A DNA stretch of 63,998 bases, the filler included, from Candidatus Hydrogenedentota bacterium (lineage in GTDB: Bacteria > JBFMHD01): the NCBI GenBank assembly GCA_040752395.1. It is 10 parts of 10 records of this genome, joined end to end, with 100 filler letters (N's around TTAATTAATTAA, not from the genome) between each part and the next. Parts side by side here need not be neighbours in the genome. Positions count along the whole stretch, not along the records: positions 6,961 to 13,759 come from JBFMHD010000151.1; 9 more parts are not named here. One strand, 5' to 3'. Of the stretch, positions 1-63,998 are shown piece by piece. A model generated the notes under the pieces. That model ran no database searches. It was not told the DNA's origin and worked only from the letters and a program-made list of their open reading frames with translations. A program made the translations under genes and the position numbers. Within the stretch, counting starts at the first letter, position 1. Every line of letters starts with the position of its first letter.

Positions 1-1497
1 AAATACCTTGCTCTGAATATCCTGTCTGTGTATCCTGATACTGCCCCCACCTATCTCCACGCCATTAAGTACAATATCATAAGCTCTGGCTCTAACTTTA
101 GAGGGGTCAGTAGTTAAAAACTCTATGTCTTCTAATCGCGGAGACGTAAATGGATGATGAACCGCAACATATCTTTTCTCCTTTTCATCCCACTCAAACA
201 ATGGAAACCCTTTCACCCATAAAAATGCAAGTTTCTTATTATCAATAAGGTTCAACCTCGCTCCTATATCAAACCTAATTTGAGAAAGCACAGTGCAAAC
301 AACTTTTTCTTTGTCAGCAATAAATCCTATGACATCGCCTTCATCTGGCTTAAATATCTCTTTGAATTTATTAAGAACATTAGAAGTGAAATACTTGGTA
401 ATATTTGATGTTAATTCTCCATCTTTTAATCTGAACCATGCAAGCCCACTTGCCCCGAGTTGCTGGGAGCGTGCTATCAGGTCATCAATGTCTTTACGAG
501 AAAAAGAATTACCACAAGGTATACAGAGCCCCCTTACGACACCCCCTTTATGTATAGCATCTTTGAATACTGAGAACTCTGTTTCATTACTGATATCTGT
601 CACGTCTTTAATCTCAAGCCCGAACCGCAGGTCAGGTTTATCATTGCCGTATTTAAGCATCACATCCTCATAATCATATCTCGGAAAAGGTGTTTCTATT
701 TCTATCGATAATGCTGCTTTATATATCTCTTTTAATACACCTTCAATAACGTTAAAGATATCCTCTTCGTTGATAAATGACATTTCAACATCAATCTGAG
801 TAAATTCAGGCTGACGGTCAGCCCTTAAATCTTCATCCCTGAAACATTTTACTATCTGAAAATATCTCTCAAATCCAGAAACCATTAATATTTGTTTAAA
901 AAGTTGTGGAGACTGTGGTAGAGCATAAAAAGTTCCTGGATTCAACCTGCAGGGCACAAGAAAATCGCGTGCGCCCTCAGGAGTGCTCTTTGTTAAAAAA
1001 GGTGTCTCGACTTCAATAAAGCCCTGCTCATCAAAATATCTCCTTGTAGCTTGACAGATTTTATGCCTTATGTAAAGATTGTTAAACATTTTGCTTCTGC
1101 GTAAATCAAGAAATCTATACTTTAATCTTAAATCCTCATTAACCTCATCTGTCTCTTCAAGTGTGAAAGCCGGGGTCTGCGATACATTAAGCAGCTCAAG
1201 TTCAGTCACATATACCTCTACCTCGCCCGTTGGCAGATCAGGGTTTAATGTTTCCTCGGGTCTTCTTCTTACTTTGCCCTTTACTGCTATGACGTATTCT
1301 GACCTGAGTTTATGAGATTCTGTATGTGCTGTTTTTGAGGTCTCTTGCGAGAAAACAATCTGAACTATACCGCTTCTATCACGTAAATCAATAAAAACCA
1401 GTCCACCATGGTCGCGTCTTCTAAAAACCCAGCCCTTTAATAAAACTTCCTGACCGATATGTTCTTTTCTTAAAATTCCAGCAAAAACTCTCTGCAT
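1..1497 (-). CDS. aspS: aspartyl-tRNA synthetase (3' end beyond window)
   Basis: Manual translation MQRVFAG...RRRDHGGLVFIDLRDRSG...STPEGARDFLVP...LPQSPQLFKQILM...CFRDEDLRADRQPEFTQID; AGGAG upstream; follows hisS. Missing from the ORF track. Confidence 0.97.
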   Translation of the reverse strand, partial: MQRVFAGILRKEHIGQEVLLKGWVFRRRDHGGLVFIDLRDRSGIVQIVFSQETSKTAHTESHKLRSEYVIAVKGKVRRRPEETLNPDLPTGEVEVYVTELELLNVSQTPAFTLEETDEVNEDLRLKYRFLDLRRSKMFNNLYIRHKICQATRRYFDEQGFIEVETPFLTKSTPEGARDFLVPCRLNPGTFYALPQSPQLFKQILMVSGFERYFQIVKCFRDEDLRADRQPEFTQIDVEMSFINEEDIFNVIEGVLKEIYKAALSIEIETPFPRYDYEDVMLKYGNDKPDLRFGLEIKDVTDISNETEFSVFKDAIHKGGVVRGLCIPCGNSFSRKDIDDLIARSQQLGASGLAWFRLKDGELTSNITKYFTSNVLNKFKEIFKPDEGDVIGFIADKEKVVCTVLSQIRFDIGARLNLIDNKKLAFLWVKGFPLFEWDEKEKRYVAVHHPFTSPRLEDIEFLTTDPSKVRARAYDIVLNGVEIGGGSIRIHRQDIQSKVF

Positions 1498-1508
1498 AGC
1501 CAACTCCT

Positions 1509-2798
1509 TCAAACTATAATCTCAATCAGTTTATCTATCCAGATAGCTCTATCAAGGTTAATTTGTTCACCTGAAGATAAATTTTTAACAGAGACTTTAT
1601 TATCTTTCATCTCTTTTGTCCCGATAAAAATCACAAAATGAAACTTATATTTAGATGCAACTGAAAGAATCCTTGATATTTTTAGCGGTTCTTTACGTAT
1701 CTCCTGAACCACTCGTAAAGCCAAACCCTTTTTTATACAGCTCTGGCGTAATTCTTCGGAGAGGTCACAAACGTATTCGAAACATTCCTCATCTATATGA
1801 GATATGTAAATACTTATTCTACTTTGTATCTCTTCATTAATCTGTGATGCTAATACCAGTCGTTCAATTCCTGCGGCAAAACCTACACTTGGTGTCGGTT
1901 CTCCCTTAAATTGTTCTATAAGATTATTATATCTACCGCCAGCAGCCAGGGCATCCTGAGAACCGAGTCTATCACTCTTAAACTCAAAAACTGTACGAGT
2001 ATAATAATCAAGCCCTCTTACAAGTCTCGGATTTATTTTAAAATTTATCTTTCTTTTCTCCACATAAGATTTAACCACATCAAGATGGTATCTGCATTTA
2101 TCACATAGATAATCAATGATTTCAGGTGATGAATTCAAAAAATCTTTACAGCCATTAACTTTGCAATCAAGAATGCGTAACGGATTTTTCTTTAATCTTT
2201 CGCTGCATAATTCACATAAGCTGTCCTTACCTTTTGTAGCATAGTTTATCAATTCATCTCTATATTTGTCTCTGCATAATTCGCATCCTACACTACTTAA
2301 TTCAAGCTGGTAGTATACCTTGATAGAACAAAAGAAATCTTTTATTAAAGATATCATTTCAATATCAGCTTGTGGTTCATCAAGTCCGATTAACTCAACC
2401 CCCAGTTGATGAAACTGCCTGCTTCGACCTGATTGAGGTCTTTCATATCTGAACATAGGTCCAATGTAAAACAATCTTGTTATACCACCTGGTAATGTAG
2501 AGTACTGATTATCAACAAGTTTGTTCTGAATGTAAGAGCGTACAATAGATGCGGTATTTTCGGGTCTTAGAGCAAAAGTTCTATCTTTTTTATCTTTGAA
2601 AACATACATCTCTTTCTGTACTATATCAGTAGTCTCTCCAACAGCTCTTTTAAAAATATTTACATCTTCAAAAATCGGTGTCCTTATTTCTGAATAACCA
2701 TACAATTCTGCACATTCTTTAAATTTATTCTCAATATGTTGCCATTTGATAATTTCAGGTGAATATATATCCTTTGTTCCGCGTGGTGCCTGTAACAT
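1509..2798 (-). CDS. hisS: histidyl-tRNA synthetase
   Basis: PRGTKD, LRPENTAS, FRYERPQSGRSRQFHQ, LVRGLDYY, GGRY motifs; hisS-aspS order. Confidence 0.97.
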   Translation of the reverse strand: MLQAPRGTKDIYSPEIIKWQHIENKFKECAELYGYSEIRTPIFEDVNIFKRAVGETTDIVQKEMYVFKDKKDRTFALRPENTASIVRSYIQNKLVDNQYSTLPGGITRLFYIGPMFRYERPQSGRSRQFHQLGVELIGLDEPQADIEMISLIKDFFCSIKVYYQLELSSVGCELCRDKYRDELINYATKGKDSLCELCSERLKKNPLRILDCKVNGCKDFLNSSPEIIDYLCDKCRYHLDVVKSYVEKRKINFKINPRLVRGLDYYTRTVFEFKSDRLGSQDALAAGGRYNNLIEQFKGEPTPSVGFAAGIERLVLASQINEEIQSRISIYISHIDEECFEYVCDLSEELRQSCIKKGLALRVVQEIRKEPLKISRILSVASKYKFHFVIFIGTKEMKDNKVSVKNLSSGEQINLDRAIWIDKLIEIIV

Positions 2799-2843
2799 TT
2801 ACCCTTCCTCACTTGTTTCTCTATCAACAATTTTTCTTGTAAT

Positions 2844-3647
2844 TCAAGATGGTCTATTTACTAATTCATCAAAATAATTTAAGGTTAACCTGTCATTGGG
2901 ATATCTTTTCAATATTTCTTTAAATATATGTAATGCCTTTTCTATGTATCCTTTTCTTGCATATAAAACAGCGAGGCTTCTTTTAGCATCTTTCATTTCA
3001 GGATTTATAGCGATAGCTTTCAAAAACTCTTTTTCAGCCTCATTATCCCTTCTTTTTTTAAATAAAATAAAACCACTAAAATAATAAATATCAGAATTAG
3101 AAGGTTCAACTCTCTTAAGTCCTTCAATCGTTGTAAAGGCTTTATTATACCATTTATATTCTATGTATTCCTGAACTTTTTTTAAATTGCGTTCAATAAA
3201 TGTTATATCAGATTTAACATTGTTTTCGCTGATACCTAATATTTCATTATATGAATCTTTAATATTTTTGCCAGCAAAAAGTTTTTCCTCAATATCTTTT
3301 TCTTCATTTAAGAATTCGGGATTAATTGTTATGAGCAGATTAAAAGTATTATCATATTTCTTACGTTTAAAATAAGCCAGAGCTTGATAAAACAAAGGAA
3401 GATATTCACCATTTTTGATTTTTCCTGCTTTTCTATATTCAATCAACGCCTCCACTGGCAAACTTTTAAGTAAAAACGTATGACCTCTATAAAGATGGGC
3501 TCTGTAATTGTATGGATTACAATCAATAGCTTTAATAAGGAGGTTTAAAGCATCATCAAATTTATATAACAGAAAACTCTTCAATCCCTGGTTCACATAT
3601 TCTTCATCAGGGCTTGAAATCTCAGTTATTTTCATTCCCTTTTTCAC
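2844..3647 (-). CDS. tetratricopeptide repeat protein
   Basis: Multiple TPR-like helices (AHLYRG..., AKRSLAVLY..KG..EKA); alternative ATG at 3635. Confidence 0.8.
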   Translation of the reverse strand: MKKGMKITEISSPDEEYVNQGLKSFLLYKFDDALNLLIKAIDCNPYNYRAHLYRGHTFLLKSLPVEALIEYRKAGKIKNGEYLPLFYQALAYFKRKKYDNTFNLLITINPEFLNEEKDIEEKLFAGKNIKDSYNEILGISENNVKSDITFIERNLKKVQEYIEYKWYNKAFTTIEGLKRVEPSNSDIYYFSGFILFKKRRDNEAEKEFLKAIAINPEMKDAKRSLAVLYARKGYIEKALHIFKEILKRYPNDRLTLNYFDELVNRPS

Positions 3648-3901
3648 CTTTATCTCGGGCGTTTTCTATCTCATAAACAACAGCTGTTTCATCACATTCA
3701 ATCCATGCCGGAAATCTATCATATTTTCTAGCAGCCCCATCATCGGCCTTGGAAGCATCTCTTCACTCGATGCATAAGTATTAACGAGTAAACTAATCTT
3801 TGATATATCAGCTATCACAGCCTTCCTATACATATTACCTCGATAATGTGATTGAAATAATATTTTTATCTTTTCTTGTGTCAATTAAAATTTTCGGTAT
3901 T
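3642..3901 (-). pseudogene. internally deleted duplicate of the argA-like GNAT gene and its upstream region
   Basis: Near-identical blocks to 4852-4866, about 4931-4972 and about 5268-5459, with intervening segments missing. Confidence 0.9.
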
Positions 3902-3975
3902 GAACAAACCATTACCCCCCACTTTTTTGATTAAACTCGACAATTTATTACAATTATGAGAAACAGTTAAAATTA

Positions 3976-4020
3976 AATAATAGAGCGGTCGGGGAGTTTT
4001 TCCACGACTGCTCTATTATT
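3976..4020. promoter_or_regulatory. 45-nt inverted repeat (terminator or operator-like) upstream of MNT-HEPN
   Basis: AATAATAGAGCGGTCG...CGACTGCTCTATTATT; followed by TTGACT (4024) and TATAAT (4045). Confidence 0.6.
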
Positions 4021-4084
4021 TCATTGACTATAATTGTAATTATATATAATATTTTTTATATGAGATAGAATATGAAGTGGATTA

Positions 4085-4450
4085 GTGTGGATGATGAAAA
4101 CTTTAAGTGAAATAATAAAAAGAATAGATTTAAGGAGAGAAAGGCTAAAAGATTATCTGGCTGATATCGTGCAGCAGCTTAAAAAAATGGGCGCAATTAA
4201 AATAGTTCTGTTTGGCTCTTTTATCTCGGGTAAAATTACCCCGGCCAGTGACCTGGATATTTTAGTAATAATGCCTGATTCAAAGAATGGTAAACAATGG
4301 TTAAAGCAAGTTTATAGAGAAATAAAAAGAGATGTTGCTTGCGATATCTTTGTTTTCAATAGCAAAGAATATGAAGAGACAAAAGATAAAAATTTCTTCT
4401 TAAAACAAATTACTAAAAAAGGAAAGGTGCTTTATGAAAAAAGAATTTAA
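4085..4450 (+). CDS. minimal nucleotidyltransferase (MNT) antitoxin
   Basis: LFGS...SDLDILV motif plus CDIFVF; likely ATG at 4091 or 4094. Confidence 0.88.
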   Translation: MWMMKTLSEIIKRIDLRRERLKDYLADIVQQLKKMGAIKIVLFGSFISGKITPASDLDILVIMPDSKNGKQWLKQVYREIKRDVACDIFVFNSKEYEETKDKNFFLKQITKKGKVLYEKRI

Positions 4451-4841
4451 TGCAGAAGCAAAAAGATGGCTTATCCAGGCAAGGGATGAATTTACTGATG
4501 CAGAAGACTTGCGCATTAGAAAAAGATTTTATCTTGCTTTATTCCATTTTCAACAAGCAACCGAAAAGGCAATAAAGGCTTATCTTTATAGTATCGTTCC
4601 TTCGGAAGAAGTATTTTTTACCCACTCTATTTATGAACTTATTCAGATGGCTTGCAAAAAGGATAAAGATTTTAAAAGTGTAACAAAAGCAGCAAAACTT
4701 GATGAATATTATATTCCCACGCGTTATCCCAATGGATTGCCAGGTGGTGTGCCCTCACAGTTCTATAATGACCCAAAAGAGGCAGAAGATGCAATGAATT
4801 TAGCCAGAAAGGTAATCGAACTGATTGAGAAAAAGTTATAA
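4434..4841 (+). CDS. HEPN domain protein
   Basis: FHFQQATEKAIKAYL, THS, LDEYYIPTRYP; overlaps MNT. Confidence 0.9.
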   Translation: MKKEFNAEAKRWLIQARDEFTDAEDLRIRKRFYLALFHFQQATEKAIKAYLYSIVPSEEVFFTHSIYELIQMACKKDKDFKSVTKAAKLDEYYIPTRYPNGLPGGVPSQFYNDPKEAEDAMNLARKVIELIEKKL

Positions 4842-4845
4842 TCAT

Positions 4846-5391
4846 TCAGTCTTTCACCTTTACCTCGTTAGAAATAATCTGGTGTGAGGCATGTGCTCTT
4901 GTATCTGCTTGTGGTGCCGGCTTTTTAACAGCGTTTTCTATCTCATAAACAACAGCTGTTTCATCACATTCAGGAAATTTCATACACCTTACACATTCGG
5001 TCCATATTTTATGTGGTAGTTTATTTCTGTTGATAGTTTTAAAAGAGAGTTTTTTAAAGAACTCAGGTCTTTTGGTAAGTGCGAAAACTTTTTTTATACC
5101 AAACGATTTTACTTCCTCGATGCATAACCGAACAAGTTCGCTCCCTATGCCTTTAAGCTGGTGCTCTTTTTCAACCGCCAGACATTTTATTTCAGCCATC
5201 TCAGCGGTTTCAATACTTAAAGCGCAGCAACCAATCAGTTCATTACTGCTATCATCAATACAGACCCAGAAATCTCTTATATTTTCGAGCAGCTCCATCA
5301 TCGGCCTTGGAAGCATCTCTTCACTCGATGCATAAGTATTAACGAGTAAACTAATCTTTGGTATATCAGCTATCACAGCTTTCCTATACAT
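4846..5391 (-). CDS. ArgA-like short GNAT N-acetyltransferase (amino-acid acetyltransferase)
   Basis: MLPR, AEIKCLAV, GIGSELV, VFALT, LPHKIWTECVRCMKFPECDETA; ATG at 5391 with GAGG preferred to the TTG at 5442. Confidence 0.85.
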   Translation of the reverse strand: MYRKAVIADIPKISLLVNTYASSEEMLPRPMMELLENIRDFWVCIDDSSNELIGCCALSIETAEMAEIKCLAVEKEHQLKGIGSELVRLCIEEVKSFGIKKVFALTKRPEFFKKLSFKTINRNKLPHKIWTECVRCMKFPECDETAVVYEIENAVKKPAPQADTRAHASHQIISNEVKVKD

Positions 5392-5721
5392 ATTACCTCG
5401 ATAATGTGATTGAAATAATATTTTTATCTTTTCTTGTGTCAATTAAATTTTTTGGTATTATTTTATGTTCGAGCATTGAAATTACAAAAAATAAAAAATG
5501 TAGTGAGCATCTTTAGATGCGATAAGCAGGGGTTAAAAGAAACCTGTTCGTAAGGCATAAAGATTCGAAAATTAAAAGATTGAAGTAGGTAGGAGATTGG
5601 AGGTAGAAGGCAGATGGCAGATATAAATTCAAATTGCAAATTGCAATTTGCAATTTAACTTTGTGCTTACTCTGAAAAGTAATGAAGTATCAGACGTTGT
5701 ATAGAGCGTAAACCATGCTCA

Positions 5722-6860
5722 TTATGCTTTCTTTTGGCCGGTTAAAATATACTCTATACCCTCTTTCCACGGATAAATGGATATATTTCCTGCTAAATAT
5801 TTTCTCGGGGCAGTACAAAGACAAATCAGTCGGGCATCAGGGTTCTCTTTTTTAAAAGAGAGCAGGGATTTCAGGTCAGTTTCTGATAGGGAGGTACTTG
5901 ATTTTATCTCAATTGCAATGAGTGGGTCAGTAAAATTTCGTGATAATACAAGGTCTACTTCAAGCCCGGTGTTTGTGCGCCAGTAATGCATTTTATAGTT
6001 GCATTCATAATAGTCGCTCAGCTGTATAATCTCCTGGATAACGAATGTCTCAAAACGTTTTCCGAAAATATAAGAACTGGGTTTTGTCTCAATCTCCAGT
6101 TCACCACGTACTGCATTAAGAATCCCGCAATCAAAAAAATAGATTTTAGGGCTTTGCAGAAGCTGTTTTCTTACAGAACGTGCCCAGCCGTTTATACGGA
6201 AAACAAGCATTGTGTCAATTAAAATCTGGGTAAATTCCTGTACGGTTTTAACCGAAACGCCGCACCCCTTTGCAAGTTTTGAAAAGTTTAATGGTTCGCC
6301 GTTCATCTGTCCGGCAATATCCAGAAATCGGATATAATTATCGACCTTTCTAATCAGTGCTTCCTGCATTATCTCCTCTTTGAGATATGTTTCAACATAG
6401 GCTTTTAAAGAACGAACAGGGTTGTCTTCTGAAAGATATATGGCTGGCAGGGTTCCAATTCTCAAAGCTTTAAAAAGATCAACGTCCACCTCTTTATGAG
6501 TAAAAGGATGGAGTTTTAAAGTCCATACTCTTCCTGCAAGTAAATTTGCTCCGCCATGTTTTAGTTTGCGGGCACTGGAACCTGTTAAAAGAAATCTTAC
6601 TTTTCCTTTATATGTCTCGATGAGCGAATGAATCTCGTCTAATAGAACTGGCATTTTCTGAATTTCATCTATAACTACAGTTAATATTTTATCTGGTTTT
6701 ATAGCCGATTCAATCTCTCTACGGAATAATCCTGCTGATGATAAGTATCTGGAATAAGTTTCATAACTTAGCAAGTCTATATAAAGTGAAGGTGGATTTT
6801 TGCTCGCAAACTCACGGGAAAGCATTGTCTTGCCAACTCCTCTTGGACCAAAAAGAAAAG
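5722..6860 (-). CDS. AAA+ ATPase, AAA_14 plus DUF4143 type (5' truncated)
   Basis: GPRGVGKT at contig edge, IDEIQK, TGSS, PKIYFFDCG, EVD...AIEIKS. Confidence 0.88.
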
Positions 6861-6960
6861 NNNNNNNNNNNNNNNNNNNNNNNNNNNNNNNNNNNNNNNN
6901 NNNNTTAATTAATTAANNNNNNNNNNNNNNNNNNNNNNNNNNNNNNNNNNNNNNNNNNNN
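6861..6960. other. artificial contig linker (also 13760, 20530, 27290, 33994, 40663, 47238, 53797, 60342; each 100 nt)
   Basis: N run flanking TTAATTAATTAA (stops in six frames). Confidence 0.98.
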
Positions 6961-7893
6961 AAGAACTTTTTTCTCTTTTAGTTTTTGATAAACCTCTTTT
7001 GCGTTCTTAATCCTTAGTAATAAAAAATTAGAACCAGAATTATATACAAATAAATCCATCTCTTCAAGAGATTTTTTTACCCTCTCCCTCTCTCTGATAA
7101 TCTTCTCTACGTTTTCACTTATATCCATATCCACCGCGATAGAACCAATATATTGAGTGATACGGTTTAAATTATACGAATCCTTTACTGATAAGAGTTC
7201 GTCGATTAACTCGTTATCTCCAAACCCGAACCCAAGTCTTAAACCCGCAAGCGAATGTGATTTCGAAAACGTTCGTAAGACTATAAGATTTCTGTACCTC
7301 TTTATTAAGGGTATAGCTGTTATTTTACAAAATTCAGCATAAGCTTCGTCAACTATTACGAGCCTCTCTTTCCTCGCCTCAAGAATCTCTTTTATCACAT
7401 CAAGGTCCGTTACAATACCTGTGGGCGAATTCGGGGTACAGACAAAAACTATCTTTACACTGCTTTTAATTATATCCCTGTTTATACCTAAATCTCTTGC
7501 AGGTTTAAACTCTATAACCTTTGCATTAAACATCTTCCCAAGTACTTTATAAAGAGTATATGTCGGCACAGAGTAAGCTATTTTATCACCCGGATCAATA
7601 AATGCCTGAAATATCAATCTTAAAATCTCGTCCGAACCTGCACCTGCTATTACATTCTGCCTTTTAATCCCGCATTTTTTAGCTATCTTTGCTCGAAGCT
7701 GCAAGGATAATGGTTCTGGATACTTGTTCAGACTATCAATTACGGATTTATCAAATGCTATATTTACAGAATACGGGTTCTCGTTGGTATTAAGTTTTAC
7801 ATATACCTCATTATATTGTTCCCCGGGTATATAGGCTTTAAAGTTCTTTAAACTCTTTCTATAAAATATACTCATTCTGTCGCTTTGCTCCAT
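6961..7893 (-). CDS. hisC: histidinol-phosphate aminotransferase (3' truncated)
   Basis: KLNTNENPY, GSDE, PNSPTG, DEAY, RTFSKSHSLAGLRLG. Confidence 0.93.
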
Positions 7894-8190
7894 TGCAAAT
7901 TGTAAATTGCAAATTTATTTGCCTCCTTTGGGTCTTGTGCCCCTCACTACGTCATTTTTTTCATTCATTTTGCAATCTCCAATTTCCAATCTTCAATTTT
8001 CAATTGTGCCTCTGTGCCTCTTTCGTTATCTTAATATAACTTCTTTGTGATGGGGTCAATAGAAAAATTCTAAGTTCTGAATAAAGGGAGAACGTATAAA
8101 TCACGAATTTACTCTGGTTAACATAATAAAAAAATTTTTAATAGTAATACTTGACATTTTTATAATTTTATATTAAAAATGTATTTTATT

Positions 8191-8470
8191 AAGGAGTTGT
8201 CCTGAACGCGGTTTGCGCTCTACACTATTGGGTTCTTGGGTTATTGGGTTATTGCGTTTTTGGGTCTTTGCGTTCTACTTTACAGGAAAGGCACAGAGGC
8301 ACAAAGGCACAAAGTATGAAAAACTAAAGATGATATGAAAAGAGTCGTGAGTCAAAACAGGACTCGAGACTCAAGACTCAAGACTTTTCAGCAGGCTTTG
8401 GTCTCCAGCCGGCTGTAGTCCGTAGCCTGTAGCCCGAATTATTAGAGTTACAGCGTTTTTCGAAGGATGG
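8191..8470 (+). repeat. modular heptamer/octamer hairpin repeat, long copy in cpaB leader
   Basis: GCGCTCTACAC; (TTGGGTTA)n; (GGCACAAA)n; TATGAAAAACTAAAGATGATATG; GAGTCGT/GACTCAA hairpin; CAGCCGGCTG hairpin; TTATTAGAGTTACAGCGTTTTTCGAAGGA. Confidence 0.9.
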
Positions 8471-8477
8471 TATATTA

Positions 8478-9578
8478 ATGGAAAGAAAGAAAATTATCTT
8501 TATAGTGGGGATAGTTTCAGTTGTAGTAGCAATACTTGTAGCTGTTCTGATTATTTTTTTGACAGGCGAAGAGGAGCCACCACCTGTCATACCAACAGCA
8601 GTAACTATACCAGAATCACTTCCTCAACAACCGCCACCACCACCAGAAATAGTTGTAGCCTCAAGACCGATACGTGCACATACAATCCTGACTAATGATG
8701 ATATAACAAAAAAAGTTATGCCAAAACCCTGGAAAGAACCGTATATAGAAGACAAGGACAAAGCTATGTTAGTGGGAAGAATTGTTAAAAATGATATAAG
8801 AAAGGGGCAGGCTGTTCTTAATGACTATCTTTATGTCGGCGAAAAATTCGCATATTTAATACCTCCAAACCTGCGCGCAGTACCTATCCCTGTAACTGAA
8901 CAGATTTCTATACTTTATATGATAAATCCAGGTGACAAAGTAGATGTCTTATGCATCTTCCCTCAAACCTATACTGACCAGCTTATGACAAAAATCCTTA
9001 TTCAAGATGCAGATGTTTTATCAGTTGGTAGAAAATACATCCCTGATTTTATGCGTCAAGCTATGCAGTCACAACCCCAACCTTCATCAGCGCCGGCTGA
9101 AGCTCAACCACAGGCACCGCCACCACCACCAACTGAACTTACTTATAACTTTATTGTTCTTGGTGTCTCGCCTGATGAAGCTGAAAAATTAGTATTAGCT
9201 GAAAAGGTTGGTGAGATAAGACTGCTTCTTCGTGGTGAAGGAAGTACATATAAAACATATACCATCGGCGGCTATAAATCTACTGTTGTCAGTAAAGCAT
9301 ATATGGATAATTATATGATGGAAGCCTCGAAAGACAGATTACAGAATATTATTGAGATATATAAAGGTACAGAATTAAAACATAATTTACAACTCCCACC
9401 CGGGAAACAGCGTGACCGTGCAAAGTATGATGCACTTGTAACTGGCGAAGAATTATCTCGATGGGAAAAGATAAAAGAAGCTCAAATGGAAAAAGCAAAG
9501 ATGATGACCGAGCCATCAGGCCAAAAGCTTATGCAGGAAGAAGGCGAGATCCCAACAGAAGGAGAAACTAAAAAATAA
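8478..9578 (+). CDS. cpaB: Flp pilus assembly protein CpaB (SAF plus RcpC)
   Basis: N-terminal TM, IVVASRPI, LRAVPIPV, PGDKVDV, VSPDEAEKLVLA...IRLLLR. Confidence 0.88.
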   Translation: MERKKIIFIVGIVSVVVAILVAVLIIFLTGEEEPPPVIPTAVTIPESLPQQPPPPPEIVVASRPIRAHTILTNDDITKKVMPKPWKEPYIEDKDKAMLVGRIVKNDIRKGQAVLNDYLYVGEKFAYLIPPNLRAVPIPVTEQISILYMINPGDKVDVLCIFPQTYTDQLMTKILIQDADVLSVGRKYIPDFMRQAMQSQPQPSSAPAEAQPQAPPPPPTELTYNFIVLGVSPDEAEKLVLAEKVGEIRLLLRGEGSTYKTYTIGGYKSTVVSKAYMDNYMMEASKDRLQNIIEIYKGTELKHNLQLPPGKQRDRAKYDALVTGEELSRWEKIKEAQMEKAKMMTEPSGQKLMQEEGEIPTEGETKK

Positions 9579-11308
9579 TGAGAACCAGATATAAAATATT
9601 ACTATTATTCATATTCATATTTATAGTTTCGCCTCTTGCTACTATCTATGCTGATGACCAGAAACCAGTAATCTATGTGCCAGTTGGTAATTCACAGGTT
9701 TTATATATACCGAATAAAATAGAACGTATCGCAATAGGTAACCCTGAGATTATTGATGCAGTCGCTGTTACACAGACTGATGTGGTTTTTCGGGGGATAA
9801 ATGTTGGCTGGTCTTTTGTTCATATCTGGGAAAAAGATGGGAACTCTTATACAATAACAGTACATTCCATAGATGTTATGGCTATAAAGCCTTTTCTTAT
9901 AAGCGGTATCTATGCAGATTTTGATATGAATAAAGGTATTATACTTGAGGGCGAGACTGATGATGAAGATGGTTATAAGCGGATGCTAAAAGAGTTAAAA
10001 ATGCAGTTCGGCGATATATTTATAGACAACGTCACAATCTTACCACCACCACCTCCTCCTCCGGCGTTACCTGATACCTTTTTCCTAAGCGATGAAGAAA
10101 AAAATACTATAAACACAGGTGAGTTACAACTTACAACAAAACTAATAAGCGTTATATCGCGTTCCGCAACTGATATGAAAGATGCTGTGACACCATTACT
10201 TTCAACCAATGGTTCTATTACTGTAGATGCAAAGTCCAATACACTCATTGTAAAAGATTTAGAAGAAAACATAGAAACCATAGAAAAATTTGTAAGAGAC
10301 CTTGACCAACCTACATCTTTACAGGTCCTTATTCAGGCTGAATTTGTAGAGGTGATAAAAGACAAGATAGAAGAGTTGGGCATAGATTTCTCTGCTACTT
10401 TCGGTTCCGCAAATACGCTGAGTTTTTCAGTTGGTAATTCATTAAAAACTGTGGTTACACGAGCCGGAGGCGCTACACCCTCAACATCTATCCTCGACGA
10501 CCAGCTCGGAAGCGAAGCACAGATCGATGCTACAAGCAGCAATTTTAACCCGCTTGAACTATCAAACCTTGATTTATATCTAAGAGCACTTGAAAACAAA
10601 GGCTATCTCAGAAAATTATCTTCACCCAAAATTACAGCCCTCAATCAGCAACTGGCAAAAATAGTCAGAACTGATAAAATTCATTATATCTCAGGTTATA
10701 CCTTTACTTATGATTCAAACGGCGCCATTACCGGCGCATACCCTGTAATCTCAAGTGTAGAAATAGGTATCACACTTGAGATTACACCTACCATAGGACG
10801 TGATGACATTATCTCTGTTAAAATAAAACCAATCGCCTCAAATCTGATAGGTGGCGATATAAGAACCATCCAGGCTTCTGCCGCCGGAACTACTTATTCT
10901 ATTCAAGTCCCTGATATGACAACTCGTTCTGCTGAAGCTGAGATACTTGTTAAAAATGGTTATACATTTGTTATTGGCGGTTTGAGAAATTATGAGGAGG
11001 CATTTGCAAGACAGGAGACACCTTATTTATCTAAAATACCTATACTCGGAAACTTATTTAAAAGAAAGAAAGATATAGACGCAAAAACAGAATTATTAAT
11101 CTTTATCACCGCACAGATTATTGACTCGGATGGCATTTATAAATCTACAGGTAATTATGAATATATCCCTCAATCTGAATTAAAATCTATATACCAACAA
11201 AGCGTTACTAATCCTGCGTTGAACCAAAGAGAGGTTGAGGATACTACTCTCCCAAGATTACCCTTAAAAAAAGATTCTGATGTCCCGGTTATCGATTTAA
11301 CCAAATGA
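9578..11308 (+). CDS. secretin (CpaC-like N-terminus, N3-like domain, secretin domain)
   Basis: IERIAIGNPEIID; DAKSNTLIVKD...LDQP..QVLIQAEFVEV; GITLEITP; PYLSKIPILGNLFK; TELLIFIT. Confidence 0.9.
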   Translation: MRTRYKILLLFIFIFIVSPLATIYADDQKPVIYVPVGNSQVLYIPNKIERIAIGNPEIIDAVAVTQTDVVFRGINVGWSFVHIWEKDGNSYTITVHSIDVMAIKPFLISGIYADFDMNKGIILEGETDDEDGYKRMLKELKMQFGDIFIDNVTILPPPPPPPALPDTFFLSDEEKNTINTGELQLTTKLISVISRSATDMKDAVTPLLSTNGSITVDAKSNTLIVKDLEENIETIEKFVRDLDQPTSLQVLIQAEFVEVIKDKIEELGIDFSATFGSANTLSFSVGNSLKTVVTRAGGATPSTSILDDQLGSEAQIDATSSNFNPLELSNLDLYLRALENKGYLRKLSSPKITALNQQLAKIVRTDKIHYISGYTFTYDSNGAITGAYPVISSVEIGITLEITPTIGRDDIISVKIKPIASNLIGGDIRTIQASAAGTTYSIQVPDMTTRSAEAEILVKNGYTFVIGGLRNYEEAFARQETPYLSKIPILGNLFKRKKDIDAKTELLIFITAQIIDSDGIYKSTGNYEYIPQSELKSIYQQSVTNPALNQREVEDTTLPRLPLKKDSDVPVIDLTK

Positions 11309-12294
11309 GCCGAAGCCACATTACCCTCTCATTATTCTTTTTAATATTTTTAAACTCCTGTAACCAGATATTAGTTGAATATACTTTTATGAATAAAGAT
11401 AAAGGATATTTTAAATTAGTTGTTACAAAATCTGTGCCTTATCTCACGCAGAATGAAGAGGCTAATAGAATAAGAAGTGATACAACGTTTTTTAACTCTT
11501 TCTCAGGGCTTAATTTTACTAAACCTCAAACCGCTTTTAGAAATAGAATACTCCACGCTGTATATTATGGCTTGCATAACTGCAATATCAATAATGTATC
11601 CTCTTCTTTATTCCAGGCAAAAGTAAATGTAACAGAAGGTATCAACTCTGATACTCTAATTATTACTTACATAATCCCTGATTCTCTCTCTGCTAAAGAC
11701 CTCCCGGATACTTCTGAAGTATATGTAAATATAATAATCAATATAAATGGTGAATGCCTTGGTTCAAACGGAACAATATCAGGTTCTAAAATTACTTTTA
11801 ATAAAAAATACACCCGCTCAGATATTAATACTCCAGAAAATTTATTTGTATATTATAAACAAAATCAGGAGATCCCGGCTATCTTAGAGACCAACTATAA
11901 AATTATTGAAAGAGATTTATTCTATTTTAGCACTATGCCGTCTGCCGAATCAAAAAAATTATCAATAGAACACCTGCTTAAATCAAAACCAGGTTCCCAA
12001 AAGACAGGATTTTTCCTGAAACCAGAACTTATACAGCATACTACAAAAGAAGAGTTCCTTGAGTTTATTAACAGTGCGATTGTAAAAAAATATTATGGTA
12101 TAAGAAAGATTTATCCTGTGCATTATTTGAATTTCGACTATATCTTAATCAATCTATACAGGGACTGGGATAGACTTCAAATAGAAGAGAAAAAAGAGTT
12201 TATTTCTTTTCTTTCAGCCAATCAGAAGAACGTATTAAAAAATATCCCTGTTTATCTTGTTAACTCTGATGGCAAACGCCTGATAATTCCCTGA
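11305..12294 (+). CDS. hypothetical lipoprotein
   Basis: Hydrophobic stretch ending LNSC (lipobox-like); overlaps secretin stop. Confidence 0.55.
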   Translation: MSRSHITLSLFFLIFLNSCNQILVEYTFMNKDKGYFKLVVTKSVPYLTQNEEANRIRSDTTFFNSFSGLNFTKPQTAFRNRILHAVYYGLHNCNINNVSSSLFQAKVNVTEGINSDTLIITYIIPDSLSAKDLPDTSEVYVNIIININGECLGSNGTISGSKITFNKKYTRSDINTPENLFVYYKQNQEIPAILETNYKIIERDLFYFSTMPSAESKKLSIEHLLKSKPGSQKTGFFLKPELIQHTTKEEFLEFINSAIVKKYYGIRKIYPVHYLNFDYILINLYRDWDRLQIEEKKEFISFLSANQKNVLKNIPVYLVNSDGKRLIIP

Positions 12295-12299
12295 AAACC

Positions 12300-12445
12300 A
12301 TTGCAATAATCATTTTTAATGGTCTTATTTCTCGACTAAATGGATCAAGAACCAATTTTAATGCTTCCAGTGTTACAGCACCCAATAAATTTTCATCCCC
12401 TTTTTCCCCGAATATAGCTGGTGAGGCTCCTCTCTTATTCTGAAA
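12300..12445 (-). pseudogene. C-terminal remnant of a clan AA aspartyl protease
   Basis: GASPAIFGEKGDENLLGAVTLEALKLVLDPFSREIRPL; no start; cut at the repeat at 12446. Confidence 0.7.
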
Positions 12446-12556
12446 CAGGCTTCAGACTCCGGGCTCCAGCCGGCTGGAGTCCATAGCCTGTAGCCTGTAG
12501 CCCGTCCTGATACCTCTCACTTCTTCCGTTATCTTGCTTCTTGCCTCTTGCTTCTA
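12446..12556 (+). repeat. modular repeat, CAGCCGGCTG hairpin plus pyrimidine module
   Basis: CTCCAGCCGGCTGGAG palindrome, (TAGCCTG)n, CTGATACCTCTCACTTCTTCCGTTATCTTGCTTCTTGC. Confidence 0.9.
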
Positions 12557-12663
12557 AAGTATAAGTTCTACTGCACCAATAACTGAGGCATTACCAATCT
12601 TCTGTCTCCTGTCTCCTTAAATTATAGTACCTTTTTCCTATTGACTCTGTGAGAAAATTCATC

Positions 12664-12691
12664 TTGACAAACTGCAGAAATGGCTTATAAT
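12664..12691 (+). promoter_or_regulatory. sigma70-type promoter upstream of the repeat and tadE-like gene
   Basis: TTGACA-N16-TATAAT. Confidence 0.65.
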
Positions 12692-12714
12692 AGTTATAAT
12701 GATGAAAAAAGTAT

Positions 12715-12993
12715 GAAGTGGGAAGTAGGAATAAGGAGTTTTTGGGTTATTGCGTTTTTGCGCTCTACACAATTTATAAAAAACTAAAGATGATATGAAA
12801 AGAGTCGTGAGTCGCAAGTCGTGAGTCAAAACAGGACTCAAGACTCAAGACTTTTCAGCAGGCTCCGGGCTTCGGGCTCCAGCCGGCTGTAGTCCGTAGC
12901 CTGTAGCCCGTCCTAATACCTCTCACTTCTTCCGTTATCTTGCTTCTTGCTTCTACTTGATATTATTATAGTTACAATGTTTTTCAGAGGAGG
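12715..12993 (+). repeat. modular repeat, long copy ending in the SD of the tadE-like gene
   Basis: Most modules present; ends GTTTTTCAGAGGAGG 8 nt before ATG 13002. Confidence 0.92.
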
Positions 12994-13001
12994 TACTTCA
13001 T

Positions 13002-13759
13002 ATGTTTAACTTATTAAAATTAATAAGAAATCAGAAAGGCCAATCAATCGTCGAGACTGCATATCTGCTCCCTTTGTTAATCGCTGTTATTTATGCAGGC
13101 CTCGAGGTCGCAAATATATACAATAACTGGACTTCTTTTAGAAATGCTGCAAGAACAGGCTGCGCCATCTTAAGCCGCGGCGGCTCTGATACAGAAATAA
13201 AAGATGCTATCTATGAAAATGTAGGAAAAATAATACGATGGGGGTTTGTAGAGTTTCAAGCCGGTAATATCGAGATATTCCCGGCGTACGGTGATCCGGA
13301 TAGAACAATTACTGGTAAACCCGTAGGGGTTCGGATTGAATATAAAGTCGGTTTTAATCTCCCGCTTTTTGCTAATTATGTTGAGCTTGCTGATATGAGT
13401 GTGGGTAATATAAGAAAAGTAAATATGCGTTCTTTAAATGATACTGAAGACGAGTTCTCTGATGCGGGCCATTTGATACCCATCGTTATAAAACAACAGA
13501 CTTTTAAGCGTGGCCAGAGTTATTTAGTAAGAGATGAAGGAGCAACAGGTAACTGGGGTGGTATGAACCTTGATAATGAAGCAGGTGCAGCTGGTGCTAA
13601 TGATATAAGAGATTGGATAACAAATGGCTATCCTGGTGATATAGCTGTTGGTGATATAAGAAATACCCAACCCGGATTTATGAAGGGACCTGTTTTAGAC
13701 GGTATTTTAAGCCGCATATGGGAACATATTACTGAGACCTGGTCCGACCATCCAGTTGA
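13002..13759 (+). CDS. TadE/TadG-like pseudopilin (3' truncated)
   Basis: Prepilin motif KGQSIVETAYLLPLL; AARTG; C-terminal GNWGGMNL...WITNGYPG. Confidence 0.8.
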
Positions 13760-13875
13760 NNNNNNNNNNNNNNNNNNNNNNNNNNNNNNNNNNNNNNNNN
13801 NNNTTAATTAATTAANNNNNNNNNNNNNNNNNNNNNNNNNNNNNNNNNNNNNNNNNNNNTAGCAGTGATAAAACA

Positions 13876-15369
13876 ATGATGATAAAAGATTCAAAGATTG
13901 AAAGATTCAAAGATTACTTCCGAATTCCGAATTTTTTAAAGGAAGTTGGTTTTAGGCTACAGGCTACAGGCTACGGATTACAGCCAGCTGGAACCCGGAG
14001 CCTGAAGTCCGAAGTCCGAAGCCAACATATCATCTACTTTTTGCCTTTTGCTTCTTGCTTCTTGCTTCTTGCTTCTTACTTCTTACTTCCTACTTCTTCT
14101 TATTGCCGCATCACCGATGATCTTCGGCTTGGTGCTTATCCAGCGAGTATGGGTGGTGCATTTGTTGCTATGAGTGAGGGGTATCATTCTCTTTACTGGA
14201 ACCCTGCGGGTCTTTCTAAATTTCAAGGGTTGGATATCTCGGATCTTTTTATACCGCAGCCGTACGGAGTCGATGATATCAACCAGAACTATCTCGCGGT
14301 CGCTTATGGTGACAGTATCCGTCGGTTCGGTGCTGGGCTGGCGATGCGGTATCTTGGGGCTGATTTAGAATATGGTTCAGCAGGTGGTAGTATTATCAGT
14401 AGTGTTGATTATGATGAATTTGAATGGATTGTAGGTGGTGGTGTACGGGTTATGACAGACTGGTATGTCGGAATGAATTATAAACATTATTCTATAGAAT
14501 CGAGTCTTCGCGGAACCGAGTTAAGTATTTCGGGTAATGCGATGGATATAGGTACAATTTACTATGTAAGGCCACTTGATTTGAATTTAGGTGCGATGAT
14601 AAGAAATTTTTCTTGTGATTTCGGGAAAGAAGATATTGATCCCACGTATCGAATTGGTTTAAGCAAATCTTTTATTGATAATCATATCAGGTTTGCGATT
14701 GATGTATCTGAAGAAAACGACGCCGCTCTTAATGATGCTGATTTCAGGTTGCACGCAGGCTGTGAGTTTTTACCTGTTAAAGAATTTGGTATAAGAATCG
14801 GGTATGACGACGAAGATATCACAGGTGGTTTTGGGGTCTATTTTGGTAGTGCGGGGCTGGAATACGCATACGTTGATAATGATAGACTCGAAGGAACTCA
14901 TCAGGTCTCTTTATCCTACAGGTTTGGGAAACCTAAATCAGTCAAAGAATTAGAAAAAGAAGCTGAGAAACGAAAAGCTAAAATTGCTGAAAAAGAAGAA
15001 GAAAAACAGCCTGTTATGCAAAAAGTAAAAAAAGAGGAGGTTGTTCTGGCTAATGATTATTCAATCTGGATTGAAAACTTTAGGGGGATTGATGTGCCGG
15101 ATGAAGTAAAATGGCTTGAGATGGCTATAAAAGACATTATGATAAATTATTTCAAAAGAGAGACTGATCTCACTCTCGCCAACTCCCCCAATAAAGCATA
15201 TTTTATTATATCTGGAACATATAAAAAAACCAATGATCAAATATCGATATATGCAAGGATTACAGATAAATCAGAAAGAATAAAAATAGAGACTGTTCTT
15301 ACATCCCAGCAAAAAATATTTAATGGTTGTGAACAATTAGCTGAAAAAATAATAAGAAGTATAAAATAA
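13876..15369 (+). CDS. PorV/FadL-like outer-membrane beta-barrel protein with C-terminal extension; N-terminus encoded by repeat DNA
   Basis: GAYPASMGGAFVA...SLYWNPAGL; RIGY; GFG; EYAY; THQVSLSYRFG. Confidence 0.8.
   Translation: MMIKDSKIERFKDYFRIPNFLKEVGFRLQATGYGLQPAGTRSLKSEVRSQHIIYFLPFASCFLLLASYFLLPTSSYCRITDDLRLGAYPASMGGAFVAMSEGYHSLYWNPAGLSKFQGLDISDLFIPQPYGVDDINQNYLAVAYGDSIRRFGAGLAMRYLGADLEYGSAGGSIISSVDYDEFEWIVGGGVRVMTDWYVGMNYKHYSIESSLRGTELSISGNAMDIGTIYYVRPLDLNLGAMIRNFSCDFGKEDIDPTYRIGLSKSFIDNHIRFAIDVSEENDAALNDADFRLHAGCEFLPVKEFGIRIGYDDEDITGGFGVYFGSAGLEYAYVDNDRLEGTHQVSLSYRFGKPKSVKELEKEAEKRKAKIAEKEEEKQPVMQKVKKEEVVLANDYSIWIENFRGIDVPDEVKWLEMAIKDIMINYFKRETDLTLANSPNKAYFIISGTYKKTNDQISIYARITDKSERIKIETVLTSQQKIFNGCEQLAEKIIRSIK
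13953..14100 (-). repeat. modular repeat in reverse orientation inside the CDS
   Basis: (AGGCTAC)n, CAGCCAGCTG, CCAACATATCATCT, (TTCTTGC)n. Confidence 0.9.
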
Positions 15370-15386
15370 TCATTTCCGCGGTATAA

Positions 15387-15482
15387 CTATATAAACAAAA
15401 ATCTTACGGGAATAAGACGTTTTTTTATCGGGTCTAAAGCCAGGCCAAGTTCTTCCAGAACAACCATTCCTAATAGAAGACT
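15387..15482 (-). pseudogene. second clan AA aspartyl protease C-terminal remnant
   Basis: LLLGMVVLEELGLALDPIKKRLIPVRFLFI*. Confidence 0.6.
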
Positions 15483-15507
15483 GAGGTGATACAGTAACCA
15501 GCGGTCG

Positions 15508-16683
15508 TTAATCTGGTATAGTGGTAAACTTATCATATAACTCATATAACGGGATATTGAGTTCTTTTGCTCTCTTTCTCATATCCTCATATTCAGGAAA
15601 TTCTTTTGTAGCACCTGAAGGAAGAAGGACTCGCTTAAATTTTATATCCCCTATCTCTGTTTTTTTTGTTACGATCTCGCGCTGTAAACTTAGTTTTTGT
15701 ACCGGGTAATATCTTACGCCTATGGTTGTAGTTACTGATAGAAGATATTCTATAAGGCCATAAAGCTTCTCATCAGTTGAAAGGAGTGAGATTATAAAAG
15801 CGGGTCTTGATTTTTTCATCATTGTATTCGTAATGCAAACATCAAGGGCGCCTCTATTAAAAAGCCCCTCCATAATATCAGGTAAAAGCTGCGGATTCAT
15901 ATCATCAATATTTGTTTCAATAATAAACTGTGTTTGCTGGTTAATTATCTTATCATCAATTATTCCCAGGGTAATCCTTAACACATTAGGAAACTCAAAT
16001 TTTTTTGTACCAGCTCCATAACCAGTTGCTACAGGTATATAAAGAGGTGGCTGTTCATAGATATCTGTAATAGAAGCTACAATAGCGGCACCTGTTGGCG
16101 TTATGATCTCTTCAAAAATATTCTGATAAGATACTGGTTTTCCTTTAACGAGTTCTAAAACTGCGGGTGTAGGAAGCGGTAGAATACCGTGGTCAGTCTT
16201 AACCATTCCGCCTGTCTCAAGATAAAAAGGTGTGCTATAAATTCTTTGTGGTTTAATTTTATGAATCGAGGCTGCAGCACAAACAATATCCACTATGGCG
16301 TCAACTGTTCCAACCTCATGAAAATCCGCTTTATTAAAAGGTATGTTATGTACCGATGATTCGGCAATCGCAAAATTTTCAAATATTTTTATAGCAAGAT
16401 TTTTTATAGGAGTATCTATCAAAGCATTATTAATTATCTTTTTTATATCATCAAAATTTCTGTGTATGTGTTCTTTTTTTTGGTTTTTAACATTGAATCT
16501 TAAGGCAGAGATACCATTATAAACAACATCTTCCAACTCAATAGAGACACTATTTAAGCCGAGTGATTTTACAATAGAATCAAGATAAGCTTTATCTTTA
16601 TGCAGTCCAAATAGAGCAGCGTTTATCTTATCACCTGATACACCTGAAAACTGGTCAATAAAAAGTATATTATAAGCGCTCAA
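15508..16683 (-). CDS. larC: nickel-pincer cofactor biosynthesis protein LarC (DUF111)
   Basis: SGVSGD, FHEVGTVDAIVDIV, HGILPLPTPA, TPTGAA, GYGAG, ETNIDDMNP, MKKSRP, TTTIGVR, PEYED. Confidence 0.92.
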   Translation of the reverse strand: MSAYNILFIDQFSGVSGDKINAALFGLHKDKAYLDSIVKSLGLNSVSIELEDVVYNGISALRFNVKNQKKEHIHRNFDDIKKIINNALIDTPIKNLAIKIFENFAIAESSVHNIPFNKADFHEVGTVDAIVDIVCAAASIHKIKPQRIYSTPFYLETGGMVKTDHGILPLPTPAVLELVKGKPVSYQNIFEEIITPTGAAIVASITDIYEQPPLYIPVATGYGAGTKKFEFPNVLRITLGIIDDKIINQQTQFIIETNIDDMNPQLLPDIMEGLFNRGALDVCITNTMMKKSRPAFIISLLSTDEKLYGLIEYLLSVTTTIGVRYYPVQKLSLQREIVTKKTEIGDIKFKRVLLPSGATKEFPEYEDMRKRAKELNIPLYELYDKFTTIPD

Positions 16684-16693
16684 CTGTTATATA

Positions 16694-16880
16694 CTCCTCT
16701 GAAAAACATTGTAACTCTAATAATTCGGGGTACAGGCTACAGGCTACGGACTACAGCCGGCTGGAGCCTGGGACACGGAGCCCACATATCATTTACTTCT
16801 TGCTTCTTGCCTCGGCCGACTACAATGTGCTCCTACGAACATCTCTCTCACTTTTAGCTTTTAACTTTTTACTTTTTACT
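16694..16880 (-). repeat. modular repeat ending in the SD of larC
   Basis: Reverse complement reads CAGCCGGCTGTAGTCCGTAGCCTG...TTATTAGAGTTACAATGTTTTTCAGAGGAG. Confidence 0.88.
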
Positions 16881-16890
16881 TGTTATACAC

Positions 16891-17865
16891 CTATAACCGA
16901 GTGCTAACTCTAAGAGACTTAAATACCTCCTTTTTTAATATCGGGAGTCCTAAACCATAGACCCTGTCAGCACCTTTCTTCCCTATGTCAAGTGTTAGCC
17001 TCTTTAGATGTTCGTATGCTTCGTCAATGTTGGTGAGCGGTGTTTTACCACCGTAGATTTGATGTTTGGCTATGGCAAGACTAAGAACACCTGCTATATG
17101 CGGCGTGGCCATTGAGGTACCTGAAAATGAGGCATATCTATTTTCTGGTATAGTTGATAAAATTTCAAAACCAGGTGCTACAACCCCCATTTTTTTCATA
17201 CCTTCTCCTGTGGTGCTAAATTCAGTTATTTTTTTATTTGAAGCGATAGCTCCAACAGCTATGCAGAGTTTCTCTTCAGCATAACGTGCAGGATATCCTA
17301 ACTCGCTCCAGTTCCCCTGGTTCCCCACTGCACAGACTGTTATAACCCCATTTTTCTTTGCCTCTATCAGTGCCTGCTTTAAACTTAAAAAGGGTTCAGG
17401 AGACCCAAGCGACATTGAAATTACCTTAATGTCATATTTTTTAATGTTCTCTATTACCCAGTAAATCCCATTCACTATCCAACTTATATCGCCCTCCCCA
17501 TAATCATTCATTACCTTTACTGGTATAATCTTTGTTTTTGGCGCAACACCAATGATGCCAAGCCCATTTTTATTAGCTGCTATGATACCTGTGACATGAG
17601 TACCATGTGACTGATGGTCATTTATATTATTTCTATTTTTTGAACTAAAATTTATGCCGATGATTTTATTCTTTTTAAATATAAAAGATTCTTTTAAATC
17701 CTTATGATAAGGCGAGGTTCCTGTATCAAGAACCGCTACTTTCACTCCCTGCCCCTGGCAAAGTTTCCAGATATCAGGAGCTCCCAATAGTCTAACGCCC
17801 CAGTCAATGGTCTCGGAAACTTTTCTTTTTATGAAAATTTGTTTATATGGAATAAGTTTAAACAT
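16891..17865 (-). CDS. S8 subtilisin-like serine peptidase, no obvious signal peptide
   Basis: VAVLDTG, HGTHVTG, GTSMATPH triad motifs. Confidence 0.93.
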   Translation of the reverse strand: MFKLIPYKQIFIKRKVSETIDWGVRLLGAPDIWKLCQGQGVKVAVLDTGTSPYHKDLKESFIFKKNKIIGINFSSKNRNNINDHQSHGTHVTGIIAANKNGLGIIGVAPKTKIIPVKVMNDYGEGDISWIVNGIYWVIENIKKYDIKVISMSLGSPEPFLSLKQALIEAKKNGVITVCAVGNQGNWSELGYPARYAEEKLCIAVGAIASNKKITEFSTTGEGMKKMGVVAPGFEILSTIPENRYASFSGTSMATPHIAGVLSLAIAKHQIYGGKTPLTNIDEAYEHLKRLTLDIGKKGADRVYGLGLPILKKEVFKSLRVSTRL

Positions 17866-17896
17866 AAATAAATTTTATCCTGGATAACATAAATCC

Positions 17897-19729
17897 CTAT
17901 TCTACAGTAACGCTTTTTGCGAGGTTGCGGGGCTGGTCTACCGGACAGTTGCGTAAAACTGCTGTGTAATATGCAAGAAGTTGTAACGGAATAACTGATA
18001 GTACAGGAATAAGCATAGGATGTATATCAGGGATATATATTACCTCTTCAGCTTTGCTCGATAGTTGAGTATCACCCTCTGTACCGATAGCTATAACTTT
18101 ACCCTTTCTTGAAACTACCTCTTCTATATTCGACCATATTTTATCATAAACCGCATCTTTTGTAGCTATAATCACAACAGGCATATTTTCATCTATTAAA
18201 GCTATGGGTCCGTGTTTCATTTCAGCTGCTGGATAACCTTCAGCATGGATGTAAGATATTTCTTTCATTTTAAGTGCGCCCTCTAAAGCTACTGGAAAAT
18301 TTACTCCGCGACCAAGATATAGAAAGTTATTAGCATTTTTAAATTTGCAAGCGATGCGTTTTATCTCCTCGGCTTTATTAAGAATATCTTTAATTTTATC
18401 AGGTAATGATAGTAACGCGTTAATAATCTCTTTGCCCTGATTTATACTCATAACCCTTGCTCTTGCAAACATAAGTGTCATAACAGCGAGCGCGCAAATC
18501 TGGGAGGTAAACGCTTTGGTTGATGCAACACCTATCTCGGGCCCCGCGTGGATATAAACGCCGCCATCAGACTCACGTGCTATAGTACTACCAACAACGT
18601 TACATATCCCGAGAACACGTGCACCTCTGGATTTAGCTTCACGTAATGCTGCTAAGGTATCAGCTGTCTCGCCTGACTGACTTATGCAGAAAACAATGGT
18701 ATCTTCAGGTATTAAAGGGTTTCTATATCTAAATTCAGATGCATACTCTACTTCAACAGGGATACGGGCGTATTCTTCAAGCATACATTCACCAACCATG
18801 GCTGCATGCCAGGATGTCCCACAAGCAACAAATATTATCCTCTTTATTTTATGTATAGCATCTTTATCCATATTTAAACCATTTAGCCTGCCATCGCCCT
18901 CTTTTGGTTTTAACCTGCCTCTATAAGCATCCTGTATGGTTAATGGTTGTTCGAAGATCTCTTTTAACATAAAATGGTCATAACCACATTTTTCTATCTG
19001 TTCTATACTCCATGTTACTTCCTGCACTTCTTTTAATACTTCTTCTTTAAATAATGTGGTTATTCTGTAATCAGTTGGTGTAATAATAGCCATTTCTTTA
19101 TCATCAAGATAGATGACCTGTTTAGTATGAGTTATGATGGAAACAACATCACTTGCAATAAACATCTCCTTTTCACCGATACCTAAAATAAGCGGGCTGC
19201 CATTACGTACAGCTACTATTTTATTATTTTCTTTAATACTTAAGATTGCCAGTCCATAAGCGCCCTCAACCAGGGCAAGCGCCTTTGCCACGGCATCCTC
19301 GAGCACGCCATTATAATATTTTTCTATCAAATGAGCTATAACCTCAGTGTCGGTCTGAGATTTAAATTTGTGTCCCTCTTTTTCAAGTATCTCTTTTAAC
19401 GCACGATAATTCTCGATTATTCCGTTATGAACAACAAATATCTCATTCTTACAATCAGAATGAGGATGCGCATTAATCTCTGTTGGTTCGCCGTGTGTCG
19501 CCCAACGCGTATGCGCGATACCACAGGTGTATTTGTTTTTTATTAATGGATGACATTTTTTTTCTAATTCTTTAACTTTGCCGGAAATTTTTACAGTCGT
19601 CTGATTATCCTTTTTATCAAGTACAGTCAGACCCGCAGAATCATAACCCCGGTACTCCATCCTCTTTAAACCATCAATTAATATATCAATAACTAATTTG
19701 TTACCGATATAACCTATAATACCGCACAT
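17897..19729 (-). CDS. glmS: glutamine--fructose-6-phosphate transaminase
   Basis: MCGI, EYRGYDSAG, HTRWATHG, SQSGETADT, PRNLAKSVTVE. Confidence 0.98.
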   Translation of the reverse strand: MCGIIGYIGNKLVIDILIDGLKRMEYRGYDSAGLTVLDKKDNQTTVKISGKVKELEKKCHPLIKNKYTCGIAHTRWATHGEPTEINAHPHSDCKNEIFVVHNGIIENYRALKEILEKEGHKFKSQTDTEVIAHLIEKYYNGVLEDAVAKALALVEGAYGLAILSIKENNKIVAVRNGSPLILGIGEKEMFIASDVVSIITHTKQVIYLDDKEMAIITPTDYRITTLFKEEVLKEVQEVTWSIEQIEKCGYDHFMLKEIFEQPLTIQDAYRGRLKPKEGDGRLNGLNMDKDAIHKIKRIIFVACGTSWHAAMVGECMLEEYARIPVEVEYASEFRYRNPLIPEDTIVFCISQSGETADTLAALREAKSRGARVLGICNVVGSTIARESDGGVYIHAGPEIGVASTKAFTSQICALAVMTLMFARARVMSINQGKEIINALLSLPDKIKDILNKAEEIKRIACKFKNANNFLYLGRGVNFPVALEGALKMKEISYIHAEGYPAAEMKHGPIALIDENMPVVIIATKDAVYDKIWSNIEEVVSRKGKVIAIGTEGDTQLSSKAEEVIYIPDIHPMLIPVLSVIPLQLLAYYTAVLRNCPVDQPRNLAKSVTVE

Positions 19730-19735
19730 AGAACG

Positions 19736-19905
19736 CTCCTACGAAAAGTCTTGAGTCTTGAGTCGTCAGTCTTCTTTTGATTCTCGACTCTTTGACTTGT
19801 AGACTTATCTTAGACTAACGACTGTTTTCATATCATCTCCTCTACGCTTTTCCGTCTCTTGCCTCTTACTTCTTTCGTTATCTTGCCTCTACATATCATC
19901 TTCTA
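19736..19905 (-). repeat. diverged modular repeat ending in the SD of glmS
   Basis: Reverse complement GATGATATG...GCAAGATAACG...GACTCAAGACTCAAGACTTTTCGTAGGAG-CGTTCT-ATG. Confidence 0.8.
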
Positions 19906-20037
19906 CGAAGTAAAACTATACTATAATATATTATACTAAACTTCAAGAAAAAATTATCGTATTTGTAATGCCGTATTTTTTCACACGTTCTGAGGGAATA
20001 CTTTTTTATGAATTTTTATCTTGTATTTTCTGCTTAA

Positions 20038-20184
20038 CTATAGTAAATTAATATTTTTATAATAATTTCCTTCGTATACTATAATTTCATCACCAGATTG
20101 GGCTTCAGATATAGCTTTTTTTATCGTCAAAAACGCCTGGTCAAAGTCTTTTGGCTCAATTACTGAAACTGAACACTTAAACAT
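20038..20184 (-). pseudogene. 48-aa fragment resembling the N-terminus of parallel beta-helix proteins
   Basis: AFLTIKKAISEAQSGDEIIVYEGNYYKNINL. Confidence 0.45.
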
Positions 20185-20210
20185 TTTTCTTATCCTTCAA
20201 TAAAAAATTC

Positions 20211-20369
20211 ATAATTAAGGATTTAAAAAAGAACCAGAAGATCAGCAGACAGGAGTTGAAAAAAGTCATAGGTGGAAACATCGGGACTTACCTTAGTGGG
20301 ACCCTGGGCGGCATAAAGAATCCTGCTCCTGAGAGAGGGATTATTATAACAGTACCTGATCCGACATAA
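20211..20369 (+). pseudogene. double-glycine-leader-like peptide lacking a canonical start
   Basis: IIKDLKKNQKISRQELKKVIGG-NIGTYLSGTLGGIKNPAPERGIIITVPDPT*; hairpin follows at about 20387-20414. Confidence 0.45.
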
Positions 20370-20630
20370 AAAGAATGTGACTCTCCTGTCGGCTGCCTGG
20401 CACAGCAACCGACACTTGTTTTTGATTATCGTACCTGCCTTCGACTTAAGACGATGACCATCTTCTCCAAGTTATCGATGGTAACCTGATTTAGGCAGGA
20501 CATTCGGCACTATCACTGCCCGCAACAGTNNNNNNNNNNNNNNNNNNNNNNNNNNNNNNNNNNNNNNNNNNNNTTAATTAATTAANNNNNNNNNNNNNNN
20601 NNNNNNNNNNNNNNNNNNNNNNNNNNNNNG

Positions 20631-20807
20631 CTAAAATGTGCTGAAAAAATCGAAGCAGGTGGCGTCTTAATAAATGAGATACCCACTTTCAGGGTCGATA
20701 ATATGCCGTATGGCGGCACAAAGGGTAGCGGGCTTGGCAGAGAAGGACCAGAATTCGCTATAAAAGAGATGACTGAAGAAAAACTCATCATCTTTGACCA
20801 GATTTAA
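20631..20807 (+). CDS. aldehyde dehydrogenase, C-terminal end (5' truncated)
   Basis: [33 protein letters not shown]. Confidence 0.9.
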
Positions 20808-20809
20808 CC

Positions 20810-20997
20810 TCTCTCTTCTTACTTATTACTTTTTCATAGGAGTCGTCATAAGCGCGGTTTGCACTCTACACAATATATGAAAAACTAAAGATGATATGTT
20901 GGCTTCAGGCTCCGGGCTTCGGACTCCAGCCGGCTGTAGTCCGTAGCCCGTAGCCTGTACCCCGAATTATTAGAGTTACAGCGTTTTTCGAAGGAGT
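20810..20997 (+). repeat. modular repeat copy
   Basis: GCACTCTACAC, TATGAAAAACTAAAGATGATATG, CAGCCGGCTG hairpin, TTATTAGAGTTACAGCGTTTTTCGAAGGAG. Confidence 0.9.
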
Positions 20998-21016
20998 CGT
21001 TAGATATTACTACTTT

Positions 21017-22162
21017 ATGAATACGGCGAATCCCATAAGAAAGATAGCTGAAAGAACGCTTATATGTTTTATCACAATCCTTTTATGCCTTATTCTGTGT
21101 GAATTATTTTTAAGAAAATTTTTTCCGCAACTAAAATATGATTATCCCCCGGGTGCTTTTATATCAAACCTTGAAAGGGGTTATGAATACAAACCTGACT
21201 ACACAGGAACCATCCATAGCCCTGATTATGAAATTACATTTTATATAGATAAATATGGTTTCAGAAATTACCCGAATACTCAATCCTCATTTACAAAGAC
21301 ATCTGTAATCCTCGGACTTGGTGATTCACTCACATTTGGGAAAGGCGTACGATTTGAAGAAACATATCTATCGATTATCTCACAATCTCTTAACGTGCCG
21401 GTTATTAATGCAGCAGTTGATGGTTACGGTTTATCTGAAGAACTTTTATTACTGAAAGATAAGATTGATTTAGTAAACCCTTCATTAATACTTGTCGGTC
21501 TCACTCTTGAGAATGATTTTGATGATATTTTAAGAAAAAAAAGGGTCGTTCAATACGGTGTGTTGTTTGAAGGTGAAGACGTTGAAAACCTTGAAACGAA
21601 AAATATCTTTGTCAAGACTCTCGACAGAATAAAAATGTTTTTCTCGCTACATAGTGACCTGTATCATTTATTCAAAAAATTTGTTAAATCAAATAAAACA
21701 TTCCAGAATATCCTGATAAAACTTGGGGCTCTTATAAAACCAAGAGAAGTCGATGATATACCGCTGTCACATAGAATATTATTCTCTATCAGCGATGATA
21801 AAACTAATTTAGCATTAAAAAAAGTTGATAATATCGTATCAGAATTTAAAAATATCTCGGATGAGAATAAAAGTAATCTGTTGTTCGTTCTTTTGCCGTC
21901 AATTGTGCAGTACAACAGGAAATTAGTTTTATCTTACTATAACAGAGAGCTTTGCTATCATATCCCTGATACGCTAATTAGTATTTTTCAAAAACATAAT
22001 GTCCCGTATCTTGACCTCTCACCTTTTTTTAGAGAAGCTTTTAATAATGATATCCAATTTACTTTTCAAACCGATAAGCACTGGAACCAGAAGGGTCACC
22101 AGATCGCAGGCGAGGCTATATCTCTATTCATAAACCAGAATTATTCGTATCTTGTAAGATAA
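21017..22162 (+). CDS. membrane-anchored SGNH/GDSL hydrolase family protein (AlgX/AlgJ-like)
   Basis: LGDSLTFG, NAAVDGYG, END, DKHWNQKGH. Confidence 0.85.
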   Translation: MNTANPIRKIAERTLICFITILLCLILCELFLRKFFPQLKYDYPPGAFISNLERGYEYKPDYTGTIHSPDYEITFYIDKYGFRNYPNTQSSFTKTSVILGLGDSLTFGKGVRFEETYLSIISQSLNVPVINAAVDGYGLSEELLLLKDKIDLVNPSLILVGLTLENDFDDILRKKRVVQYGVLFEGEDVENLETKNIFVKTLDRIKMFFSLHSDLYHLFKKFVKSNKTFQNILIKLGALIKPREVDDIPLSHRILFSISDDKTNLALKKVDNIVSEFKNISDENKSNLLFVLLPSIVQYNRKLVLSYYNRELCYHIPDTLISIFQKHNVPYLDLSPFFREAFNNDIQFTFQTDKHWNQKGHQIAGEAISLFINQNYSYLVR

Positions 22163-22785
22163 CCTTTTTTTGACCAGTATTGAATATTCTTTCGATATGA
22201 ATCTTTGTAAACATTAATAATATCAGTAGCATTATTCAGAGGTATTCTAAACTGCTGCTCAATATTTCTATATAAATTATCCCTGTGTATCTCAATCATC
22301 TTCTCAAACGAGGTATCCTGATTTACTCTTATATTTATCATTTGTAGTGGAAAATTAGATAATAATCCAGGCTTTGTATTCACAGTATTTAAAATAACCC
22401 CTTCTTTACTGATAGTTACCATCTCAACAGAGGTGTTAATAGTTTCTTTTGTTTTTGTTTTTATTATAGCACAGCCGATATATGGTTTTAATAACATCAA
22501 TCCGCAACAGGTCTCATACGGCCCACCCTTAACCTCATATTGCCCAAGCCAGATAAACCCTATTTTCTCAAGTTCATTCTTTCTTACTTCTATCTCTGAT
22601 AAAATTTCATAGGATTGGTGTATAAACTCAAGTTCTTCGTAAAAGACCTCTTTTAATCTTAATGGAATATGAAAAATTTTAAGTAAAAGTAATAAAGGAG
22701 AGACTAAAATAAAGATAAAAACATTACATAATTTTATTATATTTGTAACCGGTAATTTAGTTAAGCTCAATCTATAATAAGCCAT
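22141..22785 (-). CDS. hypothetical protein
   Basis: 214-aa ORF with N-terminal hydrophobic segment. Confidence 0.6.
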   Translation of the reverse strand: MAYYRLSLTKLPVTNIIKLCNVFIFILVSPLLLLLKIFHIPLRLKEVFYEELEFIHQSYEILSEIEVRKNELEKIGFIWLGQYEVKGGPYETCCGLMLLKPYIGCAIIKTKTKETINTSVEMVTISKEGVILNTVNTKPGLLSNFPLQMINIRVNQDTSFEKMIEIHRDNLYRNIEQQFRIPLNNATDIINVYKDSYRKNIQYWSKKGYLTRYE

Positions 22786-22869
22786 TGTTCTATTATTTAA
22801 TGTTTTCTATGTTTTTTATCAAGTTTTTTATTGATAAAAATAGATTTTAATTTTATTATATTTTTATAT

Positions 22870-24039
22870 ATGGCGATTATAGTTTTAAGAAATCTGAAAC
22901 GAAACCTTGCAAAAGCAAGAAAAGAACCGCTTCCGGCGCTTATAATGTTATACCAGCGATTTAGATGTTATATAGCATATAATTTTTTTACAGATGGTTA
23001 TTCTTTCCCACCTGAAACTATATCGCTCTTTTTGACTTATAAATGTAATCTCCGCTGTAATATGTGCGGTCAGTGGGGCATAAGTGGGGCTTTCAAAGAC
23101 CTTAACGGTAAAACTTTAGCACTTGACCTTGATTTTAATCTTATTCGGAAATTGATTAGCGAAGTAAAACAATTCAAACCTGTGATAACATTATTCGGAG
23201 GCGAACCCTTGCTTCATCCTGAATTCGTCAGTATTCTACGTCTTATTAAAAATAATAATTTGAGATGTAATATAGTAACTAATGGGACACTTTTTCATCA
23301 ATTTGCAAGCGATATAGTTGAACTCGAAATGGATGAAATTATCATATCGCTTGATGGTCCTAAGGAGATACATAATAAGATACGTGGCGATGTATTCGAT
23401 AAAATCATCAGCGGGTTAAAAGAGATAAACGCTCTAAAAAAACAGCTTAATAAAATTAAACCTGTTATAAACATTAATACTACAATTACAGAAGAGAATT
23501 ACAAACATCTTGATTCTTTAATAGAAACAGCTGATGAAATCAATGTTAACACACTTACGTTTCATCATCTCCTTTTTCTTCTCAATAACGCAGTTTCAGA
23601 TTTTGAAGAATATTTTTATAATACATTCGCTTATAGACCCGTTGAATGGAGAGGATTTGTAAAAGAGAAATTACCAGAAATCGACACCGCAAAACTTATA
23701 GAAACACTGAATAAGGCACTTAGTAAAAAATCAGCGGTTAACTGTTTTGTTTATCCGAACTTTACTGAGTCTGAGATACATTCATATTACAAAGACAAAG
23801 ATTTTAATAGTAAGACTTACAAAATGAGATGTCTTTCACCGTGGATGGTTGCTTATATTTTTCCTGATGGAAGCATCCGGGCATATCACACTATGGACTA
23901 TATAATGGGGAATATAAATAGTGATAGTTTTTTAAACATCTGGAACAGTGCAAAATATAGGAATTATAGAAAGATTATAAAAAATATTGGCTGTTTCAGT
24001 ATCTGCAAACGCGGGTGTACTGAATTGTACAGATACTGA
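22870..24039 (+). CDS. radical SAM/SPASM domain protein
   Basis: CNLRCNMC, GGEPLL, TNG, ISLDG, C-terminal CLSPW...C..C...C; ATG 22870 preferred to TTG 22831. Confidence 0.9.
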   Translation: MAIIVLRNLKRNLAKARKEPLPALIMLYQRFRCYIAYNFFTDGYSFPPETISLFLTYKCNLRCNMCGQWGISGAFKDLNGKTLALDLDFNLIRKLISEVKQFKPVITLFGGEPLLHPEFVSILRLIKNNNLRCNIVTNGTLFHQFASDIVELEMDEIIISLDGPKEIHNKIRGDVFDKIISGLKEINALKKQLNKIKPVININTTITEENYKHLDSLIETADEINVNTLTFHHLLFLLNNAVSDFEEYFYNTFAYRPVEWRGFVKEKLPEIDTAKLIETLNKALSKKSAVNCFVYPNFTESEIHSYYKDKDFNSKTYKMRCLSPWMVAYIFPDGSIRAYHTMDYIMGNINSDSFLNIWNSAKYRNYRKIIKNIGCFSICKRGCTELYRY

Positions 24040-24266
24040 TTACAGCTTATTTAGCATCTCTATATCTTTCATCAGCCAGGCGAGCTTGCGTTTTACTTCC
24101 TCATTATATATAAAAAATGCACAATGTACCTGTAAAAGACCTTCACCAATTTTATTTACNNNNNNNNNNNNNNNNNNNNNNNNNNNNNNNNNNNNNNNNN
24201 NNNNNNNNNNNNNNNNNNNNNNNNNNNNNNNNNNNNNNNNNNNNNNNNNNNNNNNNNNNATACTGA

Positions 24267-25319
24267 TTACAGCTTATTTAGCATCTCTATATCTTTCATC
24301 AGCCAGGCGAGCTTGCGTTTTACTTCCTCATTATATATAAAAAATGCACAATGTACCTGTAAAAGACCTTCACCAATTTTATTTACCCTCACCACTTTTG
24401 ATAAGAGTCTCGCAGGTTGTGTAGGCCTCTCATCCTGTATCTCAATCCCGAGTATATCGTTTTCGTTTATAGTATCATTTCTTACCATCATACTTATACC
24501 TGAATAACTCAAGTTTTCACTAACTGCGGCCCTTATTTGAGATGATTTTCCAAGGTTTAATACTGAGTATCTTACAGTCAGGTTTAATTCTACCCTTTTA
24601 TGTATTCTTCTTGGTATAATCTCGACAATAGGTGGAACCTCAATATAAAGGTATCCTTTTTCTCTGTTCACTGATGCGGGAATAAATTCAACATTGTTTT
24701 CAGGCAGCAGTATCTTGATCTTCAAACCCACGAGTGTCCTGTTCGATACAAGACCTCCTTGATGTTCAATACATATTATTTCAGGTACCTCTTTTCCCTG
24801 AACTTTAAGTTTCTCTGATATACCACCGCTTAAAAATATCTCGACTGTATTAAAATCCTCATCAAAAAGATATTGTCTTGGTTTTCGCTCGATTTTATCT
24901 TTTACTTCTTTATCGCATTGATAAACCATCAGGTTATCTTCAACATTGTCTCTGCGATATGGATTTTTACGTTTCATCCCTGATACTGCCTGGTGCGCTG
25001 TTTCATAGATATGAAAATAAGGTATCATCCCTATAACTTTCACAATCTTTAGTAAATTCTCATTTAAACTACACAGTTTTATATCTTTATCAAACTTTCT
25101 TAAATTGTCACACGTGGTATAAATAAATCCAAGCGCAATAGAATCTATAAGCTTTACATTTTTAAAATCAAAAACATAATCACCATATCCTTTTTTTATA
25201 AGTTCATTTAATGTAGCTCTTAGATTTTCAAGAGTGGTCATAACAAAATCACCTTTAAATCTTAAGACAGGTATATTATTTATCATATCAACTTTTATAC
25301 TTAAAATATTATCATTCAT
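24267..25319 (-). CDS. STAS domain plus PilZ domain protein
   Basis: N-terminal DFKNVKLIDSIALG (STAS); C-terminal RRIHKRV and NLSYSG (PilZ motifs). Confidence 0.8.
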   Translation of the reverse strand: MNDNILSIKVDMINNIPVLRFKGDFVMTTLENLRATLNELIKKGYGDYVFDFKNVKLIDSIALGFIYTTCDNLRKFDKDIKLCSLNENLLKIVKVIGMIPYFHIYETAHQAVSGMKRKNPYRRDNVEDNLMVYQCDKEVKDKIERKPRQYLFDEDFNTVEIFLSGGISEKLKVQGKEVPEIICIEHQGGLVSNRTLVGLKIKILLPENNVEFIPASVNREKGYLYIEVPPIVEIIPRRIHKRVELNLTVRYSVLNLGKSSQIRAAVSENLSYSGISMMVRNDTINENDILGIEIQDERPTQPARLLSKVVRVNKIGEGLLQVHCAFFIYNEEVKRKLAWLMKDIEMLNKL

Positions 25320-25420
25320 TATATCTTCTCTTACTTACTCCTTTGGTATCTCCTCTGAACGTGTGAAATAATCATCATTAATTCGGTGGAGTTCCTTCAT
25401 CTTGCTTCTTGCCTCTTTCG

Positions 25421-26035
25421 TTATCTTGCTTCTATTTCACTTCCCACTTCTTCACCACCTATAACTTGAGAGATTACCTCCCTGGTTCTATAATATGGCC
25501 ACCCATTGTTTATAGCATTTTCAAGCCATCTTATAAATTCATCGGGATTAATTAATTTTTCTTTATATTCTTTCCAGTTTTTTAAACACTCTTTATGATA
25601 CTCGTACTCTATTGTATAATTATAATACAATTCTTCAATATTACCAAAATCTGTTTCTTCTTTTCCATAATCACCTTTACAAATACTATGTTTTATAACA
25701 TTATACTCAAGTATATTATCATTATTCCATCTTAAATCAAGGGGATAAAGTTTGCAGATAGGTGGTTTATAATTATGAATAGAACATTTATTATCTTTTA
25801 AAAATATACAACCTTCTTCTGTTTTCTTAAAACCTATAAGATATCTGCCTTGTTCTGTGACAAGGTAAAGGTCATCTGATACGTCTTTTGTAGCACCCTC
25901 TTTATAAAATTCTACAAATTCTGAGGGTCGTATCCCTGTATTATGCATTATTTTAGCAATATCATAGATTGTCAAAATCGCTGTGTAATATCTGCAGCAC
26001 TCACCACAATTTTTACACTTGAATTTTATTAGCAT
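25421..26035 (-). CDS. YkgJ family cysteine cluster protein
   Basis: CKNCGECC, CIFL...CSIHNYKPPICKLYP. Confidence 0.88.
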   Translation of the reverse strand: MLIKFKCKNCGECCRYYTAILTIYDIAKIMHNTGIRPSEFVEFYKEGATKDVSDDLYLVTEQGRYLIGFKKTEEGCIFLKDNKCSIHNYKPPICKLYPLDLRWNNDNILEYNVIKHSICKGDYGKEETDFGNIEELYYNYTIEYEYHKECLKNWKEYKEKLINPDEFIRWLENAINNGWPYYRTREVISQVIGGEEVGSEIEAR

Positions 26036-26161
26036 GGTTATATATTATATACATTATTTGATATTTTCCAAGTAAAATGTAATGCCCTGGTATTAAATTT
26101 TCGGTTATCGATTTTCCGTTTTCTTGCTTCTTGCTTCTTGAATGATGGAGTAGCTGATATT

Positions 26162-27067
26162 ATGATTTATCCGGTATATTTAACGTTGTCTGATACTGAT
26201 TGGAAAAATAAAATTGAGTGGTTTAATAATAATCTATCTAACTGTACCCTCTGTCCACGTGAGTGTAAAGCAAACCGTTTAAAAAATGAGAAAGGGTACT
26301 GTAGAACCGGAAAGAATGTTATAGTCTCAAGTGCTATGCCGCATTTTGGTGAAGAAAGAGTTCTTGTTGGTAGATTCGGCTCAGGTACTGTTTTTTTTAG
26401 TGGCTGTAACCTGAGATGCATCTTCTGTCAGAATTATGATATAAGCCAGCAGTTATACGGTAAGATTGTTACTAATAAAGAATTAACCGATATATTTTTG
26501 TATGTCCAATCATTGAACTGTCATAACCTTAATCTTGTTTCACCCACCCATTGCATAGCTCAAATAATTGAGGCTTTGTATTCTGCTATAAAAAAAGGCT
26601 TTAAATTACCTATCGTTTATAATTCAGGCGGTTATGATTCTATAGAAACATTAAAACGTCTTGATGGTATTATTGATATATATATGCCTGATATGAAATA
26701 CAGTGATCCTTCGCTTTCATTTAAATATTCTGATGTACCTAATTATCCTGAAATAAATAGAGAAGCCAGTATAGAGATGCAGCGCCAGGTTGGAGACCTT
26801 GTTATTGAAAATGGTATTGCAAAACATGGCCTTTTAATCCGACATTTAGTGCTTCCCCACTCGTTTGAAAATTCTAAAGCTGTTCTCGATTTTATAAAAG
26901 AAAGAATATCTGTAAATGCATATATCAATATTATGGATCAATATCATCCTTGCTATAAGGCTGATGAATACAAAGAGCTCTCAAGGGGTCTCTTATCTTA
27001 TGAATACGATGAAGTATTAAATTATGCACATAAGCTCGGTTTTAAAAGAATAGATGGTTTATTTTAA
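26162..27067 (+). CDS. PflX-like radical SAM protein
   Basis: CTLCPREC, HFGEE, GSGTVFFSGCNLRCIFCQN, IYMPDMKY, RHLVLP. Confidence 0.9.
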   Translation: MIYPVYLTLSDTDWKNKIEWFNNNLSNCTLCPRECKANRLKNEKGYCRTGKNVIVSSAMPHFGEERVLVGRFGSGTVFFSGCNLRCIFCQNYDISQQLYGKIVTNKELTDIFLYVQSLNCHNLNLVSPTHCIAQIIEALYSAIKKGFKLPIVYNSGGYDSIETLKRLDGIIDIYMPDMKYSDPSLSFKYSDVPNYPEINREASIEMQRQVGDLVIENGIAKHGLLIRHLVLPHSFENSKAVLDFIKERISVNAYINIMDQYHPCYKADEYKELSRGLLSYEYDEVLNYAHKLGFKRIDGLF

Positions 27068-27225
27068 GTATTAAGTAATCGACGGGCTTCTTTAATCTCG
27101 GTTCGCGACCAGTTCTCTTCAAAATCTATTATCTCACCTGTATTTACATCAATTACAAGTTTAGCATTTTTGTTATTCTCTTTTATTATTACTGCCCTAT
27201 TTTTATCTCTTTTGATAATCTCCAT
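27064..27225 (-). CDS. small hypothetical protein (53 aa)
   Basis: MEIIKRDKNRAVIIKENNKNAKLVIDVNTGEIIDFEENWSRTEIKEARRLLNT; AGGAG 7 nt upstream; below ORF-track cutoff. Confidence 0.6.
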   Translation of the reverse strand: MEIIKRDKNRAVIIKENNKNAKLVIDVNTGEIIDFEENWSRTEIKEARRLLNT

Positions 27226-27231
27226 AGATAG

Positions 27232-27289
27232 TCTCCTATGAAAAGTCTTGAGTCTTAAGTCCTGTTTTGACTCACGACTTGCGACTTGT
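27232..27289 (-). repeat. modular repeat (GAGTC/GACTC hairpin) at contig end
   Basis: Reverse complement CAAGTCGTGAGTCAAAACAGGACTTAAGACTCAAGACTTTTCATAGGAG. Confidence 0.85.
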
Positions 27290-27389
27290 NNNNNNNNNNN
27301 NNNNNNNNNNNNNNNNNNNNNNNNNNNNNNNNNTTAATTAATTAANNNNNNNNNNNNNNNNNNNNNNNNNNNNNNNNNNNNNNNNNNNN

Positions 27390-27593
27390 TGGATATAATG
27401 GTGCTCGAAAAAAAGGTGGTTTTGATAATGGGTGGCCTTCAAAAAAGTTCAACGCCAACTCTGTATGGATTTTCGCATCCATAATAGGATGATAAAATAA
27501 AGGGTTATTTCTACTCTGGTCAGTAATATAATTAAGTCTTATAAATAAACCGAGCCCTATTATTATAGCAAACAAAAGACGAGTAAATCTCAT
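27390..27593 (-). CDS. membrane protein N-terminus, GT39/PMT-like (3' truncated)
   Basis: LFIRLNY...PIMDAKIH...PFFRAPLYP. Confidence 0.6.
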
Positions 27594-27804
27594 ATAAATA
27601 TATTCTCTAAAAAAGTCATTTTCAAGTGTTCTATACATCTTTGTGCCTCTGTTCCTTTGTCACTTTGTGCTTTACGAACAGTTTTTTTTCAGAGACCTTA
27701 TATAATTATATTGACAATGAATTGTTTTTGCAATATTTAAAGGGCGATAGGTTTTCGGTGGTCGGTTCACCGATAACCTAAAACCCAAAACCTATAACCG
27801 AATA

Positions 27805-28013
27805 TCTTGCTTCTTGCTTCTACTTGATATCATTAGAGTTACAATGTTTTTCGAAGGAGTACTCATGAGCGCGTTTGCGCTCTACACGAGGTATGAAAAA
27901 CTAAAGATGATATGTTGGCTTCGGGCTCCGGGCTTCGGGCCCCAGCCGGCTGTAGTCCGTAGCCTGTAGCCTGTACCCCGAATTATTAGAGTTGCGAAGT
28001 TTTTATGAGGAGG
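27805..28013 (+). repeat. composite repeat with two end-modules, ending in the SD of rlmB
   Basis: TTGCTTCTACTTGATAT...CGAAGGAG then GAGCGCGTTTGCGCTC, D and F modules, ...GAGGAGG. Confidence 0.9.
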
Positions 28014-28018
28014 TTTGA

Positions 28019-28735
28019 ATGAAGCTATACGGTAAAAATGTTTGTTTAGAAACTTTAAAGACCAACCCGAATAAAGTTGAAAAAGTCTTTATAAGAAAAA
28101 ACATAAAAGGAAATAAAATAGAAGCTATTATAAAGTTATGTAGAGAAAATAAAATACCGTTTATATTTTATCAAGACAAACATAGCGAGAATGATACGCA
28201 GGGTGTATATCTTGTTAAAGCTTCTGCTTGTATAATTGATGACGATATGTTGCTTTCAGATTTTGCAGAACTCAAAAAAGGATATATCCTTGTCATTGAC
28301 AGTATCTACGACCCACGAAATTTAGGTGCGATTATTCGCAGCGCATCTGCATTTTATTGCTATGGCATAGTCCTGCCTAAAAGGAATAGCCCACCGATAA
28401 GTGATGTCGTCTATAAAACCAGTAGCGGATATGTAGAAAAAATTAAAATTACAAGAACAGTAAACATAGCACGGTTTCTTGATCAAGTAAAAGAACTGGG
28501 TATCCAGGTAGTAGGTTTATCTGTTTCCGGGAATACACAATTAGAGGGTTTCAGTTTTGATACTAAGGTCTGTATAGTTGTAGGTAGTGAAGATAAAGGT
28601 ATCAGGTTAAATGTAGCAAAAAGATGTGACAGTCTTGTAAGAATACCTATGCAGCAGGGGATTGATTCTCTTAATATTTCAGTAGCCTGCAGTATAACTT
28701 TTTATGAAATATTTAAACAGCTATTTTTTAAATAG
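28019..28735 (+). CDS. rlmB: 23S rRNA (guanosine-2251-2'-O)-methyltransferase, SpoU family
   Basis: YGKN, DPRNLGAIIRSA, GSEDKG, IPM..IDSLNISVA. Confidence 0.9.
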   Translation: MKLYGKNVCLETLKTNPNKVEKVFIRKNIKGNKIEAIIKLCRENKIPFIFYQDKHSENDTQGVYLVKASACIIDDDMLLSDFAELKKGYILVIDSIYDPRNLGAIIRSASAFYCYGIVLPKRNSPPISDVVYKTSSGYVEKIKITRTVNIARFLDQVKELGIQVVGLSVSGNTQLEGFSFDTKVCIVVGSEDKGIRLNVAKRCDSLVRIPMQQGIDSLNISVACSITFYEIFKQLFFK

Positions 28736-28769
28736 GGACACATCCCATATTTCAAGTTATTTCTTCAGA

Positions 28770-29092
28770 TAATTTTTATCGGACCTTTTATATTCGGTAC
28801 TGCGGTTGCTAAAACTATCGGAAAAGAAATAGTTGACCCGCATGTAATAGACGTATGGGTAGTATGCGGTGCATTAGTGGGTGCTATTTTTTGGAACCTC
28901 CTCACCTGGTGGCTTGGCTTTCCCTCATCCTCAAGCCATGCACTTGTTGGAGGATTAGGTGTCAGCGTTATAGCATCAACCGGGTTCCAATTCCTAAAAA
29001 TACACGGATTTGTTAAGATAGTAATAGTCCTTATAACATCACCAGCTGTAATTATAACAGTACTAATAAAAAATAAGTATTTAATCCGTTGA
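28770..29092 (+). pseudogene. internal fragment of a PiT inorganic phosphate transporter
   Basis: FIGPFIFGTAVAKTIGK...WNLLTWWLGFPSSSSHALVGG...ITSP; N- and C-terminal parts missing. Confidence 0.82.
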
Positions 29093-29224
29093 CATTATAC
29101 TAAAAGATAGTTTATTAATATTTTATTTATATGAGCCTCTCTCTTTAGTATAGCGAAAAGGAAGGTACCATAGCTGTCCCCCACACGTGGGGTGTGGGTG
29201 GGGGTTTATGAGGATGTAATGATT

Positions 29225-30781
29225 ATGGAGAACCAGAAACAGGTTAACAGGGCTGGAGTTATTGATATAGGTTCACATTCTATTAAATTAATTATAGGTG
29301 AAGCTATTGGTGACGACGTCAAAATAATCGAGCTTTTAAAACATCTTTTACCCATAGGCAAAGATACCTTCTATAAAAACATTATTACCCAGGAGACAAT
29401 TAAGCAGACTATAAACATCTTATCAAAATATAAGAAGGTATTAGAAGAATATGCTATAACTGATATAAGGGTAATAGCAACCAATGCTGTGCGTGAAGCA
29501 AACAATAAAGATATTTTTATTGATTCTGTGTATCGCAAAACAGGGTTCAGGGTAGAGGTCTTAACTGTTGGTGATGTAATTTATTTTGTTGATTCATATA
29601 TTTCTTACAAATTAAAGGATAAATATCCTACTCATGAAAAGAATCTATTAATAGCGGAATTAAGTGCAGGCGCCATAGAATTCTCTATTATGGAAAATGG
29701 TTATGTGGTTATGAGTCGAGCTGCGCCACTTGGGTCATTACAATTAAAACAGATTATAAGTAAACTCAAGAGCAGCCAGCAAAAAAATCTTGAAGCTGTA
29801 AAAGAGTATTTTGAGAACGAATTAGAATATATAAAACGGTTTATCCCAACTAAAAAGATTGATGATATCATTCTGATAAGCGAGGATTTAGCTTTTTCAA
29901 TAGAAAACATACTAAAAGAGAAGCGAAAAGAATCGACATTTTTCACCATAACAAAGGAAGAGGCTCTAAGTTTTGCGTCAAAGTGTGAGGGTAAATCTGC
30001 TGACGAAATAATGAATACTCATAAATTGCCGTTTGACATTGCCGAGATAACAGGGATATTTTCTATAATACTTAGTTCATTTTTCACATTTACCGAGAAC
30101 AAATACATTTATGTCCTTGAGACATCGTTATACGAAGCTGTTTTATCACATATGCTTGAGCAATATACGCCATCAAGACAATACAAAAAAATTGACCATC
30201 TTATTGCTATGACAAAATCTCTATGCACAAAATATAATGTAAATATCAATCATTCTGAATACGTTGCAAATCTGTCTAAAACAATTTTTACTTCTTTACG
30301 GGAGATACTTGGTTTACAGCAGGGTGATTTACTCCATCTTCTGCTTGCCTCGTATCTACATGATATAGGTATGTTTATCTCTAATCGGGTTCATCATAAA
30401 CATTCAGAATACATTATAAGTTCTCTTAATCTCTCAAGACTCGAAGAAGAAGATATGAAAACCATTGCAGCAATAGCAAGATACCACAGGAAGGCAGCGC
30501 CAAGCCCTAACCATCCACTCTATGCCTCGCTTCCGGCTGAGAAACAGATAAAAATCCAGAAGATGAGTGCTATTTTAAGAATAAGTAATAGCCTTGACCG
30601 GTCTCATAAACAAAAGATTAGAGACTTAACTGTTAAAATAGATAAAGACCAGAATATTGTTCTTACTGCTATTGTGTCAGGTAACTTTATTCTTGAAGAA
30701 ATGGATTTCGACGAAAAAAAGAAATTTCTTGAAGATATAACAGGAACTAAAATCAGTCTAAAAGTTACTACAAAAACTTAA
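29225..30781 (+). CDS. Ppx/GppA family protein with HD-like C-terminal domain
   Basis: IDIGSHS, ATNAVREA, LHDIG, HHKHSEYII, ARYHRK; start uncertain (29192-29225). Confidence 0.85.
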   Translation: MENQKQVNRAGVIDIGSHSIKLIIGEAIGDDVKIIELLKHLLPIGKDTFYKNIITQETIKQTINILSKYKKVLEEYAITDIRVIATNAVREANNKDIFIDSVYRKTGFRVEVLTVGDVIYFVDSYISYKLKDKYPTHEKNLLIAELSAGAIEFSIMENGYVVMSRAAPLGSLQLKQIISKLKSSQQKNLEAVKEYFENELEYIKRFIPTKKIDDIILISEDLAFSIENILKEKRKESTFFTITKEEALSFASKCEGKSADEIMNTHKLPFDIAEITGIFSIILSSFFTFTENKYIYVLETSLYEAVLSHMLEQYTPSRQYKKIDHLIAMTKSLCTKYNVNINHSEYVANLSKTIFTSLREILGLQQGDLLHLLLASYLHDIGMFISNRVHHKHSEYIISSLNLSRLEEEDMKTIAAIARYHRKAAPSPNHPLYASLPAEKQIKIQKMSAILRISNSLDRSHKQKIRDLTVKIDKDQNIVLTAIVSGNFILEEMDFDEKKKFLEDITGTKISLKVTTKT

Positions 30782-30790
30782 ACCAGCACT

Positions 30791-30990
30791 TTGCTTCTTG
30801 CTTCTACTTGATATTATTATAGTTACAATGTTTTTCGAAGGAGTCAACATGAGCGCGTTTGCGCTCTACACTATTGGGTTCTTGGGTTCTTGCGTTATTG
30901 CGCTCTACACAAAGGATGAAAAACTAAAGATGATCCGTAGCCTGTAGCCTGTACCCCGAATTATTAGAGTTACAGCGTTTTTCAGAGGAG
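30791..30990 (+). repeat. composite repeat between ppx and ppk1, ending in the SD of ppk1
   Basis: Same layout as 27805; ends GTTTTTCAGAGGAG 7 nt before ATG. Confidence 0.92.
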
Positions 30991-30997
30991 ATTAGCG

Positions 30998-33019
30998 ATG
31001 GAACCAAAATCACGGTTCATACACAGAGAAATAAGCTGGCTTAGTTTTAATGAACGTGTCCTTGAAGAAGCCGAGGATCTGAATAATCCGTTATTTGAAA
31101 GACTAAACTTTCTTGCTATCTTTATAAATAATCTTGATGAATTTATTATGGTTCGTGTTGCGGGTATTAAACGCCTTATCGATGCTAATTTTACAGAAAG
31201 GGATGAATACGGTTATCTACCATCTGAAATATTTAATGAAATCACTAAAAAGATCGAGATTTTAATCAAAAGATTATATAATATTTACAATAATCTCCTT
31301 AATAACGAGTTAAAACAGAACAAAATATCTTTTAAAAAATATCAAGAACTAAACCCACAAGAAAAAAAAGCCGTAAACCAATATTTTGAATCAACGTTAT
31401 TCCCTGTAATCACACCTATGGCTGTTGACCGAGGCCATCCTTTCCCAATACTACCTTCGAAAACAATCTCGTTTGCTCTCGTGATAGAGCGATATAATAA
31501 ACCATATCTCTCGATACTACCTATCCCTTCTGTGGTACCACGTGTTTTTAAATTGCCATCACAAGATAATGAATCCAATTTTATATTAATAGATGAGATT
31601 ATACGTGCAAATTTAGATGCTTTTTTCAGGGGTTATAAGATAGTTGAAAACTCTATTTTTCGTATTTTAAGAGACAGTGAGCTGGAGATTAAAGAAGAAT
31701 ATACTGAAGACCTTCTTAAATCAATTGAGAATGAACTAAAAAAACGGCCTTATGCTAAAGCCATCTATCTCGAACTTGAAAAACAGGTTTCAACTGATCT
31801 TTTGGCAAAATTATGTGACGAGCTTGAAATACCAGCAAGCGAAGTGAAAGTTATTGATAATATCCTTGATCTCTCATTCTTTTTTGATTTTATTTCAAAG
31901 TATTCAATCCCTGAATTCCGTTATAGAAGTTTCACCAGTAAAGAGATAAAATACTCAAATATTTTTGATAGAATAAAACAGGAAAATTTTACTTTACATC
32001 TGCCATTTCAATCGTTCCAGCCAGTGGCTGATTTTATAAAGACCGCTTCGCAGGACCCAAATGTCCTTGCTATAAAGATGACTCTATACAGAACAAACGC
32101 TGATTCATCTATTATCAAGGCATTAGAAGAAGCAGCCAGAAATAATAAACAGGTAACGGTATTAGTTGAATTGCGGGCAAGGTTTGAGGAGGAAAAAAAT
32201 ATACTCTGGGCACATGAGCTTGAGAACGCAGGCTGCCATGTAATTTACGGTGTTGAAAAACTCAAGATACATTCAAAAATAGCGCTTATCGTAAGAAAGG
32301 AAGAAGAGGGTATTAAAAGATACATCCATCTTTCTACAGGCAATTACAACGAAAAAACAGCAAAGATTTATACAGATATCGGGTTCTTTACAGCAAACGA
32401 AGACTTTGCAAGAGATATATCTGATGTTTTTAATGTAATATCAGGTTATTCTACACCACCACGATGGAAAAAGGTTACCTCAGCCCCTAATGACCTGCGT
32501 CAATACTTCTTCAATCTCATTGATAATGAAATCGATAATCAGAAAAAATACGGTAATGGCTTAATATTTGCCAAAATAAATTCGCTTGCGGACAATCAGA
32601 TGATAGAAAAACTTTATGAAGCATCAGCAAATGGTGTTAAAATAAAATTAATCGTTCGCGGTATCTGTTGCCTTATACCCGGTGTCACGGGTTTAAGCGA
32701 GAACATTGAGGTTAAAAGTATTGTTGGCAGATTCCTTGAACACAGTAGAATATATCTGTTTAACAACAACAACGATCCCCGGTTATTTTTGTCGTCTGCT
32801 GACTGGATGACCCGAAATTTCGACCGAAGGATAGAATTAGTTTTCCCTGTTGAAGACGAGAATTTAAAAGAGGAGCTGATATTTATATTAAATAAATACT
32901 GGGAAGATAACTTAAAATCAAGATTTTTAAAAGCTGACAAAACATATATCCCTGATAATATCTCTGATAAACAATCAAACGTTCAGGAAAGCCTGATTGA
33001 GTATTACTCCTGGAGATAA
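30998..33019 (+). CDS. ppk1: polyphosphate kinase 1
   Basis: REISWLSFNERVL, NLDEF.MVRVAG, IKMTLYR, KIHSK, STGNYN, VGRFLEHSR, SADWMTRN. Confidence 0.97.
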   Translation: MEPKSRFIHREISWLSFNERVLEEAEDLNNPLFERLNFLAIFINNLDEFIMVRVAGIKRLIDANFTERDEYGYLPSEIFNEITKKIEILIKRLYNIYNNLLNNELKQNKISFKKYQELNPQEKKAVNQYFESTLFPVITPMAVDRGHPFPILPSKTISFALVIERYNKPYLSILPIPSVVPRVFKLPSQDNESNFILIDEIIRANLDAFFRGYKIVENSIFRILRDSELEIKEEYTEDLLKSIENELKKRPYAKAIYLELEKQVSTDLLAKLCDELEIPASEVKVIDNILDLSFFFDFISKYSIPEFRYRSFTSKEIKYSNIFDRIKQENFTLHLPFQSFQPVADFIKTASQDPNVLAIKMTLYRTNADSSIIKALEEAARNNKQVTVLVELRARFEEEKNILWAHELENAGCHVIYGVEKLKIHSKIALIVRKEEEGIKRYIHLSTGNYNEKTAKIYTDIGFFTANEDFARDISDVFNVISGYSTPPRWKKVTSAPNDLRQYFFNLIDNEIDNQKKYGNGLIFAKINSLADNQMIEKLYEASANGVKIKLIVRGICCLIPGVTGLSENIEVKSIVGRFLEHSRIYLFNNNNDPRLFLSSADWMTRNFDRRIELVFPVEDENLKEELIFILNKYWEDNLKSRFLKADKTYIPDNISDKQSNVQESLIEYYSWR

Positions 33020-33022
33020 CTT

Positions 33023-33993
33023 ATGAATCATATTGAACAATATAGCGTATATGGTGCTAAACTAATACTAAAACTGCTTGGTGAAATGAGACAGGAAATA
33101 AACGGGGTTCGTAAATCAAAAGATATTGAATATGTGCACCGGATGCGTATCGCATCACGCAGGTTGCGTAATAGTTTCAGAATATTCGCTGAATGTTTTT
33201 CTGAGATAAAACTCAAAAAGTGGCAGAAAAGTATTCGTGGTATCACGCGTGCACTCAGTGATGGCCGCGATACTGACGTCAAAATAGCGTTTCTTAATCA
33301 TATCTTAAACAATATTCGTTCAAAAGAGATTAAACCAGGTATAAAACGACTGTGTTTGCGACTGCAGCAGAGACGAGGTAGATTACAGAAAAAAATTATA
33401 AAAATTTTTGATAGATTAAAAAAGGCTAAAACATTAGATGATATCCAGAACACTGCTCAATCATTAATAAACAACGCCACCCTTGAGCCATCTATTAATT
33501 CTATCTCTATTTTTCAATATGCTTATTTGAAAATTTTCTATCAATTACGCAATGTATTAGAATTTGAGCCTTATATCTATAAACCCAAATATGTGGCTGA
33601 ACTACACAGGATGAGAATAGCAAACAAACATCTACGATATACGATTGAAGCATTCGAACCTTTATTCGAGGGTAAATTAAAAGAATATCTTGATAAAATA
33701 ATATATGTTCATAAAATTCTTGGCGAGATACACGATTGCGATGTCTGGATAGATTATCTCCCTGAATTTTTAGCAAATGAGCGTAAACAGATTAAAGAGT
33801 TCTTGGGTAGCAGCAGGGCTTACAAAAGAATAGAACCCGGTATCTTACATCTCTTAAAAGACCGTAAAAAAGAACGTAAGCGGTTATATAACGAATTTGT
33901 TTTGTTCTGGCAGCAGCTGAAAAACGAAAATACGATTAATAACCTCATCAACCTTTTATACTTGTATATCGAACCGAAAACCAGCGAACCTAA
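33023..33993 (+). CDS. CHAD domain protein (runs to contig end)
   Basis: VHRMRIASRRLR, RDTDV, LHRMRIANKHLRY, LGEIHDCDV. Confidence 0.92.
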
Positions 33994-34093
33994 NNNNNNN
34001 NNNNNNNNNNNNNNNNNNNNNNNNNNNNNNNNNNNNNTTAATTAATTAANNNNNNNNNNNNNNNNNNNNNNNNNNNNNNNNNNNNNNNNNNNN

Positions 34094-37000
34094 ACCATAT
34101 TTAATGGCATTGTATCTAAATTATCTTCAAATGCTATTTTACAAGTCACAGCACCTAAATTATTGTAAAAAGTTATTATAGCATTATTACCAACATTTAA
34201 TCCTCTGCCTATAACCTGAATAGCAGAATCATCATAATTAAAGATATAAATACTATCCCACCAATCTCTTTCTTGAGCTATTACATAAGGAACATCAGCA
34301 GAAGACCAGGTATAGGTACCACTTGCAGTGATGTAACTTCCGGATAATCGTATCGCGGCGGTATCACCGGTTAATGTGTTTCCGCTCCCAAATTGTGGGA
34401 ATACATTATTGCTTATGCATAATGGATAACCCTGGATGGCATTTAAAGTAGTATTATTGATATATGGGTTACAAGCTACTCCCTGGTTTTCGTAGGAAAT
34501 TCTCACAGCTTCGCCAGGCCGCGTATCCATCCCTGTAGCATAAGTGATACCATTAGCAATAATCTGACAACCATCAATATAAACATCTTTAACATCTCTT
34601 ACCTCAACTGCTTGCATTATATTATTTTCAATCCTGGAATTCTCTAATCTTAAAGTCGAAACATCCTCTCCTTCCCACTCTATCCCATAAGCATAACAAT
34701 TATTTAAATATGTATTTTTTAAATGTAATGTACTTGTATCTTCTATCCTGAAAATTGCAGCTATACCTGGTGGCTCACCTTGACCTCCAGCAGACATATC
34801 AACATAGGCACCATAATTAAAATCACAATATTCGAATTTAAGAGTATCTGCATTATCTTTGTTGTAAACATAGATACCTCCCCAATATCCCATACCTGCC
34901 CCACCACCAAACCCTGTATAACCAGCTAAAATTGGGTCTTTATGCGAAGTAAAGTATATAGTATCACTGGCTGTACCTATAGCTCTGATAATCGCAGAAT
35001 CAAGTGACGCGATACAAGAAGAATCAGCTGAACCTGTTTTTGTGTAAAACGCTATTTTACAACCCTGGGCTATCTCAAGCATAAGATTACCACTTAAAAC
35101 TAAGCCATAACCCATTGTGTCAGTGCCATCTTTATCTTTTATAAGGTTACCAGGATACCCTGGTGGATTAATAAGTAACGGTACCCCCGGGTTATTCCAT
35201 GTACCACTTATTGTTATAGTTTCCGCAGAGTTGACAAATACCGCATCATAACTCGTACCATCAAAAGTATTAGAGCCAGAATATATAGGGAACGCATTAC
35301 CTGAATATACTAATGGAACATTCACACCTGAGATAGTGATATCGGTCAACGTAGGCTCTGATAGAGGTTTATTTTCTGAACTCTGTATAATTATCCCAAA
35401 ATATGAAGAATCTATAGTAATTTTTCTATATATCCCACTTCCCTCGATTGATAACCCAAAACTCGGGATATTAGAAGAACCAGATTTTGAATTAATTATA
35501 CTTAGAGTTTCACACAAAACATCACTATCCTCAATTGTTAATACAGGATACCATCTATTAATACCGGCTTCTTGTTCAAAGTAACCACCACCATATCTTA
35601 TTATAACATTTCTCAATACCACAGAATCTACATTCTCTATTACAATACTACCCCAATCACCGGCTTGAGCACTCGGACTCTTAAACGGCGTATCATTACT
35701 TGAGGTAAATATTATATTATTAGAATCTGTACCAATTGCTCTCAAGCCCCCATTATTAACAACAACCAATGTAGGTACAGTAGGCTGGTTAATATCAGTA
35801 TCAAACCCTATAATACAACCAGCATCTATTGTAAGTGTGCATCCCTGAAAAATAACACCTACATCACCTTCGCCGATATTTGCATCACCAGAAACGAGAA
35901 ATGGCCCATTATTAGTTAAAAGTGTCACATCCTGAGTTAATAGGCCACCCAGAGATACATAGAAGAAAGCAGAGGTCTCACCTCTGCCTGTTGTATCAAC
36001 AAGTCCGTCAGCGGTACCTGGTGTTACGCGCCAGGTGAAACAGCCGTACGGCAAAAACCCGCCTGGTTGTTCAGCGCCTATTGTAGCATAATATCGTGTG
36101 TCAGTGCCAGCAGGTTCTTGAGTAAGATTTATAGCAGCAAAGGTCTCAGTATAAACTATGTTCCCGCTTTTATTCAAGACTTCAAGAATAAACGAGTCAG
36201 CTCCACCATTCTGTGCGAAATCAAAAACAAATGTTGGTGTAGTATCCCAGGTATCAGAATTATCTCCTGGTGCTATAAGCTCCACCTTAAAAGCAACAGT
36301 TATTATCCCTGGATTTGTAACTGATGTACTTGGTCCTGTCTCTTCATCCGTGGTTTTAACACCTTTATTTGCTTCCATAAACGCCTGGAACGTATCACCA
36401 CCCCCTGCTGTATCATAAAGAGATATAACTACTATGAACGTTTCACAAGGATTGTTATCTGATAAGTTAATAAAATATGATATACTATTGTTTTCCCATC
36501 TATCATAAGCCGGGATATAGGCAAGACTATTAACAAAAGTATCGGTTCCATCAAGTATCGTATCTGAACTATGATACACTCCCATAAACTCAATATCATT
36601 TGTGTCCATATTGCCTAAATTTTGTATAGCAAAAAACGTTATGGTGTCACCGTTCCATGTATCTGCAAATATATTAACAAATAATACCGCAACACCTGTC
36701 TCACCCCCAGCCACTGTCTCTGAAGCAATCGTATCTGCTAATATCACTGTTACTGTATCTACATTACCTTCACCTGGGAAGAAATGCGTGAAGTGGTTGA
36801 CCTTGATGCTTACCGTCTCGTCGGTAAATACGTAGTTCTGCGTTGTTATTCCATTTGCGGGATCTTTTATGTCATACCACTTACTGTCACCCTCATCTAA
36901 CCAGAAGAATGCAAACTTAGCCGGGCTAATGTCAGTATTTTTGTACGTGAATGTTAGAGTGGGGGATTCGGCCACATTATTATTCCAGTCATTTTCATCT

Positions 37001-38121
37001 AACTCTGCGCTCATGGAATCTGTGACTATTATCTCGAATGCATAATCTTTGCCTTTTGAAAAACTGTTGCCTTTAAGCTTTGTAGTATCCGTTGTATTCA
37101 TTGACCCCTGGGATATCTCTTTCACTTCCACATAATTCCCTGTGTCTTTCAAATCTAGTTTTATAGACCACGTGCAGTTCGGTACATTCATCTTGAAATC
37201 TAACTTAAACGTATCAACACTAGCCAGCTCAAGCTTGAACGAACTTGAATCTACGCCAAGTATTACATAAATAAACGTATCATAAATCCCTGTTTCCGTA
37301 GGCGGTACACTACCATTAGGGGGTGGGGAACCGATAGTCATACCTATAGTGTATGTCTCATCATAAGTTGCATTTATTGTATGACCGCATAAGGCATATA
37401 ATTTCCCATTAGTAATTGAATCCGCAGGATTATCCGATATCCATAACGATACATGAAACCTTGAATCGTCTGCATCTACCTCAAAGGCTGCTAGTATCTC
37501 CGTCTCAGGAACTGTAACATTTTTTACTGTTACCTGTATTGAATCCACGCCTCCTGTTGTATTTGCGTTTGAATCACAAACTTCTATATATGCAGTCTCG
37601 GGACTATTATAACTGAATATTTTCATTACATAAGATGAATCCCTAAATTCTATAACCGGTTTAGGAGAGGGTGATCCGCCACCACTAGTAATAGAGACCG
37701 TATCATTCCCCGCACCATATATAGCTGTCAACGTATATCCCTCAAACGCATATATCTTACCACTATTTACTGGGCTATCTATAATATTATTTGAGATAGG
37801 CAAACTTACTCTGAATTTAACATTATTTGTATCAATCTCGTTTGCTATTAAATTTTCAGTATCGCTTATAGCACCCGTACCTGAAACAGTTAAAGGAACT
37901 GTATCTATAAGTGGAGATACGTTAGCCGAAGTATCTACCACTTCAATATAAGCAGTATCTGGGCTTATATAGCTAACCACATCTAAAGTATAATTAAAAT
38001 TTTTAAAAAATATTGTATCAGCATAAGATAAGGACGGTATAAATAAAACTAACGCAAGCAGCAAGAGAATGGAAACTAATTTAATTTTTTTATAATGGTA
38101 GTCTGAAGTATCCAACTGCAC
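34094..38121 (-). CDS. very large secreted or surface protein with parallel beta-helix regions (3' truncated)
   Basis: Signal peptide (LLLLALVLFIPSLSYA-DT), tandem N-terminal domains, two A.GT....I.FTS...G.WG.I repeats. Confidence 0.75.
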
Positions 38122-38328
38122 TTTACTCCAAAAAAAATTCTTCGATTAAAAATTACAATTTCTCTTGAATTTGCTGTGTAGTCTAATTCATTGAATGCTG
38201 CGACTTTTTAATTTTTTATCTTTTACAAAATTTTCATTAATTATACAAAATTGTCAAGAAAAAAATCAAAAAATTTTTATGTAAAAAAAATCACATTCCA
38301 AATGCGCAAAGATGTGCAAAATACTCTG

Positions 38329-38628
38329 TTATACTGGGAAAACTTTTCTTGAAATCATATCTACACTTGCTTCGAGTTTGTTTACTCTTTCTGCAACATC
38401 AAGCTTGTCAATAATCTTTCTTAAAAGCTCGCTATGAAACTGAAGTTGCTGTTGGACTGCATTAAAGCGATTATCCATCTGTTTCTGCATCACATTAAAT
38501 CTATCATCCATCTGCTTCTGCATCGCTTCGAATCGGCGATCAGAGTCTTCTCGTAATTCCCTTATTTCAGGAATAAGAGTCTCAACTATTACCTTTCTTA
38601 AAGCTTCAACAAAATCAAGCGGCGTCAT
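38329..38628 (-). CDS. small coiled-coil protein with 11-residue repeats
   Basis: RRFEAMQKQMDDRFNVMQKQMDNRFNAV; GAGGTG SD. Confidence 0.75.
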   Translation of the reverse strand: MTPLDFVEALRKVIVETLIPEIRELREDSDRRFEAMQKQMDDRFNVMQKQMDNRFNAVQQQLQFHSELLRKIIDKLDVAERVNKLEASVDMISRKVFPV

Positions 38629-38831
38629 AAATTATCACCTCTAATTAAATTATAACTATTTTTTAGAATAAAGCCAAGCATTTTATTGTTTTATTTCTAA
38701 ATAAACCTTAATCTCAAAAATCTGGACGAAATCCCACTCATTGTGTTTTACATAAAATTTGGATCTTTTGGGATTAATAATTTAACAATCTGTTAATTGC
38801 AGGGTGGTGTTTTTATTACAATTTATTATAA

Positions 38832-39800
38832 CTATTTTTTGTCAAGGAGACGGAGGTCGATAATCTTTTTCTCGCCGTTATCCACAATTATGACCTCCTT
38901 CAATTTGGGGAATACTTCAGCTATAAACTCAAGATATAGCTTGTGTTGTGTATAGATATCAGGTGAATTAATAAGTGAGTTGAATCGTTCGGCAAGCGAT
39001 TGAGAATGCTTGATTCTTTTGTACTGGTACCCTCTTGCTTGTTCCAGTATCTTCCGGGACTCAGCTCTGGCCAGAGGTAGTTGTTCATTCTGATAAAGCA
39101 GGGCATCATTCACCATTCTCTCTTTCTCCATTCTCGCCTGTATAACGTCATTGAACGAATCCTGGGTTTCAGGTGGCGGCGAGACCTCTTTTATCTCAAT
39201 CAAGGTTATTTCCACTCCAAGATTTAAAAAGTTAATTTTCTGCTGTACTGTTTTTTTAAGACAGTACTCCATCTCTTTTTTGAAAGTTGTAAGCACATCG
39301 TCAACTTTAAGAGTTGAGAGGGTCGCCACAAGCGAGTTGCACGTTAAATGTTTCAGCAGGGGTTCAAGACCGTTTGAGGAAAAGAGGTATGCTAAAGGGT
39401 CGATTATTCTGTATTTTAAAATAAATTTTAAATAAACTATGTTGTTGTCACCAGTAATCGCATAAGACTTTATACCTATGTTAATCCATAACTCGGACTG
39501 GACAGAGTTAGCTTCAAACGAATGATAGAAATCATCTATATCTATCTGAAAATATTTCTGGTAATGAATTTTATATATATAGGTAAACGGGTAAGGTAAG
39601 AAATAATGTATGCCGGGCTGAATGCCCTTATCTATAATTGTCCCGAATCGTTCTGCTATACCCAATTCTGAGGTTTTTATCACAGTGATACCTGATAACA
39701 AATATGATACAATTATTATACCTGCTATGAGTTTTATGTATGCTGCGATATGTATTTTTAGTTCAGTTTTCAGAAGTTCTATATATTTTGTGATCTCCAT
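38832..39800 (-). CDS. hflK: HflK-like SPFH protein
   Basis: ERFG...PGIHYFLPYP, ITGDNNIV, VSPP..TQDSFNDV. Confidence 0.82.
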   Translation of the reverse strand: MEITKYIELLKTELKIHIAAYIKLIAGIIIVSYLLSGITVIKTSELGIAERFGTIIDKGIQPGIHYFLPYPFTYIYKIHYQKYFQIDIDDFYHSFEANSVQSELWINIGIKSYAITGDNNIVYLKFILKYRIIDPLAYLFSSNGLEPLLKHLTCNSLVATLSTLKVDDVLTTFKKEMEYCLKKTVQQKINFLNLGVEITLIEIKEVSPPPETQDSFNDVIQARMEKERMVNDALLYQNEQLPLARAESRKILEQARGYQYKRIKHSQSLAERFNSLINSPDIYTQHKLYLEFIAEVFPKLKEVIIVDNGEKKIIDLRLLDKK

Positions 39801-40662
39801 CTATTGTTTTACCTCGTATGGCGGATTGAGATATTTAAACAGCGGGTCGTTCTTTGATATTACAAGTGTAGTTTTATCATTGAATACTTTTTTATAAGTT
39901 TCTAAAGACTGGTAGAACCTGAAAAAATCCGCATCTTTTTTGTATGCGTCAGCATATATCTTCATTGCTTCTTTATCGCCTGCTGCTTTTATCTCTTCTG
40001 ATTCTTTGTATGCTTTGGCTATGATTTCCTCAGCTTCACGGTCTGTTCTTGCTTTAATCTCCGTAGCTCTCTGTCTTCCCTCAGCACGAAATTTAGCAGC
40101 TTCCTTCTCACGTTCGGCCTTCATTCTCTGGTATACGGCATTGCTCACTATTTCAGGATACGTTATTCGTACCAGCCCTGTCTGCACAATCTCAAGTCCA
40201 TAAGATTCGGTTATCTGGTTGTTAGTCTCGGCAAGCAGTCTTGATTCTATCTGTTCAAGTTTTACTTTTGAAGGATCAATATTTATAATCTCGTCAAGCA
40301 CATAATCTGCAAAAATGGTTCCGAGCCGTGAAGTAATCTGGTCTGATATCCTTGTCTCGCCTGCCTGGATTGTGTTAAATCTCCGGTAAAATAATAAGGG
40401 GTCCTTTATTTTCCATGCAACAAAACATGTTACTATTATGGGGTTTTTATCCTTAAGCATCAACTGGACTACGTCAGACTCGAATGATTGAAGTCTGGAA
40501 CTCAATCGGTAGACGCGGTCGATGTTAAAAGGGAGTTTGAAATACAACCTTGGTTCGGCTACAACCCTTATCGGTCTCCCAAACCTTGTATGTATTGCCA
40601 GTTCGTTCTGGTGAACAATAAATGCAGAGATGTAAATGAAAACCAGCACTATGACTAAAGCA
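39801..40662 (-). CDS. hflC: HflC-like SPFH protein (5' truncated)
   Basis: TRFG, WKIKDP, AVYQRMKAERE, FRAEG, FFRFYQSLETY. Confidence 0.9.
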
Positions 40663-40871
40663 NNNNNNNNNNNNNNNNNNNNNNNNNNNNNNNNNNNNNN
40701 NNNNNNTTAATTAATTAANNNNNNNNNNNNNNNNNNNNNNNNNNNNNNNNNNNNNNNNNNNNATACACAATTTTTAAAAATTGTCAAGCTTTTTTTATTT
40801 TTTTTAGAGACTTCTTCCCTTAAAAACTTTAAGCTAAATTTTCAAAGAATTACAGGCATAAAATAAGTCCC

Positions 40872-42464
40872 TTAAAAACAGGGTTTTTCAGAGACCTCAG
40901 AATAATATTTTTTTATATCGCTAAAAGAAAAATAATAAGTCCGGTGAATAGATAAGTGTTTTAAGAAAGGATAAAAACCCAGAATCTCTTTATTATTATT
41001 AAAATATAACCAGTATGCGAAATATTCGTTATGATAACAGTCGTTGGGTATAAAATGATACGTGGATTCTGCAATCGGCTTAAGTCCGAGATCCATAAGT
41101 TTAGAGATTAACATCTCGATCTCTATATCTACAAAATTATGATGTCTGAACTTTGGTGCAAGTTGAACTAAGAATGTCCCATCACTGCTATCTATAATTT
41201 TTATGAACTCATTATATTCTATATCAGTATTTTTAATAATCCCTTTCGTATTTACTAAAGAAGGTATATCAGAAGTCCATCTCTTTTCAAACATATTAAT
41301 CTTGTAAATAAAATTATAGATTCTAAAATATATACATACCCAGATAACTAAAGACAAAAACATCAGCACTTTCTTTGAATTTTTATATCCAGTAAATAAT
41401 GCTACTAACTCAGCACCTGCAATACTGCTCATTATGAATATAGCCGGGGTAAATATCCTTGATACCATTGGCGCTTTTACAACGAACCAGAATAGAGGTA
41501 AAAACAGAGCCGGTAAAAAATACAAAAAAAGTGTATCGGTCTTTTTTCGGAAATTAAATAAAAAGATTATAATAATAAGTAAAATTAAAAAAAGATAATC
41601 AATACCTTCACTATCAATCAAATATTTAAAAAAGAAGAGCGGCTGTCGTGGTAATATCGAACCATAATACATCGCACTATGTAATTGAAATAAAAGGGAT
41701 TTGAAGACAGAGATATAAGGTATTTCAAAAATACTCCGCAATATATCTGAAAGAATAAAATATATAAACGGCACGCTCAACCCGAATATAAGATATTTTC
41801 TATTGTAAGATTTAATTATTTCCAGAATAAAAATAGCTATAACAATAGCTAAACAATGAGGTGATGAAAATATTGAAATGGAATATAATATTCCCCTAAT
41901 TAAAATCCATAATTTTTTATCTTTAAGTTGCGGTATAGAATATAATAAAATTCCAAGTAAAACAAAGTGTAATCCAAAGATTGAATGATAACCAGCTAAA
42001 GAAAGATAAAATAAATCAAAAGTAAAGATAAGGAATATAAAACTTATAATAGCTGATAGAACCCCGTACACCCTGTATATAATTATGAAATTCATAATAA
42101 TTGAGCAAAATAAAGAGATGATATTTAAATAATATATAGCATTCCAGTCAGTAGCTATTATATTTTTGCAAATAATTCTCATTAATCCGGCGGCAAAAAC
42201 AAAAAATGGTTTATCCCCCCAGGGGTTTGCGGGTAATGTAAAATATACTGCTATTTTCTTTATTCCAGCTTTATATTTTTCAATAAATCTTTGAACATAA
42301 TCTGCTTTATGAAAATACTCTTCTGTATCATATGTCATGTAGTGTTTATTTTCGCCGGTATCAAACATAAACTTATTCTGTTTAGAAGCTATTTTAAGAA
42401 AAATAGTTGTATAAGAAGATAAAAAAACAAGGATAAATATTATGATAAAAACATATCTTTTCAT
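40872..42464 (-). CDS. polytopic membrane protein (GT-C-like)
   Basis: Many TM segments; next to a flippase. Confidence 0.55.
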   Translation of the reverse strand: MKRYVFIIIFILVFLSSYTTIFLKIASKQNKFMFDTGENKHYMTYDTEEYFHKADYVQRFIEKYKAGIKKIAVYFTLPANPWGDKPFFVFAAGLMRIICKNIIATDWNAIYYLNIISLFCSIIMNFIIIYRVYGVLSAIISFIFLIFTFDLFYLSLAGYHSIFGLHFVLLGILLYSIPQLKDKKLWILIRGILYSISIFSSPHCLAIVIAIFILEIIKSYNRKYLIFGLSVPFIYFILSDILRSIFEIPYISVFKSLLFQLHSAMYYGSILPRQPLFFFKYLIDSEGIDYLFLILLIIIIFLFNFRKKTDTLFLYFLPALFLPLFWFVVKAPMVSRIFTPAIFIMSSIAGAELVALFTGYKNSKKVLMFLSLVIWVCIYFRIYNFIYKINMFEKRWTSDIPSLVNTKGIIKNTDIEYNEFIKIIDSSDGTFLVQLAPKFRHHNFVDIEIEMLISKLMDLGLKPIAESTYHFIPNDCYHNEYFAYWLYFNNNKEILGFYPFLKHLSIHRTYYFSFSDIKKYYSEVSEKPCF

Positions 42465-43732
42465 ATCTTTTTCTTAAAAAGAGAAAAAAACAGAGCTAAA
42501 TCATCAGCCTGCAATAAGAATAGGTTGTTAAATTTATTACAGGAAATTTTTAAATAATATTTTAATATTATCAAAAATTCTATAAAATAGCTTACCAGAG
42601 AAGCCAGTGCCGCTCCTTCAATAGAAAATTTTTTAATAAAATAGAAATTCAAGATTACATTTATTATCGCTGATATCGGTGATGCAAAGATGATTATTTC
42701 AGGTCTACCCCTACCACATAAATCAGAATATAATATCCGCGACAAACCCATAAAAATAACAGCAGGAAGAAGTATAATTAAAGGAGTAAAGGAAGATAAA
42801 AATTTATTACTGAAAAATAAAATAATTAAAGGTCTGCCTGTAATGATTAGTATTAAACTCAAAAGAATAAAAATGAATAGTATTACTCTAAAACTTATCG
42901 ATGTTAACCATAATTTATCTGTTATCCTTTTATCAGATGTTTTCTGAAGTAGTATCTGGGATACAGCCTGCGGTAAATACAATAACATCTCTGCAATTGA
43001 GACAGAAATAGAATAATAACCAAGATATGCTGTCTGCGTCAGTGAATAAATAATAAACATATCAGCTCTCAAATTAATAAAATTAGATAAAAATCCGACC
43101 CATACTTTAAGGCCATATTTAAAAATTCCTTTTAGAAGCTCTTTAAGACCATCTGGCAGATCAAAGCCTCTGGTTTGAGAAAGAAGATTCACTGTGATGA
43201 ACGCACCACTTATAATAATAGCGACTAACCACGCTAAAACAGCTGAAAATATATTGTCTCCCATTATCAGAAAAGATATCCCGATAAATAAAAGTGGCAA
43301 TAACCTATAGAGAAGCCCGGTCCTGAGATAAAGGGGTGTCTTATCAAGCCCCACTAATAAATCTTTACCTATCTCATATACTAAAATAAATGGTATAGCG
43401 ATGGAGGCTATGATTACCTCTGTTCTTGTAATTTTAATCAGACCAAACATTATACAAACAGCAGTAAACCCGGCTATGTAACAATATAATACAATTGATT
43501 TTACAATTCTATCTTTATATTCATAGTGTTGTTTTATAAACCAGATGCCTGAGGTACCAAGTCCGATATGTAAAAAATTAAATATTAAATATGGTATCAA
43601 TATAGTATAAGTAAAGACACCTTTGCCAGCGGGTCCAAGGACTCTTGCGAGAAGTATATTTAATAAAACACTGGATAATATCGAGACAAGATAGACCGAA
43701 TAAACTCTTGCCACCTCAGCTAAATATCCCAT
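42461..43732 (-). CDS. oligosaccharide flippase (Wzx-like, MOP superfamily)
   Basis: LARVLGPAGKG, RADMFII, GYYSIS, NVILN...IEGAALAS. Confidence 0.88.
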   Translation of the reverse strand: MGYLAEVARVYSVYLVSILSSVLLNILLARVLGPAGKGVFTYTILIPYLIFNFLHIGLGTSGIWFIKQHYEYKDRIVKSIVLYCYIAGFTAVCIMFGLIKITRTEVIIASIAIPFILVYEIGKDLLVGLDKTPLYLRTGLLYRLLPLLFIGISFLIMGDNIFSAVLAWLVAIIISGAFITVNLLSQTRGFDLPDGLKELLKGIFKYGLKVWVGFLSNFINLRADMFIIYSLTQTAYLGYYSISVSIAEMLLYLPQAVSQILLQKTSDKRITDKLWLTSISFRVILFIFILLSLILIITGRPLIILFFSNKFLSSFTPLIILLPAVIFMGLSRILYSDLCGRGRPEIIIFASPISAIINVILNFYFIKKFSIEGAALASLVSYFIEFLIILKYYLKISCNKFNNLFLLQADDLALFFSLFKKKI

Positions 43733-43738
43733 CTTAAA

Positions 43739-45922
43739 TCAATCCTTTTCTCTACCGATTACAATTTTCTGGATTCTTGAAGATAGATAAGACTTTCGAT
43801 AGATATTAAATTTTACTGCCATTTTTACCACTTCGTATGGCATAATCATAATTAGTTTTTCTTTAGCACGTGTCATTGCTGTATAAAAGAGGTTTTTATT
43901 TAACAAAAAGAAACAGCCAGAACGTGTTGCGAGAAATATTATTGCTCTATTTTCACTTCCCTGTGCCTTATGGACGGTCATAGCATAATTAAGCGTAATG
44001 TTTTCCATTAATTTATATGGTATATTTTTTACTCTTGAAAAAAATTCTATACCTACGTTTTTTCTCGTAGAATCATTATTCACAATGTATCCAATATCAC
44101 CATTAAAAATGTCGAGTTCATAATCGTTCTTTCTCTGCATAACCTTATCACCTGTTCTAAATTCTTTATCAAAGACAAAGAAAAAATTATCAGCTGTTCG
44201 CGGGTTCAATTTGTCCCTCAGCCTTATATTAAGATTGTAAACAGATATATCGCCTCCACCTTTATTAAGTGGTGTCAGAACGTTGATATCTCTTATAGGA
44301 TCATATCCCCTGGAGTGTAATTCATTTATAGAATTAAAAAGATGTGCAATCATTTCTCTGGGGTCCTCAGCGTCAATAAATTTGAAATCATCTGTATTCT
44401 CGAGTGGAAAAACTCTTTCTAAATTAATAAGGTTTGCATTTTTCAGTATGGCCGAGTTTTTCTGCTGTCTAAAAATATCACTGAGTATAACTTGAGAGAC
44501 AGCATAAGAACTCATCATAGATTGCAGTGTACAGCCTGGTTCAACTGGCGGGATCTGGTAAGGGTCGCCAATAAATATAATCCTTGTCTTATTACTTATA
44601 CCCAGCATAACTGCTTTTAATAAAAGTAAATCAACCATCGAGGCTTCGTCAATAATAAGATAATCTACAATTAAAGGGTTGGTTTCATTAATAAAGAAAC
44701 CTTTAGATGGAACGTATCTAAATAATCTATGAATAGTATAAGCTTCGATACCAGTAATAGTTTTTAATTTATACGCAGCCTTACCTGTTGGTGCACATAC
44801 TCTATAAGTCAGCCCATAATTTTCTATTAATTTTAAAAGGCCTTTGCAAATGGTAGATTTACCGGTCCCTGCTGCACCTGTTATAATCGTAACAGAATTA
44901 ATAAAAGCCTCGTAAATAGCCTCTTTTTGTTCCTTATTAAATTTTATACAGATATCGCTTTCTATTTTATTGATTCGATTTTTGAAATCTTCTACTTGTT
45001 TTACACCGAGCCCTAATTTTTCTTTTAATTTAAAAGCTATAATCTTTTCTGCCTCATAATATATGGGTAAATAAACCCTGTCCTCTTCTATTATAAGTCC
45101 CTTATCAGATAGTATGTACGCTTCTATATACGCATAAGGTAGATTAACAAGTTTACTCACAGCTTTTTTTAATTCATCAAGATATAAAAAATTATGTCCT
45201 GTTTTTTTTATTATGGTATCTAATATGAAATAAATTGCTGCTTTAATCCTGTCTTCGGATAATTCGTCGATCCCGATATTTTTAGCTATTATATCAGCTT
45301 TTTTAAAACCTATGCCTTTAAAATCCTGTATCAATCTATATGGATTACTTTTAACAAGCGTTATTGCCAAATCGCCATATTTTAAAAATATCCTGCTCGC
45401 CCATTTATCTGAAAACCCCATAAGTATTAGTTCTTTTATATTAGTATTTACCTTTAAAGCGCAGCTTTTAATCTTATCGAGTAATTTTTTTGTTATGCCC
45501 TCTACCTCAAGCAATTTATCAGTTTTTTCTTCTAATACTTCAAGTGTTTTATCCTTGAATCTATCAACTATTCTTTCTGATAATAAAGCACCTATGCCAT
45601 CAATCTCAGAAACTAAAAATTTCATCACAGCATGTTTAGTAAATGGCAATTCTTTATAAAATTCATCTATCTGAAAACTTTCACCGAATTTAGGGTGCTC
45701 TGTTTTTGTGCATCTTGCAAAGATGTTATCATTTAGATTTACATTCGGAAGAAAACCAGCGAGTTTATAGGTTTTATTATCATCCTGTGATATTAGTTCT
45801 ACTACTTTCCAATTAGTTTCAGGATTCTCATAGATAATGTTCTTTACCCTACCCCTCTTCTCTTCATAAAGCAACTCTCTCTCAGTTATAAAATCAAATG
45901 ATAGTTGTTCAGTATTTATCAT
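43739..45922 (-). CDS. recD2: RecD2-like ATP-dependent DNA helicase
   Basis: HPKFG, NPYRL..GIGFKKAD, TGAAGTGKS, APTGKAA, DEASMVD, YAMTVHKAQGSE, YTAMTRAK. Confidence 0.93.
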   Translation of the reverse strand: MINTEQLSFDFITERELLYEEKRGRVKNIIYENPETNWKVVELISQDDNKTYKLAGFLPNVNLNDNIFARCTKTEHPKFGESFQIDEFYKELPFTKHAVMKFLVSEIDGIGALLSERIVDRFKDKTLEVLEEKTDKLLEVEGITKKLLDKIKSCALKVNTNIKELILMGFSDKWASRIFLKYGDLAITLVKSNPYRLIQDFKGIGFKKADIIAKNIGIDELSEDRIKAAIYFILDTIIKKTGHNFLYLDELKKAVSKLVNLPYAYIEAYILSDKGLIIEEDRVYLPIYYEAEKIIAFKLKEKLGLGVKQVEDFKNRINKIESDICIKFNKEQKEAIYEAFINSVTIITGAAGTGKSTICKGLLKLIENYGLTYRVCAPTGKAAYKLKTITGIEAYTIHRLFRYVPSKGFFINETNPLIVDYLIIDEASMVDLLLLKAVMLGISNKTRIIFIGDPYQIPPVEPGCTLQSMMSSYAVSQVILSDIFRQQKNSAILKNANLINLERVFPLENTDDFKFIDAEDPREMIAHLFNSINELHSRGYDPIRDINVLTPLNKGGGDISVYNLNIRLRDKLNPRTADNFFFVFDKEFRTGDKVMQRKNDYELDIFNGDIGYIVNNDSTRKNVGIEFFSRVKNIPYKLMENITLNYAMTVHKAQGSENRAIIFLATRSGCFFLLNKNLFYTAMTRAKEKLIMIMPYEVVKMAVKFNIYRKSYLSSRIQKIVIGREKD

Positions 45923-45984
45923 ATCAATAAACCTGCTACGGGTCTTGTGATCCTCACTACTTCTGTCGCTTCGTTTTGTTTAAA

Positions 45985-46051
45985 AGCAAGATAACGGAAA
46001 GAAAGATAACGGATAAAGTAAGAAGTAAGAAGTGGGAAGTGAGAAGTATCA
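45985..46051 (-). repeat. pyrimidine module of the repeat, reverse orientation
   Basis: GCAAGATAACGG...GAAGTAAGAAGTGGGAAGTGAGAAGTATCAG, reverse complement of 47073-47120. Confidence 0.85.
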
Positions 46052-46090
46052 GTAAAATTCAGAATGCAGAAATAATCTTTGAATTTTAAT

Positions 46091-46846
46091 TTAAATGAAC
46101 GGTTTACATAGAGAGAATGCCGGGCACTGATGACATTGCTGATTTATCTTCTTTTCATATAGAGTATCATCTTTCATTTTTTGTGCATATTGAACTATCT
46201 CTTTTTGATAATCGTCAAGATAATCGCTCTCATAAGAAGAGATAGAATTATCTCTTAAATAATATAAGGTAAATCTAAACCTCTTATATCGCTTTCTAAA
46301 CATAAGATAAGCCGCGGTTATATACGTCTTCATCTGCAAATCATCTTTAAGTTCTTCGTCTGATATCTTGTTTTTCCCGGTCTTGTAATCTATAATATGA
46401 AGCAAATGGTTACTATCTTTTCTATACTCTACATCAATCCTATCGATCCGTCCCTCTATCTCTATATTCATATTTCCCTCTATTGGTAGTTTAAAAAATT
46501 TTTCAATTGCATAAATCGTTTCCGGGTTAATCGATTGTAAAGCAAATCTATTTAATAACAGGTCTGCCTCAGAAAATGAGAGATGACCATCTTCTTTTAG
46601 ATTCTCAAATCCTTTTCTTTTATTTTTAGCTATGGAATAAAGTAATTCTAAATCCTTTTTCTCTCTTTTTTTTATTAAGCATTTCAAATAGTCTTCAATT
46701 ACAGAATGGATATAGGTTCCAAAATCCTTTTCTTTGGTATCTTTTTCAAATATCCCTTCAGAATAAACATAGTAATACCTTCTCGGACAGGATAAATATA
46801 ATTTTATCTTAGAAGCAGAAACGCTCTTTAACTCAATCCTATTCAT
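46091..46846 (-). CDS. PD-(D/E)XK nuclease, RecB/Cas4-like
   Basis: SASKI..Y..CPRRY, GTYIH, GRIDRID, IIDYKTG, QMKTY, C..CP....C. Confidence 0.88.
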   Translation of the reverse strand: MNRIELKSVSASKIKLYLSCPRRYYYVYSEGIFEKDTKEKDFGTYIHSVIEDYLKCLIKKREKKDLELLYSIAKNKRKGFENLKEDGHLSFSEADLLLNRFALQSINPETIYAIEKFFKLPIEGNMNIEIEGRIDRIDVEYRKDSNHLLHIIDYKTGKNKISDEELKDDLQMKTYITAAYLMFRKRYKRFRFTLYYLRDNSISSYESDYLDDYQKEIVQYAQKMKDDTLYEKKINQQCHQCPAFSLCKPFI

Positions 46847-46954
46847 ACTACAGGGTATAATATATTTTTTATTTATGATATCTTCAATATATTTTATTTT
46901 TATTCTTGATTTTTTATTTAAGATATGATAGAAGCATTTTTCGATAAAAAACTA

Positions 46955-47174
46955 TAGATGATATGAAAAGAGTCGTGAGTCGTGAGTTAAACAGGACTCA
47001 AGACTCAAGACTTTTCAGCAGGTTCCGGGCTTTTGGATCCAGCTGGCTGTAGGCCGTAGGCTGTAGCCTGTCCTGATACTTCTCACTTCTTACTTCTTAC
47101 TTTTTCCGTTATCTTGCCTCTTGCTTCTTGCTTCTACTTGATATTATTATAGTTACAATGTTTTTCAGAGGAGG
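46955..47174 (+). repeat. modular repeat ending in the SD of leuB
   Basis: GATGATATG, E, F and G modules; ...GTTTTTCAGAGGAGG 7 nt before ATG. Confidence 0.92.
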
Positions 47175-47181
47175 ATCTTCA

Positions 47182-47237
47182 ATGGGTAAAACTTATAATG
47201 TCGCTGTTATTGGTGGTGATGGCACAGGACCAGAGGT
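47182..47237 (+). CDS. leuB: 3-isopropylmalate/isocitrate dehydrogenase family N-terminus (truncated)
   Basis: MGKTYNVAVIGGDGTGPE. Confidence 0.7.
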
Positions 47238-47452
47238 NNNNNNNNNNNNNNNNNNNNNNNNNNNNNNNNNNNNNNNNNNNNTTAATTAATTAANNNNNNN
47301 NNNNNNNNNNNNNNNNNNNNNNNNNNNNNNNNNNNNNGGCGTCATCCTCCTCATCGTGGTCATGCCACACATTTTATGAAGACGTGTTCCTCATCACCTC
47401 GGAATAACATATACAATAATTTGCAATTTTTGCAACTAAACTAACAACTATT

Positions 47453-47827
47453 ATGAGAGGTTTTATGAACAAAGAAGACAACTCTATGAAGTATATTCTG
47501 GTTAGTATCCTTATATTAGTTCTTTTAATAGCGATAATTATATCTATAAGATATGGGAATATTTTTATATTTTTAGGTATACTTGTTCCGATCATTATCT
47601 TTATGACAATCTTTTTACTCATATCAGGTATGAAAAAGAAGATTACAAAAGCGCTTGAAAAGAAATACGGTGATGATGTGATGATTATTGCAACTGCTTT
47701 TATGGATTTTTTTCAAGTGCCGCTTACGATTATTGTTGGTGTATGTTTGATTTTATTTGTGTTGGCTGTGAGTTGTTTGATATTTATATCTTTTATATAT
47801 CCATACCTTAGTGAAGTGGTGATCTAA
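47453..47827 (+). CDS. hypothetical membrane protein
   Basis: About 3 hydrophobic segments. Confidence 0.55.
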   Translation: MRGFMNKEDNSMKYILVSILILVLLIAIIISIRYGNIFIFLGILVPIIIFMTIFLLISGMKKKITKALEKKYGDDVMIIATAFMDFFQVPLTIIVGVCLILFVLAVSCLIFISFIYPYLSEVVI

Positions 47828-47943
47828 GAAACATTATTGATTGCTGCATAAATAAGAGGCACAGAGGCTCAAAGTATGAAAAACCCTTGCTTCTTGCTTC
47901 TATATAATGCAGTGGTCAATAAATTTTTATTGGAGGTAAGAGA

Positions 47944-48162
47944 TTGTCGCTAATGTTCTCAGAATACGACCAGCAAGAATTCTATAAAAGAAATTCTGTG
48001 TACGAATGTGATAATTGTGGTTATCAATGGAAAGTTGAGAGTGATTCGATCGCAGATATAACCGAGGAAGACGAGGACATTAATCTACACGGACTCTCGG
48101 AAAAATTCGAGCCTAAATATTGTCCTATGTGTGGAAGCCGGTACCTCTCTGTTATTTTTTAA
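47944..48162 (+). CDS. small zinc-ribbon protein
   Basis: CDNC...CPMC with acidic linker; GGAGG SD. Confidence 0.75.
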   Translation: MSLMFSEYDQQEFYKRNSVYECDNCGYQWKVESDSIADITEEDEDINLHGLSEKFEPKYCPMCGSRYLSVIF

Positions 48163-48847
48163 CCCCGGCTATGCTATTGATTCCTTCTATCTCATTCCTG
48201 GCGCGTTCGATAAATCTTTTTTCTACATCACGCATTAATAATAATTTCTCGTAAGTTAATTTTGCTTCTTTATATCTACCTATCTGTTTATAAAAATTTC
48301 CAAGCATTATATTTAAAAGTGGGTGATGGTCGGGTCTGGAGATCTCATCTTCAAACTGTTTGATTAAGACATCTGGGTTTAATTTCTCTTTACCAAAAAG
48401 ATACATAAGCATTCCAAAATGAAGTTTAAGATGATAGAAATCAGGCAATTCTTTTAATCCCATGGTAAGTATGTAATATGTTTCTCTGGGATAATTAAAA
48501 TACCAGCCAAGCAGAGCCGAACCATAATAGTATGCCCACTGGAATTTCGTATCGGTACACACGGTTCTTAATAATTTTTTATAAGTATGAGGGTATCCTG
48601 TTTTTATAAATTTCGGGTCGCCGCAATACATTAGAGTATCAAGCCATAGATAATCGGCTTTAGCACGCTTGAATCCAAATAAAACAGCAAAAAAATCACT
48701 TATCGTAATATTATCAATCAAGAGAAAAGAATATGATTTTGATACATATCCCATTCTATAAGTTTTTATATTATCCTTAATGAAGATATCTGAGAGTAAG
48801 ATAAGCAGGATTCCTGTAAAAATAGGTAGTAATAAATTTTTATTCAT
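48152..48847 (-). CDS. membrane-anchored TPR-like protein (PilG-like)
   Basis: ADYLWL motif, DTKFQWAYYYG; coupled to ABC permease. Confidence 0.6.
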   Translation of the reverse strand: MNKNLLLPIFTGILLILLSDIFIKDNIKTYRMGYVSKSYSFLLIDNITISDFFAVLFGFKRAKADYLWLDTLMYCGDPKFIKTGYPHTYKKLLRTVCTDTKFQWAYYYGSALLGWYFNYPRETYYILTMGLKELPDFYHLKLHFGMLMYLFGKEKLNPDVLIKQFEDEISRPDHHPLLNIMLGNFYKQIGRYKEAKLTYEKLLLMRDVEKRFIERARNEIEGINSIAGVKK

Positions 48848-49626
48848 AAGTCACGCTTACTGAAAATCCGGGAACTTATACCGATTATAAAAATAATGTA
48901 TCCCAGGGTATATAAAGTAACGCCGAGAGTATGTAGACCTGTGTTTGAAATGCCAACCTCAAGCAAATAATCGATAATATTATAGTGTTCCATATATGGA
49001 AAGATTATTTGTATAAATTTGTATATAAATCGGAGTATAAGTGGAGGTTCAGCAAGGCGGATATAATAATCAATGCCATGAGTCAGATAACCGATAATGA
49101 TTGAAGAAAATGTCAAAAGGATACTTGCAATCATTGATGTGGAATACGATGAAAAGAAAAAACCGACTGTAAGAATGACAGATAGTTTCAAAAAAAGATA
49201 AAAGAAGACAAGTAAAATTTCCGAAGTAACTTTAACACCAACAATAAATAAAAAAATAAAGTATATAAAACAAAAAAGCAGGTATAAAGAAACAAGTACA
49301 TAACACAGCCCGAGATACGTTCCAAGTAGCAACTCATTTCGTGACAGGGGTTTGGATAGATAGAAGTAAATACTTTTATTATCGATATTTTTAATAATCG
49401 TTACAGCACCGATAAATATTATAGATATCCAGCCAATCAATTCAATAGATGCAAATCCCATATCAATAAGAATCCTTTCTTTTATTCTCGGACCAAGTAA
49501 AGTAGATATTACTGATAAAGCTATAAATAATATCCCGGCGATAATAAATCCATAAAATATTTTATTTCGTTTCCAGTAGATAAAGATGATTTTTGATAAA
49601 GAGAAAATATTAGTAATGCTTCTCAT
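48844..49626 (-). CDS. ABC-2 type permease (PilI-like)
   Basis: LIDMG, IDNKSIYFYLSKPLSRNELLLG, FSKRDL end. Confidence 0.85.
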   Translation of the reverse strand: MRSITNIFSLSKIIFIYWKRNKIFYGFIIAGILFIALSVISTLLGPRIKERILIDMGFASIELIGWISIIFIGAVTIIKNIDNKSIYFYLSKPLSRNELLLGTYLGLCYVLVSLYLLFCFIYFIFLFIVGVKVTSEILLVFFYLFLKLSVILTVGFFFSSYSTSMIASILLTFSSIIIGYLTHGIDYYIRLAEPPLILRFIYKFIQIIFPYMEHYNIIDYLLEVGISNTGLHTLGVTLYTLGYIIFIIGISSRIFSKRDL

Positions 49627-50342
49627 TCAGCGATAACCTTAAAGAAAAAATCCTTTAAAGGGACAGAGATATCTTTTTTTGCGAAATTAGAAAGAACTTT
49701 GCCTTCGTGGAGTATGATGATTTTACTTGCGGTCCGTTCGATAAAATCAAGTTCATGAGAACATATAAGCATCGTTATCCCCTCTTTTTTCTTTTCAATA
49801 ATTACGTCCTCAACCATTCTCATTCCGAGCGGGTCAAGACCTGTTAATGGTTCATCAAGTATTAAAAATTCAGGGTTATGGAAGAGAGCCATAGCAAGCC
49901 CCAATCTTTGTAACATACCTTTAGAAAACTTTCCACACATAAGATTCTCTTTGCCATTGAGTTTCACAAACTCAAGTAAGTATTCCATTTTCTGTTTGGT
50001 CTCTGTTTCAGAATAGTTAAACACCCTGCCGAGGAACTCAAATAATTCAGATGGCGTCAGTTCTTCCTGAAGCGATATTTTTTCAGGGAGATACGAGAGT
50101 CTTTCCCGAGAGATTGAAAATCGGGAATCAACACCAAATATTTCTGTCTCTCCGGAATCAGCAGAAATAAAATTTAATATTATTTTTACAGTTGTTGTTT
50201 TACCCGCTCCGTTTAAGCCCAGTAAAGCTACTACTTCACCAGGGAAAATATCGAAACTCACATCTGAGAGGGCAGGGATGTAGTGGGGTACAAATTTATA
50301 AGTCTTTTTTAAATTTTTTACTTTTAATACCGGTTTATCCAT
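49623..50342 (-). CDS. ABC transporter ATP-binding protein (PilH-like)
   Basis: GLNGAGKTT, FSKGMLQR, LDEP..GLDP. Confidence 0.92.
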   Translation of the reverse strand: MDKPVLKVKNLKKTYKFVPHYIPALSDVSFDIFPGEVVALLGLNGAGKTTTVKIILNFISADSGETEIFGVDSRFSISRERLSYLPEKISLQEELTPSELFEFLGRVFNYSETETKQKMEYLLEFVKLNGKENLMCGKFSKGMLQRLGLAMALFHNPEFLILDEPLTGLDPLGMRMVEDVIIEKKKEGITMLICSHELDFIERTASKIIILHEGKVLSNFAKKDISVPLKDFFFKVIAE

Positions 50343-50359
50343 TTTATCAGGTTGTCAGG

Positions 50360-50944
50360 CTACCGCCCACAGCTTAAAACAATCGCTGAAATAAGCGGTA
50401 TAAAAAAATTATCTTTATTTCCCCGAAATATTAATTCAGCTATCGAAGAAACGATAGCGGTAAAAAACAGGATAGTCAAGCTGAAATTAGCATCGAATAA
50501 ATTGTAATTTATAATTAGAGATATTATTAGAGTGGTGCAAAAAAAAGAGAGCGTTCCTTCAAGAGTTTTGGTACCAGAAATTTTTATCCTGCCAAATTTT
50601 TTTCCTATTAAAGAAGCAACAGAATCACCAAAGATAAGAGGAACAAGAGATAAGATAGCCACAGATTTTGGGAAGAGGCATATTATTATAAGGACACCTG
50701 ATATAAAATACACCGTACCAGCAGGTTCCACAGCCTCAGAATCCCGCATAAATTGTTTAAAAAAGAATTGAAATAAAGTATTTATAAAACAAAAAGCAAG
50801 TCTTAGAATTTCTGCTATCGAAACTATTATTAAGATTATTGATACAATTATTTTTGTTGAATCTGAGTTGAAAAAGTAAATAATAAAAGGGAATATCAAC
50901 CCAAAACAGATATGAAAAATTTTACGTTTTATTTCACAAGACAT
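50360..50944 (-). CDS. diacylglycerol/polyprenol (phytol/dolichol) kinase family
   Basis: RKIFH, GDSVASLIG..FG, KTLEG, DNFFIP. Confidence 0.85.
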   Translation of the reverse strand: MSCEIKRKIFHICFGLIFPFIIYFFNSDSTKIIVSIILIIVSIAEILRLAFCFINTLFQFFFKQFMRDSEAVEPAGTVYFISGVLIIICLFPKSVAILSLVPLIFGDSVASLIGKKFGRIKISGTKTLEGTLSFFCTTLIISLIINYNLFDANFSLTILFFTAIVSSIAELIFRGNKDNFFIPLISAIVLSCGR

Positions 50945-51260
50945 AGCTTCACAATGACGGTGTTTGGTTTTCTTGCATCTTGCTTTTTAATCCCACAGAA
51001 GACTGAGGGAATATGGCGATCAGATAAAAAAATATTGCATATTAATATAAATCTATATATGATTTAACAAGAGTTGTAAAAGGATTATTTAATGCTGTAT
51101 AAATAACGAGACTGTAAAAAGAAAAGACACTTCTTATTTCTTACTTTTTTCGTTATCTTGCTTCTTGCTTCTAAACAAAGGCACAAAGGTACAAAGATAA
51201 AAAGATTAAATGCAAATTGCAAATTAGTCTCATTACTAATGCAGAGGTCAATAACTTATT

Positions 51261-52367
51261 ATGAAACAATATTCAATTAAAAGTGGAGATAGAGTAGTCA
51301 TAAAAGTAGGTACCTCACTTATAACCGAGGGCCCCAGACCAAGAAAGAAATTCATATCTGAACTTGCAAGACAGATATCAGTATTAAGAGAATCAGGTAT
51401 TAAAGTGTCACTTGTGAGCTCTGGCGCTGTGGGCACAGGGATGGGCATACTCGGTATTGATAAAAGACCATCAGTTATACAGGAGCATCAGGCAGTCGCC
51501 AGTATAGGTCAGGCGAAACTTATGGAGATTTACAGACAGTTATTTGATACTTATGATATAATGATAGCGCAGATACTTTTAACGCGTGATGATTTAAGCG
51601 ACAGGCGAAGACATCTTAATGCAAAAAATACGATAGAGAAACTTTTTAGTTGGAATGTTTTGCCGATTATTAATGAGAACGATACTGTTGTTGTTGAAGA
51701 ACTGAAATTTGGAGACAATGATAATCTTGCTGCTTTGGTGAGTTTATTAATAGACGCTGATTTTCTTATTATTTTAACAGATGTTGATGGCTTTTATGAT
51801 AAAGATGGAAAGATAATTAGTTTAGTTGATGAAATTACTGATGAGATGAAGAAAATTGCTAAGAATACTGATACTGAGATAAGCAGGGGGGGTATGAACA
51901 GCAAACTTCTGGCTTGCGAAATAGCAATAGAGTCGGGTATCTCTGCAATTATCGCAAATGGCAACGAAAAGGAGATATTAATTAAAATTTTAAATAATGA
52001 AAAAGTAGGGACATTGTTTAAAACTAAGGATACCAGGGTTTCAGGGAGAAAACGATGGATAGCATATCATATGAAAAAGAAAGGGAGTTTAGTAATTGAT
52101 GATGGAGCAGCTGTTGCATTAAAAGAAAAAGGCAAGAGCTTGTTACCATCGGGTATCACAGAGGTAAACGGTAGATTCGAACGCGGTGATGCTGTAGAAA
52201 TCATAGATAAAAATAAAAATGTTCTCGGAGCAGGAATAGTTCAATATGATTTTGCCGAAGTAAATGAAATTAAAGGGGCTCAAAGTAAAGATATTGAGAA
52301 AAGGCTGGGTTATACATTTGGCAGTGAGGTGATACACAGAGATGATATGGTTATATCTGGTGAATAA
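51261..52367 (+). CDS. proB: glutamate 5-kinase
   Basis: VIKVGTS, VSSGAV, PIINENDTV, FGDND, GGM.SK, PUA domain. Confidence 0.96.
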   Translation: MKQYSIKSGDRVVIKVGTSLITEGPRPRKKFISELARQISVLRESGIKVSLVSSGAVGTGMGILGIDKRPSVIQEHQAVASIGQAKLMEIYRQLFDTYDIMIAQILLTRDDLSDRRRHLNAKNTIEKLFSWNVLPIINENDTVVVEELKFGDNDNLAALVSLLIDADFLIILTDVDGFYDKDGKIISLVDEITDEMKKIAKNTDTEISRGGMNSKLLACEIAIESGISAIIANGNEKEILIKILNNEKVGTLFKTKDTRVSGRKRWIAYHMKKKGSLVIDDGAAVALKEKGKSLLPSGITEVNGRFERGDAVEIIDKNKNVLGAGIVQYDFAEVNEIKGAQSKDIEKRLGYTFGSEVIHRDDMVISGE

Positions 52368-52370
52368 ATA

Positions 52371-53618
52371 ATGGGAAGAATTTTGCTTTTTATTATAGAT
52401 TTTATCTTTATTATTACAGCTTCTTTTATCGCTTTCTATTTAAGATTTAATACCCTTGCTACTGAAGAGTTAGTTGAATGGATTAGATTCTTGAAAAGCC
52501 TGCCGTTTTACATATCGTTTGTTATGCTCTATCTCATCTTAAATAACGAATATAGAAGATTAATGCTGGGAAATCTCTGGGACAGGATAGGGACAGCCAT
52601 CGAGGGTATAACCATAGGTGTCTTTTTAACTATATGTGCTTATATTCTTGGTAATGATAGAGAATTCTCAAGATTATTAATTATATACCAATGGTTATTG
52701 AGTGTAGTATTTATCTTGATAATAAGAATCGTTGATTATAATTTTCAGATAAGAAAAATAAATGGTTGCATTATTATAAAAGAAGGCGAACCTATAACGA
52801 TGAAAAATGTTACACCGGTAAAATTTAAAAATGAAAATTTATGGGAAGAGATAGGTAAAACAGAGTGCGATTATGTTATTATTCCCGTAGGTTTAGTAAG
52901 AGAAGAAGGTTTTGGTTTTATTGAAAGAATATTAAGATATATTGATATCCCGATACTTTTTCTTCCACAAAAACAGGATTGCGTTTTTTTATCTGGTAAT
53001 CCCGTTATATATAATGAAAGAACCTATTTCCTCTTAAGTAAAGAAACAGTTTTTTTTAAAAAAGTTCTTAAAAGATTTATTGATGTTATACTATCCGTAA
53101 CTTTGATTATATTTTTAACTCCATTATTTTGCATCATTTATATTTTAATTAAAATCAGCAGATATGGTTCCTGTATTTTTATCCAGGAAAGGGTTGGTCA
53201 ATACGGTAAGATATTCAGACTCTATAAATTTAGAACGATGAGAGAGGGGGTAGCTGGCCCCAGGGTGACTGATATAAACGATCCGCGAATTACTGCAATC
53301 GGAAGAATATTAAGAAGATTCAGTCTTGATGAATTACCACAGCTTTTTAATATATTAAAGGGTGATATGAGTTTTGTGGGACCGAGACCGGAAATAAGAG
53401 AGATAGTTGAAAATTATGATGAGTGGCAGAGGAGAGTCCTATCAGTGAAACCAGGGTTAACCGGGTTATCCCAGGTATCAGGCAGAGATGACCTCTCTAT
53501 AAATGAAAAATTAATACTTGATATTTATTATGTCCATCATTATAAAATCTGGCTTGATTTATGGATTATGTTAAAAACATTTATTGTAGTTTTACAGGGC
53601 AAGGGTGCAAGATATTAA
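52371..53618 (+). CDS. polyprenyl-phosphate sugar phosphotransferase
   Basis: KRFID, YKFRTM, DPRIT, LDELPQ, GDMSFVGPRPE, KPGLTG. Confidence 0.92.
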   Translation: MGRILLFIIDFIFIITASFIAFYLRFNTLATEELVEWIRFLKSLPFYISFVMLYLILNNEYRRLMLGNLWDRIGTAIEGITIGVFLTICAYILGNDREFSRLLIIYQWLLSVVFILIIRIVDYNFQIRKINGCIIIKEGEPITMKNVTPVKFKNENLWEEIGKTECDYVIIPVGLVREEGFGFIERILRYIDIPILFLPQKQDCVFLSGNPVIYNERTYFLLSKETVFFKKVLKRFIDVILSVTLIIFLTPLFCIIYILIKISRYGSCIFIQERVGQYGKIFRLYKFRTMREGVAGPRVTDINDPRITAIGRILRRFSLDELPQLFNILKGDMSFVGPRPEIREIVENYDEWQRRVLSVKPGLTGLSQVSGRDDLSINEKLILDIYYVHHYKIWLDLWIMLKTFIVVLQGKGARY

Positions 53619-53619
53619 A

Positions 53620-53796
53620 TAGAGGCAAGAGGCAAGATAACGGAAAGCAAGATAACGAAAGAGGCACAAAGGCACAAAGGATATTAGGGGATGGGTCATA
53701 GGGGATGGGGTATATTAGGGGTCGGGAGTCGAGAGTCGTGAGTCAAAACAGGACTCAAGACTCAAGACTCAAGACTTTTCAGCAGGCTCTGGGCTT
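53620..53796 (+). repeat. modular repeat running into the contig end
   Basis: (GAGGCAA), GCAAGATAACG, (GGCACAAA), GAGTCGTGAGTCAAAACAGGACTCAAGACTCAAG. Confidence 0.9.
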
Positions 53797-53896
53797 NNNN
53801 NNNNNNNNNNNNNNNNNNNNNNNNNNNNNNNNNNNNNNNNTTAATTAATTAANNNNNNNNNNNNNNNNNNNNNNNNNNNNNNNNNNNNNNNNNNNN

Positions 53897-54365
53897 GAGA
53901 TAAAATTCCTCGCCAGGTTTTTGACTGATACTGCCATAAATTACCAGCATCAAAAGGTAATAACGGAATGATATTTATCAGAGCTAACAAAAGATTGGAT
54001 TCTAAAAAGAAGATAAAAAAAGCTTTAAGCAAAGTAGTGAAATGAATAAATTTTAACAAAATAAATGTTATACAACCAAGAATAATATTTATAATAATTC
54101 CAGCAAGAATCATTTTGGGAGGGTCGTTTTTTGGATTAATATATCTTTCAGTATGTATATGCGGTGAATGTGCCCACCCTATGATAGGTAAATCAGCAAA
54201 ATAAAATAATAATGGTCCTATAAAAGAACCAAGCGCATCAAAAGGAATAAAAATAAGCTTTATTCTTCTGATTTTATCAAAACCGTCATCACCTAAAAAA
54301 TACGCTGTAAAACCATGAGCAAACTCATGAATAATAAGCGCCAGAGCAAAAACCAAAAGTCTCAT
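53897..54365 (-). CDS. site-2 protease family (M50), 3' truncated
   Basis: HEFAH, NIIPLLPFDAG. Confidence 0.8.
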
Positions 54366-54377
54366 TTATTCTACTAT

Positions 54378-54477
54378 ACCCCCTCTGCTGAAAAACTTTG
54401 TGACTATAATAATATCTAATAGAGGCAAGAAGCAAGAAGCAAGATAACGAAAAAAGTAAGAAGTGAGAGGTATCAGA
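54378..54477 (-). repeat. modular repeat end-module between two M50 genes
   Basis: Reverse complement CTGATACCTCTCACTTC...TTGCTTC...GATATTATTATAGTCACAAAGTTTTTCAGCAGAGG. Confidence 0.85.
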
Positions 54478-54506
54478 AAAAGGAAGTTCATTATCTTACT
54501 TCTAAT

Positions 54507-55178
54507 TTATAAAAACATTAATATTTTATTTATAGCTAATCCTGTTGTCAAGGATATAAAGAATAAAGTGGGTAAGTAGAGTATATAAGAAAGAATATTA
54601 AGATTAAAGTGAGAGTCTGTGATAAGTAATAATAGTAAAATAAATATACCCCAGCGCTCAGTACTTCCAAACTTGATTTTATATTTTAATGGCAGTAGCT
54701 CATATAAGATTCGGCCACCATCAAGTGGTAATAATGGTATAAGATTAAACATCAGCAATACACCATTTATACCAGCTCCTATTAATAAAACTTTGATTAG
54801 ATAAAAATAAAAAACATCAATCACTTCGATATTCAATGCTATAATTCTGATTATAATACATATAAATAAAAGTAAACCAAAATTAGATAAAGGTCCTGCT
54901 GCTGCAACATATAACATCCCCTTTTTTAATCTTATCCTGTGAGGATTAACAGGTACTGGTTTTGCATATCCAAAAGGGAAAAATCCTGCGAGTGTAAGAA
55001 GTATTAATATAGCGCCAAATGGATCAAAATGTCTTAGAGGATTTAATGTTAACCTGCTATTTTCTTTAGCTGTTGTATCGCCGAGAAGCAAAGCACAATA
55101 TCCATGTGCTACTTCATGAATAATTATTGAAAAAACAACTATTGGCAGAATTAATATTATTTCCTTTATATCTCTCAA
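54507..55178 (-). CDS. site-2 protease family (M50, YwhC-like)
   Basis: HEVAHG, GDTTA..RLTLNPL.H.DP, AKPVPVN, AAAGP, FNLIP..PLDGG. Confidence 0.92.
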   Translation of the reverse strand: MRDIKEIILILPIVVFSIIIHEVAHGYCALLLGDTTAKENSRLTLNPLRHFDPFGAILILLTLAGFFPFGYAKPVPVNPHRIRLKKGMLYVAAAGPLSNFGLLLFICIIIRIIALNIEVIDVFYFYLIKVLLIGAGINGVLLMFNLIPLLPLDGGRILYELLPLKYKIKFGSTERWGIFILLLLLITDSHFNLNILSYILYLPTLFFISLTTGLAINKILMFL

Positions 55179-55264
55179 GGTGAACCACCAACCACAAGCT
55201 TACCTCAACACCAATACGCCCCCCACTGTATTGGTGCAGGATGATGTATAGGTGTGGGAGTAAA

Positions 55265-55837
55265 TCAGAACTGGATGGGAAGTTCATTAGGGTCAGGAAC
55301 GAAAACAGCCGCAGCAAGCACAGATGTCCATAACCCGTTTTTATTACCTACTGCGGTTTGTGTTACATTCATAGTTTTATATATTTTACCTGATATTCTC
55401 CATATTTCGCGTTTTTTATCCCAGGATTCATCCGGGTCAAATTCCACACCTAAAATCGTCGTAAGCATATCAGCTGCTAAATCCTCTGCATAATCACCTG
55501 CTTTTTTCTCGGTCTGACCAAAACTATGATGTTCAGAAAGATAGCCATAATTGCTTCTATCTTTAGGTATAGCAACCCCTACTGAGGCTGCTAATAATCT
55601 GTGCGGTTCATTTGTACTGTTTCTGCTCATAACAGTAAAAACGATCTGGCCTGGTTTCAGTAAAGCCAGGGCATCTTTTTTGGGAATTATTTTACAATGT
55701 GGCGGCAAAATACTCGATACGCTAACTAAATTAAATTCAGCGATACCTGCATCTCGCAGAGCGAGCTCAAAACTTGCGAGCTGTTCTCTATGTTTACCAA
55801 CACCATTTGTTAGAAATAGTTTTTGTGGTATAAACAT
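55265..55837 (-). CDS. pdaD: pyruvoyl-dependent arginine decarboxylase
   Basis: LASFELALRDAGI..FNLVSVSSILPP, YGYLSEHH. Confidence 0.9.
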   Translation of the reverse strand: MFIPQKLFLTNGVGKHREQLASFELALRDAGIAEFNLVSVSSILPPHCKIIPKKDALALLKPGQIVFTVMSRNSTNEPHRLLAASVGVAIPKDRSNYGYLSEHHSFGQTEKKAGDYAEDLAADMLTTILGVEFDPDESWDKKREIWRISGKIYKTMNVTQTAVGNKNGLWTSVLAAAVFVPDPNELPIQF

Positions 55838-55940
55838 TTTAATTATCTCAATTTTAAAATTTACATTTTTAATTAATACTTGTCAACTTTTTTTAAAAAA
55901 ATTAATATAATTTTAAGAATTTATTTTCTGAGTATTTTTT

Positions 55941-56756
55941 ATGAATTTAGAATTTATAAAAATGACAGGTGCAGGCAATGATTTTATAATGATCGATAAC
56001 AGATATCTAAAAATTGCCAACCCTTCTCAACTCGCAGTTACTTTGTGTCCCCGTGGTACATCAGTCGGTGCAGATGGTATTATACTTATTGAAAATTCAA
56101 AGGATTACGATTTTAAGATGCGCATCATTAATTCAGATGGTTCAGAGGCTGAGATGTGCGGCAACGGCGCCCGATGCGCTGTGAATTTCGCAAAAATCTT
56201 AAATATTATTAAATCTGATTCAACTTCTTTTGAAACTCTCGCAGGCGATATAAAAGGATGGATTATAAATGATAGAGAAACAAGAATTACTTTGCCTCTG
56301 CTTTCATCTGTTAAACTTAATCAAAAACTCATTATTGATAATACTGAATACCTGTATCATTTTGCAAACGTAGGTGTCCCACATACAGTCGTATTCGTAG
56401 ACGAGTTAGATAGTATCAATGTAAATGAGATTGGTAAAAAAATAAGGTTTCACACTGATTTTAAACCAACAGGAACAAATGCTGATTTTGTAAAAATTTG
56501 TAATAAAAATAATATATCTATACGAACTTATGAACGTGGTGTAGAAAAAGAGACACTCGCTTGTGGTACCGGTGCTACTGCTGCTGCTATTATAAGTATC
56601 TTTCTAAACAAAACAAAATCACCTGTGGATGTTATAACAAGAAGCGGACTAATACTCAAAATAAACTGTAAAATTGTAAATAATAAGATCGACCTTCTAA
56701 CAATTCAGGGTGAATCAAGGGTTGTATATAAGGGTTATAGCGTTATTGCGTTATAG
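55941..56756 (+). CDS. dapF: diaminopimelate epimerase
   Basis: KMTGAGNDF, GADG, NSDGS.AEMCGNG, GVPH, TYERGVE.ETLACGTG. Confidence 0.97.
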   Translation: MNLEFIKMTGAGNDFIMIDNRYLKIANPSQLAVTLCPRGTSVGADGIILIENSKDYDFKMRIINSDGSEAEMCGNGARCAVNFAKILNIIKSDSTSFETLAGDIKGWIINDRETRITLPLLSSVKLNQKLIIDNTEYLYHFANVGVPHTVVFVDELDSINVNEIGKKIRFHTDFKPTGTNADFVKICNKNNISIRTYERGVEKETLACGTGATAAAIISIFLNKTKSPVDVITRSGLILKINCKIVNNKIDLLTIQGESRVVYKGYSVIAL

Positions 56757-56772
56757 CGTTATGATTTAAAAC

Positions 56773-56808
56773 AAAAAGGAGCAGGCATTAAATACCTGCT
56801 CCTTTTTT
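56773..56808. terminator. bidirectional intrinsic terminator
   Basis: AAAAGGAGCAGG-loop-CCTGCTCCTTTTTT. Confidence 0.85.
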
Positions 56809-56929
56809 AATATCTCGGAGTAAATCCCACCACCAATTGTGGTGACGAGCCATCAGCTCGCCACTACTTCTACTACTCGTTTGGTGTGTGGGAGTAAAAG
56901 CCCTTGCTGGCTTTTAAAAGAGGGAATCT

Positions 56930-57148
56930 TTAACCAACTTCATTTACATTGGCTCCAATCCCCTGGTCAGCAAGAACTGCCTGCACTGCAACGTTTTGCT
57001 GCGGCGGAGCCTCATTTTCACCACCTGCACCTGCCTCTGGCGGCAATATAGCCGGATTCGGTATCAGGTCAGCTGGTGAAGGTGGTTGTGGTGTTGCAGT
57101 ACCTGCAACTTGAAGCCCTCCGATAGCTCCATCCACTGGTCCCACCAT
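56930..57148 (-). CDS. small Pro/Ala/Gln-rich acidic protein
   Basis: 72 aa; AGGAGGG SD; TTGACA-N16-TATAAT at 57251-57224. Confidence 0.7.
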   Translation of the reverse strand: MVGPVDGAIGGLQVAGTATPQPPSPADLIPNPAILPPEAGAGGENEAPPQQNVAVQAVLADQGIGANVNEVG

Positions 57149-57334
57149 ATAAATCCCTCCTTGTAATAAGATTTTCTCATCATTACAACCATCGGTCGTA
57201 AGTTAGAGAATACTACATTATATATTATAATCACTTTTTAAAATTTGTCAAGACAAAAATTTTAAAAATTTTAAGTTTAGTGTTTGGTGGTTGGTTATAG
57301 GTTTTGGATTTTAATCTTGTTTCTTGCCTCTTAA

Positions 57335-58138
57335 TCATAGCCTGTAATACGTGGGTTCGGGATAAAAACCCAAGAAATTTGAGGCTAATTTATGAAAATA
57401 CTCTGATTCATCTGATAGATAAAAATATCTGCTGCCATCATTCAAACTATGATTTTTTAAATCAAGTCTATGAAGAGTCATCTCTACTTCTTTAACCACA
57501 ACACTTGCAGAGTCTATTATTTTTACTCTATCATTAAAATATTTTGAGATATTATCTTTAATTAATGGGTAATGGGTACAACCTAAAAGTAAAGTATCGA
57601 GACCTGTCTCTTTTAATTCCTTTAAATAATGCTCAATTGTCTTAGCAGTTATCTCATTATCAATAAGACCCTCCTCTATTAATGGTACGAATAAGGGGCA
57701 AGCTTTTGCATATACTTTTATTTCGGGATTCAATTCTCTTATTTTTTTGGTGTAAATATTACTATGAATAGTTGATCTTGTACCTATTACTCCAACAACA
57801 CCTGTTTTTGTTTGATTTACAAGTTCTTTCACCCCCGGTTCTATAACACCGATCATAGGCACAGGACTGATACTTCTTAAATCATCCAGTGCAAGCGAGC
57901 TTGCGGTATTGCAGGCAACGACAACCATTTTAACCTTTTTATCAAGTAAAAATTCAAGTATCTCACGTGAAAACTTTATAACAGTTTCTTTAGATTTTGT
58001 TCCATAAGGTAATCTTGCTGTATCCCCAAAATAGATAATATTTTCAGAACTTATTTTTTTTACAATCTCTTTAAATACAGTTAGCCCCCCTACCCCTGAA
58101 TCAAATATACCTATTGGTCTTTTTTCTTTTCTCTCCAT
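57335..58138 (-). CDS. murI: glutamate racemase
   Basis: IGIFDSGVGGLTV, PYGTKS, ACNTAS, LGCTHYP. Confidence 0.97.
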   Translation of the reverse strand: MERKEKRPIGIFDSGVGGLTVFKEIVKKISSENIIYFGDTARLPYGTKSKETVIKFSREILEFLLDKKVKMVVVACNTASSLALDDLRSISPVPMIGVIEPGVKELVNQTKTGVVGVIGTRSTIHSNIYTKKIRELNPEIKVYAKACPLFVPLIEEGLIDNEITAKTIEHYLKELKETGLDTLLLGCTHYPLIKDNISKYFNDRVKIIDSASVVVKEVEMTLHRLDLKNHSLNDGSRYFYLSDESEYFHKLASNFLGFYPEPTYYRL

Positions 58139-59376
58139 TTATCTAATCTCTCTTTAATAATTTTTTCATAGCCTCTATTCGTAGGTCTATAGAATATTTT
58201 TTCGTTTTGCATATAATTCTGTTTCACAAAACCTTCACTAAATGAATGGGGGTATAAATAATCTTCTCCTCGTTTATTAAAAAAATCACCTGTTCTTAGA
58301 TGTTGTGGTACAGCTTGCTCATCTTTTTTTATTTCTTTGAGTGCTTCTTCAATTGCGAGATAGCTTGCGTTACTTTTCGGAGCTGTTGCAAGATAAGTAA
58401 CAGCCTGCGCAAGATTTATTCTAGCCTCAGGTAACCCTACAATATCAAAAGCGAGCGATGCATTGCAGGCCACGTTAAGTGCCTGTGGGTCAGCATTGCC
58501 TATATCTTCTGAGGCAAAGATTATCATTCTTCGCGTTATAAATCTCGGGTCTTCACCTGATTCTAACATACGCGCAAGCCAGTAAAGCGCAGCATCAGGA
58601 TTAGAGCCGCGTAAACTTTTTATGAATGCTGAGACTATATCATAATGATAATCGCCGTCTCTATCGTATCGCACCATTCTATATGGCACAACATTTTTTA
58701 GCTCGGCTAATGTCCTTGTATCGCATAATATCGCTATCTCAAGAATATTTAAAGCAACCCGGGCATCACCACCTGAAAACTCTATGATAAACTCTATACA
58801 CTCGTCTTTTGTAGCAAAAAAATTCTCTTTATCTAATTTCATAAGTGCTCGTTTAATTATCTTTTTTATCTCTTCTTTAGTTAAAACCTCTAACCTGAAA
58901 ACAAGACATCTTGAGATTAAAGGCGGAATTATATAAAAAGCAGGGTTTAATGTTGTAACCCCTATGATCGTATAAATATTATTCTCAACATCGTCAAGTA
59001 ACGCATCCTGCTGTGCTTTATTAAACCTGTGTATCTCGTCGATAAACAGAATGGTTCTTTTTTTATATAAATTCAGTCTATTCTTTGATTCTTCCCTTAT
59101 TCTTCTTATATCCTCCACCCTTGAGGTAACAGCATTTAATAACTCAACCTCTGCATTCTGAGATTTTGCAATAATATATCCGAGTGTGGTTTTCCCAGAA
59201 CCGGGTGGCCCATACATAATTATAGACACAGGTAATCCCTTCTCTATAACTCTTCTTAATGGTTTGTCTTTAGCGAGAATATGTTCCTGACCAATAAATT
59301 CTTCGATATTTTCAGGTCTAAGTCTCACACTTAAACTTTTATTAGATTCTTTATTAGTTTCTTCAAACATATCCAT
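58111..59376 (-). CDS. rarA: replication-associated recombination protein A
   Basis: GPPGSGKTT, DEIHRFNKAQQD, GDAR, HYD..SAFIKS.RGS, SEDIGNADP. Confidence 0.96.
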   Translation of the reverse strand: MDMFEETNKESNKSLSVRLRPENIEEFIGQEHILAKDKPLRRVIEKGLPVSIIMYGPPGSGKTTLGYIIAKSQNAEVELLNAVTSRVEDIRRIREESKNRLNLYKKRTILFIDEIHRFNKAQQDALLDDVENNIYTIIGVTTLNPAFYIIPPLISRCLVFRLEVLTKEEIKKIIKRALMKLDKENFFATKDECIEFIIEFSGGDARVALNILEIAILCDTRTLAELKNVVPYRMVRYDRDGDYHYDIVSAFIKSLRGSNPDAALYWLARMLESGEDPRFITRRMIIFASEDIGNADPQALNVACNASLAFDIVGLPEARINLAQAVTYLATAPKSNASYLAIEEALKEIKKDEQAVPQHLRTGDFFNKRGEDYLYPHSFSEGFVKQNYMQNEKIFYRPTNRGYEKIIKERLDKWREKKKDQ

Positions 59377-59409
59377 TTTATCAGCCCTACCACTCCTTTT
59401 AATCTTTAT

Positions 59410-59605
59410 AGCCCCGTCCTGCTGTGTGTAGCGACTCTGTTTGACCCCGAAACCATCAGGTGGGTGCCGAAAGCCGAGGCTTAGTTCTCCAGCACTTTAT
59501 TATAATAAAATAAAGTGAGGGGCGTCACCGCTTGTCGGCGACACGGCTCCCTTTAATAATAGTGTTGGATCGAACATCGCCGCACATCACATACAGGACA
59601 GGAAT
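59410..59605 (-). ncRNA. ssrS: 6S RNA
   Basis: About 195-nt rod: 5' CCUGUCCUG pairs with 3' CAGGACGGG; GAUCCAACAC...AAGGGAGC and GGCACCCACCUG...GGGGUCAAA; upstream of rarA, a known ssrS context. Confidence 0.8.
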
Positions 59606-59609
59606 AACT

Positions 59610-60341
59610 CTATATTTTTAAAATTATATTACCAGCAAAGTCATAAATTATTATACTTTTAATATAAATCTTTCCTTCTTTATTAATGCTATCCATTACT
59701 AAATTTAATCTATTAATTATTTTTTCTTTGATAGGCAGCTTTAATTTTTCCCATAAAGAAGTAAAAAGTGACAATTCTAAACTATTACCGTAATAATCTA
59801 AACAAGAAAAGATTTCACCTCTGCCGGTATTTACTTTATTCAACTCATCTCTAATCTTTGAAATCTCGGCTGTCAAATAAGGATTATCCAAAACATCAAA
59901 ATGTAAACCTATCCAGCTGATATCATCCTCTTTTACAAAACCATTCACATCGTTATACAAAACCTGAATCCACTCATTATTCCCCTTAATATTTTTAATA
60001 AGCGAATTTTTATTCAGTCGGGCTAAAACCCTTGAAGAAGTATTAGCTTCACTATAGAGTAGAACCCCATCATTTTTTACCCTGTAATAATTATAATCTC
60101 TCATTCCTGCTCTCAACTTCAGAAGTTCTTCTTTTTTATCTTTTACAACATTGTTAATACTCACTTGATTGTTCCTGTTAGATATAAAATAGACAAAATA
60201 CCCTAAAAAAACTATTAAGATTAAAATAGCGCTCTGTATCAGCGGTATACGTATCTTTTCATAGAAACTCTCTTCAGCAACGTGTAACTCACCCTTTATA
60301 TAACCATGATATTCTGTATCTTTTTTTTCTTTCTTACGTAA
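59610..60341 (-). CDS. membrane-anchored SH3 domain protein (5' truncated)
   Basis: Frame open to contig end, including a TM segment; LYSEANTSSRVLARL...WIQV...GFV. Confidence 0.7.
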   Translation of the reverse strand, partial: LRKKEKKDTEYHGYIKGELHVAEESFYEKIRIPLIQSAILILIVFLGYFVYFISNRNNQVSINNVVKDKKEELLKLRAGMRDYNYYRVKNDGVLLYSEANTSSRVLARLNKNSLIKNIKGNNEWIQVLYNDVNGFVKEDDISWIGLHFDVLDNPYLTAEISKIRDELNKVNTGRGEIFSCLDYYGNSLELSLFTSLWEKLKLPIKEKIINRLNLVMDSINKEGKIYIKSIIIYDFAGNIILKI

Positions 60342-60441
60342 NNNNNNNNNNNNNNNNNNNNNNNNNNNNNNNNNNNNNNNNNNNNTTAATTAATTAANNN
60401 NNNNNNNNNNNNNNNNNNNNNNNNNNNNNNNNNNNNNNNNN

Positions 60442-60597
60442 TCAAGACTTTTCAGCAGGCTACGGGCTTTTGGCTCCAGCCGGCCGCAGGCCGTAGCCTG
60501 TAGCCTGTCCTGATACCTCTCACTTCTTCCGTTATCTTGCTTCTTGCTTCTTGCTTCTACTTGATATTATTAGAGTTACAATGTTTTTCAGAGGAGA
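60442..60597 (+). repeat. modular repeat starting at contig edge
   Basis: E tail, F hairpin, G module, GTTTTTCAGAGGAG. Confidence 0.9.
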
Positions 60598-60753
60598 CCT
60601 CGAAAATATTGTCCGCTGATAACAGAATCCATTAGACTCTTTGTAATGTAAGAAAAATCACCTAAAAATCTCTTGCAAATTTTTTAAAAATCCTATATAA
60701 TATATATATATTAAAATTTGATAAAAGAAACTCATATTACAGGAGAAATCATT

Positions 60754-61770
60754 ATGATTAAGAAATTTTTAAACAAAGGTATATTTCTGAACATTTTTTT
60801 ATTACTACCTGTAATCCTGTACGCTTCTTTATCAGGCAGTATTATTCAAAGTAATGGTGATGTAATAATAGTTCGGAATAATCAGTCACAGAAAGCCCTA
60901 TCCGGGACACCGGTTTATACAGAAGATTTAATCCAGACAGGTGGAAATAGCGAATGTATTTTATCTTTTCTTGATGGTTCTAAAATATCGATATCAGAGA
61001 ATACAAAATTTTCTATAAAAGAATCATTATTTCAAATAACAAATCGTAAAATCGGGTTAAAGCTTGATCAAGGTCTGGTACGCTCTCTGGTAGAAGATTT
61101 CAAGAAAGAAGAGGCTGAGTTTTATATCCAGACTCCGCAAGTAGTTGCAGGTGTTCGTGGCACTGATTTCTTAACAAGAACAGACCCGATAAAACAAATA
61201 ACCCATGTCTCTGTAATTTCAGGTCAGGTTTCTGTCCGAGACATTATGAGTAATCGTCAGATGTTTGTTCAAGGTGGTCAGCAACTTCAGGCAGGCCGAA
61301 ATATAAGAGCACCTATTATCACTAATTTCTCACCGAAAAATCTACCCAATATACAACCACAAATCAATGCTCCTCCACCACCAGGCGGTATGATGTCACC
61401 ACCGCCAGGAGGTATGCAACCACCGCCAGGAGGTATGCAACCACCACCAGGAGGTATGCAACCACCGCCAGGAGGTATGTCACCACCGCCAGGCGGTATG
61501 ACGCCACCACCAGGAGGTATGCAACCACCACCAGGAAATATAATGCCTCAACAAATGGGTAAAGAAGGGTCAATGCCTCAACGTATGGGCAAAGAAGGGC
61601 CAATGCCTCAAAAGGAGATGAGACAAGGTCAGCCACAACATCAGCCGGGTAAAATGGGACCACATCCTATCAGAGACGGGCTTCATCATCCCATTGGGCC
61701 TCCAAAACCTCAGTTGTTTCATAATCAACCTGGCCAGGTTCTACCTCCTCCACCACCACCAAATCAGTAG
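60754..61770 (+). CDS. secreted FecR-domain protein with Pro-rich tail
   Basis: Signal peptide; DLIQTG, DGSKISISENT, TPQVVAGVRGTDF; ATG 60754 preferred to TTG 60718. Confidence 0.85.
   Translation: MIKKFLNKGIFLNIFLLLPVILYASLSGSIIQSNGDVIIVRNNQSQKALSGTPVYTEDLIQTGGNSECILSFLDGSKISISENTKFSIKESLFQITNRKIGLKLDQGLVRSLVEDFKKEEAEFYIQTPQVVAGVRGTDFLTRTDPIKQITHVSVISGQVSVRDIMSNRQMFVQGGQQLQAGRNIRAPIITNFSPKNLPNIQPQINAPPPPGGMMSPPPGGMQPPPGGMQPPPGGMQPPPGGMSPPPGGMTPPPGGMQPPPGNIMPQQMGKEGSMPQRMGKEGPMPQKEMRQGQPQHQPGKMGPHPIRDGLHHPIGPPKPQLFHNQPGQVLPPPPPPNQ
61372..61536 (+). repeat. 21-nt coding tandem repeat (PPPGGM[QST])
   Basis: CCACC(G/A)CCAGG(A/C)GGTATG-NNN units, about 7-8 copies. Confidence 0.92.
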
Positions 61771-61783
61771 CTGATACAATAAA

Positions 61784-63256
61784 ATGATTTTGATGGTAGA
61801 GCATTTGAGGAAATATATATTATTTTATCTGTTAATTTTTTATCTCTCATCTTCATTCGTATCAGCTATTGACTTTGAAAAGGCTCAAGAATTGTTCCAG
61901 GCAAAGGATTATAATGTTTTAGTTACAGATATTTCTTTAGAGACCGAGAGTGATACAAGGGTTTTATTTTTGCGTGCGTATGGAGCAGAGTATACAAATC
62001 AAACCAAGGAAGCGATAGTAACTTATCTACGAATATTAAAGATAGAGCCGACAAACTTTTTTGCCATCAGGGCATTGGGTATCCTTTTTTTAACAGATTA
62101 CCCTGATAAATCCATCACTTTTCTTTCCCGTGCTTGTGAATATCAGCCAAATGACCCGCTCACACATTTTTATCTTGGCAGAGCATATCGTGCAAATAAC
62201 GAGATTGATAAAGCTATCTCACATTTTCTTGTTGCATCAATGAATCCACCTTTAAAAATAAATTCACTTTTACAGATAGCAGAGATGTATGTTGAAAAAG
62301 GTGAGAAAGAGACTGCGATTTCTATTTTACTTCAAGCAAAATGGGATCCGATAATTAAAAATTATCTATCAACGCTTGGTTACGAAGTGGTCGAGGAGAA
62401 AGAAGTAACCGAAGTGGATAAATTTGATTTCAGTCTGTATTTCAATCGTGGGTATAACGACAATATCCTTCTTGTCTCCCAGTCAGCCAAAACCCCGCCT
62501 TCAAATATGGCTGATCATTACACATCTTATACCCTTGAACTTGATTATACTTTTGTTACCAGAGAAAAGTACGGTTTGTATTTAAAATCCACACTTACTG
62601 GTTTAGGTTACGATGATAGAACAGATTATGACCAGACCACATCTGAGAACACTTTAACCCCTTGTTATTTCTTTACGAAAAAGCTTTATGCATCATTAGA
62701 GTCAGTTTATTATTTTACCGAGTTAGACGGTGCTTCTTATCTCAGTTCATATTCGTTCAGCCCTTTAATTGGATATAATGAATGGAAGAACCTATGGGGC
62801 AAACTTTCTTATGAATATCGAAAAGACAATTACAGGCAGGATAGTACCTCAGAGCAGCGAGAAAAAATGCTTGGGATAGAAGAAATTTATTATTTCACTG
62901 CGGGTCATTACGTCTCTTTAAAATATCTTAACCGCAAGAACCATGCATTTTTAGCTGAGAGTGACTATGATGGCTATGATTTAGGATCTACGATATACCT
63001 TGACTTAAAACCTTTAAAAAGTTATTTAACACTTTATTATCTCTACCAGAGCAAGGATTATAAAGTTTACACCACAGAAATAGAAGGTCTCAGGCACGAT
63101 GATATGCGTATTGCTTCAGCTGAACTTTCGCGCGAACTATTCTCAAAAAATTTCTATATAGTGTTTGCTTACTACTTTACTAATTCAAACTCCAATCTTG
63201 AGAGATATACCTATGAACAGAGATACGGTTCTATAGGATTCTTATTCAATTATTAA
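61784..63256 (+). CDS. TPR plus C-terminal outer-membrane beta-barrel protein (Slam/DUF560-like)
   Basis: Signal peptide, TPRs, GYNDNI, NSN...Y.Y, terminal F-N-Y. Confidence 0.75.
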   Translation: MILMVEHLRKYILFYLLIFYLSSSFVSAIDFEKAQELFQAKDYNVLVTDISLETESDTRVLFLRAYGAEYTNQTKEAIVTYLRILKIEPTNFFAIRALGILFLTDYPDKSITFLSRACEYQPNDPLTHFYLGRAYRANNEIDKAISHFLVASMNPPLKINSLLQIAEMYVEKGEKETAISILLQAKWDPIIKNYLSTLGYEVVEEKEVTEVDKFDFSLYFNRGYNDNILLVSQSAKTPPSNMADHYTSYTLELDYTFVTREKYGLYLKSTLTGLGYDDRTDYDQTTSENTLTPCYFFTKKLYASLESVYYFTELDGASYLSSYSFSPLIGYNEWKNLWGKLSYEYRKDNYRQDSTSEQREKMLGIEEIYYFTAGHYVSLKYLNRKNHAFLAESDYDGYDLGSTIYLDLKPLKSYLTLYYLYQSKDYKVYTTEIEGLRHDDMRIASAELSRELFSKNFYIVFAYYFTNSNSNLERYTYEQRYGSIGFLFNY

Positions 63257-63258
63257 AA

Positions 63259-63998
63259 ATGGGTACCCAAAAGCATAAAATAAAAACTAAAACTAAAAGA
63301 ATAAAAAAAGAAAAAGAAGAATTAAAGAGGGGATTGACATTCCTGGAACAATGTGAAAATTTATGGAAATTTTACAGAAAACGAAGAGACCCTGATGGTT
63401 TAAGACTCTCTTATTATAATCACCTGCTTTATACAAGAGCCAAAGAAGAGTTTGTTGCTACTTTGTATGATAAATATTTAAGTCTCGCATACGTAATAAG
63501 AGATAGGGCTGTTGAACGATGGACAAAGACTCAACGAACTTATTACGAAGTAGATACTAAACGAGTCTATTATCTTTCATTAGAGTTCCTCTTAGGTAGA
63601 CTTATATTAAATAATCTGATAAATTCAGGGATGGTTGATGAGATAAAATATGTACTTAAGAATTTAGGTTATGATTTTAAACAGTTAATAGAGACAGAGC
63701 CAGATGCGGGTCTGGGAAATGGTGGTCTTGGTCGGCTGGCAGCTTGTTTTATTGATTCTATGGCAACTATGGAGTTACCTGCCTATGGTTATGGCTTAAG
63801 ATATGAGTTTGGTATCTTTAATCAAAAGATAAAAAACGGTTTTCAGATTGAAGAACCAGAAAGATGGTTGAAACATGGTTACCCCTGGGAGATTGAACGG
63901 CCAGAGTTTGTTATGCCTGTTAGTTTTTATGGTGATGTCAGCACTGAAAAGGATGAGTTCGGTCGAATTAAATATAAATGGATAAACACAAGACAGGT
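63259..63998 (+). CDS. glgP: glycogen/alpha-glucan phosphorylase (3' beyond window)
   Basis: KRVYYLSLEFLLGR, EPDAGLGNGGLGRLAACF.DS, GYGLRYEFG; not in ORF track. Confidence 0.96.
   Translation, partial: MGTQKHKIKTKTKRIKKEKEELKRGLTFLEQCENLWKFYRKRRDPDGLRLSYYNHLLYTRAKEEFVATLYDKYLSLAYVIRDRAVERWTKTQRTYYEVDTKRVYYLSLEFLLGRLILNNLINSGMVDEIKYVLKNLGYDFKQLIETEPDAGLGNGGLGRLAACFIDSMATMELPAYGYGLRYEFGIFNQKIKNGFQIEEPERWLKHGYPWEIERPEFVMPVSFYGDVSTEKDEFGRIKYKWINTRQ

Follow-up and report, generated by a model that had tools for sequence, protein, structure and literature searches.

We judge it somewhat better than an even bet that the repeat described here is a lineage-specific mosaic, co-transcribed with the gene that follows it and providing that gene's ribosome-binding site. 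The mRNA would include the element, the terminal unit of which would serve the downstream gene as its ribosome-binding site, and the hairpins upstream of this unit may act in cis on the transcript through its stability or processing or by insulating the binding site. Replication slippage would change the unit numbers, in favor of which we count the whole-unit 7-nt indels found between copies of module E and the lag-7, lag-14 and lag-21 periodicity of intergenic DNA; copies or modules may have spread among leaders by trans-acting mobilization or by gene conversion between shared modules.

The window, i.e., the whole stretch of DNA that was analyzed (63,998 nucleotides, uncultured Candidatus Hydrogenedentota bacterium, GCA_040752395.1), consists of 10 contigs of 6860 down to 3557 nt with N spacers between them. 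The data base comprised these 64 kb of small contigs from one assembly and one extra contig, small contigs being enriched in repeats.

Modules and their statistical support

Modules were located by exact and fuzzy scans that used the module strings of the sequence-only reading. Modules were present at all 19 of the coordinates listed in that reading, on eight of the 10 contigs (2, 3, 4, 5, 7, 8, 9 and 10), and three extra partial copies were recovered at 8003-8018 (-), 27640-27655 (-) and 50971-50984. The scan listing contained 24 module spans, two of which (38053 and 57315) are isolated 14-nt matches that possibly arose by chance. The 21-nt end-module pattern matched 10 times (nine exact, one with two mismatches) versus 0.00 expected from 100 shuffles, and module D matched six times versus 0.00 expected by shuffling. 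The repeat family was confirmed to be real, and chance is excluded as its cause. As previously noted, three contig ends fall inside the element; they break module E at 27289, F at 53796 and E2 at 60442. The start of an independent 2198-nt contig (L003) falls within module A.

Optional modules are strung together in each copy; most consist of 7- or 8-nt units in short tandem arrays, which are joined by a few unique connectors (A, D and End). Modules are complementary in pairs, i.e., B with C, E-left with E-right, F-left with F-right, and the purine-rich AAGTAGG/AGCAAGA with G0/G; therefore, each pair is able to fold into a hairpin in which every unit has one mismatch. The largely fixed module order that had been proposed held as D<E<F<G0<G<End in every copy having at least two of these modules, but not without exceptions: the copies at 27805 and 30791 are concatenations in which G-End is followed by A...End, C is placed after G at 51130, and F is inverted at 13953. 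Alignment of the E copies bore out the proposed variability in unit number, with copies differing by whole 7-nt steps; arrays mostly contain 2-4 units. Stop codons occur in all three sense frames in 8/8 F copies.

The element is broader than first described. Additional arrays include AAGTAGG, AAAGATTC, a GGTTTTC/AAAACC hairpin, a 14-16-nt unit at 53681, and TGCAAAT, the units of which occur in both orientations relative to genes. In the 9018 nt taken as intergenic, the same-base frequency was 0.356, 0.327 and 0.308 at lags 7, 14 and 21, respectively; that of coding DNA at lag 7 was 0.276. The lag-7 periodicity extends throughout all intergenic DNA of the window.

Orientation and position of the copies before genes

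The element is located between genes only, in 5' leaders or filling entire intergenic spacers, and 10/10 end-modules and 6/6 D modules are oriented toward the next downstream gene. Its terminal unit, TTTTC-NN-AGGAG, joins a U-rich tract to AGGAG and matched exactly 11 times versus 0.155 expected, and a start codon (ATG or TTG) follows 5-10 nt behind it in eight of these. The remaining three, which include the orphan copy at 60442 and one with an ATG 20 nt off, are without a start codon at this distance. Many of the 51 element-free gene starts lack a comparable AGGAG. Predicted Shine-Dalgarno accessibility was inconsistent among 10 leaders (0.29-0.58).

The full copy at 8186..8469 (+) consists of AGGAG followed by A-B-C-D-E-F-End and ends 9 nt before the cpaB ATG (8478), while the one at 12698..12992 (+) consists of (AAGTAGG)n and AGGAG followed by B-A'-D-E-F-G0-G-End, with AGGAG 9 nt ahead of the ATG (13002) of a TadE-like gene. 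The copy at 16694..16890 (-), composed of complement-of-G units, the 3' half of D, F and End, fills the intergenic space that separates larC from a subtilase-like gene (16891-17865), with AGGAG 10 nt before TTG 16683. At 19736..19905 (-), complement-of-G/G0, the D 3' half and a long E hairpin lead to TTTTC-GT-AGGAG, 6 nt ahead of the glmS ATG (19729). The glmS N-terminus aligned from residue 1, and its start is therefore well placed; alignments of ppk1 from residue 4 and rlmB from residue 3 are consistent with the predicted starts. The double copy at 27745..28010 (+) contains the GGTTTTC/AAAACC heptamer hairpin, G and End, then ATG-A, D, F and a variant End, and has GAGGAGG 5 nt ahead of the rlmB ATG (28019). 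Modules run throughout the 216-nt ppx-ppk1 spacer (30782..30997, +; G, End, ATG-A, B, A 3' half, D, F right arm, End), and AGGAG lies 7 nt ahead of the ppk1 ATG (30998). D-E-F-G0-G-End at 46935..47173 (+) places AGGAGG 7-8 nt before ATG 47182, the ORF of which is cut by the contig end, and an E hairpin with TTTTC-AT-AGGAG at 27228..27289 (-), itself cut by a contig end, lies 7 nt ahead of the ATG of a 53-codon ORF (27066-27225).

The copy at 20806..20996 (+) abuts the stop codon of an incomplete ORF upstream; it opens with a G0-like tract and TTTTC-AT-AGGAG, continues as A-D-F-End, and is followed by ATG 21017, 20 nt past AGGAG. The orphan at 60442..60597 (+), truncated by the start of its contig, retains the end of E2 followed by F, G0, G and End, with no usable start codon behind it; the next gene (60718) is 120 nt on and has its own promoter-like sequence between the copy and the gene. 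At 54378..54506 (-), G0-G and a variant End (2 mismatches) are found upstream of 53841-54365 (-). The copy at 13885..14106 (+), 25 nt from a contig start and upstream of a PorV/PorQ-family gene, is made of (AAAGATTC)n, (TTCCGAA)n, the inverted F hairpin and ~10 G-like heptamers, and that at 53619..53796 (+) begins right behind the stop of 52371-53618 and carries complement-of-G/G0, C, the 14-16-nt repeat and E, and then the first part of F, where the contig end cuts it.

The other copies are partial or short. Within 7969..8021 (-), C units (8003-8018) adjoin heptamers of the TTTCCAA type; this copy precedes hisC (6913-7893, -) and runs in the same direction as that gene. F-G0-G at 12446..12555 (+) lies within the 708-nt spacer after ORF 11305-12294. 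On the + strand, G units alone occupy 25400..25424, within the 100-nt spacer ahead of gene 24267-25319 (- strand), and G-type units at 50960..50990, also on the + strand, adjoin the start of the - strand gene 50360-50944. ATTTTCG-type heptamers and then G units (26110..26142, +) are directly ahead of ORF 26138-27067, and C units (27640..27655, -) are ~50 nt upstream of a - strand gene with a start near 27596. Upstream of recD2 (43739-45922, -) we found an AAAGATT-type tract, G0-type (CACTTCT/TACTTCT) heptamers and G (45985..46048, -); upstream of a small Cys-rich ORF, C, the D 5' half and G (47855..47901, +); and upstream of proB (51261), G0, G and C followed by AAAGATAA and TGCAAAT units (51130..51225, +).

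Promoter-like sites (10-12 of 12) are present directly upstream of four copies. Such sites lie at 8138-8180, just ahead of the 8186 copy; at 12664-12691 (sigma-70-like, 12 of 12), just ahead of the 12698 copy; at 54551-54523 (-, 11 of 12), just ahead of the 54378..54506 copy; and at 27733-27705 (-), upstream of the C units at 27640..27655. The whole promoter scan was not clearly above shuffles (53 vs 47.4 expected, 41 vs 25.5, and 30 vs 40.1). The copies at 30782, 20806, 16890 and 53619 begin within ~10 nt of the stop codon of the upstream gene. The stretch occupied runs from the promoter-like site or the upstream stop codon to the next start codon.

Hairpins, mobility and alternative explanations

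In the F helix, 89% of 210 cells were paired across 10 copies versus 24-50% with a slid register. The covariation check on this helix revealed nothing above shuffles (1 double-change pair vs a shuffled mean of 1.0). Two full copies gave z = -2.5 and -5.2 versus dinucleotide shuffles, and z was below -2 in 8/15 copies folded, sense and antisense alike, so that no strand-specific folding was found with composition controlled. Because the antisense strand folds as well as the sense strand, structure could matter at the DNA level. The predicted hairpins are in the sequence, and a structured RNA is not demonstrated. The sequence-only reading had suggested a mobile element or a structured RNA leader; sense orientation, position and the terminal Shine-Dalgarno unit argue for the leader. 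We also count the F-helix pairing and the folding scores for the favored reading; against it we count the promoter scan taken as a whole, the results on covariation and strand-specific folding, the inconsistent Shine-Dalgarno accessibility, the three terminal units that lack a start codon 5-10 nt behind them, the inverted F at 13953 and the two orientations of TGCAAAT.

The element appears to be lineage-specific as far as tested, as had been proposed: it matched no Rfam family, and plasmid and phage searches gave no match. Translated copies matched only four "hypothetical proteins" (P0001-P0004), protein-level proxies from one Candidatus Hydrogenedentota MAG. Copy number and near-identity would fit a non-autonomous mobile element, and it is possible, though we consider it unlikely, that the family is simply a selfish or neutral element of this type (MITE- or REPIN-like) with no host role, its orientation and position reflecting tolerated insertions. 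For example, an insertion would survive only if it restored a ribosome-binding site and neither terminated nor blocked the gene. Consistent with this idea, near-identical copies reside at unrelated housekeeping loci with no common theme (cpaB, larC, glmS, rlmB, ppk1, recD2, proB), some copies are truncated or orphaned (60442, 12446) or broken by contig ends, and 9-nt direct repeats, AGGAGTCGT, lie on both sides of the A...End part of the 20806..20996 copy (20810). The all-frame stop codons of the F copies also fit, as does GTAG, repeated in the F right arm, which we take to be the tetranucleotide conserved beside REP hairpins. On the other hand, six copies showed local hairpins only and no general terminal inverted repeats, flanking duplication was seen at a single copy with no consistent target duplication, and, in agreement with the earlier statement that the window lacks a transposase, no transposase, Y1/RAYT or reverse transcriptase was present among the ORFs scanned in this window of only 64 kb. 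Furthermore, the 10/10 orientation and the Shine-Dalgarno spacing are not easily explained by purifying filters alone.

It is less probable that the heptamer arrays are sites for one or more nucleic-acid-binding proteins and that the element-bearing genes form a posttranscriptional or transcriptional regulon. Identical units do recur in sense orientation near the start codons of many genes, the lag-7 periodicity pervades intergenic DNA, and analogous proposals exist for TAACTGA arrays in Beggiatoaceae and heptamer repeats in Nostoc: S1, Csp or CsrA-type binders were proposed for heptamer arrays upstream of start codons (MacGregor 2015, PMC4679880), and deletion of heptamer repeats is described as changing both the activity of the recO promoter and the way it responds to NtcA and LexA (10.1101/2022.06.06.494920). 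Nevertheless, the element uses at least eight different units, most of them in complementary pairs whose hairpins would bury single-strand sites, and no candidate binding protein was identified.

We are quite doubtful that some copies contain a short upstream ORF, from an ATG in module A to a stop in the F right arm, the peptide or translation of which controls the downstream gene. At 27848 and 30832, 5 nt separate the AGGAG of an end-module from the ATG with which module A opens, giving frames of 34 and 32 codons as read by eye, and four such frames are the hypothetical proteins P0001-P0004 in the NCBI annotation of the related MAG. However, the two window copies in which A has no preceding End carry CTG (8191) or ATA (20810) and an extra G that shifts the frame, and P0001, back-read by eye, suggests a third copy with the ATG replaced and the frame shifted. 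Moreover, 7-/8-nt units of variable copy number could not preserve a frame, the peptides vary with module content, and no homologues were found beyond the one MAG.

Repeats in 5' UTRs reportedly tune expression in Haemophilus. A repeat of this kind tunes expression of Moraxella uspA2 (summarized in PMC4679880), and the copies here differ in number by whole units, as would be expected of contingency loci at which within-population slippage switches or tunes expression in a phase-variation-like manner. The arrays are nevertheless short, the associated genes are housekeeping genes and the variation observed was between loci only, so that we regard this explanation as very improbable. An assembly artefact, in which chimeric joins or collapsed repeats produce the pattern, is scarcely credible: the assembly is fragmented, with some contigs ending within copies, and an identical 127-nt stretch on both sides of the N gap 24160-24259 indicates scaffolding imperfections, but at least nine contig-internal copies have unique genes on both sides and differ in substitutions and unit numbers, and additional distinct copies are present in the independent contig and in four ORFs annotated on other contigs.

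Relation to known repeat families

The general kind of element favored here is already known among bacterial intergenic repeats, with BOX, REP2, BIME and TAACTGA arrays as precedents. The present element recalls BOX by its architecture, Neisseria REP2 by its proposed leader function and TAACTGA arrays by where its heptamers are placed. Like cyanobacterial STRR and 7-nt long simple repeats, it consists of genome-wide intergenic tandem heptamers. STRR arrays are longer single-unit runs that are not known to combine paired arms and connectors in a fixed grammar, and by this description they are set apart from the present element. REP/BIME mosaics and REPINs of Proteobacteria likewise combine palindromic, hairpin-forming units with other short motifs and are abundant, intergenic and oriented relative to transcription. 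RAYT transposases mobilize REPs. Many bacterial small repeats are described as co-transcribed and located at gene 3' ends (PMC3184786), whereas the present copies occupy 5' ends, and the 64 kb searched yielded no RAYT.

Heptanucleotides are the commonest unit class of prokaryotic long simple repeats (Mrazek 2007, as summarized in PMC4679880), and a regulatory role near start codons was proposed for Nostoc heptamers (10.1101/2022.06.06.494920). TAACTGA direct repeats, described from marine Beggiatoaceae, some Cyanobacteria and Bacteroidetes (PMC4679880), are also forward heptamer arrays within a few nt of the start codons of unrelated genes, with a proposed role in translation. They have a single unit, the description in PMC4679880 does not include paired complementary arrays or conserved connectors, and they are said there to replace the canonical Shine-Dalgarno sequence, whereas the present element would supply one. 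A TAACTGA-type unit was absent from the tandem-repeat table of the window.

BOX is described as a co-transcribed intergenic composite, boxA-(boxB)n-boxC, with predicted stem-loops and inner modules variable in number, no transposase of its own and restriction to one lineage; Streptococcus suis variants have additional box modules (PMC3049150). The present element shares the composite intergenic design with fixed outer modules and a variable inner tandem array, the predicted stem-loops, the co-transcription with neighboring genes that is proposed here, the lack of its own transposase and the single lineage. In BOX, taken by its description, a single inner module spans tens of nt, whereas here at least eight different 7-/8-nt units serve as complementary arms, and strict sense orientation and the terminal ribosome-binding unit are added.

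Neisseria REP2 and Borrelia IR repeats are described as lying immediately before ORFs with internal stem-loops and no terminal inverted repeats, and REP2 carries the ribosome-binding site, and sometimes the ATG, of the downstream gene (PMC3184786). The present element is alike in being, in effect, a repeated 5' leader with these same features. REP2, as described there, is a 120-150-bp unit that includes a promoter and is neither modular nor built of tandem heptamers; here, in contrast, the repeated part does not include the promoter-like sites, and intra-operon spacers are also filled by copies.

Repetition, modular grammar and hairpin potential

Scans of the window with the module strings proposed in the sequence-only reading located modules at all 19 coordinates which that reading had listed, on 8 of the 10 contigs. 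The end-module pattern gave 10 matches (9 exact) against 0 expected from 100 shuffles, and module D, a unique connector, gave 6 against 0 expected. Three contig ends that had been placed inside the repeat (27289, 53796 and 60442) do fall within modules, and three partial copies, at 8003, 27640 and 50971, were added to the earlier list, as were further unit types. The proposed, largely fixed module order is kept by D, E, F, G0, G and End wherever at least two of them are present. Exceptions are seen at 27805 and 30791, where A...End is concatenated behind G-End, at 51130, where C comes after G, and at 13953, where F is inverted.

The matched modules amount to ~2.4 kb (the sum of 24 spans), or about one-quarter of the 9018 nt taken as intergenic. 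When intergenic DNA was analyzed as a whole, with no module list, the same-base frequency was 0.356 at lag 7, 0.327 at lag 14 and 0.308 at lag 21, compared with ~0.28-0.29 at neighbouring intergenic lags and 0.276 at lag 7 in coding DNA. With many intergenic period-7 arrays beyond chance, the element can be assigned to the long simple sequence repeats with 7-nt units, which is a descriptive class.

Most modules are complementary pairs, with six of every seven bases paired in each arm. The left arm of E, (GAGTCGT)n, is complementary to its right arm, (GACTCAA)n; the two arms of F are complementary around the palindrome CAGCCGGCTG; and the 5' purine-rich units AAGTAGG or AGCAAGA are complementary to the 3' modules G0/G. 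Pairing between B and C is rich in G:U, and G:U pairs are required for the outer AAGTAGG-G0 pairing in the copy at 12715. For the F helix, 89% of 210 cells were paired (10 copies), compared with 24-50% when the register was slid by 1-3 columns. No covariation above shuffles was found for the F hairpin, whose copies are too similar for this test to be informative. Folding of two full copies gave -92.1 and -100.6 kcal/mol for the sense strand vs -67.5 and -80.4 kcal/mol for the antisense strand. An apparent sense-strand advantage, based on two dinucleotide-shuffled folds, was dropped after a 15-copy shuffle comparison found it to be compositional; with shuffled controls, the sense and antisense strands each had 8 of 15 copies with z below -2, and the F hairpin is energetically symmetric. 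The hairpins are real as sequence features; orientation and position, rather than structure statistics, are the basis for reading the level at which they might act. The possibility that GCCGGC, the palindrome in the F loop, is a genome-wide signal was rejected, as 7 of its 9 occurrences are simply F modules.

Unit number varies, as had been claimed: E copies differ by whole 7-nt unit insertions in either arm, and the left and right unit numbers are unequal. The B units are similar in sequence to the 3' half of A, and a repeated GCGCTCTACAC flanks B at 30791, suggesting that arrays grow out of unique connectors by slippage, which may also be how unit numbers change. Copies may have spread by gene conversion between shared modules, which would account for both the conservation of the junctions and the interchangeability of the modules, or by trans-mobilisation; the present data fit either route.

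Sense orientation, position and Shine-Dalgarno spacing

The sequence-only reading missed that every end-module (10 of 10) and every D module (6 of 6) is directed toward the next downstream gene. On its 3' side, the repeated sequence ends in the unit TTTTC-NN-AGGAG, a U-rich tract with a Shine-Dalgarno motif, beyond which the copies diverge. This unit occurs exactly 11 times, where 0.155 occurrences are expected, and it is also found at the end of E where that module adjoins a gene (glmS and a small ORF at 27225). An ATG or TTG follows it by 5-10 nt in 8 of the 11 cases. Two of these 8 start codons are the opening ATG of module A behind an upstream end-module, and only at such End-to-A junctions is the ATG part of the repeat. 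The glmS protein alignment begins at residue 1, and the predicted ppk1 and rlmB starts fit because their alignments begin at residues 4 and 3, respectively. A comparable AGGAG is absent at many element-free starts (51 gene starts listed) and, therefore, in our reading, most strong Shine-Dalgarno sites of the window belong to the element. No consistent pattern of Shine-Dalgarno sequestration or exposure was observed across 10 leaders, for which predicted accessibility was 0.29-0.58.

Co-oriented modules were found, by our reading, upstream of ~20 of ~53 gene starts. All copies lie upstream of gene starts and none between convergent gene ends. Four copies start no more than ~10 nt from the stop codon of the upstream gene and take up the entire spacer, e.g. 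the 216-nt spacer between ppx and ppk1. A promoter-like site scoring 10-12 of 12 immediately precedes four copies; one of these sites, at 12664-12691, is a perfect TTGACA-16-TATAAT. The promoter-like sites are outside the repeated sequence, and they constitute weak evidence, because the scans overall do not clearly exceed their shuffles.

The glmS gene (17897-19729, minus strand) is preceded by the repeat element in its leader (19730-19905), in which no glmS ribozyme was detected by Rfam search. The longest ORF of a PorV-like gene reads through the repeat at 13876-14170 (plus strand); its family match begins only at residue 86, so that automatic annotation would probably add a false N-terminal extension of translated modules.

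The best-supported reading of these observations is a mosaic interspersed repeat that resides in 5' leaders and intra-operon spacers, is co-transcribed, and supplies the ribosome-binding site of the downstream gene. In such a mechanism, the element would be transcribed together with that gene, ribosomes would use its AGGAG, and the hairpins might act in cis, on stability or processing. If the leaders are functional, a single translation-initiation cassette would be common to a large share of this organism's genes, providing a compact natural system in which to study expression rewiring by repeats. A far-reaching extension, which we consider improbable, is that the leaders of about one-third of gene starts, built from common heptad-repeat hairpins and one ribosome-binding unit, form a genome-wide RNA 'grammar' and thus a large post-transcriptional regulon. 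If this were true, a dedicated repeat-binding protein or nuclease would read the leaders, or the number of 7-nt units per hairpin arm would tune each gene like a rheostat, and regulation would routinely evolve by the swapping of modules among leaders.

Alternative explanations and known repeat families

The leading rival is a purely selfish element whose distribution has been filtered by selection. The sequence-only reading had stated that no transposase is in the window; we found none, nor any Y1/RAYT transposase or reverse transcriptase, among the ORFs scanned over the 64 kb. Of the 57 ORFs that were 100 aa or longer, 45 were compared with NCBIfam models, the other 12 being overlapping or end-truncated; Pfam models were applied to 24 ORFs, 5 of them from those 12. 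Against a selfish mobile element, six copies had no general MITE-type terminal inverted repeats, the matches being local hairpins (F and a GGTTTTC hairpin) and AT-rich promoter-region matches. A flanking duplication, AGGAGTCGT on both sides of the A...End part, was seen at one copy only (20810); in the other copies, the AGGAG motif alone is common to both flanks. The arrays might instead be protein-binding sites that form a regulon, or they might be contingency loci. The proposal that copies encode an upstream ORF is weakened, as both A copies in the window that are not behind an end-module have lost the ATG and have a shifted frame; by eye, the same holds for one further copy read back from an annotated protein (P0001). 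An assembly artefact is likewise weakened by at least 9 distinct copies that are internal to contigs.

Few parts of bacterial genomes are as poorly understood as small interspersed repeats and, to our knowledge, the described families come almost entirely from a small number of cultured members of the Proteobacteria, Firmicutes and Cyanobacteria. The element had not been recognised in the sequence-only reading, and in agreement with this, a covariance-model search of the whole window against Rfam (release 15), at the gathering threshold and at E<=0.1, gave no match to it. The sole match in the window was 6S/SsrS RNA at 59407-59607 on the minus strand (70.9 bits, E = 5.4e-12). At E<=1, the element region 12296-13010 matched only a miRNA model, with 17.6 bits vs a 72-bit cutoff. 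Literature searches yielded comparator systems only, and neither this element nor repeats in Hydrogenedentota were found to be described.

REP/REPIN elements are short imperfect palindromes, typically at gene 3' ends, with a conserved tetranucleotide next to them. The F module forms a palindromic hairpin whose right-arm units each contain GTAG; the copies are located upstream of gene starts and not at convergent 3' ends, and no cognate RAYT was found among the ORFs scanned in the 64 kb. The architecture is similar to that of pneumococcal BOX (PMC3049150), although BOX (boxA and boxC around boxB arrays, in Streptococcus) differs by description in unit sizes and organism. Neisseria REP2 (PMC3184786) likewise provides a repeat-borne leader with a ribosome-binding site, a likeness for which we claim no homology; the promoter-like sites of our element are outside the repeat. 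Heptamer arrays near start codons are shared with the TAACTGA repeats of Beggiatoaceae (PMC4679880) and with Nostoc heptamers (10.1101/2022.06.06.494920); neither the TAACTGA unit nor any rotation of it is present in a 128-row tandem-repeat table of the window. The element is probably not a member of BOX, REP2, the TAACTGA repeats or the Nostoc heptamers; it gave no Rfam match, has neither TAACTGA units nor MITE-type ends, and has its promoter-like sites outside the repeated part. This candidate-phylum family unites BOX-like modularity, heptamer tandem arrays and a REP2-like repeat-borne ribosome-binding site that are otherwise seen separately.

A full copy gave no blastn match in plasmid or phage collections. 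A scan of genome contigs with the end-module pattern returned at least three loci among the matches listed, one of which is a true copy, on a 2198-nt MAG contig that starts inside module A and continues A-D-F-End into a small ORF. End-module matches in an Aureispira MAG and in Deefgea lacked other modules and were regarded as chance. As a proxy, stop-to-stop translations of copies were searched against protein collections, which detects only copies that have an ORF called over them. A 72-aa frame over G-End-A-D-F matched four proteins (P0001-P0004), all from one NCBI MAG labelled Candidatus Hydrogenedentota bacterium. These proteins are translations of further copies in other module orders, e.g. 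A-B-G-End, and are probably spurious gene calls. The same frame had 0 matches to longer proteins among 43 candidates, and a 61-aa frame on the other strand gave no candidate in the protein search. One weak match of a 69-aa frame among 1.84 billion representatives (28% identity, to 7 stretches of a 589-aa protein) was discarded as low-complexity noise. These matches make the organism of that MAG, or a close relative of it, the most likely source of the window, within a phylum of the FCB group. The element is provisionally considered to be restricted to one lineage. In practical terms, such repeats break short-read assemblies and yield spurious "hypothetical proteins".

Assembly and other features of the window

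The ten contigs, which are separated by N spacers with a TTAATTAATTAA linker at the joins, range from 6860 down to 3557 nt, pointing to a fragmented draft assembly. Across a 100-N gap, 24033-24159 and 24260-24386 are identical (127/127 nt). This duplication looks like an unresolved k-mer overlap from scaffolding and may point to a k of 127 in the assembly; such a k would account for contig breaks at repeats of that length. The G+C content is ~30-39%, and the gene content is that of ordinary bacterial housekeeping and envelope genes, including aspS, hisS, hisC, larC, glmS, rlmB, ppx, ppk1, hflKC, recD2, proB, dapF, murI and rarA, together with a tad/flp pilus cluster and the PorV-like gene.

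Several other repeats and ORFs were observed. Parts of a GNAT acetyltransferase ORF at 4846-5442 are duplicated ~1.3-1.6 kb away, as a direct repeat of 194 nt (95% identical) and an exact repeat of 42 nt (3659-3901, 4931-4972 and 5266-5459). A 25-nt inverted repeat is present at 3971-4025, and at 4085-4841 (plus strand) a nucleotidyltransferase ORF (Polbeta/NTP_transf_2) overlaps a HEPN-domain ORF, a pair that looks like the MNT-HEPN toxin-antitoxin type. The ORF at 60718-61770, whose N-terminus matches Leptospira Lsa33/LipL45-type (FecR-like) models, contains tandem repeats at 61377-61611 (plus strand) that stay in frame, with units of 21/63 nt (6.6 copies) and 30 nt (2.3 copies), and is a candidate repeat-rich surface protein. 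A large, uncharacterised ORF of 1359 aa at 34042-38121 (minus strand) had no NCBIfam match and a weak Pfam match to a right-handed beta-helix. Finally, the 710-nt spacer preceding hflK contains a tandem duplication of 33 nt (2.0 copies, 87% matches) at 38460-38524, which has no relation to the heptamer modules.

Follow-up and report, generated by a model that had tools for sequence, protein, structure and literature searches.

A dispersed mosaic repeat that fills 5' leaders and ends at the predicted Shine-Dalgarno sequence of the next gene in a Candidatus Hydrogenedentota bacterium

The segment from 12715 to 13004 precedes a tadE-like gene in the DNA of a Candidatus Hydrogenedentota bacterium. 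It was analysed within a stretch of 63,998 nucleotides (the window), which consists of about ten contigs of approximately 6.6 kb each joined via 100-nt spacers; neighbourhoods that span a spacer are therefore not real. The segment belongs to a family of dispersed mosaic repeats, of which it is one copy, and fills the leader between a promoter and the start codon of the gene. The parts of this region are as follows.

12664..12691, + strand: sigma-70-type promoter TTGACA-N16-TATAAT, 12 of 12 consensus positions, the best match in 7800-21100, just upstream of the repeat
12708..12738, + strand: purine-rich arm of 7-nt units (GAAGTGG-like) ending in AGGAG (inverted repeats I3 and I5)
12739..12767, + strand: short array of 8-nt units (TTGGGTTA/TTGCGTTT) plus GCGCTCTA, the remnant of a small hairpin, H0 (families D11 and D12)
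12768..12797, + strand: module M2, ...AAAAACTAAAGATGATATG (family D10, six copies)
12798..12857, + strand: hairpin M3, with a (GAGTCGT)n arm, a loop, a (GACTCAA)n arm and a GAAAAG/CTTTTC closing (I2, I4, I6, I7; D15)
12858..12910, + strand: hairpin M4, with a (GGCTYCG)n arm, a CCAGCCGGCTG centre and a (GTAGCCY)n arm (I1; alignment of ten copies)
12911..12954, + strand: M5, a pyrimidine-rich 7-nt array (CTTGCTT)n (family D3, 12 copies; lag-7 arrays)
12955..12992, + strand: terminal module T1, ACTTGATATTATTATAGTTACAATGTTTTTCAGAGGAG, whose last 5 nt (12988-12992) are the predicted Shine-Dalgarno (SD) sequence; conservation is about zero past 12992
13002..13759, + strand: tadE-like gene, ATG 9 nt past the SD, cut by the contig end at 13759 (Pfam TadE, E = 2.6e-8)

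Hairpin modules made of tandem units of 7 nt and, in places, 8 nt combine as a mosaic to form the element. The period is 7 nt and not 8 nt: tandem arrays in the window numbered 25 at lag 7 against 6 at lag 8 and 0 to 3 at other lags, and every one of the 25 lag-7 arrays was intergenic. In the tadE copy, the arm at 12708-12738 and the pyrimidine array at 12911-12954 are 75% complementary, and their predicted pairing forms the outer helix of the minimum-free-energy fold; this purine/pyrimidine arm pair is sub-terminal and leaves the T1 module outside it. The alignment of ten M4 copies yielded a consensus helix of 19 pairs. Hairpin units have ATGATATG at their 5' edge, a sequence that occurs nine times in repeat context. 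The promoter that had been claimed at 12664 is indeed present. Scanning of the interval 7800-21100 placed promoter-like sites upstream of the cpaB and tadE copies and not inside them (10 of 12 positions at 8138/8151; 12 of 12 at 12664), and a TTGACA-N17-TATTTA sequence was read by eye upstream of the rlmB copy, outside the scanned interval.

The remaining copies in the window, with the distance from AGGAG to the start codon where a gene follows, are listed below.

8189..8468, + strand: H0, 8-nt arrays, M2, M3, M4 and T2; the SD reads AAGGAT, 9 nt before the ATG of cpaB (8478)
12439..12556, + strand: partial copy, M4 and M5 with no T module, 3' of the gene at 11305-12294 and upstream of the promoter (D2, D3, D7)
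13946..14100, - strand: purine array, ATGATATG and M4, directed at the start of the contig; the gene that it would serve lies off the contig
16694..16886, - strand: purine arrays, internal GTTCGTAGGAG, ATGATATG, M4 and T2; SD 10 nt before the TTG start of larC (16683)
19736..19905, - strand: glmS leader, comprising CGTAGAAG, a ATGATATG unit, CGTAGAGGAG, a ATGATATG-M3 hairpin-TTTT unit and CGTAGGAG; 6 nt, then the ATG at 19729
20806..20996, + strand: pyrimidine array, TTTTCATAGGAG, H0, M2, M4 and T2; SD 20 nt before the ATG of an SGNH/AlgX-like gene (21017)
27233..27289, - strand: M3 hairpin end TTTTCATAGGAG, 7 nt before a 53-aa ORF (27225); copy cut by the contig end
27760..28012, + strand: composite of M5-T1, then TACTC ATG-H0-M2-M4-T2, in the leader of a SpoU/rlmB-like gene; SD 6 nt before the ATG at 28019
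30785..30990, + strand: composite of the rlmB type (M5-T1, then H0-M2-M4-T2) that has lost the left arm of M4; SD 7 nt before the ATG of ppk1 (30998)
46936..47173, + strand: M2-M3-M4-M5-T1, followed after 8 nt by a gene fragment of 18 codons ('leuB', 47182) cut by the contig end
54382..54478, - strand: M5 and a degenerate T1 (TTTTTCAGCAGAGGGGG), with a degenerate AGAGGGGG, 13-16 nt before the ATG of an M50-like ORF (54365)
60442..60596, + strand: orphan copy (M3 end, M4, M5, T1) beginning at a contig edge, upstream of a promoter-like TTGCAA-N17-TATAAT, with no gene start for about 121 nt

Module content and array length both vary from copy to copy. Some copies carry recombinant terminal modules: that of larC combines ACAATG with a T2 head, and those at 27859 and 60596 are T1 with TTAGAG. 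The copy of ppk1 occupies the whole ppx-ppk1 intergenic region. Identity between copies is 85-93% over the T module and its neighbours alike, as expected of recently spread DNA.

All copies that are complete at their 3' side finish in a U-rich tract followed by AGGAG. The conserved 3' module (...GTTTTTCRRAGGAG), represented by the motif TTACARYGTTTTTCRRAGGAG, gave nine matches in the window at up to three mismatches, against a mean of 0.04 and a maximum of 1 in 100 shuffles. When related hairpin-type ends are counted with this module, the SD-ending termini number 11. A co-oriented start codon lies 6-20 nt past ten of them (6-10 nt in eight), all ten gene-linked termini being on the strand of their gene. 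A random intergenic position and strand within the window is favourable with p = 0.033, under which the probability of at least 10 favourable termini in 11 is 1.8e-14. These figures bear out the earlier proposal that the element ends in TTTTC(A/G)..AGGAG shortly before a start codon on the gene strand. For glmS and the 53-aa ORF the terminal module is another one, an M3 hairpin followed by TTTTC(G/A)TAGGAG rather than the 30-nt T module. Two exceptions had been named: the distance at 21017 is 20 nt, and no gene begins within about 121 nt of the copy ending at 60596. In the aligned copies, the information per column stays high as far as the last base of AGGAG and then drops to about zero, and the spacers to the start codon all differ. 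A copy outside the window (L003, see below) has a similar spacing, 9 nt before an ATG.

The genes that follow the repeat are functionally unrelated and include those for a pilus, LarC, GlmS, an rRNA methylase, Ppk1 and others. Six of the names given initially received support from Pfam, namely cpaB (RcpC/CpaB), tadE (TadE), larC (Ni_insertion), glmS (SIS and GATase), SpoU/rlmB (SpoU methylase) and ppk1 (PP_kinase). The M50-like ORF fell below threshold (25.4 bits; Pfam cut-off 27.2), 'leuB', with 18 codons before the contig end, was too short to scan, and a family search with the 53-aa ORF gave no family. The repeat precedes approximately 20% of the gene starts sampled, and most of the other sampled genes show no SD. 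A core SD within 21 nt upstream was found for 9 of 10 element-linked genes and for 13 of 39 others, the starts of the latter being longest-ORF guesses. The predicted energy of the anti-SD duplex had a median of -9.35 kcal/mol for element-linked genes and -2.9 kcal/mol for the others (Mann-Whitney p = 8.5e-5), a comparison that uses the same guessed starts.

The positions and strand of the copies, their sharp 3' boundary, their modular anatomy and the upstream promoter are all direct observations. That the repeat is a portable 5' leader whose end is the SD of the next gene is well supported by the location and strand of the copies, by the abrupt end of conservation at AGGAG and by the consensus promoter upstream of at least one copy (12715). 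The repeat thus apparently acts as the source of the downstream gene's predicted SD, a role read from position alone.

The family extends beyond the window. Further copies of the repeat have been translated into three 'hypothetical proteins' of an NCBI metagenome-assembled genome (MAG) that carries the label Candidatus Hydrogenedentota, and contigs break inside repeat modules; the family is therefore abundant. A scan for the T motif in 596 Gb of genome contigs returned at least four loci, with about four expected by chance. Those in Paenibacillus, Ruminococcaceae and Oscillospiraceae were set aside as being at this chance level; among the matches listed, only L003, on a 2.2-kb contig of bin G001, was a true copy. 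The bin contained no other copy, no DNA like window positions 27390-33993 and no detectable ppk1, and the contig therefore looks foreign to it. The element was absent from 40 relatives of G001 and from 24 other genomes of its phylum. Two patterns gave no match in JGI metagenome contigs, nor did two patterns in viral contigs. Among the proteins encoded in the window, GlmS (65% identity) and HisRS (46-47%) pointed to no close relative.

The left borders of the units were examined as well. AGGAG stands there too, at about seven of the eight junctions read. The four AGGAGT sequences to which the initial annotation had pointed are present, before the copies at 8192, 20838, 27855 and 30839. At 27855 and 30839 one and the same composite has been copied, and its T1-spacer-ATG-H0 junction is seen with an identical spacer in two further copies; the two cases are therefore not independent insertion events, which weakens the argument for insertion. 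The glmS leader contains CGTAG(R)GAG three times, as CGTAGAAG, a unit, CGTAGAGGAG, a unit and CGTAGGAG, the gene-proximal one being intact. A direct repeat longer than AGGAG was found in a single case, AGGAGTCGT at 20838/20992. The type-2 units (20838-20996 and 8189-8468) have internal hairpins only and show none of the terminal inverted repeats of MITEs. No transposase, Y1 family or other mobilising enzyme was seen among the 52 window ORFs scanned.

The initial annotation had left two options, insertion at ribosome-binding sites or a domesticated control. The two-sided AGGAG, the unrelated genes, a T module that is not extra conserved and an SD accessibility equal to that of shuffled leaders tilt the evidence towards a spread that is tied to SD sites and re-creates the SD. 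We consider that the family probably, though far from certainly, spreads as DNA into leaders at or adjoining an existing SD, with an SD restored at the 3' end of the unit. The movement might occur by transposition or by copy-and-paste recombination. As the unit would carry or regenerate the SD, the spacing of the gene's ribosome-binding site would stay correct and the insertion would be tolerated; in a genome otherwise poor in SD sequences, it may even increase translation. The hairpins would be carried along as a compact folded block of the 5' UTR and might affect mRNA stability or processing. A more specific version is doubtful, if worth stating: a mobile family homing to the SD would insert strand-specifically right after AGGAG, bring a U-rich enhancer and a new AGGAG, make neutral or beneficial jumps and so have installed SD-led initiation on about one fifth of the sampled genes of an SD-poor lineage of the FCB group.

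Other features of the copies are counterpoints to insertion. The left AGGAG may belong to the unit rather than to a target, as H0 units read AGGAG-N5-ATG and resemble a miniature gene start. Some arrays disrupt SD spacing: (AAATTGC)n separates AAAGGAGG from the ATG of an aminotransferase gene (7893), leaving a gap of 28 nt, and the SGNH gene has a gap of 20 nt. The T1 copy ending at 60596 serves no gene, and the M4-M5 copy at 12439 is without a T module. As for the internal AGGAG-N5-ATG, a conserved upstream ORF was considered; the ATG is present in two of four window copies and replaced by CTG or ATA in the others, and it was not taken as coding.

Selection might instead keep the repeat as a domesticated shared leader. 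One trans-acting protein or sRNA (S1-, CSP- or CsrA-like, for example) would bind either the T module or the hairpins and heptamer arrays, and would co-regulate many genes at the level of translation or mRNA stability. Such a leader would account for a 30-nt T module that overlaps the SD and is nearly identical ahead of unrelated genes, and for the finding that the sense strand folds better than the antisense in eight of the 11 copies, two of them by 13-21 kcal/mol. Furthermore, the available parts of studies on Beggiatoaceae (PMC4679880) and Nostoc (bioRxiv 10.1101/2022.06.06.494920) propose heptamer repeats upstream of starts as sites for post-transcriptional regulators. We nevertheless find this explanation unlikely. 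The genes served have no common function and the copies differ in module content. Stronger constraint on the T module than on its neighbours was not borne out, conservation being 0.88 against 0.89 for adjacent repeat DNA in one comparison and 0.93 against 0.85 in another. Masking of the SD by the pyrimidine arrays, or an SD-sequestering or RNA-thermometer leader, likewise found no support: the mean unpaired probability of the SD was 0.27 in nine native leaders and 0.28 in shuffled ones, and 21 of the 40 sets of shuffles did not exceed the native value. Only 1 of the 19 pairs of the M4 helix covaries with both sides changed, and its alignment holds 11 G-U against 7 A-C cells, a weak signal of selection at the RNA level. 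Rfam 15 contained no family for the repeat; the sole match to reach the gathering score was 6S RNA in another part of the window, and at E <= 1 the interval 12400-13050 gave nothing other than a chance miRNA hairpin (E = 0.53).

Growth without transposition, through local slippage of 7-nt units, with the shared modules and the SD end homogenised by recombination or gene conversion seeded on AGGAG and the U-tract, seems distinctly unlikely. It draws on the strong 7-nt periodicity confined to intergenic DNA, the variable array lengths, the mosaic T1/T2 forms, the hairpin arm lost from the ppk1 copy and the lack of terminal inverted repeats in type-2 units. Yet slippage leaves unexplained how composites of 150-280 nt with the same order arrived at unrelated loci, conversion requires homology already present at every locus, and a sharp common 3' boundary is more typical of the end of an element. 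That the T module is a portable expression cassette with its own promoter and SD, the upstream hairpins lying outside the mRNA, is very improbable. T1 does contain TTGCTT-N18-TATTAT (8 of 12 matches, read by eye), and no separate promoter was noticed for the larC, ppk1, SGNH and M50-like copies, which lie between co-directional genes; however, the scan of 7800-21100 flagged nothing within T modules while finding the perfect site directly upstream of the tadE copy, T2 lacks the -35-like hexamer, and the clear promoters of this organism are canonical TTGACA/TATAAT. A short-read assembler could also have fused unrelated flanks via the shared repeat to produce chimeric repeat-gene junctions, given that the assembly is fragmented, that contigs often end inside the repeat and that one scaffold gap has identical 127-nt flanks (D14). 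An artefact of this kind is scarcely credible: the junction of T module, spacer (6-10 nt) and start codon spans about 40 nt and differs in each of ten copies, the independent record L003 has the same arrangement, and three further copies occur in another public annotation.

The repeat is real and represents a new form within the mosaic and heptamer intergenic repeats, its spread into SD-bearing leaders being a proposal. Direct repeats of the heptamer TAACTGA were described in marine Beggiatoaceae, some Cyanobacteria and Bacteroidetes (MacGregor 2015, PMC4679880), and the accessible portion of that paper proposes a translational role without demonstrating it. Both repeats are made of intergenic tandem 7-nt units, mostly directed towards and near the start of a downstream gene, and precede unrelated genes; the Beggiatoaceae genome is likewise SD-poor, with an SD in about a quarter of genes (PMC4679880, same portion). 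There, a single heptamer forms short simple arrays that overlap the position of the ribosome-binding site and usually replace the SD, about 10% of repeat regions also having one (PMC4679880, as available in part). The present repeat contains tandem intergenic 7-nt units and no single-heptamer array in place of the SD; it differs in having many heptamers as complementary arms of long hairpins, non-periodic modules and a canonical AGGAG end. Cyanobacterial STRR sequences are heptamer arrays. In Nostoc PCC 7120, runs of adjoining heptamer repeats are located no more than about 100 nt from starts or promoters, and constructs with deletions point to an influence on expression, according to the portion available (bioRxiv 10.1101/2022.06.06.494920). 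The present repeat belongs to another lineage and has other sequences, and that portion describes no conserved SD-bearing terminal module for Nostoc.

As in REP/BIME/REPIN elements, the window copies are palindromic mosaics (M3, M4) of variable order; unlike them, they are not placed 3' of genes or in either orientation. REP/BIME sequences lie mostly 3' of genes or between operon genes, have no SD and are tied to RAYT transposases. Ten of 11 ends of the present repeat are at co-oriented start codons, and the window holds no RAYT. The Correia elements of Neisseria (CREE/NEMIS) are small repeats of 5' leaders, as is the present one, and alter expression through newly formed promoters and RNase III sites in transcript hairpins; they have 26-bp terminal inverted repeats and a TA duplication, insert in either orientation and supply promoters rather than SD sequences. 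IS200/IS605 elements and their miniatures have sub-terminal imperfect hairpins and no terminal inverted repeats, and insert strand-specifically 3' of a short fixed sequence with no duplication. Such a mode would fit units that always follow AGGAG, as a hypothesis only; in contrast to those elements, no Y1 transposase was present among the 52 window ORFs, and we know of no IS200/IS605 element with AGGAG as its target. Mycobacterial MIRUs are intergenic, oriented with the translation of flanking genes and overlap stop and start signals; they are simple 46-53-bp tandem units inside operons with small coupling ORFs, whereas the present repeat is a hairpin mosaic ending in an SD. REP/BIME/REPIN sequences are also high-copy mosaics of a few imperfect palindromes, and transcribed REP/BIME copies act on mRNA stability or attenuation, according to the part seen of PMC3049150. 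The same part describes pneumococcal BOX elements as modular A-B(n)-C adducts, 5' or 3' of operons, with module-dependent downstream effects (Croucher et al. 2011, PMC3049150). The present repeat resembles BOX in its modular build and variable number of internal modules. BOX differs in its inverted-repeat-like ends, in the poor SD content of the ORFs that it creates and in having no fixed distance to start codons (PMC3049150, in the part available).

In practice, the repeat breaks up the assembly, and a public MAG lists copies of it as hypothetical proteins. Dispersed bacterial repeats are sources of promoters, terminators, RNase sites and protein-binding sites. Ribosome-binding sites go unmentioned in a 2024 review of prokaryotic MITEs. 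The present repeat bears on the role of the heptamer arrays that lie beside start codons in Beggiatoaceae and cyanobacteria. If the proposal is true, a repeat bounded by an SD would be a natural 'portable ribosome-binding site', and a new route by which translation-initiation signals may spread and be exchanged among genes.

The initial annotation held that the repeat ends in AGGAG shortly before start codons on its own strand, and that this end is the Shine-Dalgarno (SD) sequence of the next gene. Allowing up to 3 mismatches, the 21-nt pattern TTACARYGTTTTTCRRAGGAG matches the window nine times where 0.04 matches are expected; the wider pattern TTTTC(A/G)N1-2AGGAG, sought in repeat context, yields 11 termini. 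A start codon lies 6-10 nt past the AGGAG in 8 of these, and all ten gene-linked termini (10/10) are on the same strand as their gene.

Distance from AGGAG to the start codon at the 11 termini
cpaB: 9 nt
tadE-like: 9 nt
larC: 10 nt
glmS: 6 nt
53-aa ORF: 7 nt
SpoU/rlmB-like: 6 nt
ppk1: 7 nt
'leuB' fragment of 18 codons: 8 nt
SGNH/AlgX-like (21017): 20 nt
M50-like: 13-16 nt
terminus ending at 60596: serves no gene

Favourable placement of 10 of 11 termini has P = 1.8e-14 under a null of random intergenic position and strand (p = 0.033, from a gene list holding one wrongly guessed start, at 14117, with slight effect on p). The repeat does occur before start codons, far more often than chance would give; the exceptions already named, at 21017 and 60596, are seen here as well. 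In AGGAG-anchored copies, column information is high through the last G and about zero beyond, all spacers being different. Since information collapses right after AGGAG, the 3′ boundary of the repeat is the SD itself. The only copy outside the window among the matches listed in a contig pattern scan, at the start of a 2.2-kb contig (L003), has the same arrangement: a T module (SD-bearing 3′ end), 9 nt and the ATG of a 24-codon ORF. Position thus gives good support to the 3′ end of the repeat being the SD of the next gene. Pfam backs the names of the repeat-linked genes with three exceptions: the M50-like gene (score under cut-off), the 'leuB' fragment (too short for the scan) and the 53-aa ORF (no Pfam family).

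The repeat is a mosaic of modules, not a single sequence. The copy preceding the tadE-like gene is built as follows.

12708-12738, purine-rich arm ending in AGGAG
12739-12767, short 8-nt array plus GCGCTCTA, remnant of the small hairpin H0
12768-12797, module M2, with ATGATATG as its 3′ end
12798-12857, hairpin M3, (GAGTCGT)n versus (GACTCAA)n
12858-12910, hairpin M4, (GGCTYCG)n - CCAGCCGGCTG - (GTAGCCY)n
12911-12954, pyrimidine array M5, (CTTGCTT)n
12955-12992, terminal module T1

Modules are missing, repeated or shortened in other copies. A second terminal form, T2, directly follows M4, T1/T2 recombinants are present, and in the glmS and 53-aa ORF copies the M3 hairpin carries TTTTC(G/A)TAGGAG at its own end. 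Units of 7 nt in tandem make up the repeat: of the arrays counted over lags 3-12, 25 have lag 7 (25/25 intergenic) and 6 have lag 8, with 0-3 for each other lag. ATGATATG forms the 5′ edge of hairpin units nine times; no terminal inverted repeats were found in type-2 units. The ORF at 13876-15369 (+) has translated repeat modules (13876-14150) as its first ~70 codons, where (CTTGCTT)n is read as a hydrophobic LLLASYFLL just ahead of the conserved protein part. Where this ORF truly begins is uncertain; a signal-peptide-like segment might even be encoded by the array.

The promoter proposed directly upstream of the tadE copy was recovered: the site at 12664-12691 scores 12/12 consensus positions and ends 17 nt ahead of the repeat. 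A scan of 7800-21100 also placed a promoter-like site upstream of the cpaB copy and flagged nothing inside T modules; a TTGACA-type site upstream of the rlmB copy was identified by eye. The predicted RNA folding energy is -97.7 kcal/mol (z = -4.3) for the tadE leader and -79.4 kcal/mol (z = -2.8) for its opposite strand; in the predicted structure the purine arm and M5 pair around M3 and M4, leaving T1 outside. In 8 of 11 copies the sense strand folds more stably than the antisense strand, with a clear difference in just 2. An alignment of 10 copies shows a single covarying pair among the 19 of the M4 helix, and 11 G-U versus 7 A-C cells. An RNA-level role of the hairpins is possible on these predictions. 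Masking of the SD by the anti-SD-like pyrimidine arrays was not apparent, mean unpaired probability being 0.27 in native and 0.28 in shuffled leaders, a similarity that does not point to masking or exposure by design.

How the repeat reached its sites, like any function of its hairpins, we infer. Four points in the sequence favour SD-linked spread over domestication as a shared leader. The genes served have no common function. The T module is not better conserved than the preceding 30 nt (T2, 0.88 versus 0.89; T1, 0.93 versus 0.85), more in keeping with young copies than with a selected site. In the glmS leader the order is CGTAGAAG / ATGATATG-unit / CGTAGAGGAG / ATGATATG-M3-TTTT / CGTAGGAG, 6 nt, ATG, and the sole intact copy is the one next to the gene; this layout would be expected to remain after two successive insertions at one SD. 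AGGAG-like sequence also marks the left border of units, at 8192, 12734, 16830, 19837, 20838, 27855 and 30839.

The copies at 8192, 20838, 27855 and 30839 had been described as beginning after an AGGAG, and these borders stand. However, the T1-TCAAC-ATG-H0 junction recurs with an identical spacer in ppk1 and in two annotated proteins (P0241 and P0242), so those three represent copies of a single composite instead of independent events. The left AGGAG may moreover be carried by the unit, as H0 units read AGGAG-N5-ATG and look like small gene starts. A flanking repeat longer than AGGAG was found once only, and no transposase, empty site or polymorphism was seen within the window. Some arrays spoil SD spacing (AAAGGAGG to the ATG at 7893 is 28 nt, filled by (AAATTGC)n; 20 nt at 21017). 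The repeat has a fair chance of being a mobile element that homes to SDs and regenerates them.

This repeat is akin to two known kinds, hairpin repeats of mosaic build and arrays of heptamers next to start codons. The nearest printed description found is of TAACTGA heptamers in a Beggiatoaceae genome poor in SDs, where they form direct repeats directed towards the nearby starts of unrelated genes; cyanobacteria and Bacteroidetes have comparable arrays (MacGregor 2015, PMC4679880). Those arrays usually stand in for an SD, whereas ours is a hairpin mosaic with a canonical SD at its end. Nostoc heptamer repeats near start codons are described as altering reporter expression (bioRxiv 10.1101/2022.06.06.494920). 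BIMEs and pneumococcal BOX share the mosaic build but, unlike the window repeat, are reported mostly on the 3′ side of genes or in both orientations; ORFs created by BOX are noted as lacking good SDs (PMC3049150). In a 2024 review of prokaryotic MITEs, a term search found no instance of ribosome binding, RBS, translation initiation or Shine (PMC10969869). Titles and abstracts on repeats and Shine-Dalgarno or ribosome binding sites, a limited sample, contained no repeat ending in an SD, and no Rfam family matched.

The window's 63,998 nt are not one chromosome stretch but contigs of a fragmented assembly strung together by size, so the apparent order of genes is not genuine wherever a spacer intervenes. 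Nine 100-nt spacers, each N44 + TTAATTAATTAA + N44 (6861-6960, 13760-13859, 20530-20629, 27290-27389, 33994-34093, 40663-40762, 47238-47337, 53797-53896, 60342-60441), separate pieces of 6860, 6799, 6670, 6660, 6604, 6569, 6475, 6459 and 6445 nt, in descending order; family D1 of the repeat search consists of spacers only. Protein records list the window's HisRS and GlmS on contigs of 6860 and 6670 nt, which match the first and third pieces exactly. The tadE-like, 'leuB' and M50-like genes are truncated at contig ends. A 100-N gap (24160-24259) between identical 127-nt stretches (24033-24159, 24260-24386) looks like an unclosed scaffold overlap. Other features were noted.

59407-59607 (-), 6S/SsrS RNA, full length, 70.9 bits, the sole Rfam family over gathering score in the window
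60718-61770 (+), FecR-domain ORF with a 21-nt tandem repeat (7-9 copies, 61372-61562) encoding a Pro/Gly-rich PPPGGMQ-like stretch
3708-3901 and 5266-5459, duplicated 194-nt segment, 95% identical
3659-3700 and 4931-4972, duplicated 42-nt segment, 100% identical; the second copies of both duplications lie in the GNAT ORF 4846-5442
4085-4841 (+), neighbouring nucleotidyltransferase (Polbeta/NTP_transf_2) and HEPN genes, as is usual for toxin-antitoxin-like pairs
7894-7960 (-) and 45923-45975 (-), shared leader module GTAGTGAGGnnCACAAGACCCnnAG(G/C)AGG with SD-like end, upstream of aminotransferase (7893) and RecD2-like (45922) genes, the former copy 28 nt from the ATG with (AAATTGC)n between
25340-25375 (-) and 19955-19990 (+), third shared module TTTCACACGTTC(A/T)GAGG(A/G) with SD-like end, one copy upstream of a STAS-PilZ gene (25319)

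Contig ends often fall within repeat modules, and three 'hypothetical proteins' of 48-105 aa in the NCBI annotation of a Candidatus Hydrogenedentota MAG (P0241-P0243), likely spurious gene calls, are plain translations of M5-T1-H0-M2-M4 copies. Together, these observations indicate that the repeat family is abundant in this lineage; NCBI taxonomy assigns the phylum Candidatus Hydrogenedentota to the FCB group. GlmS (65% identity) and HisRS (46-47%) are without close relatives among 5.8 billion proteins. With a generic, assumed anti-SD tail and longest-ORF starts, an SD core lies within 21 nt of the start in 9/10 element-linked genes versus 13/39 others, and median anti-SD duplex energy is -9.35 versus -2.9 kcal/mol (p = 8.5e-5). 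Over the whole window, 26 of 39 repeat-free genes lack an SD core in the 21 nt before their predicted start, in keeping with an FCB-group lineage poor in SDs. Coding DNA has 61 AGGAG in 54.3 kb and intergenic DNA 33 in 8.8 kb, a density 3.4-fold higher. With about 19 of the 33 intergenic occurrences lying in repeat modules, as read by eye from the list, the repeat accounts for about half the strong SDs in this sample.
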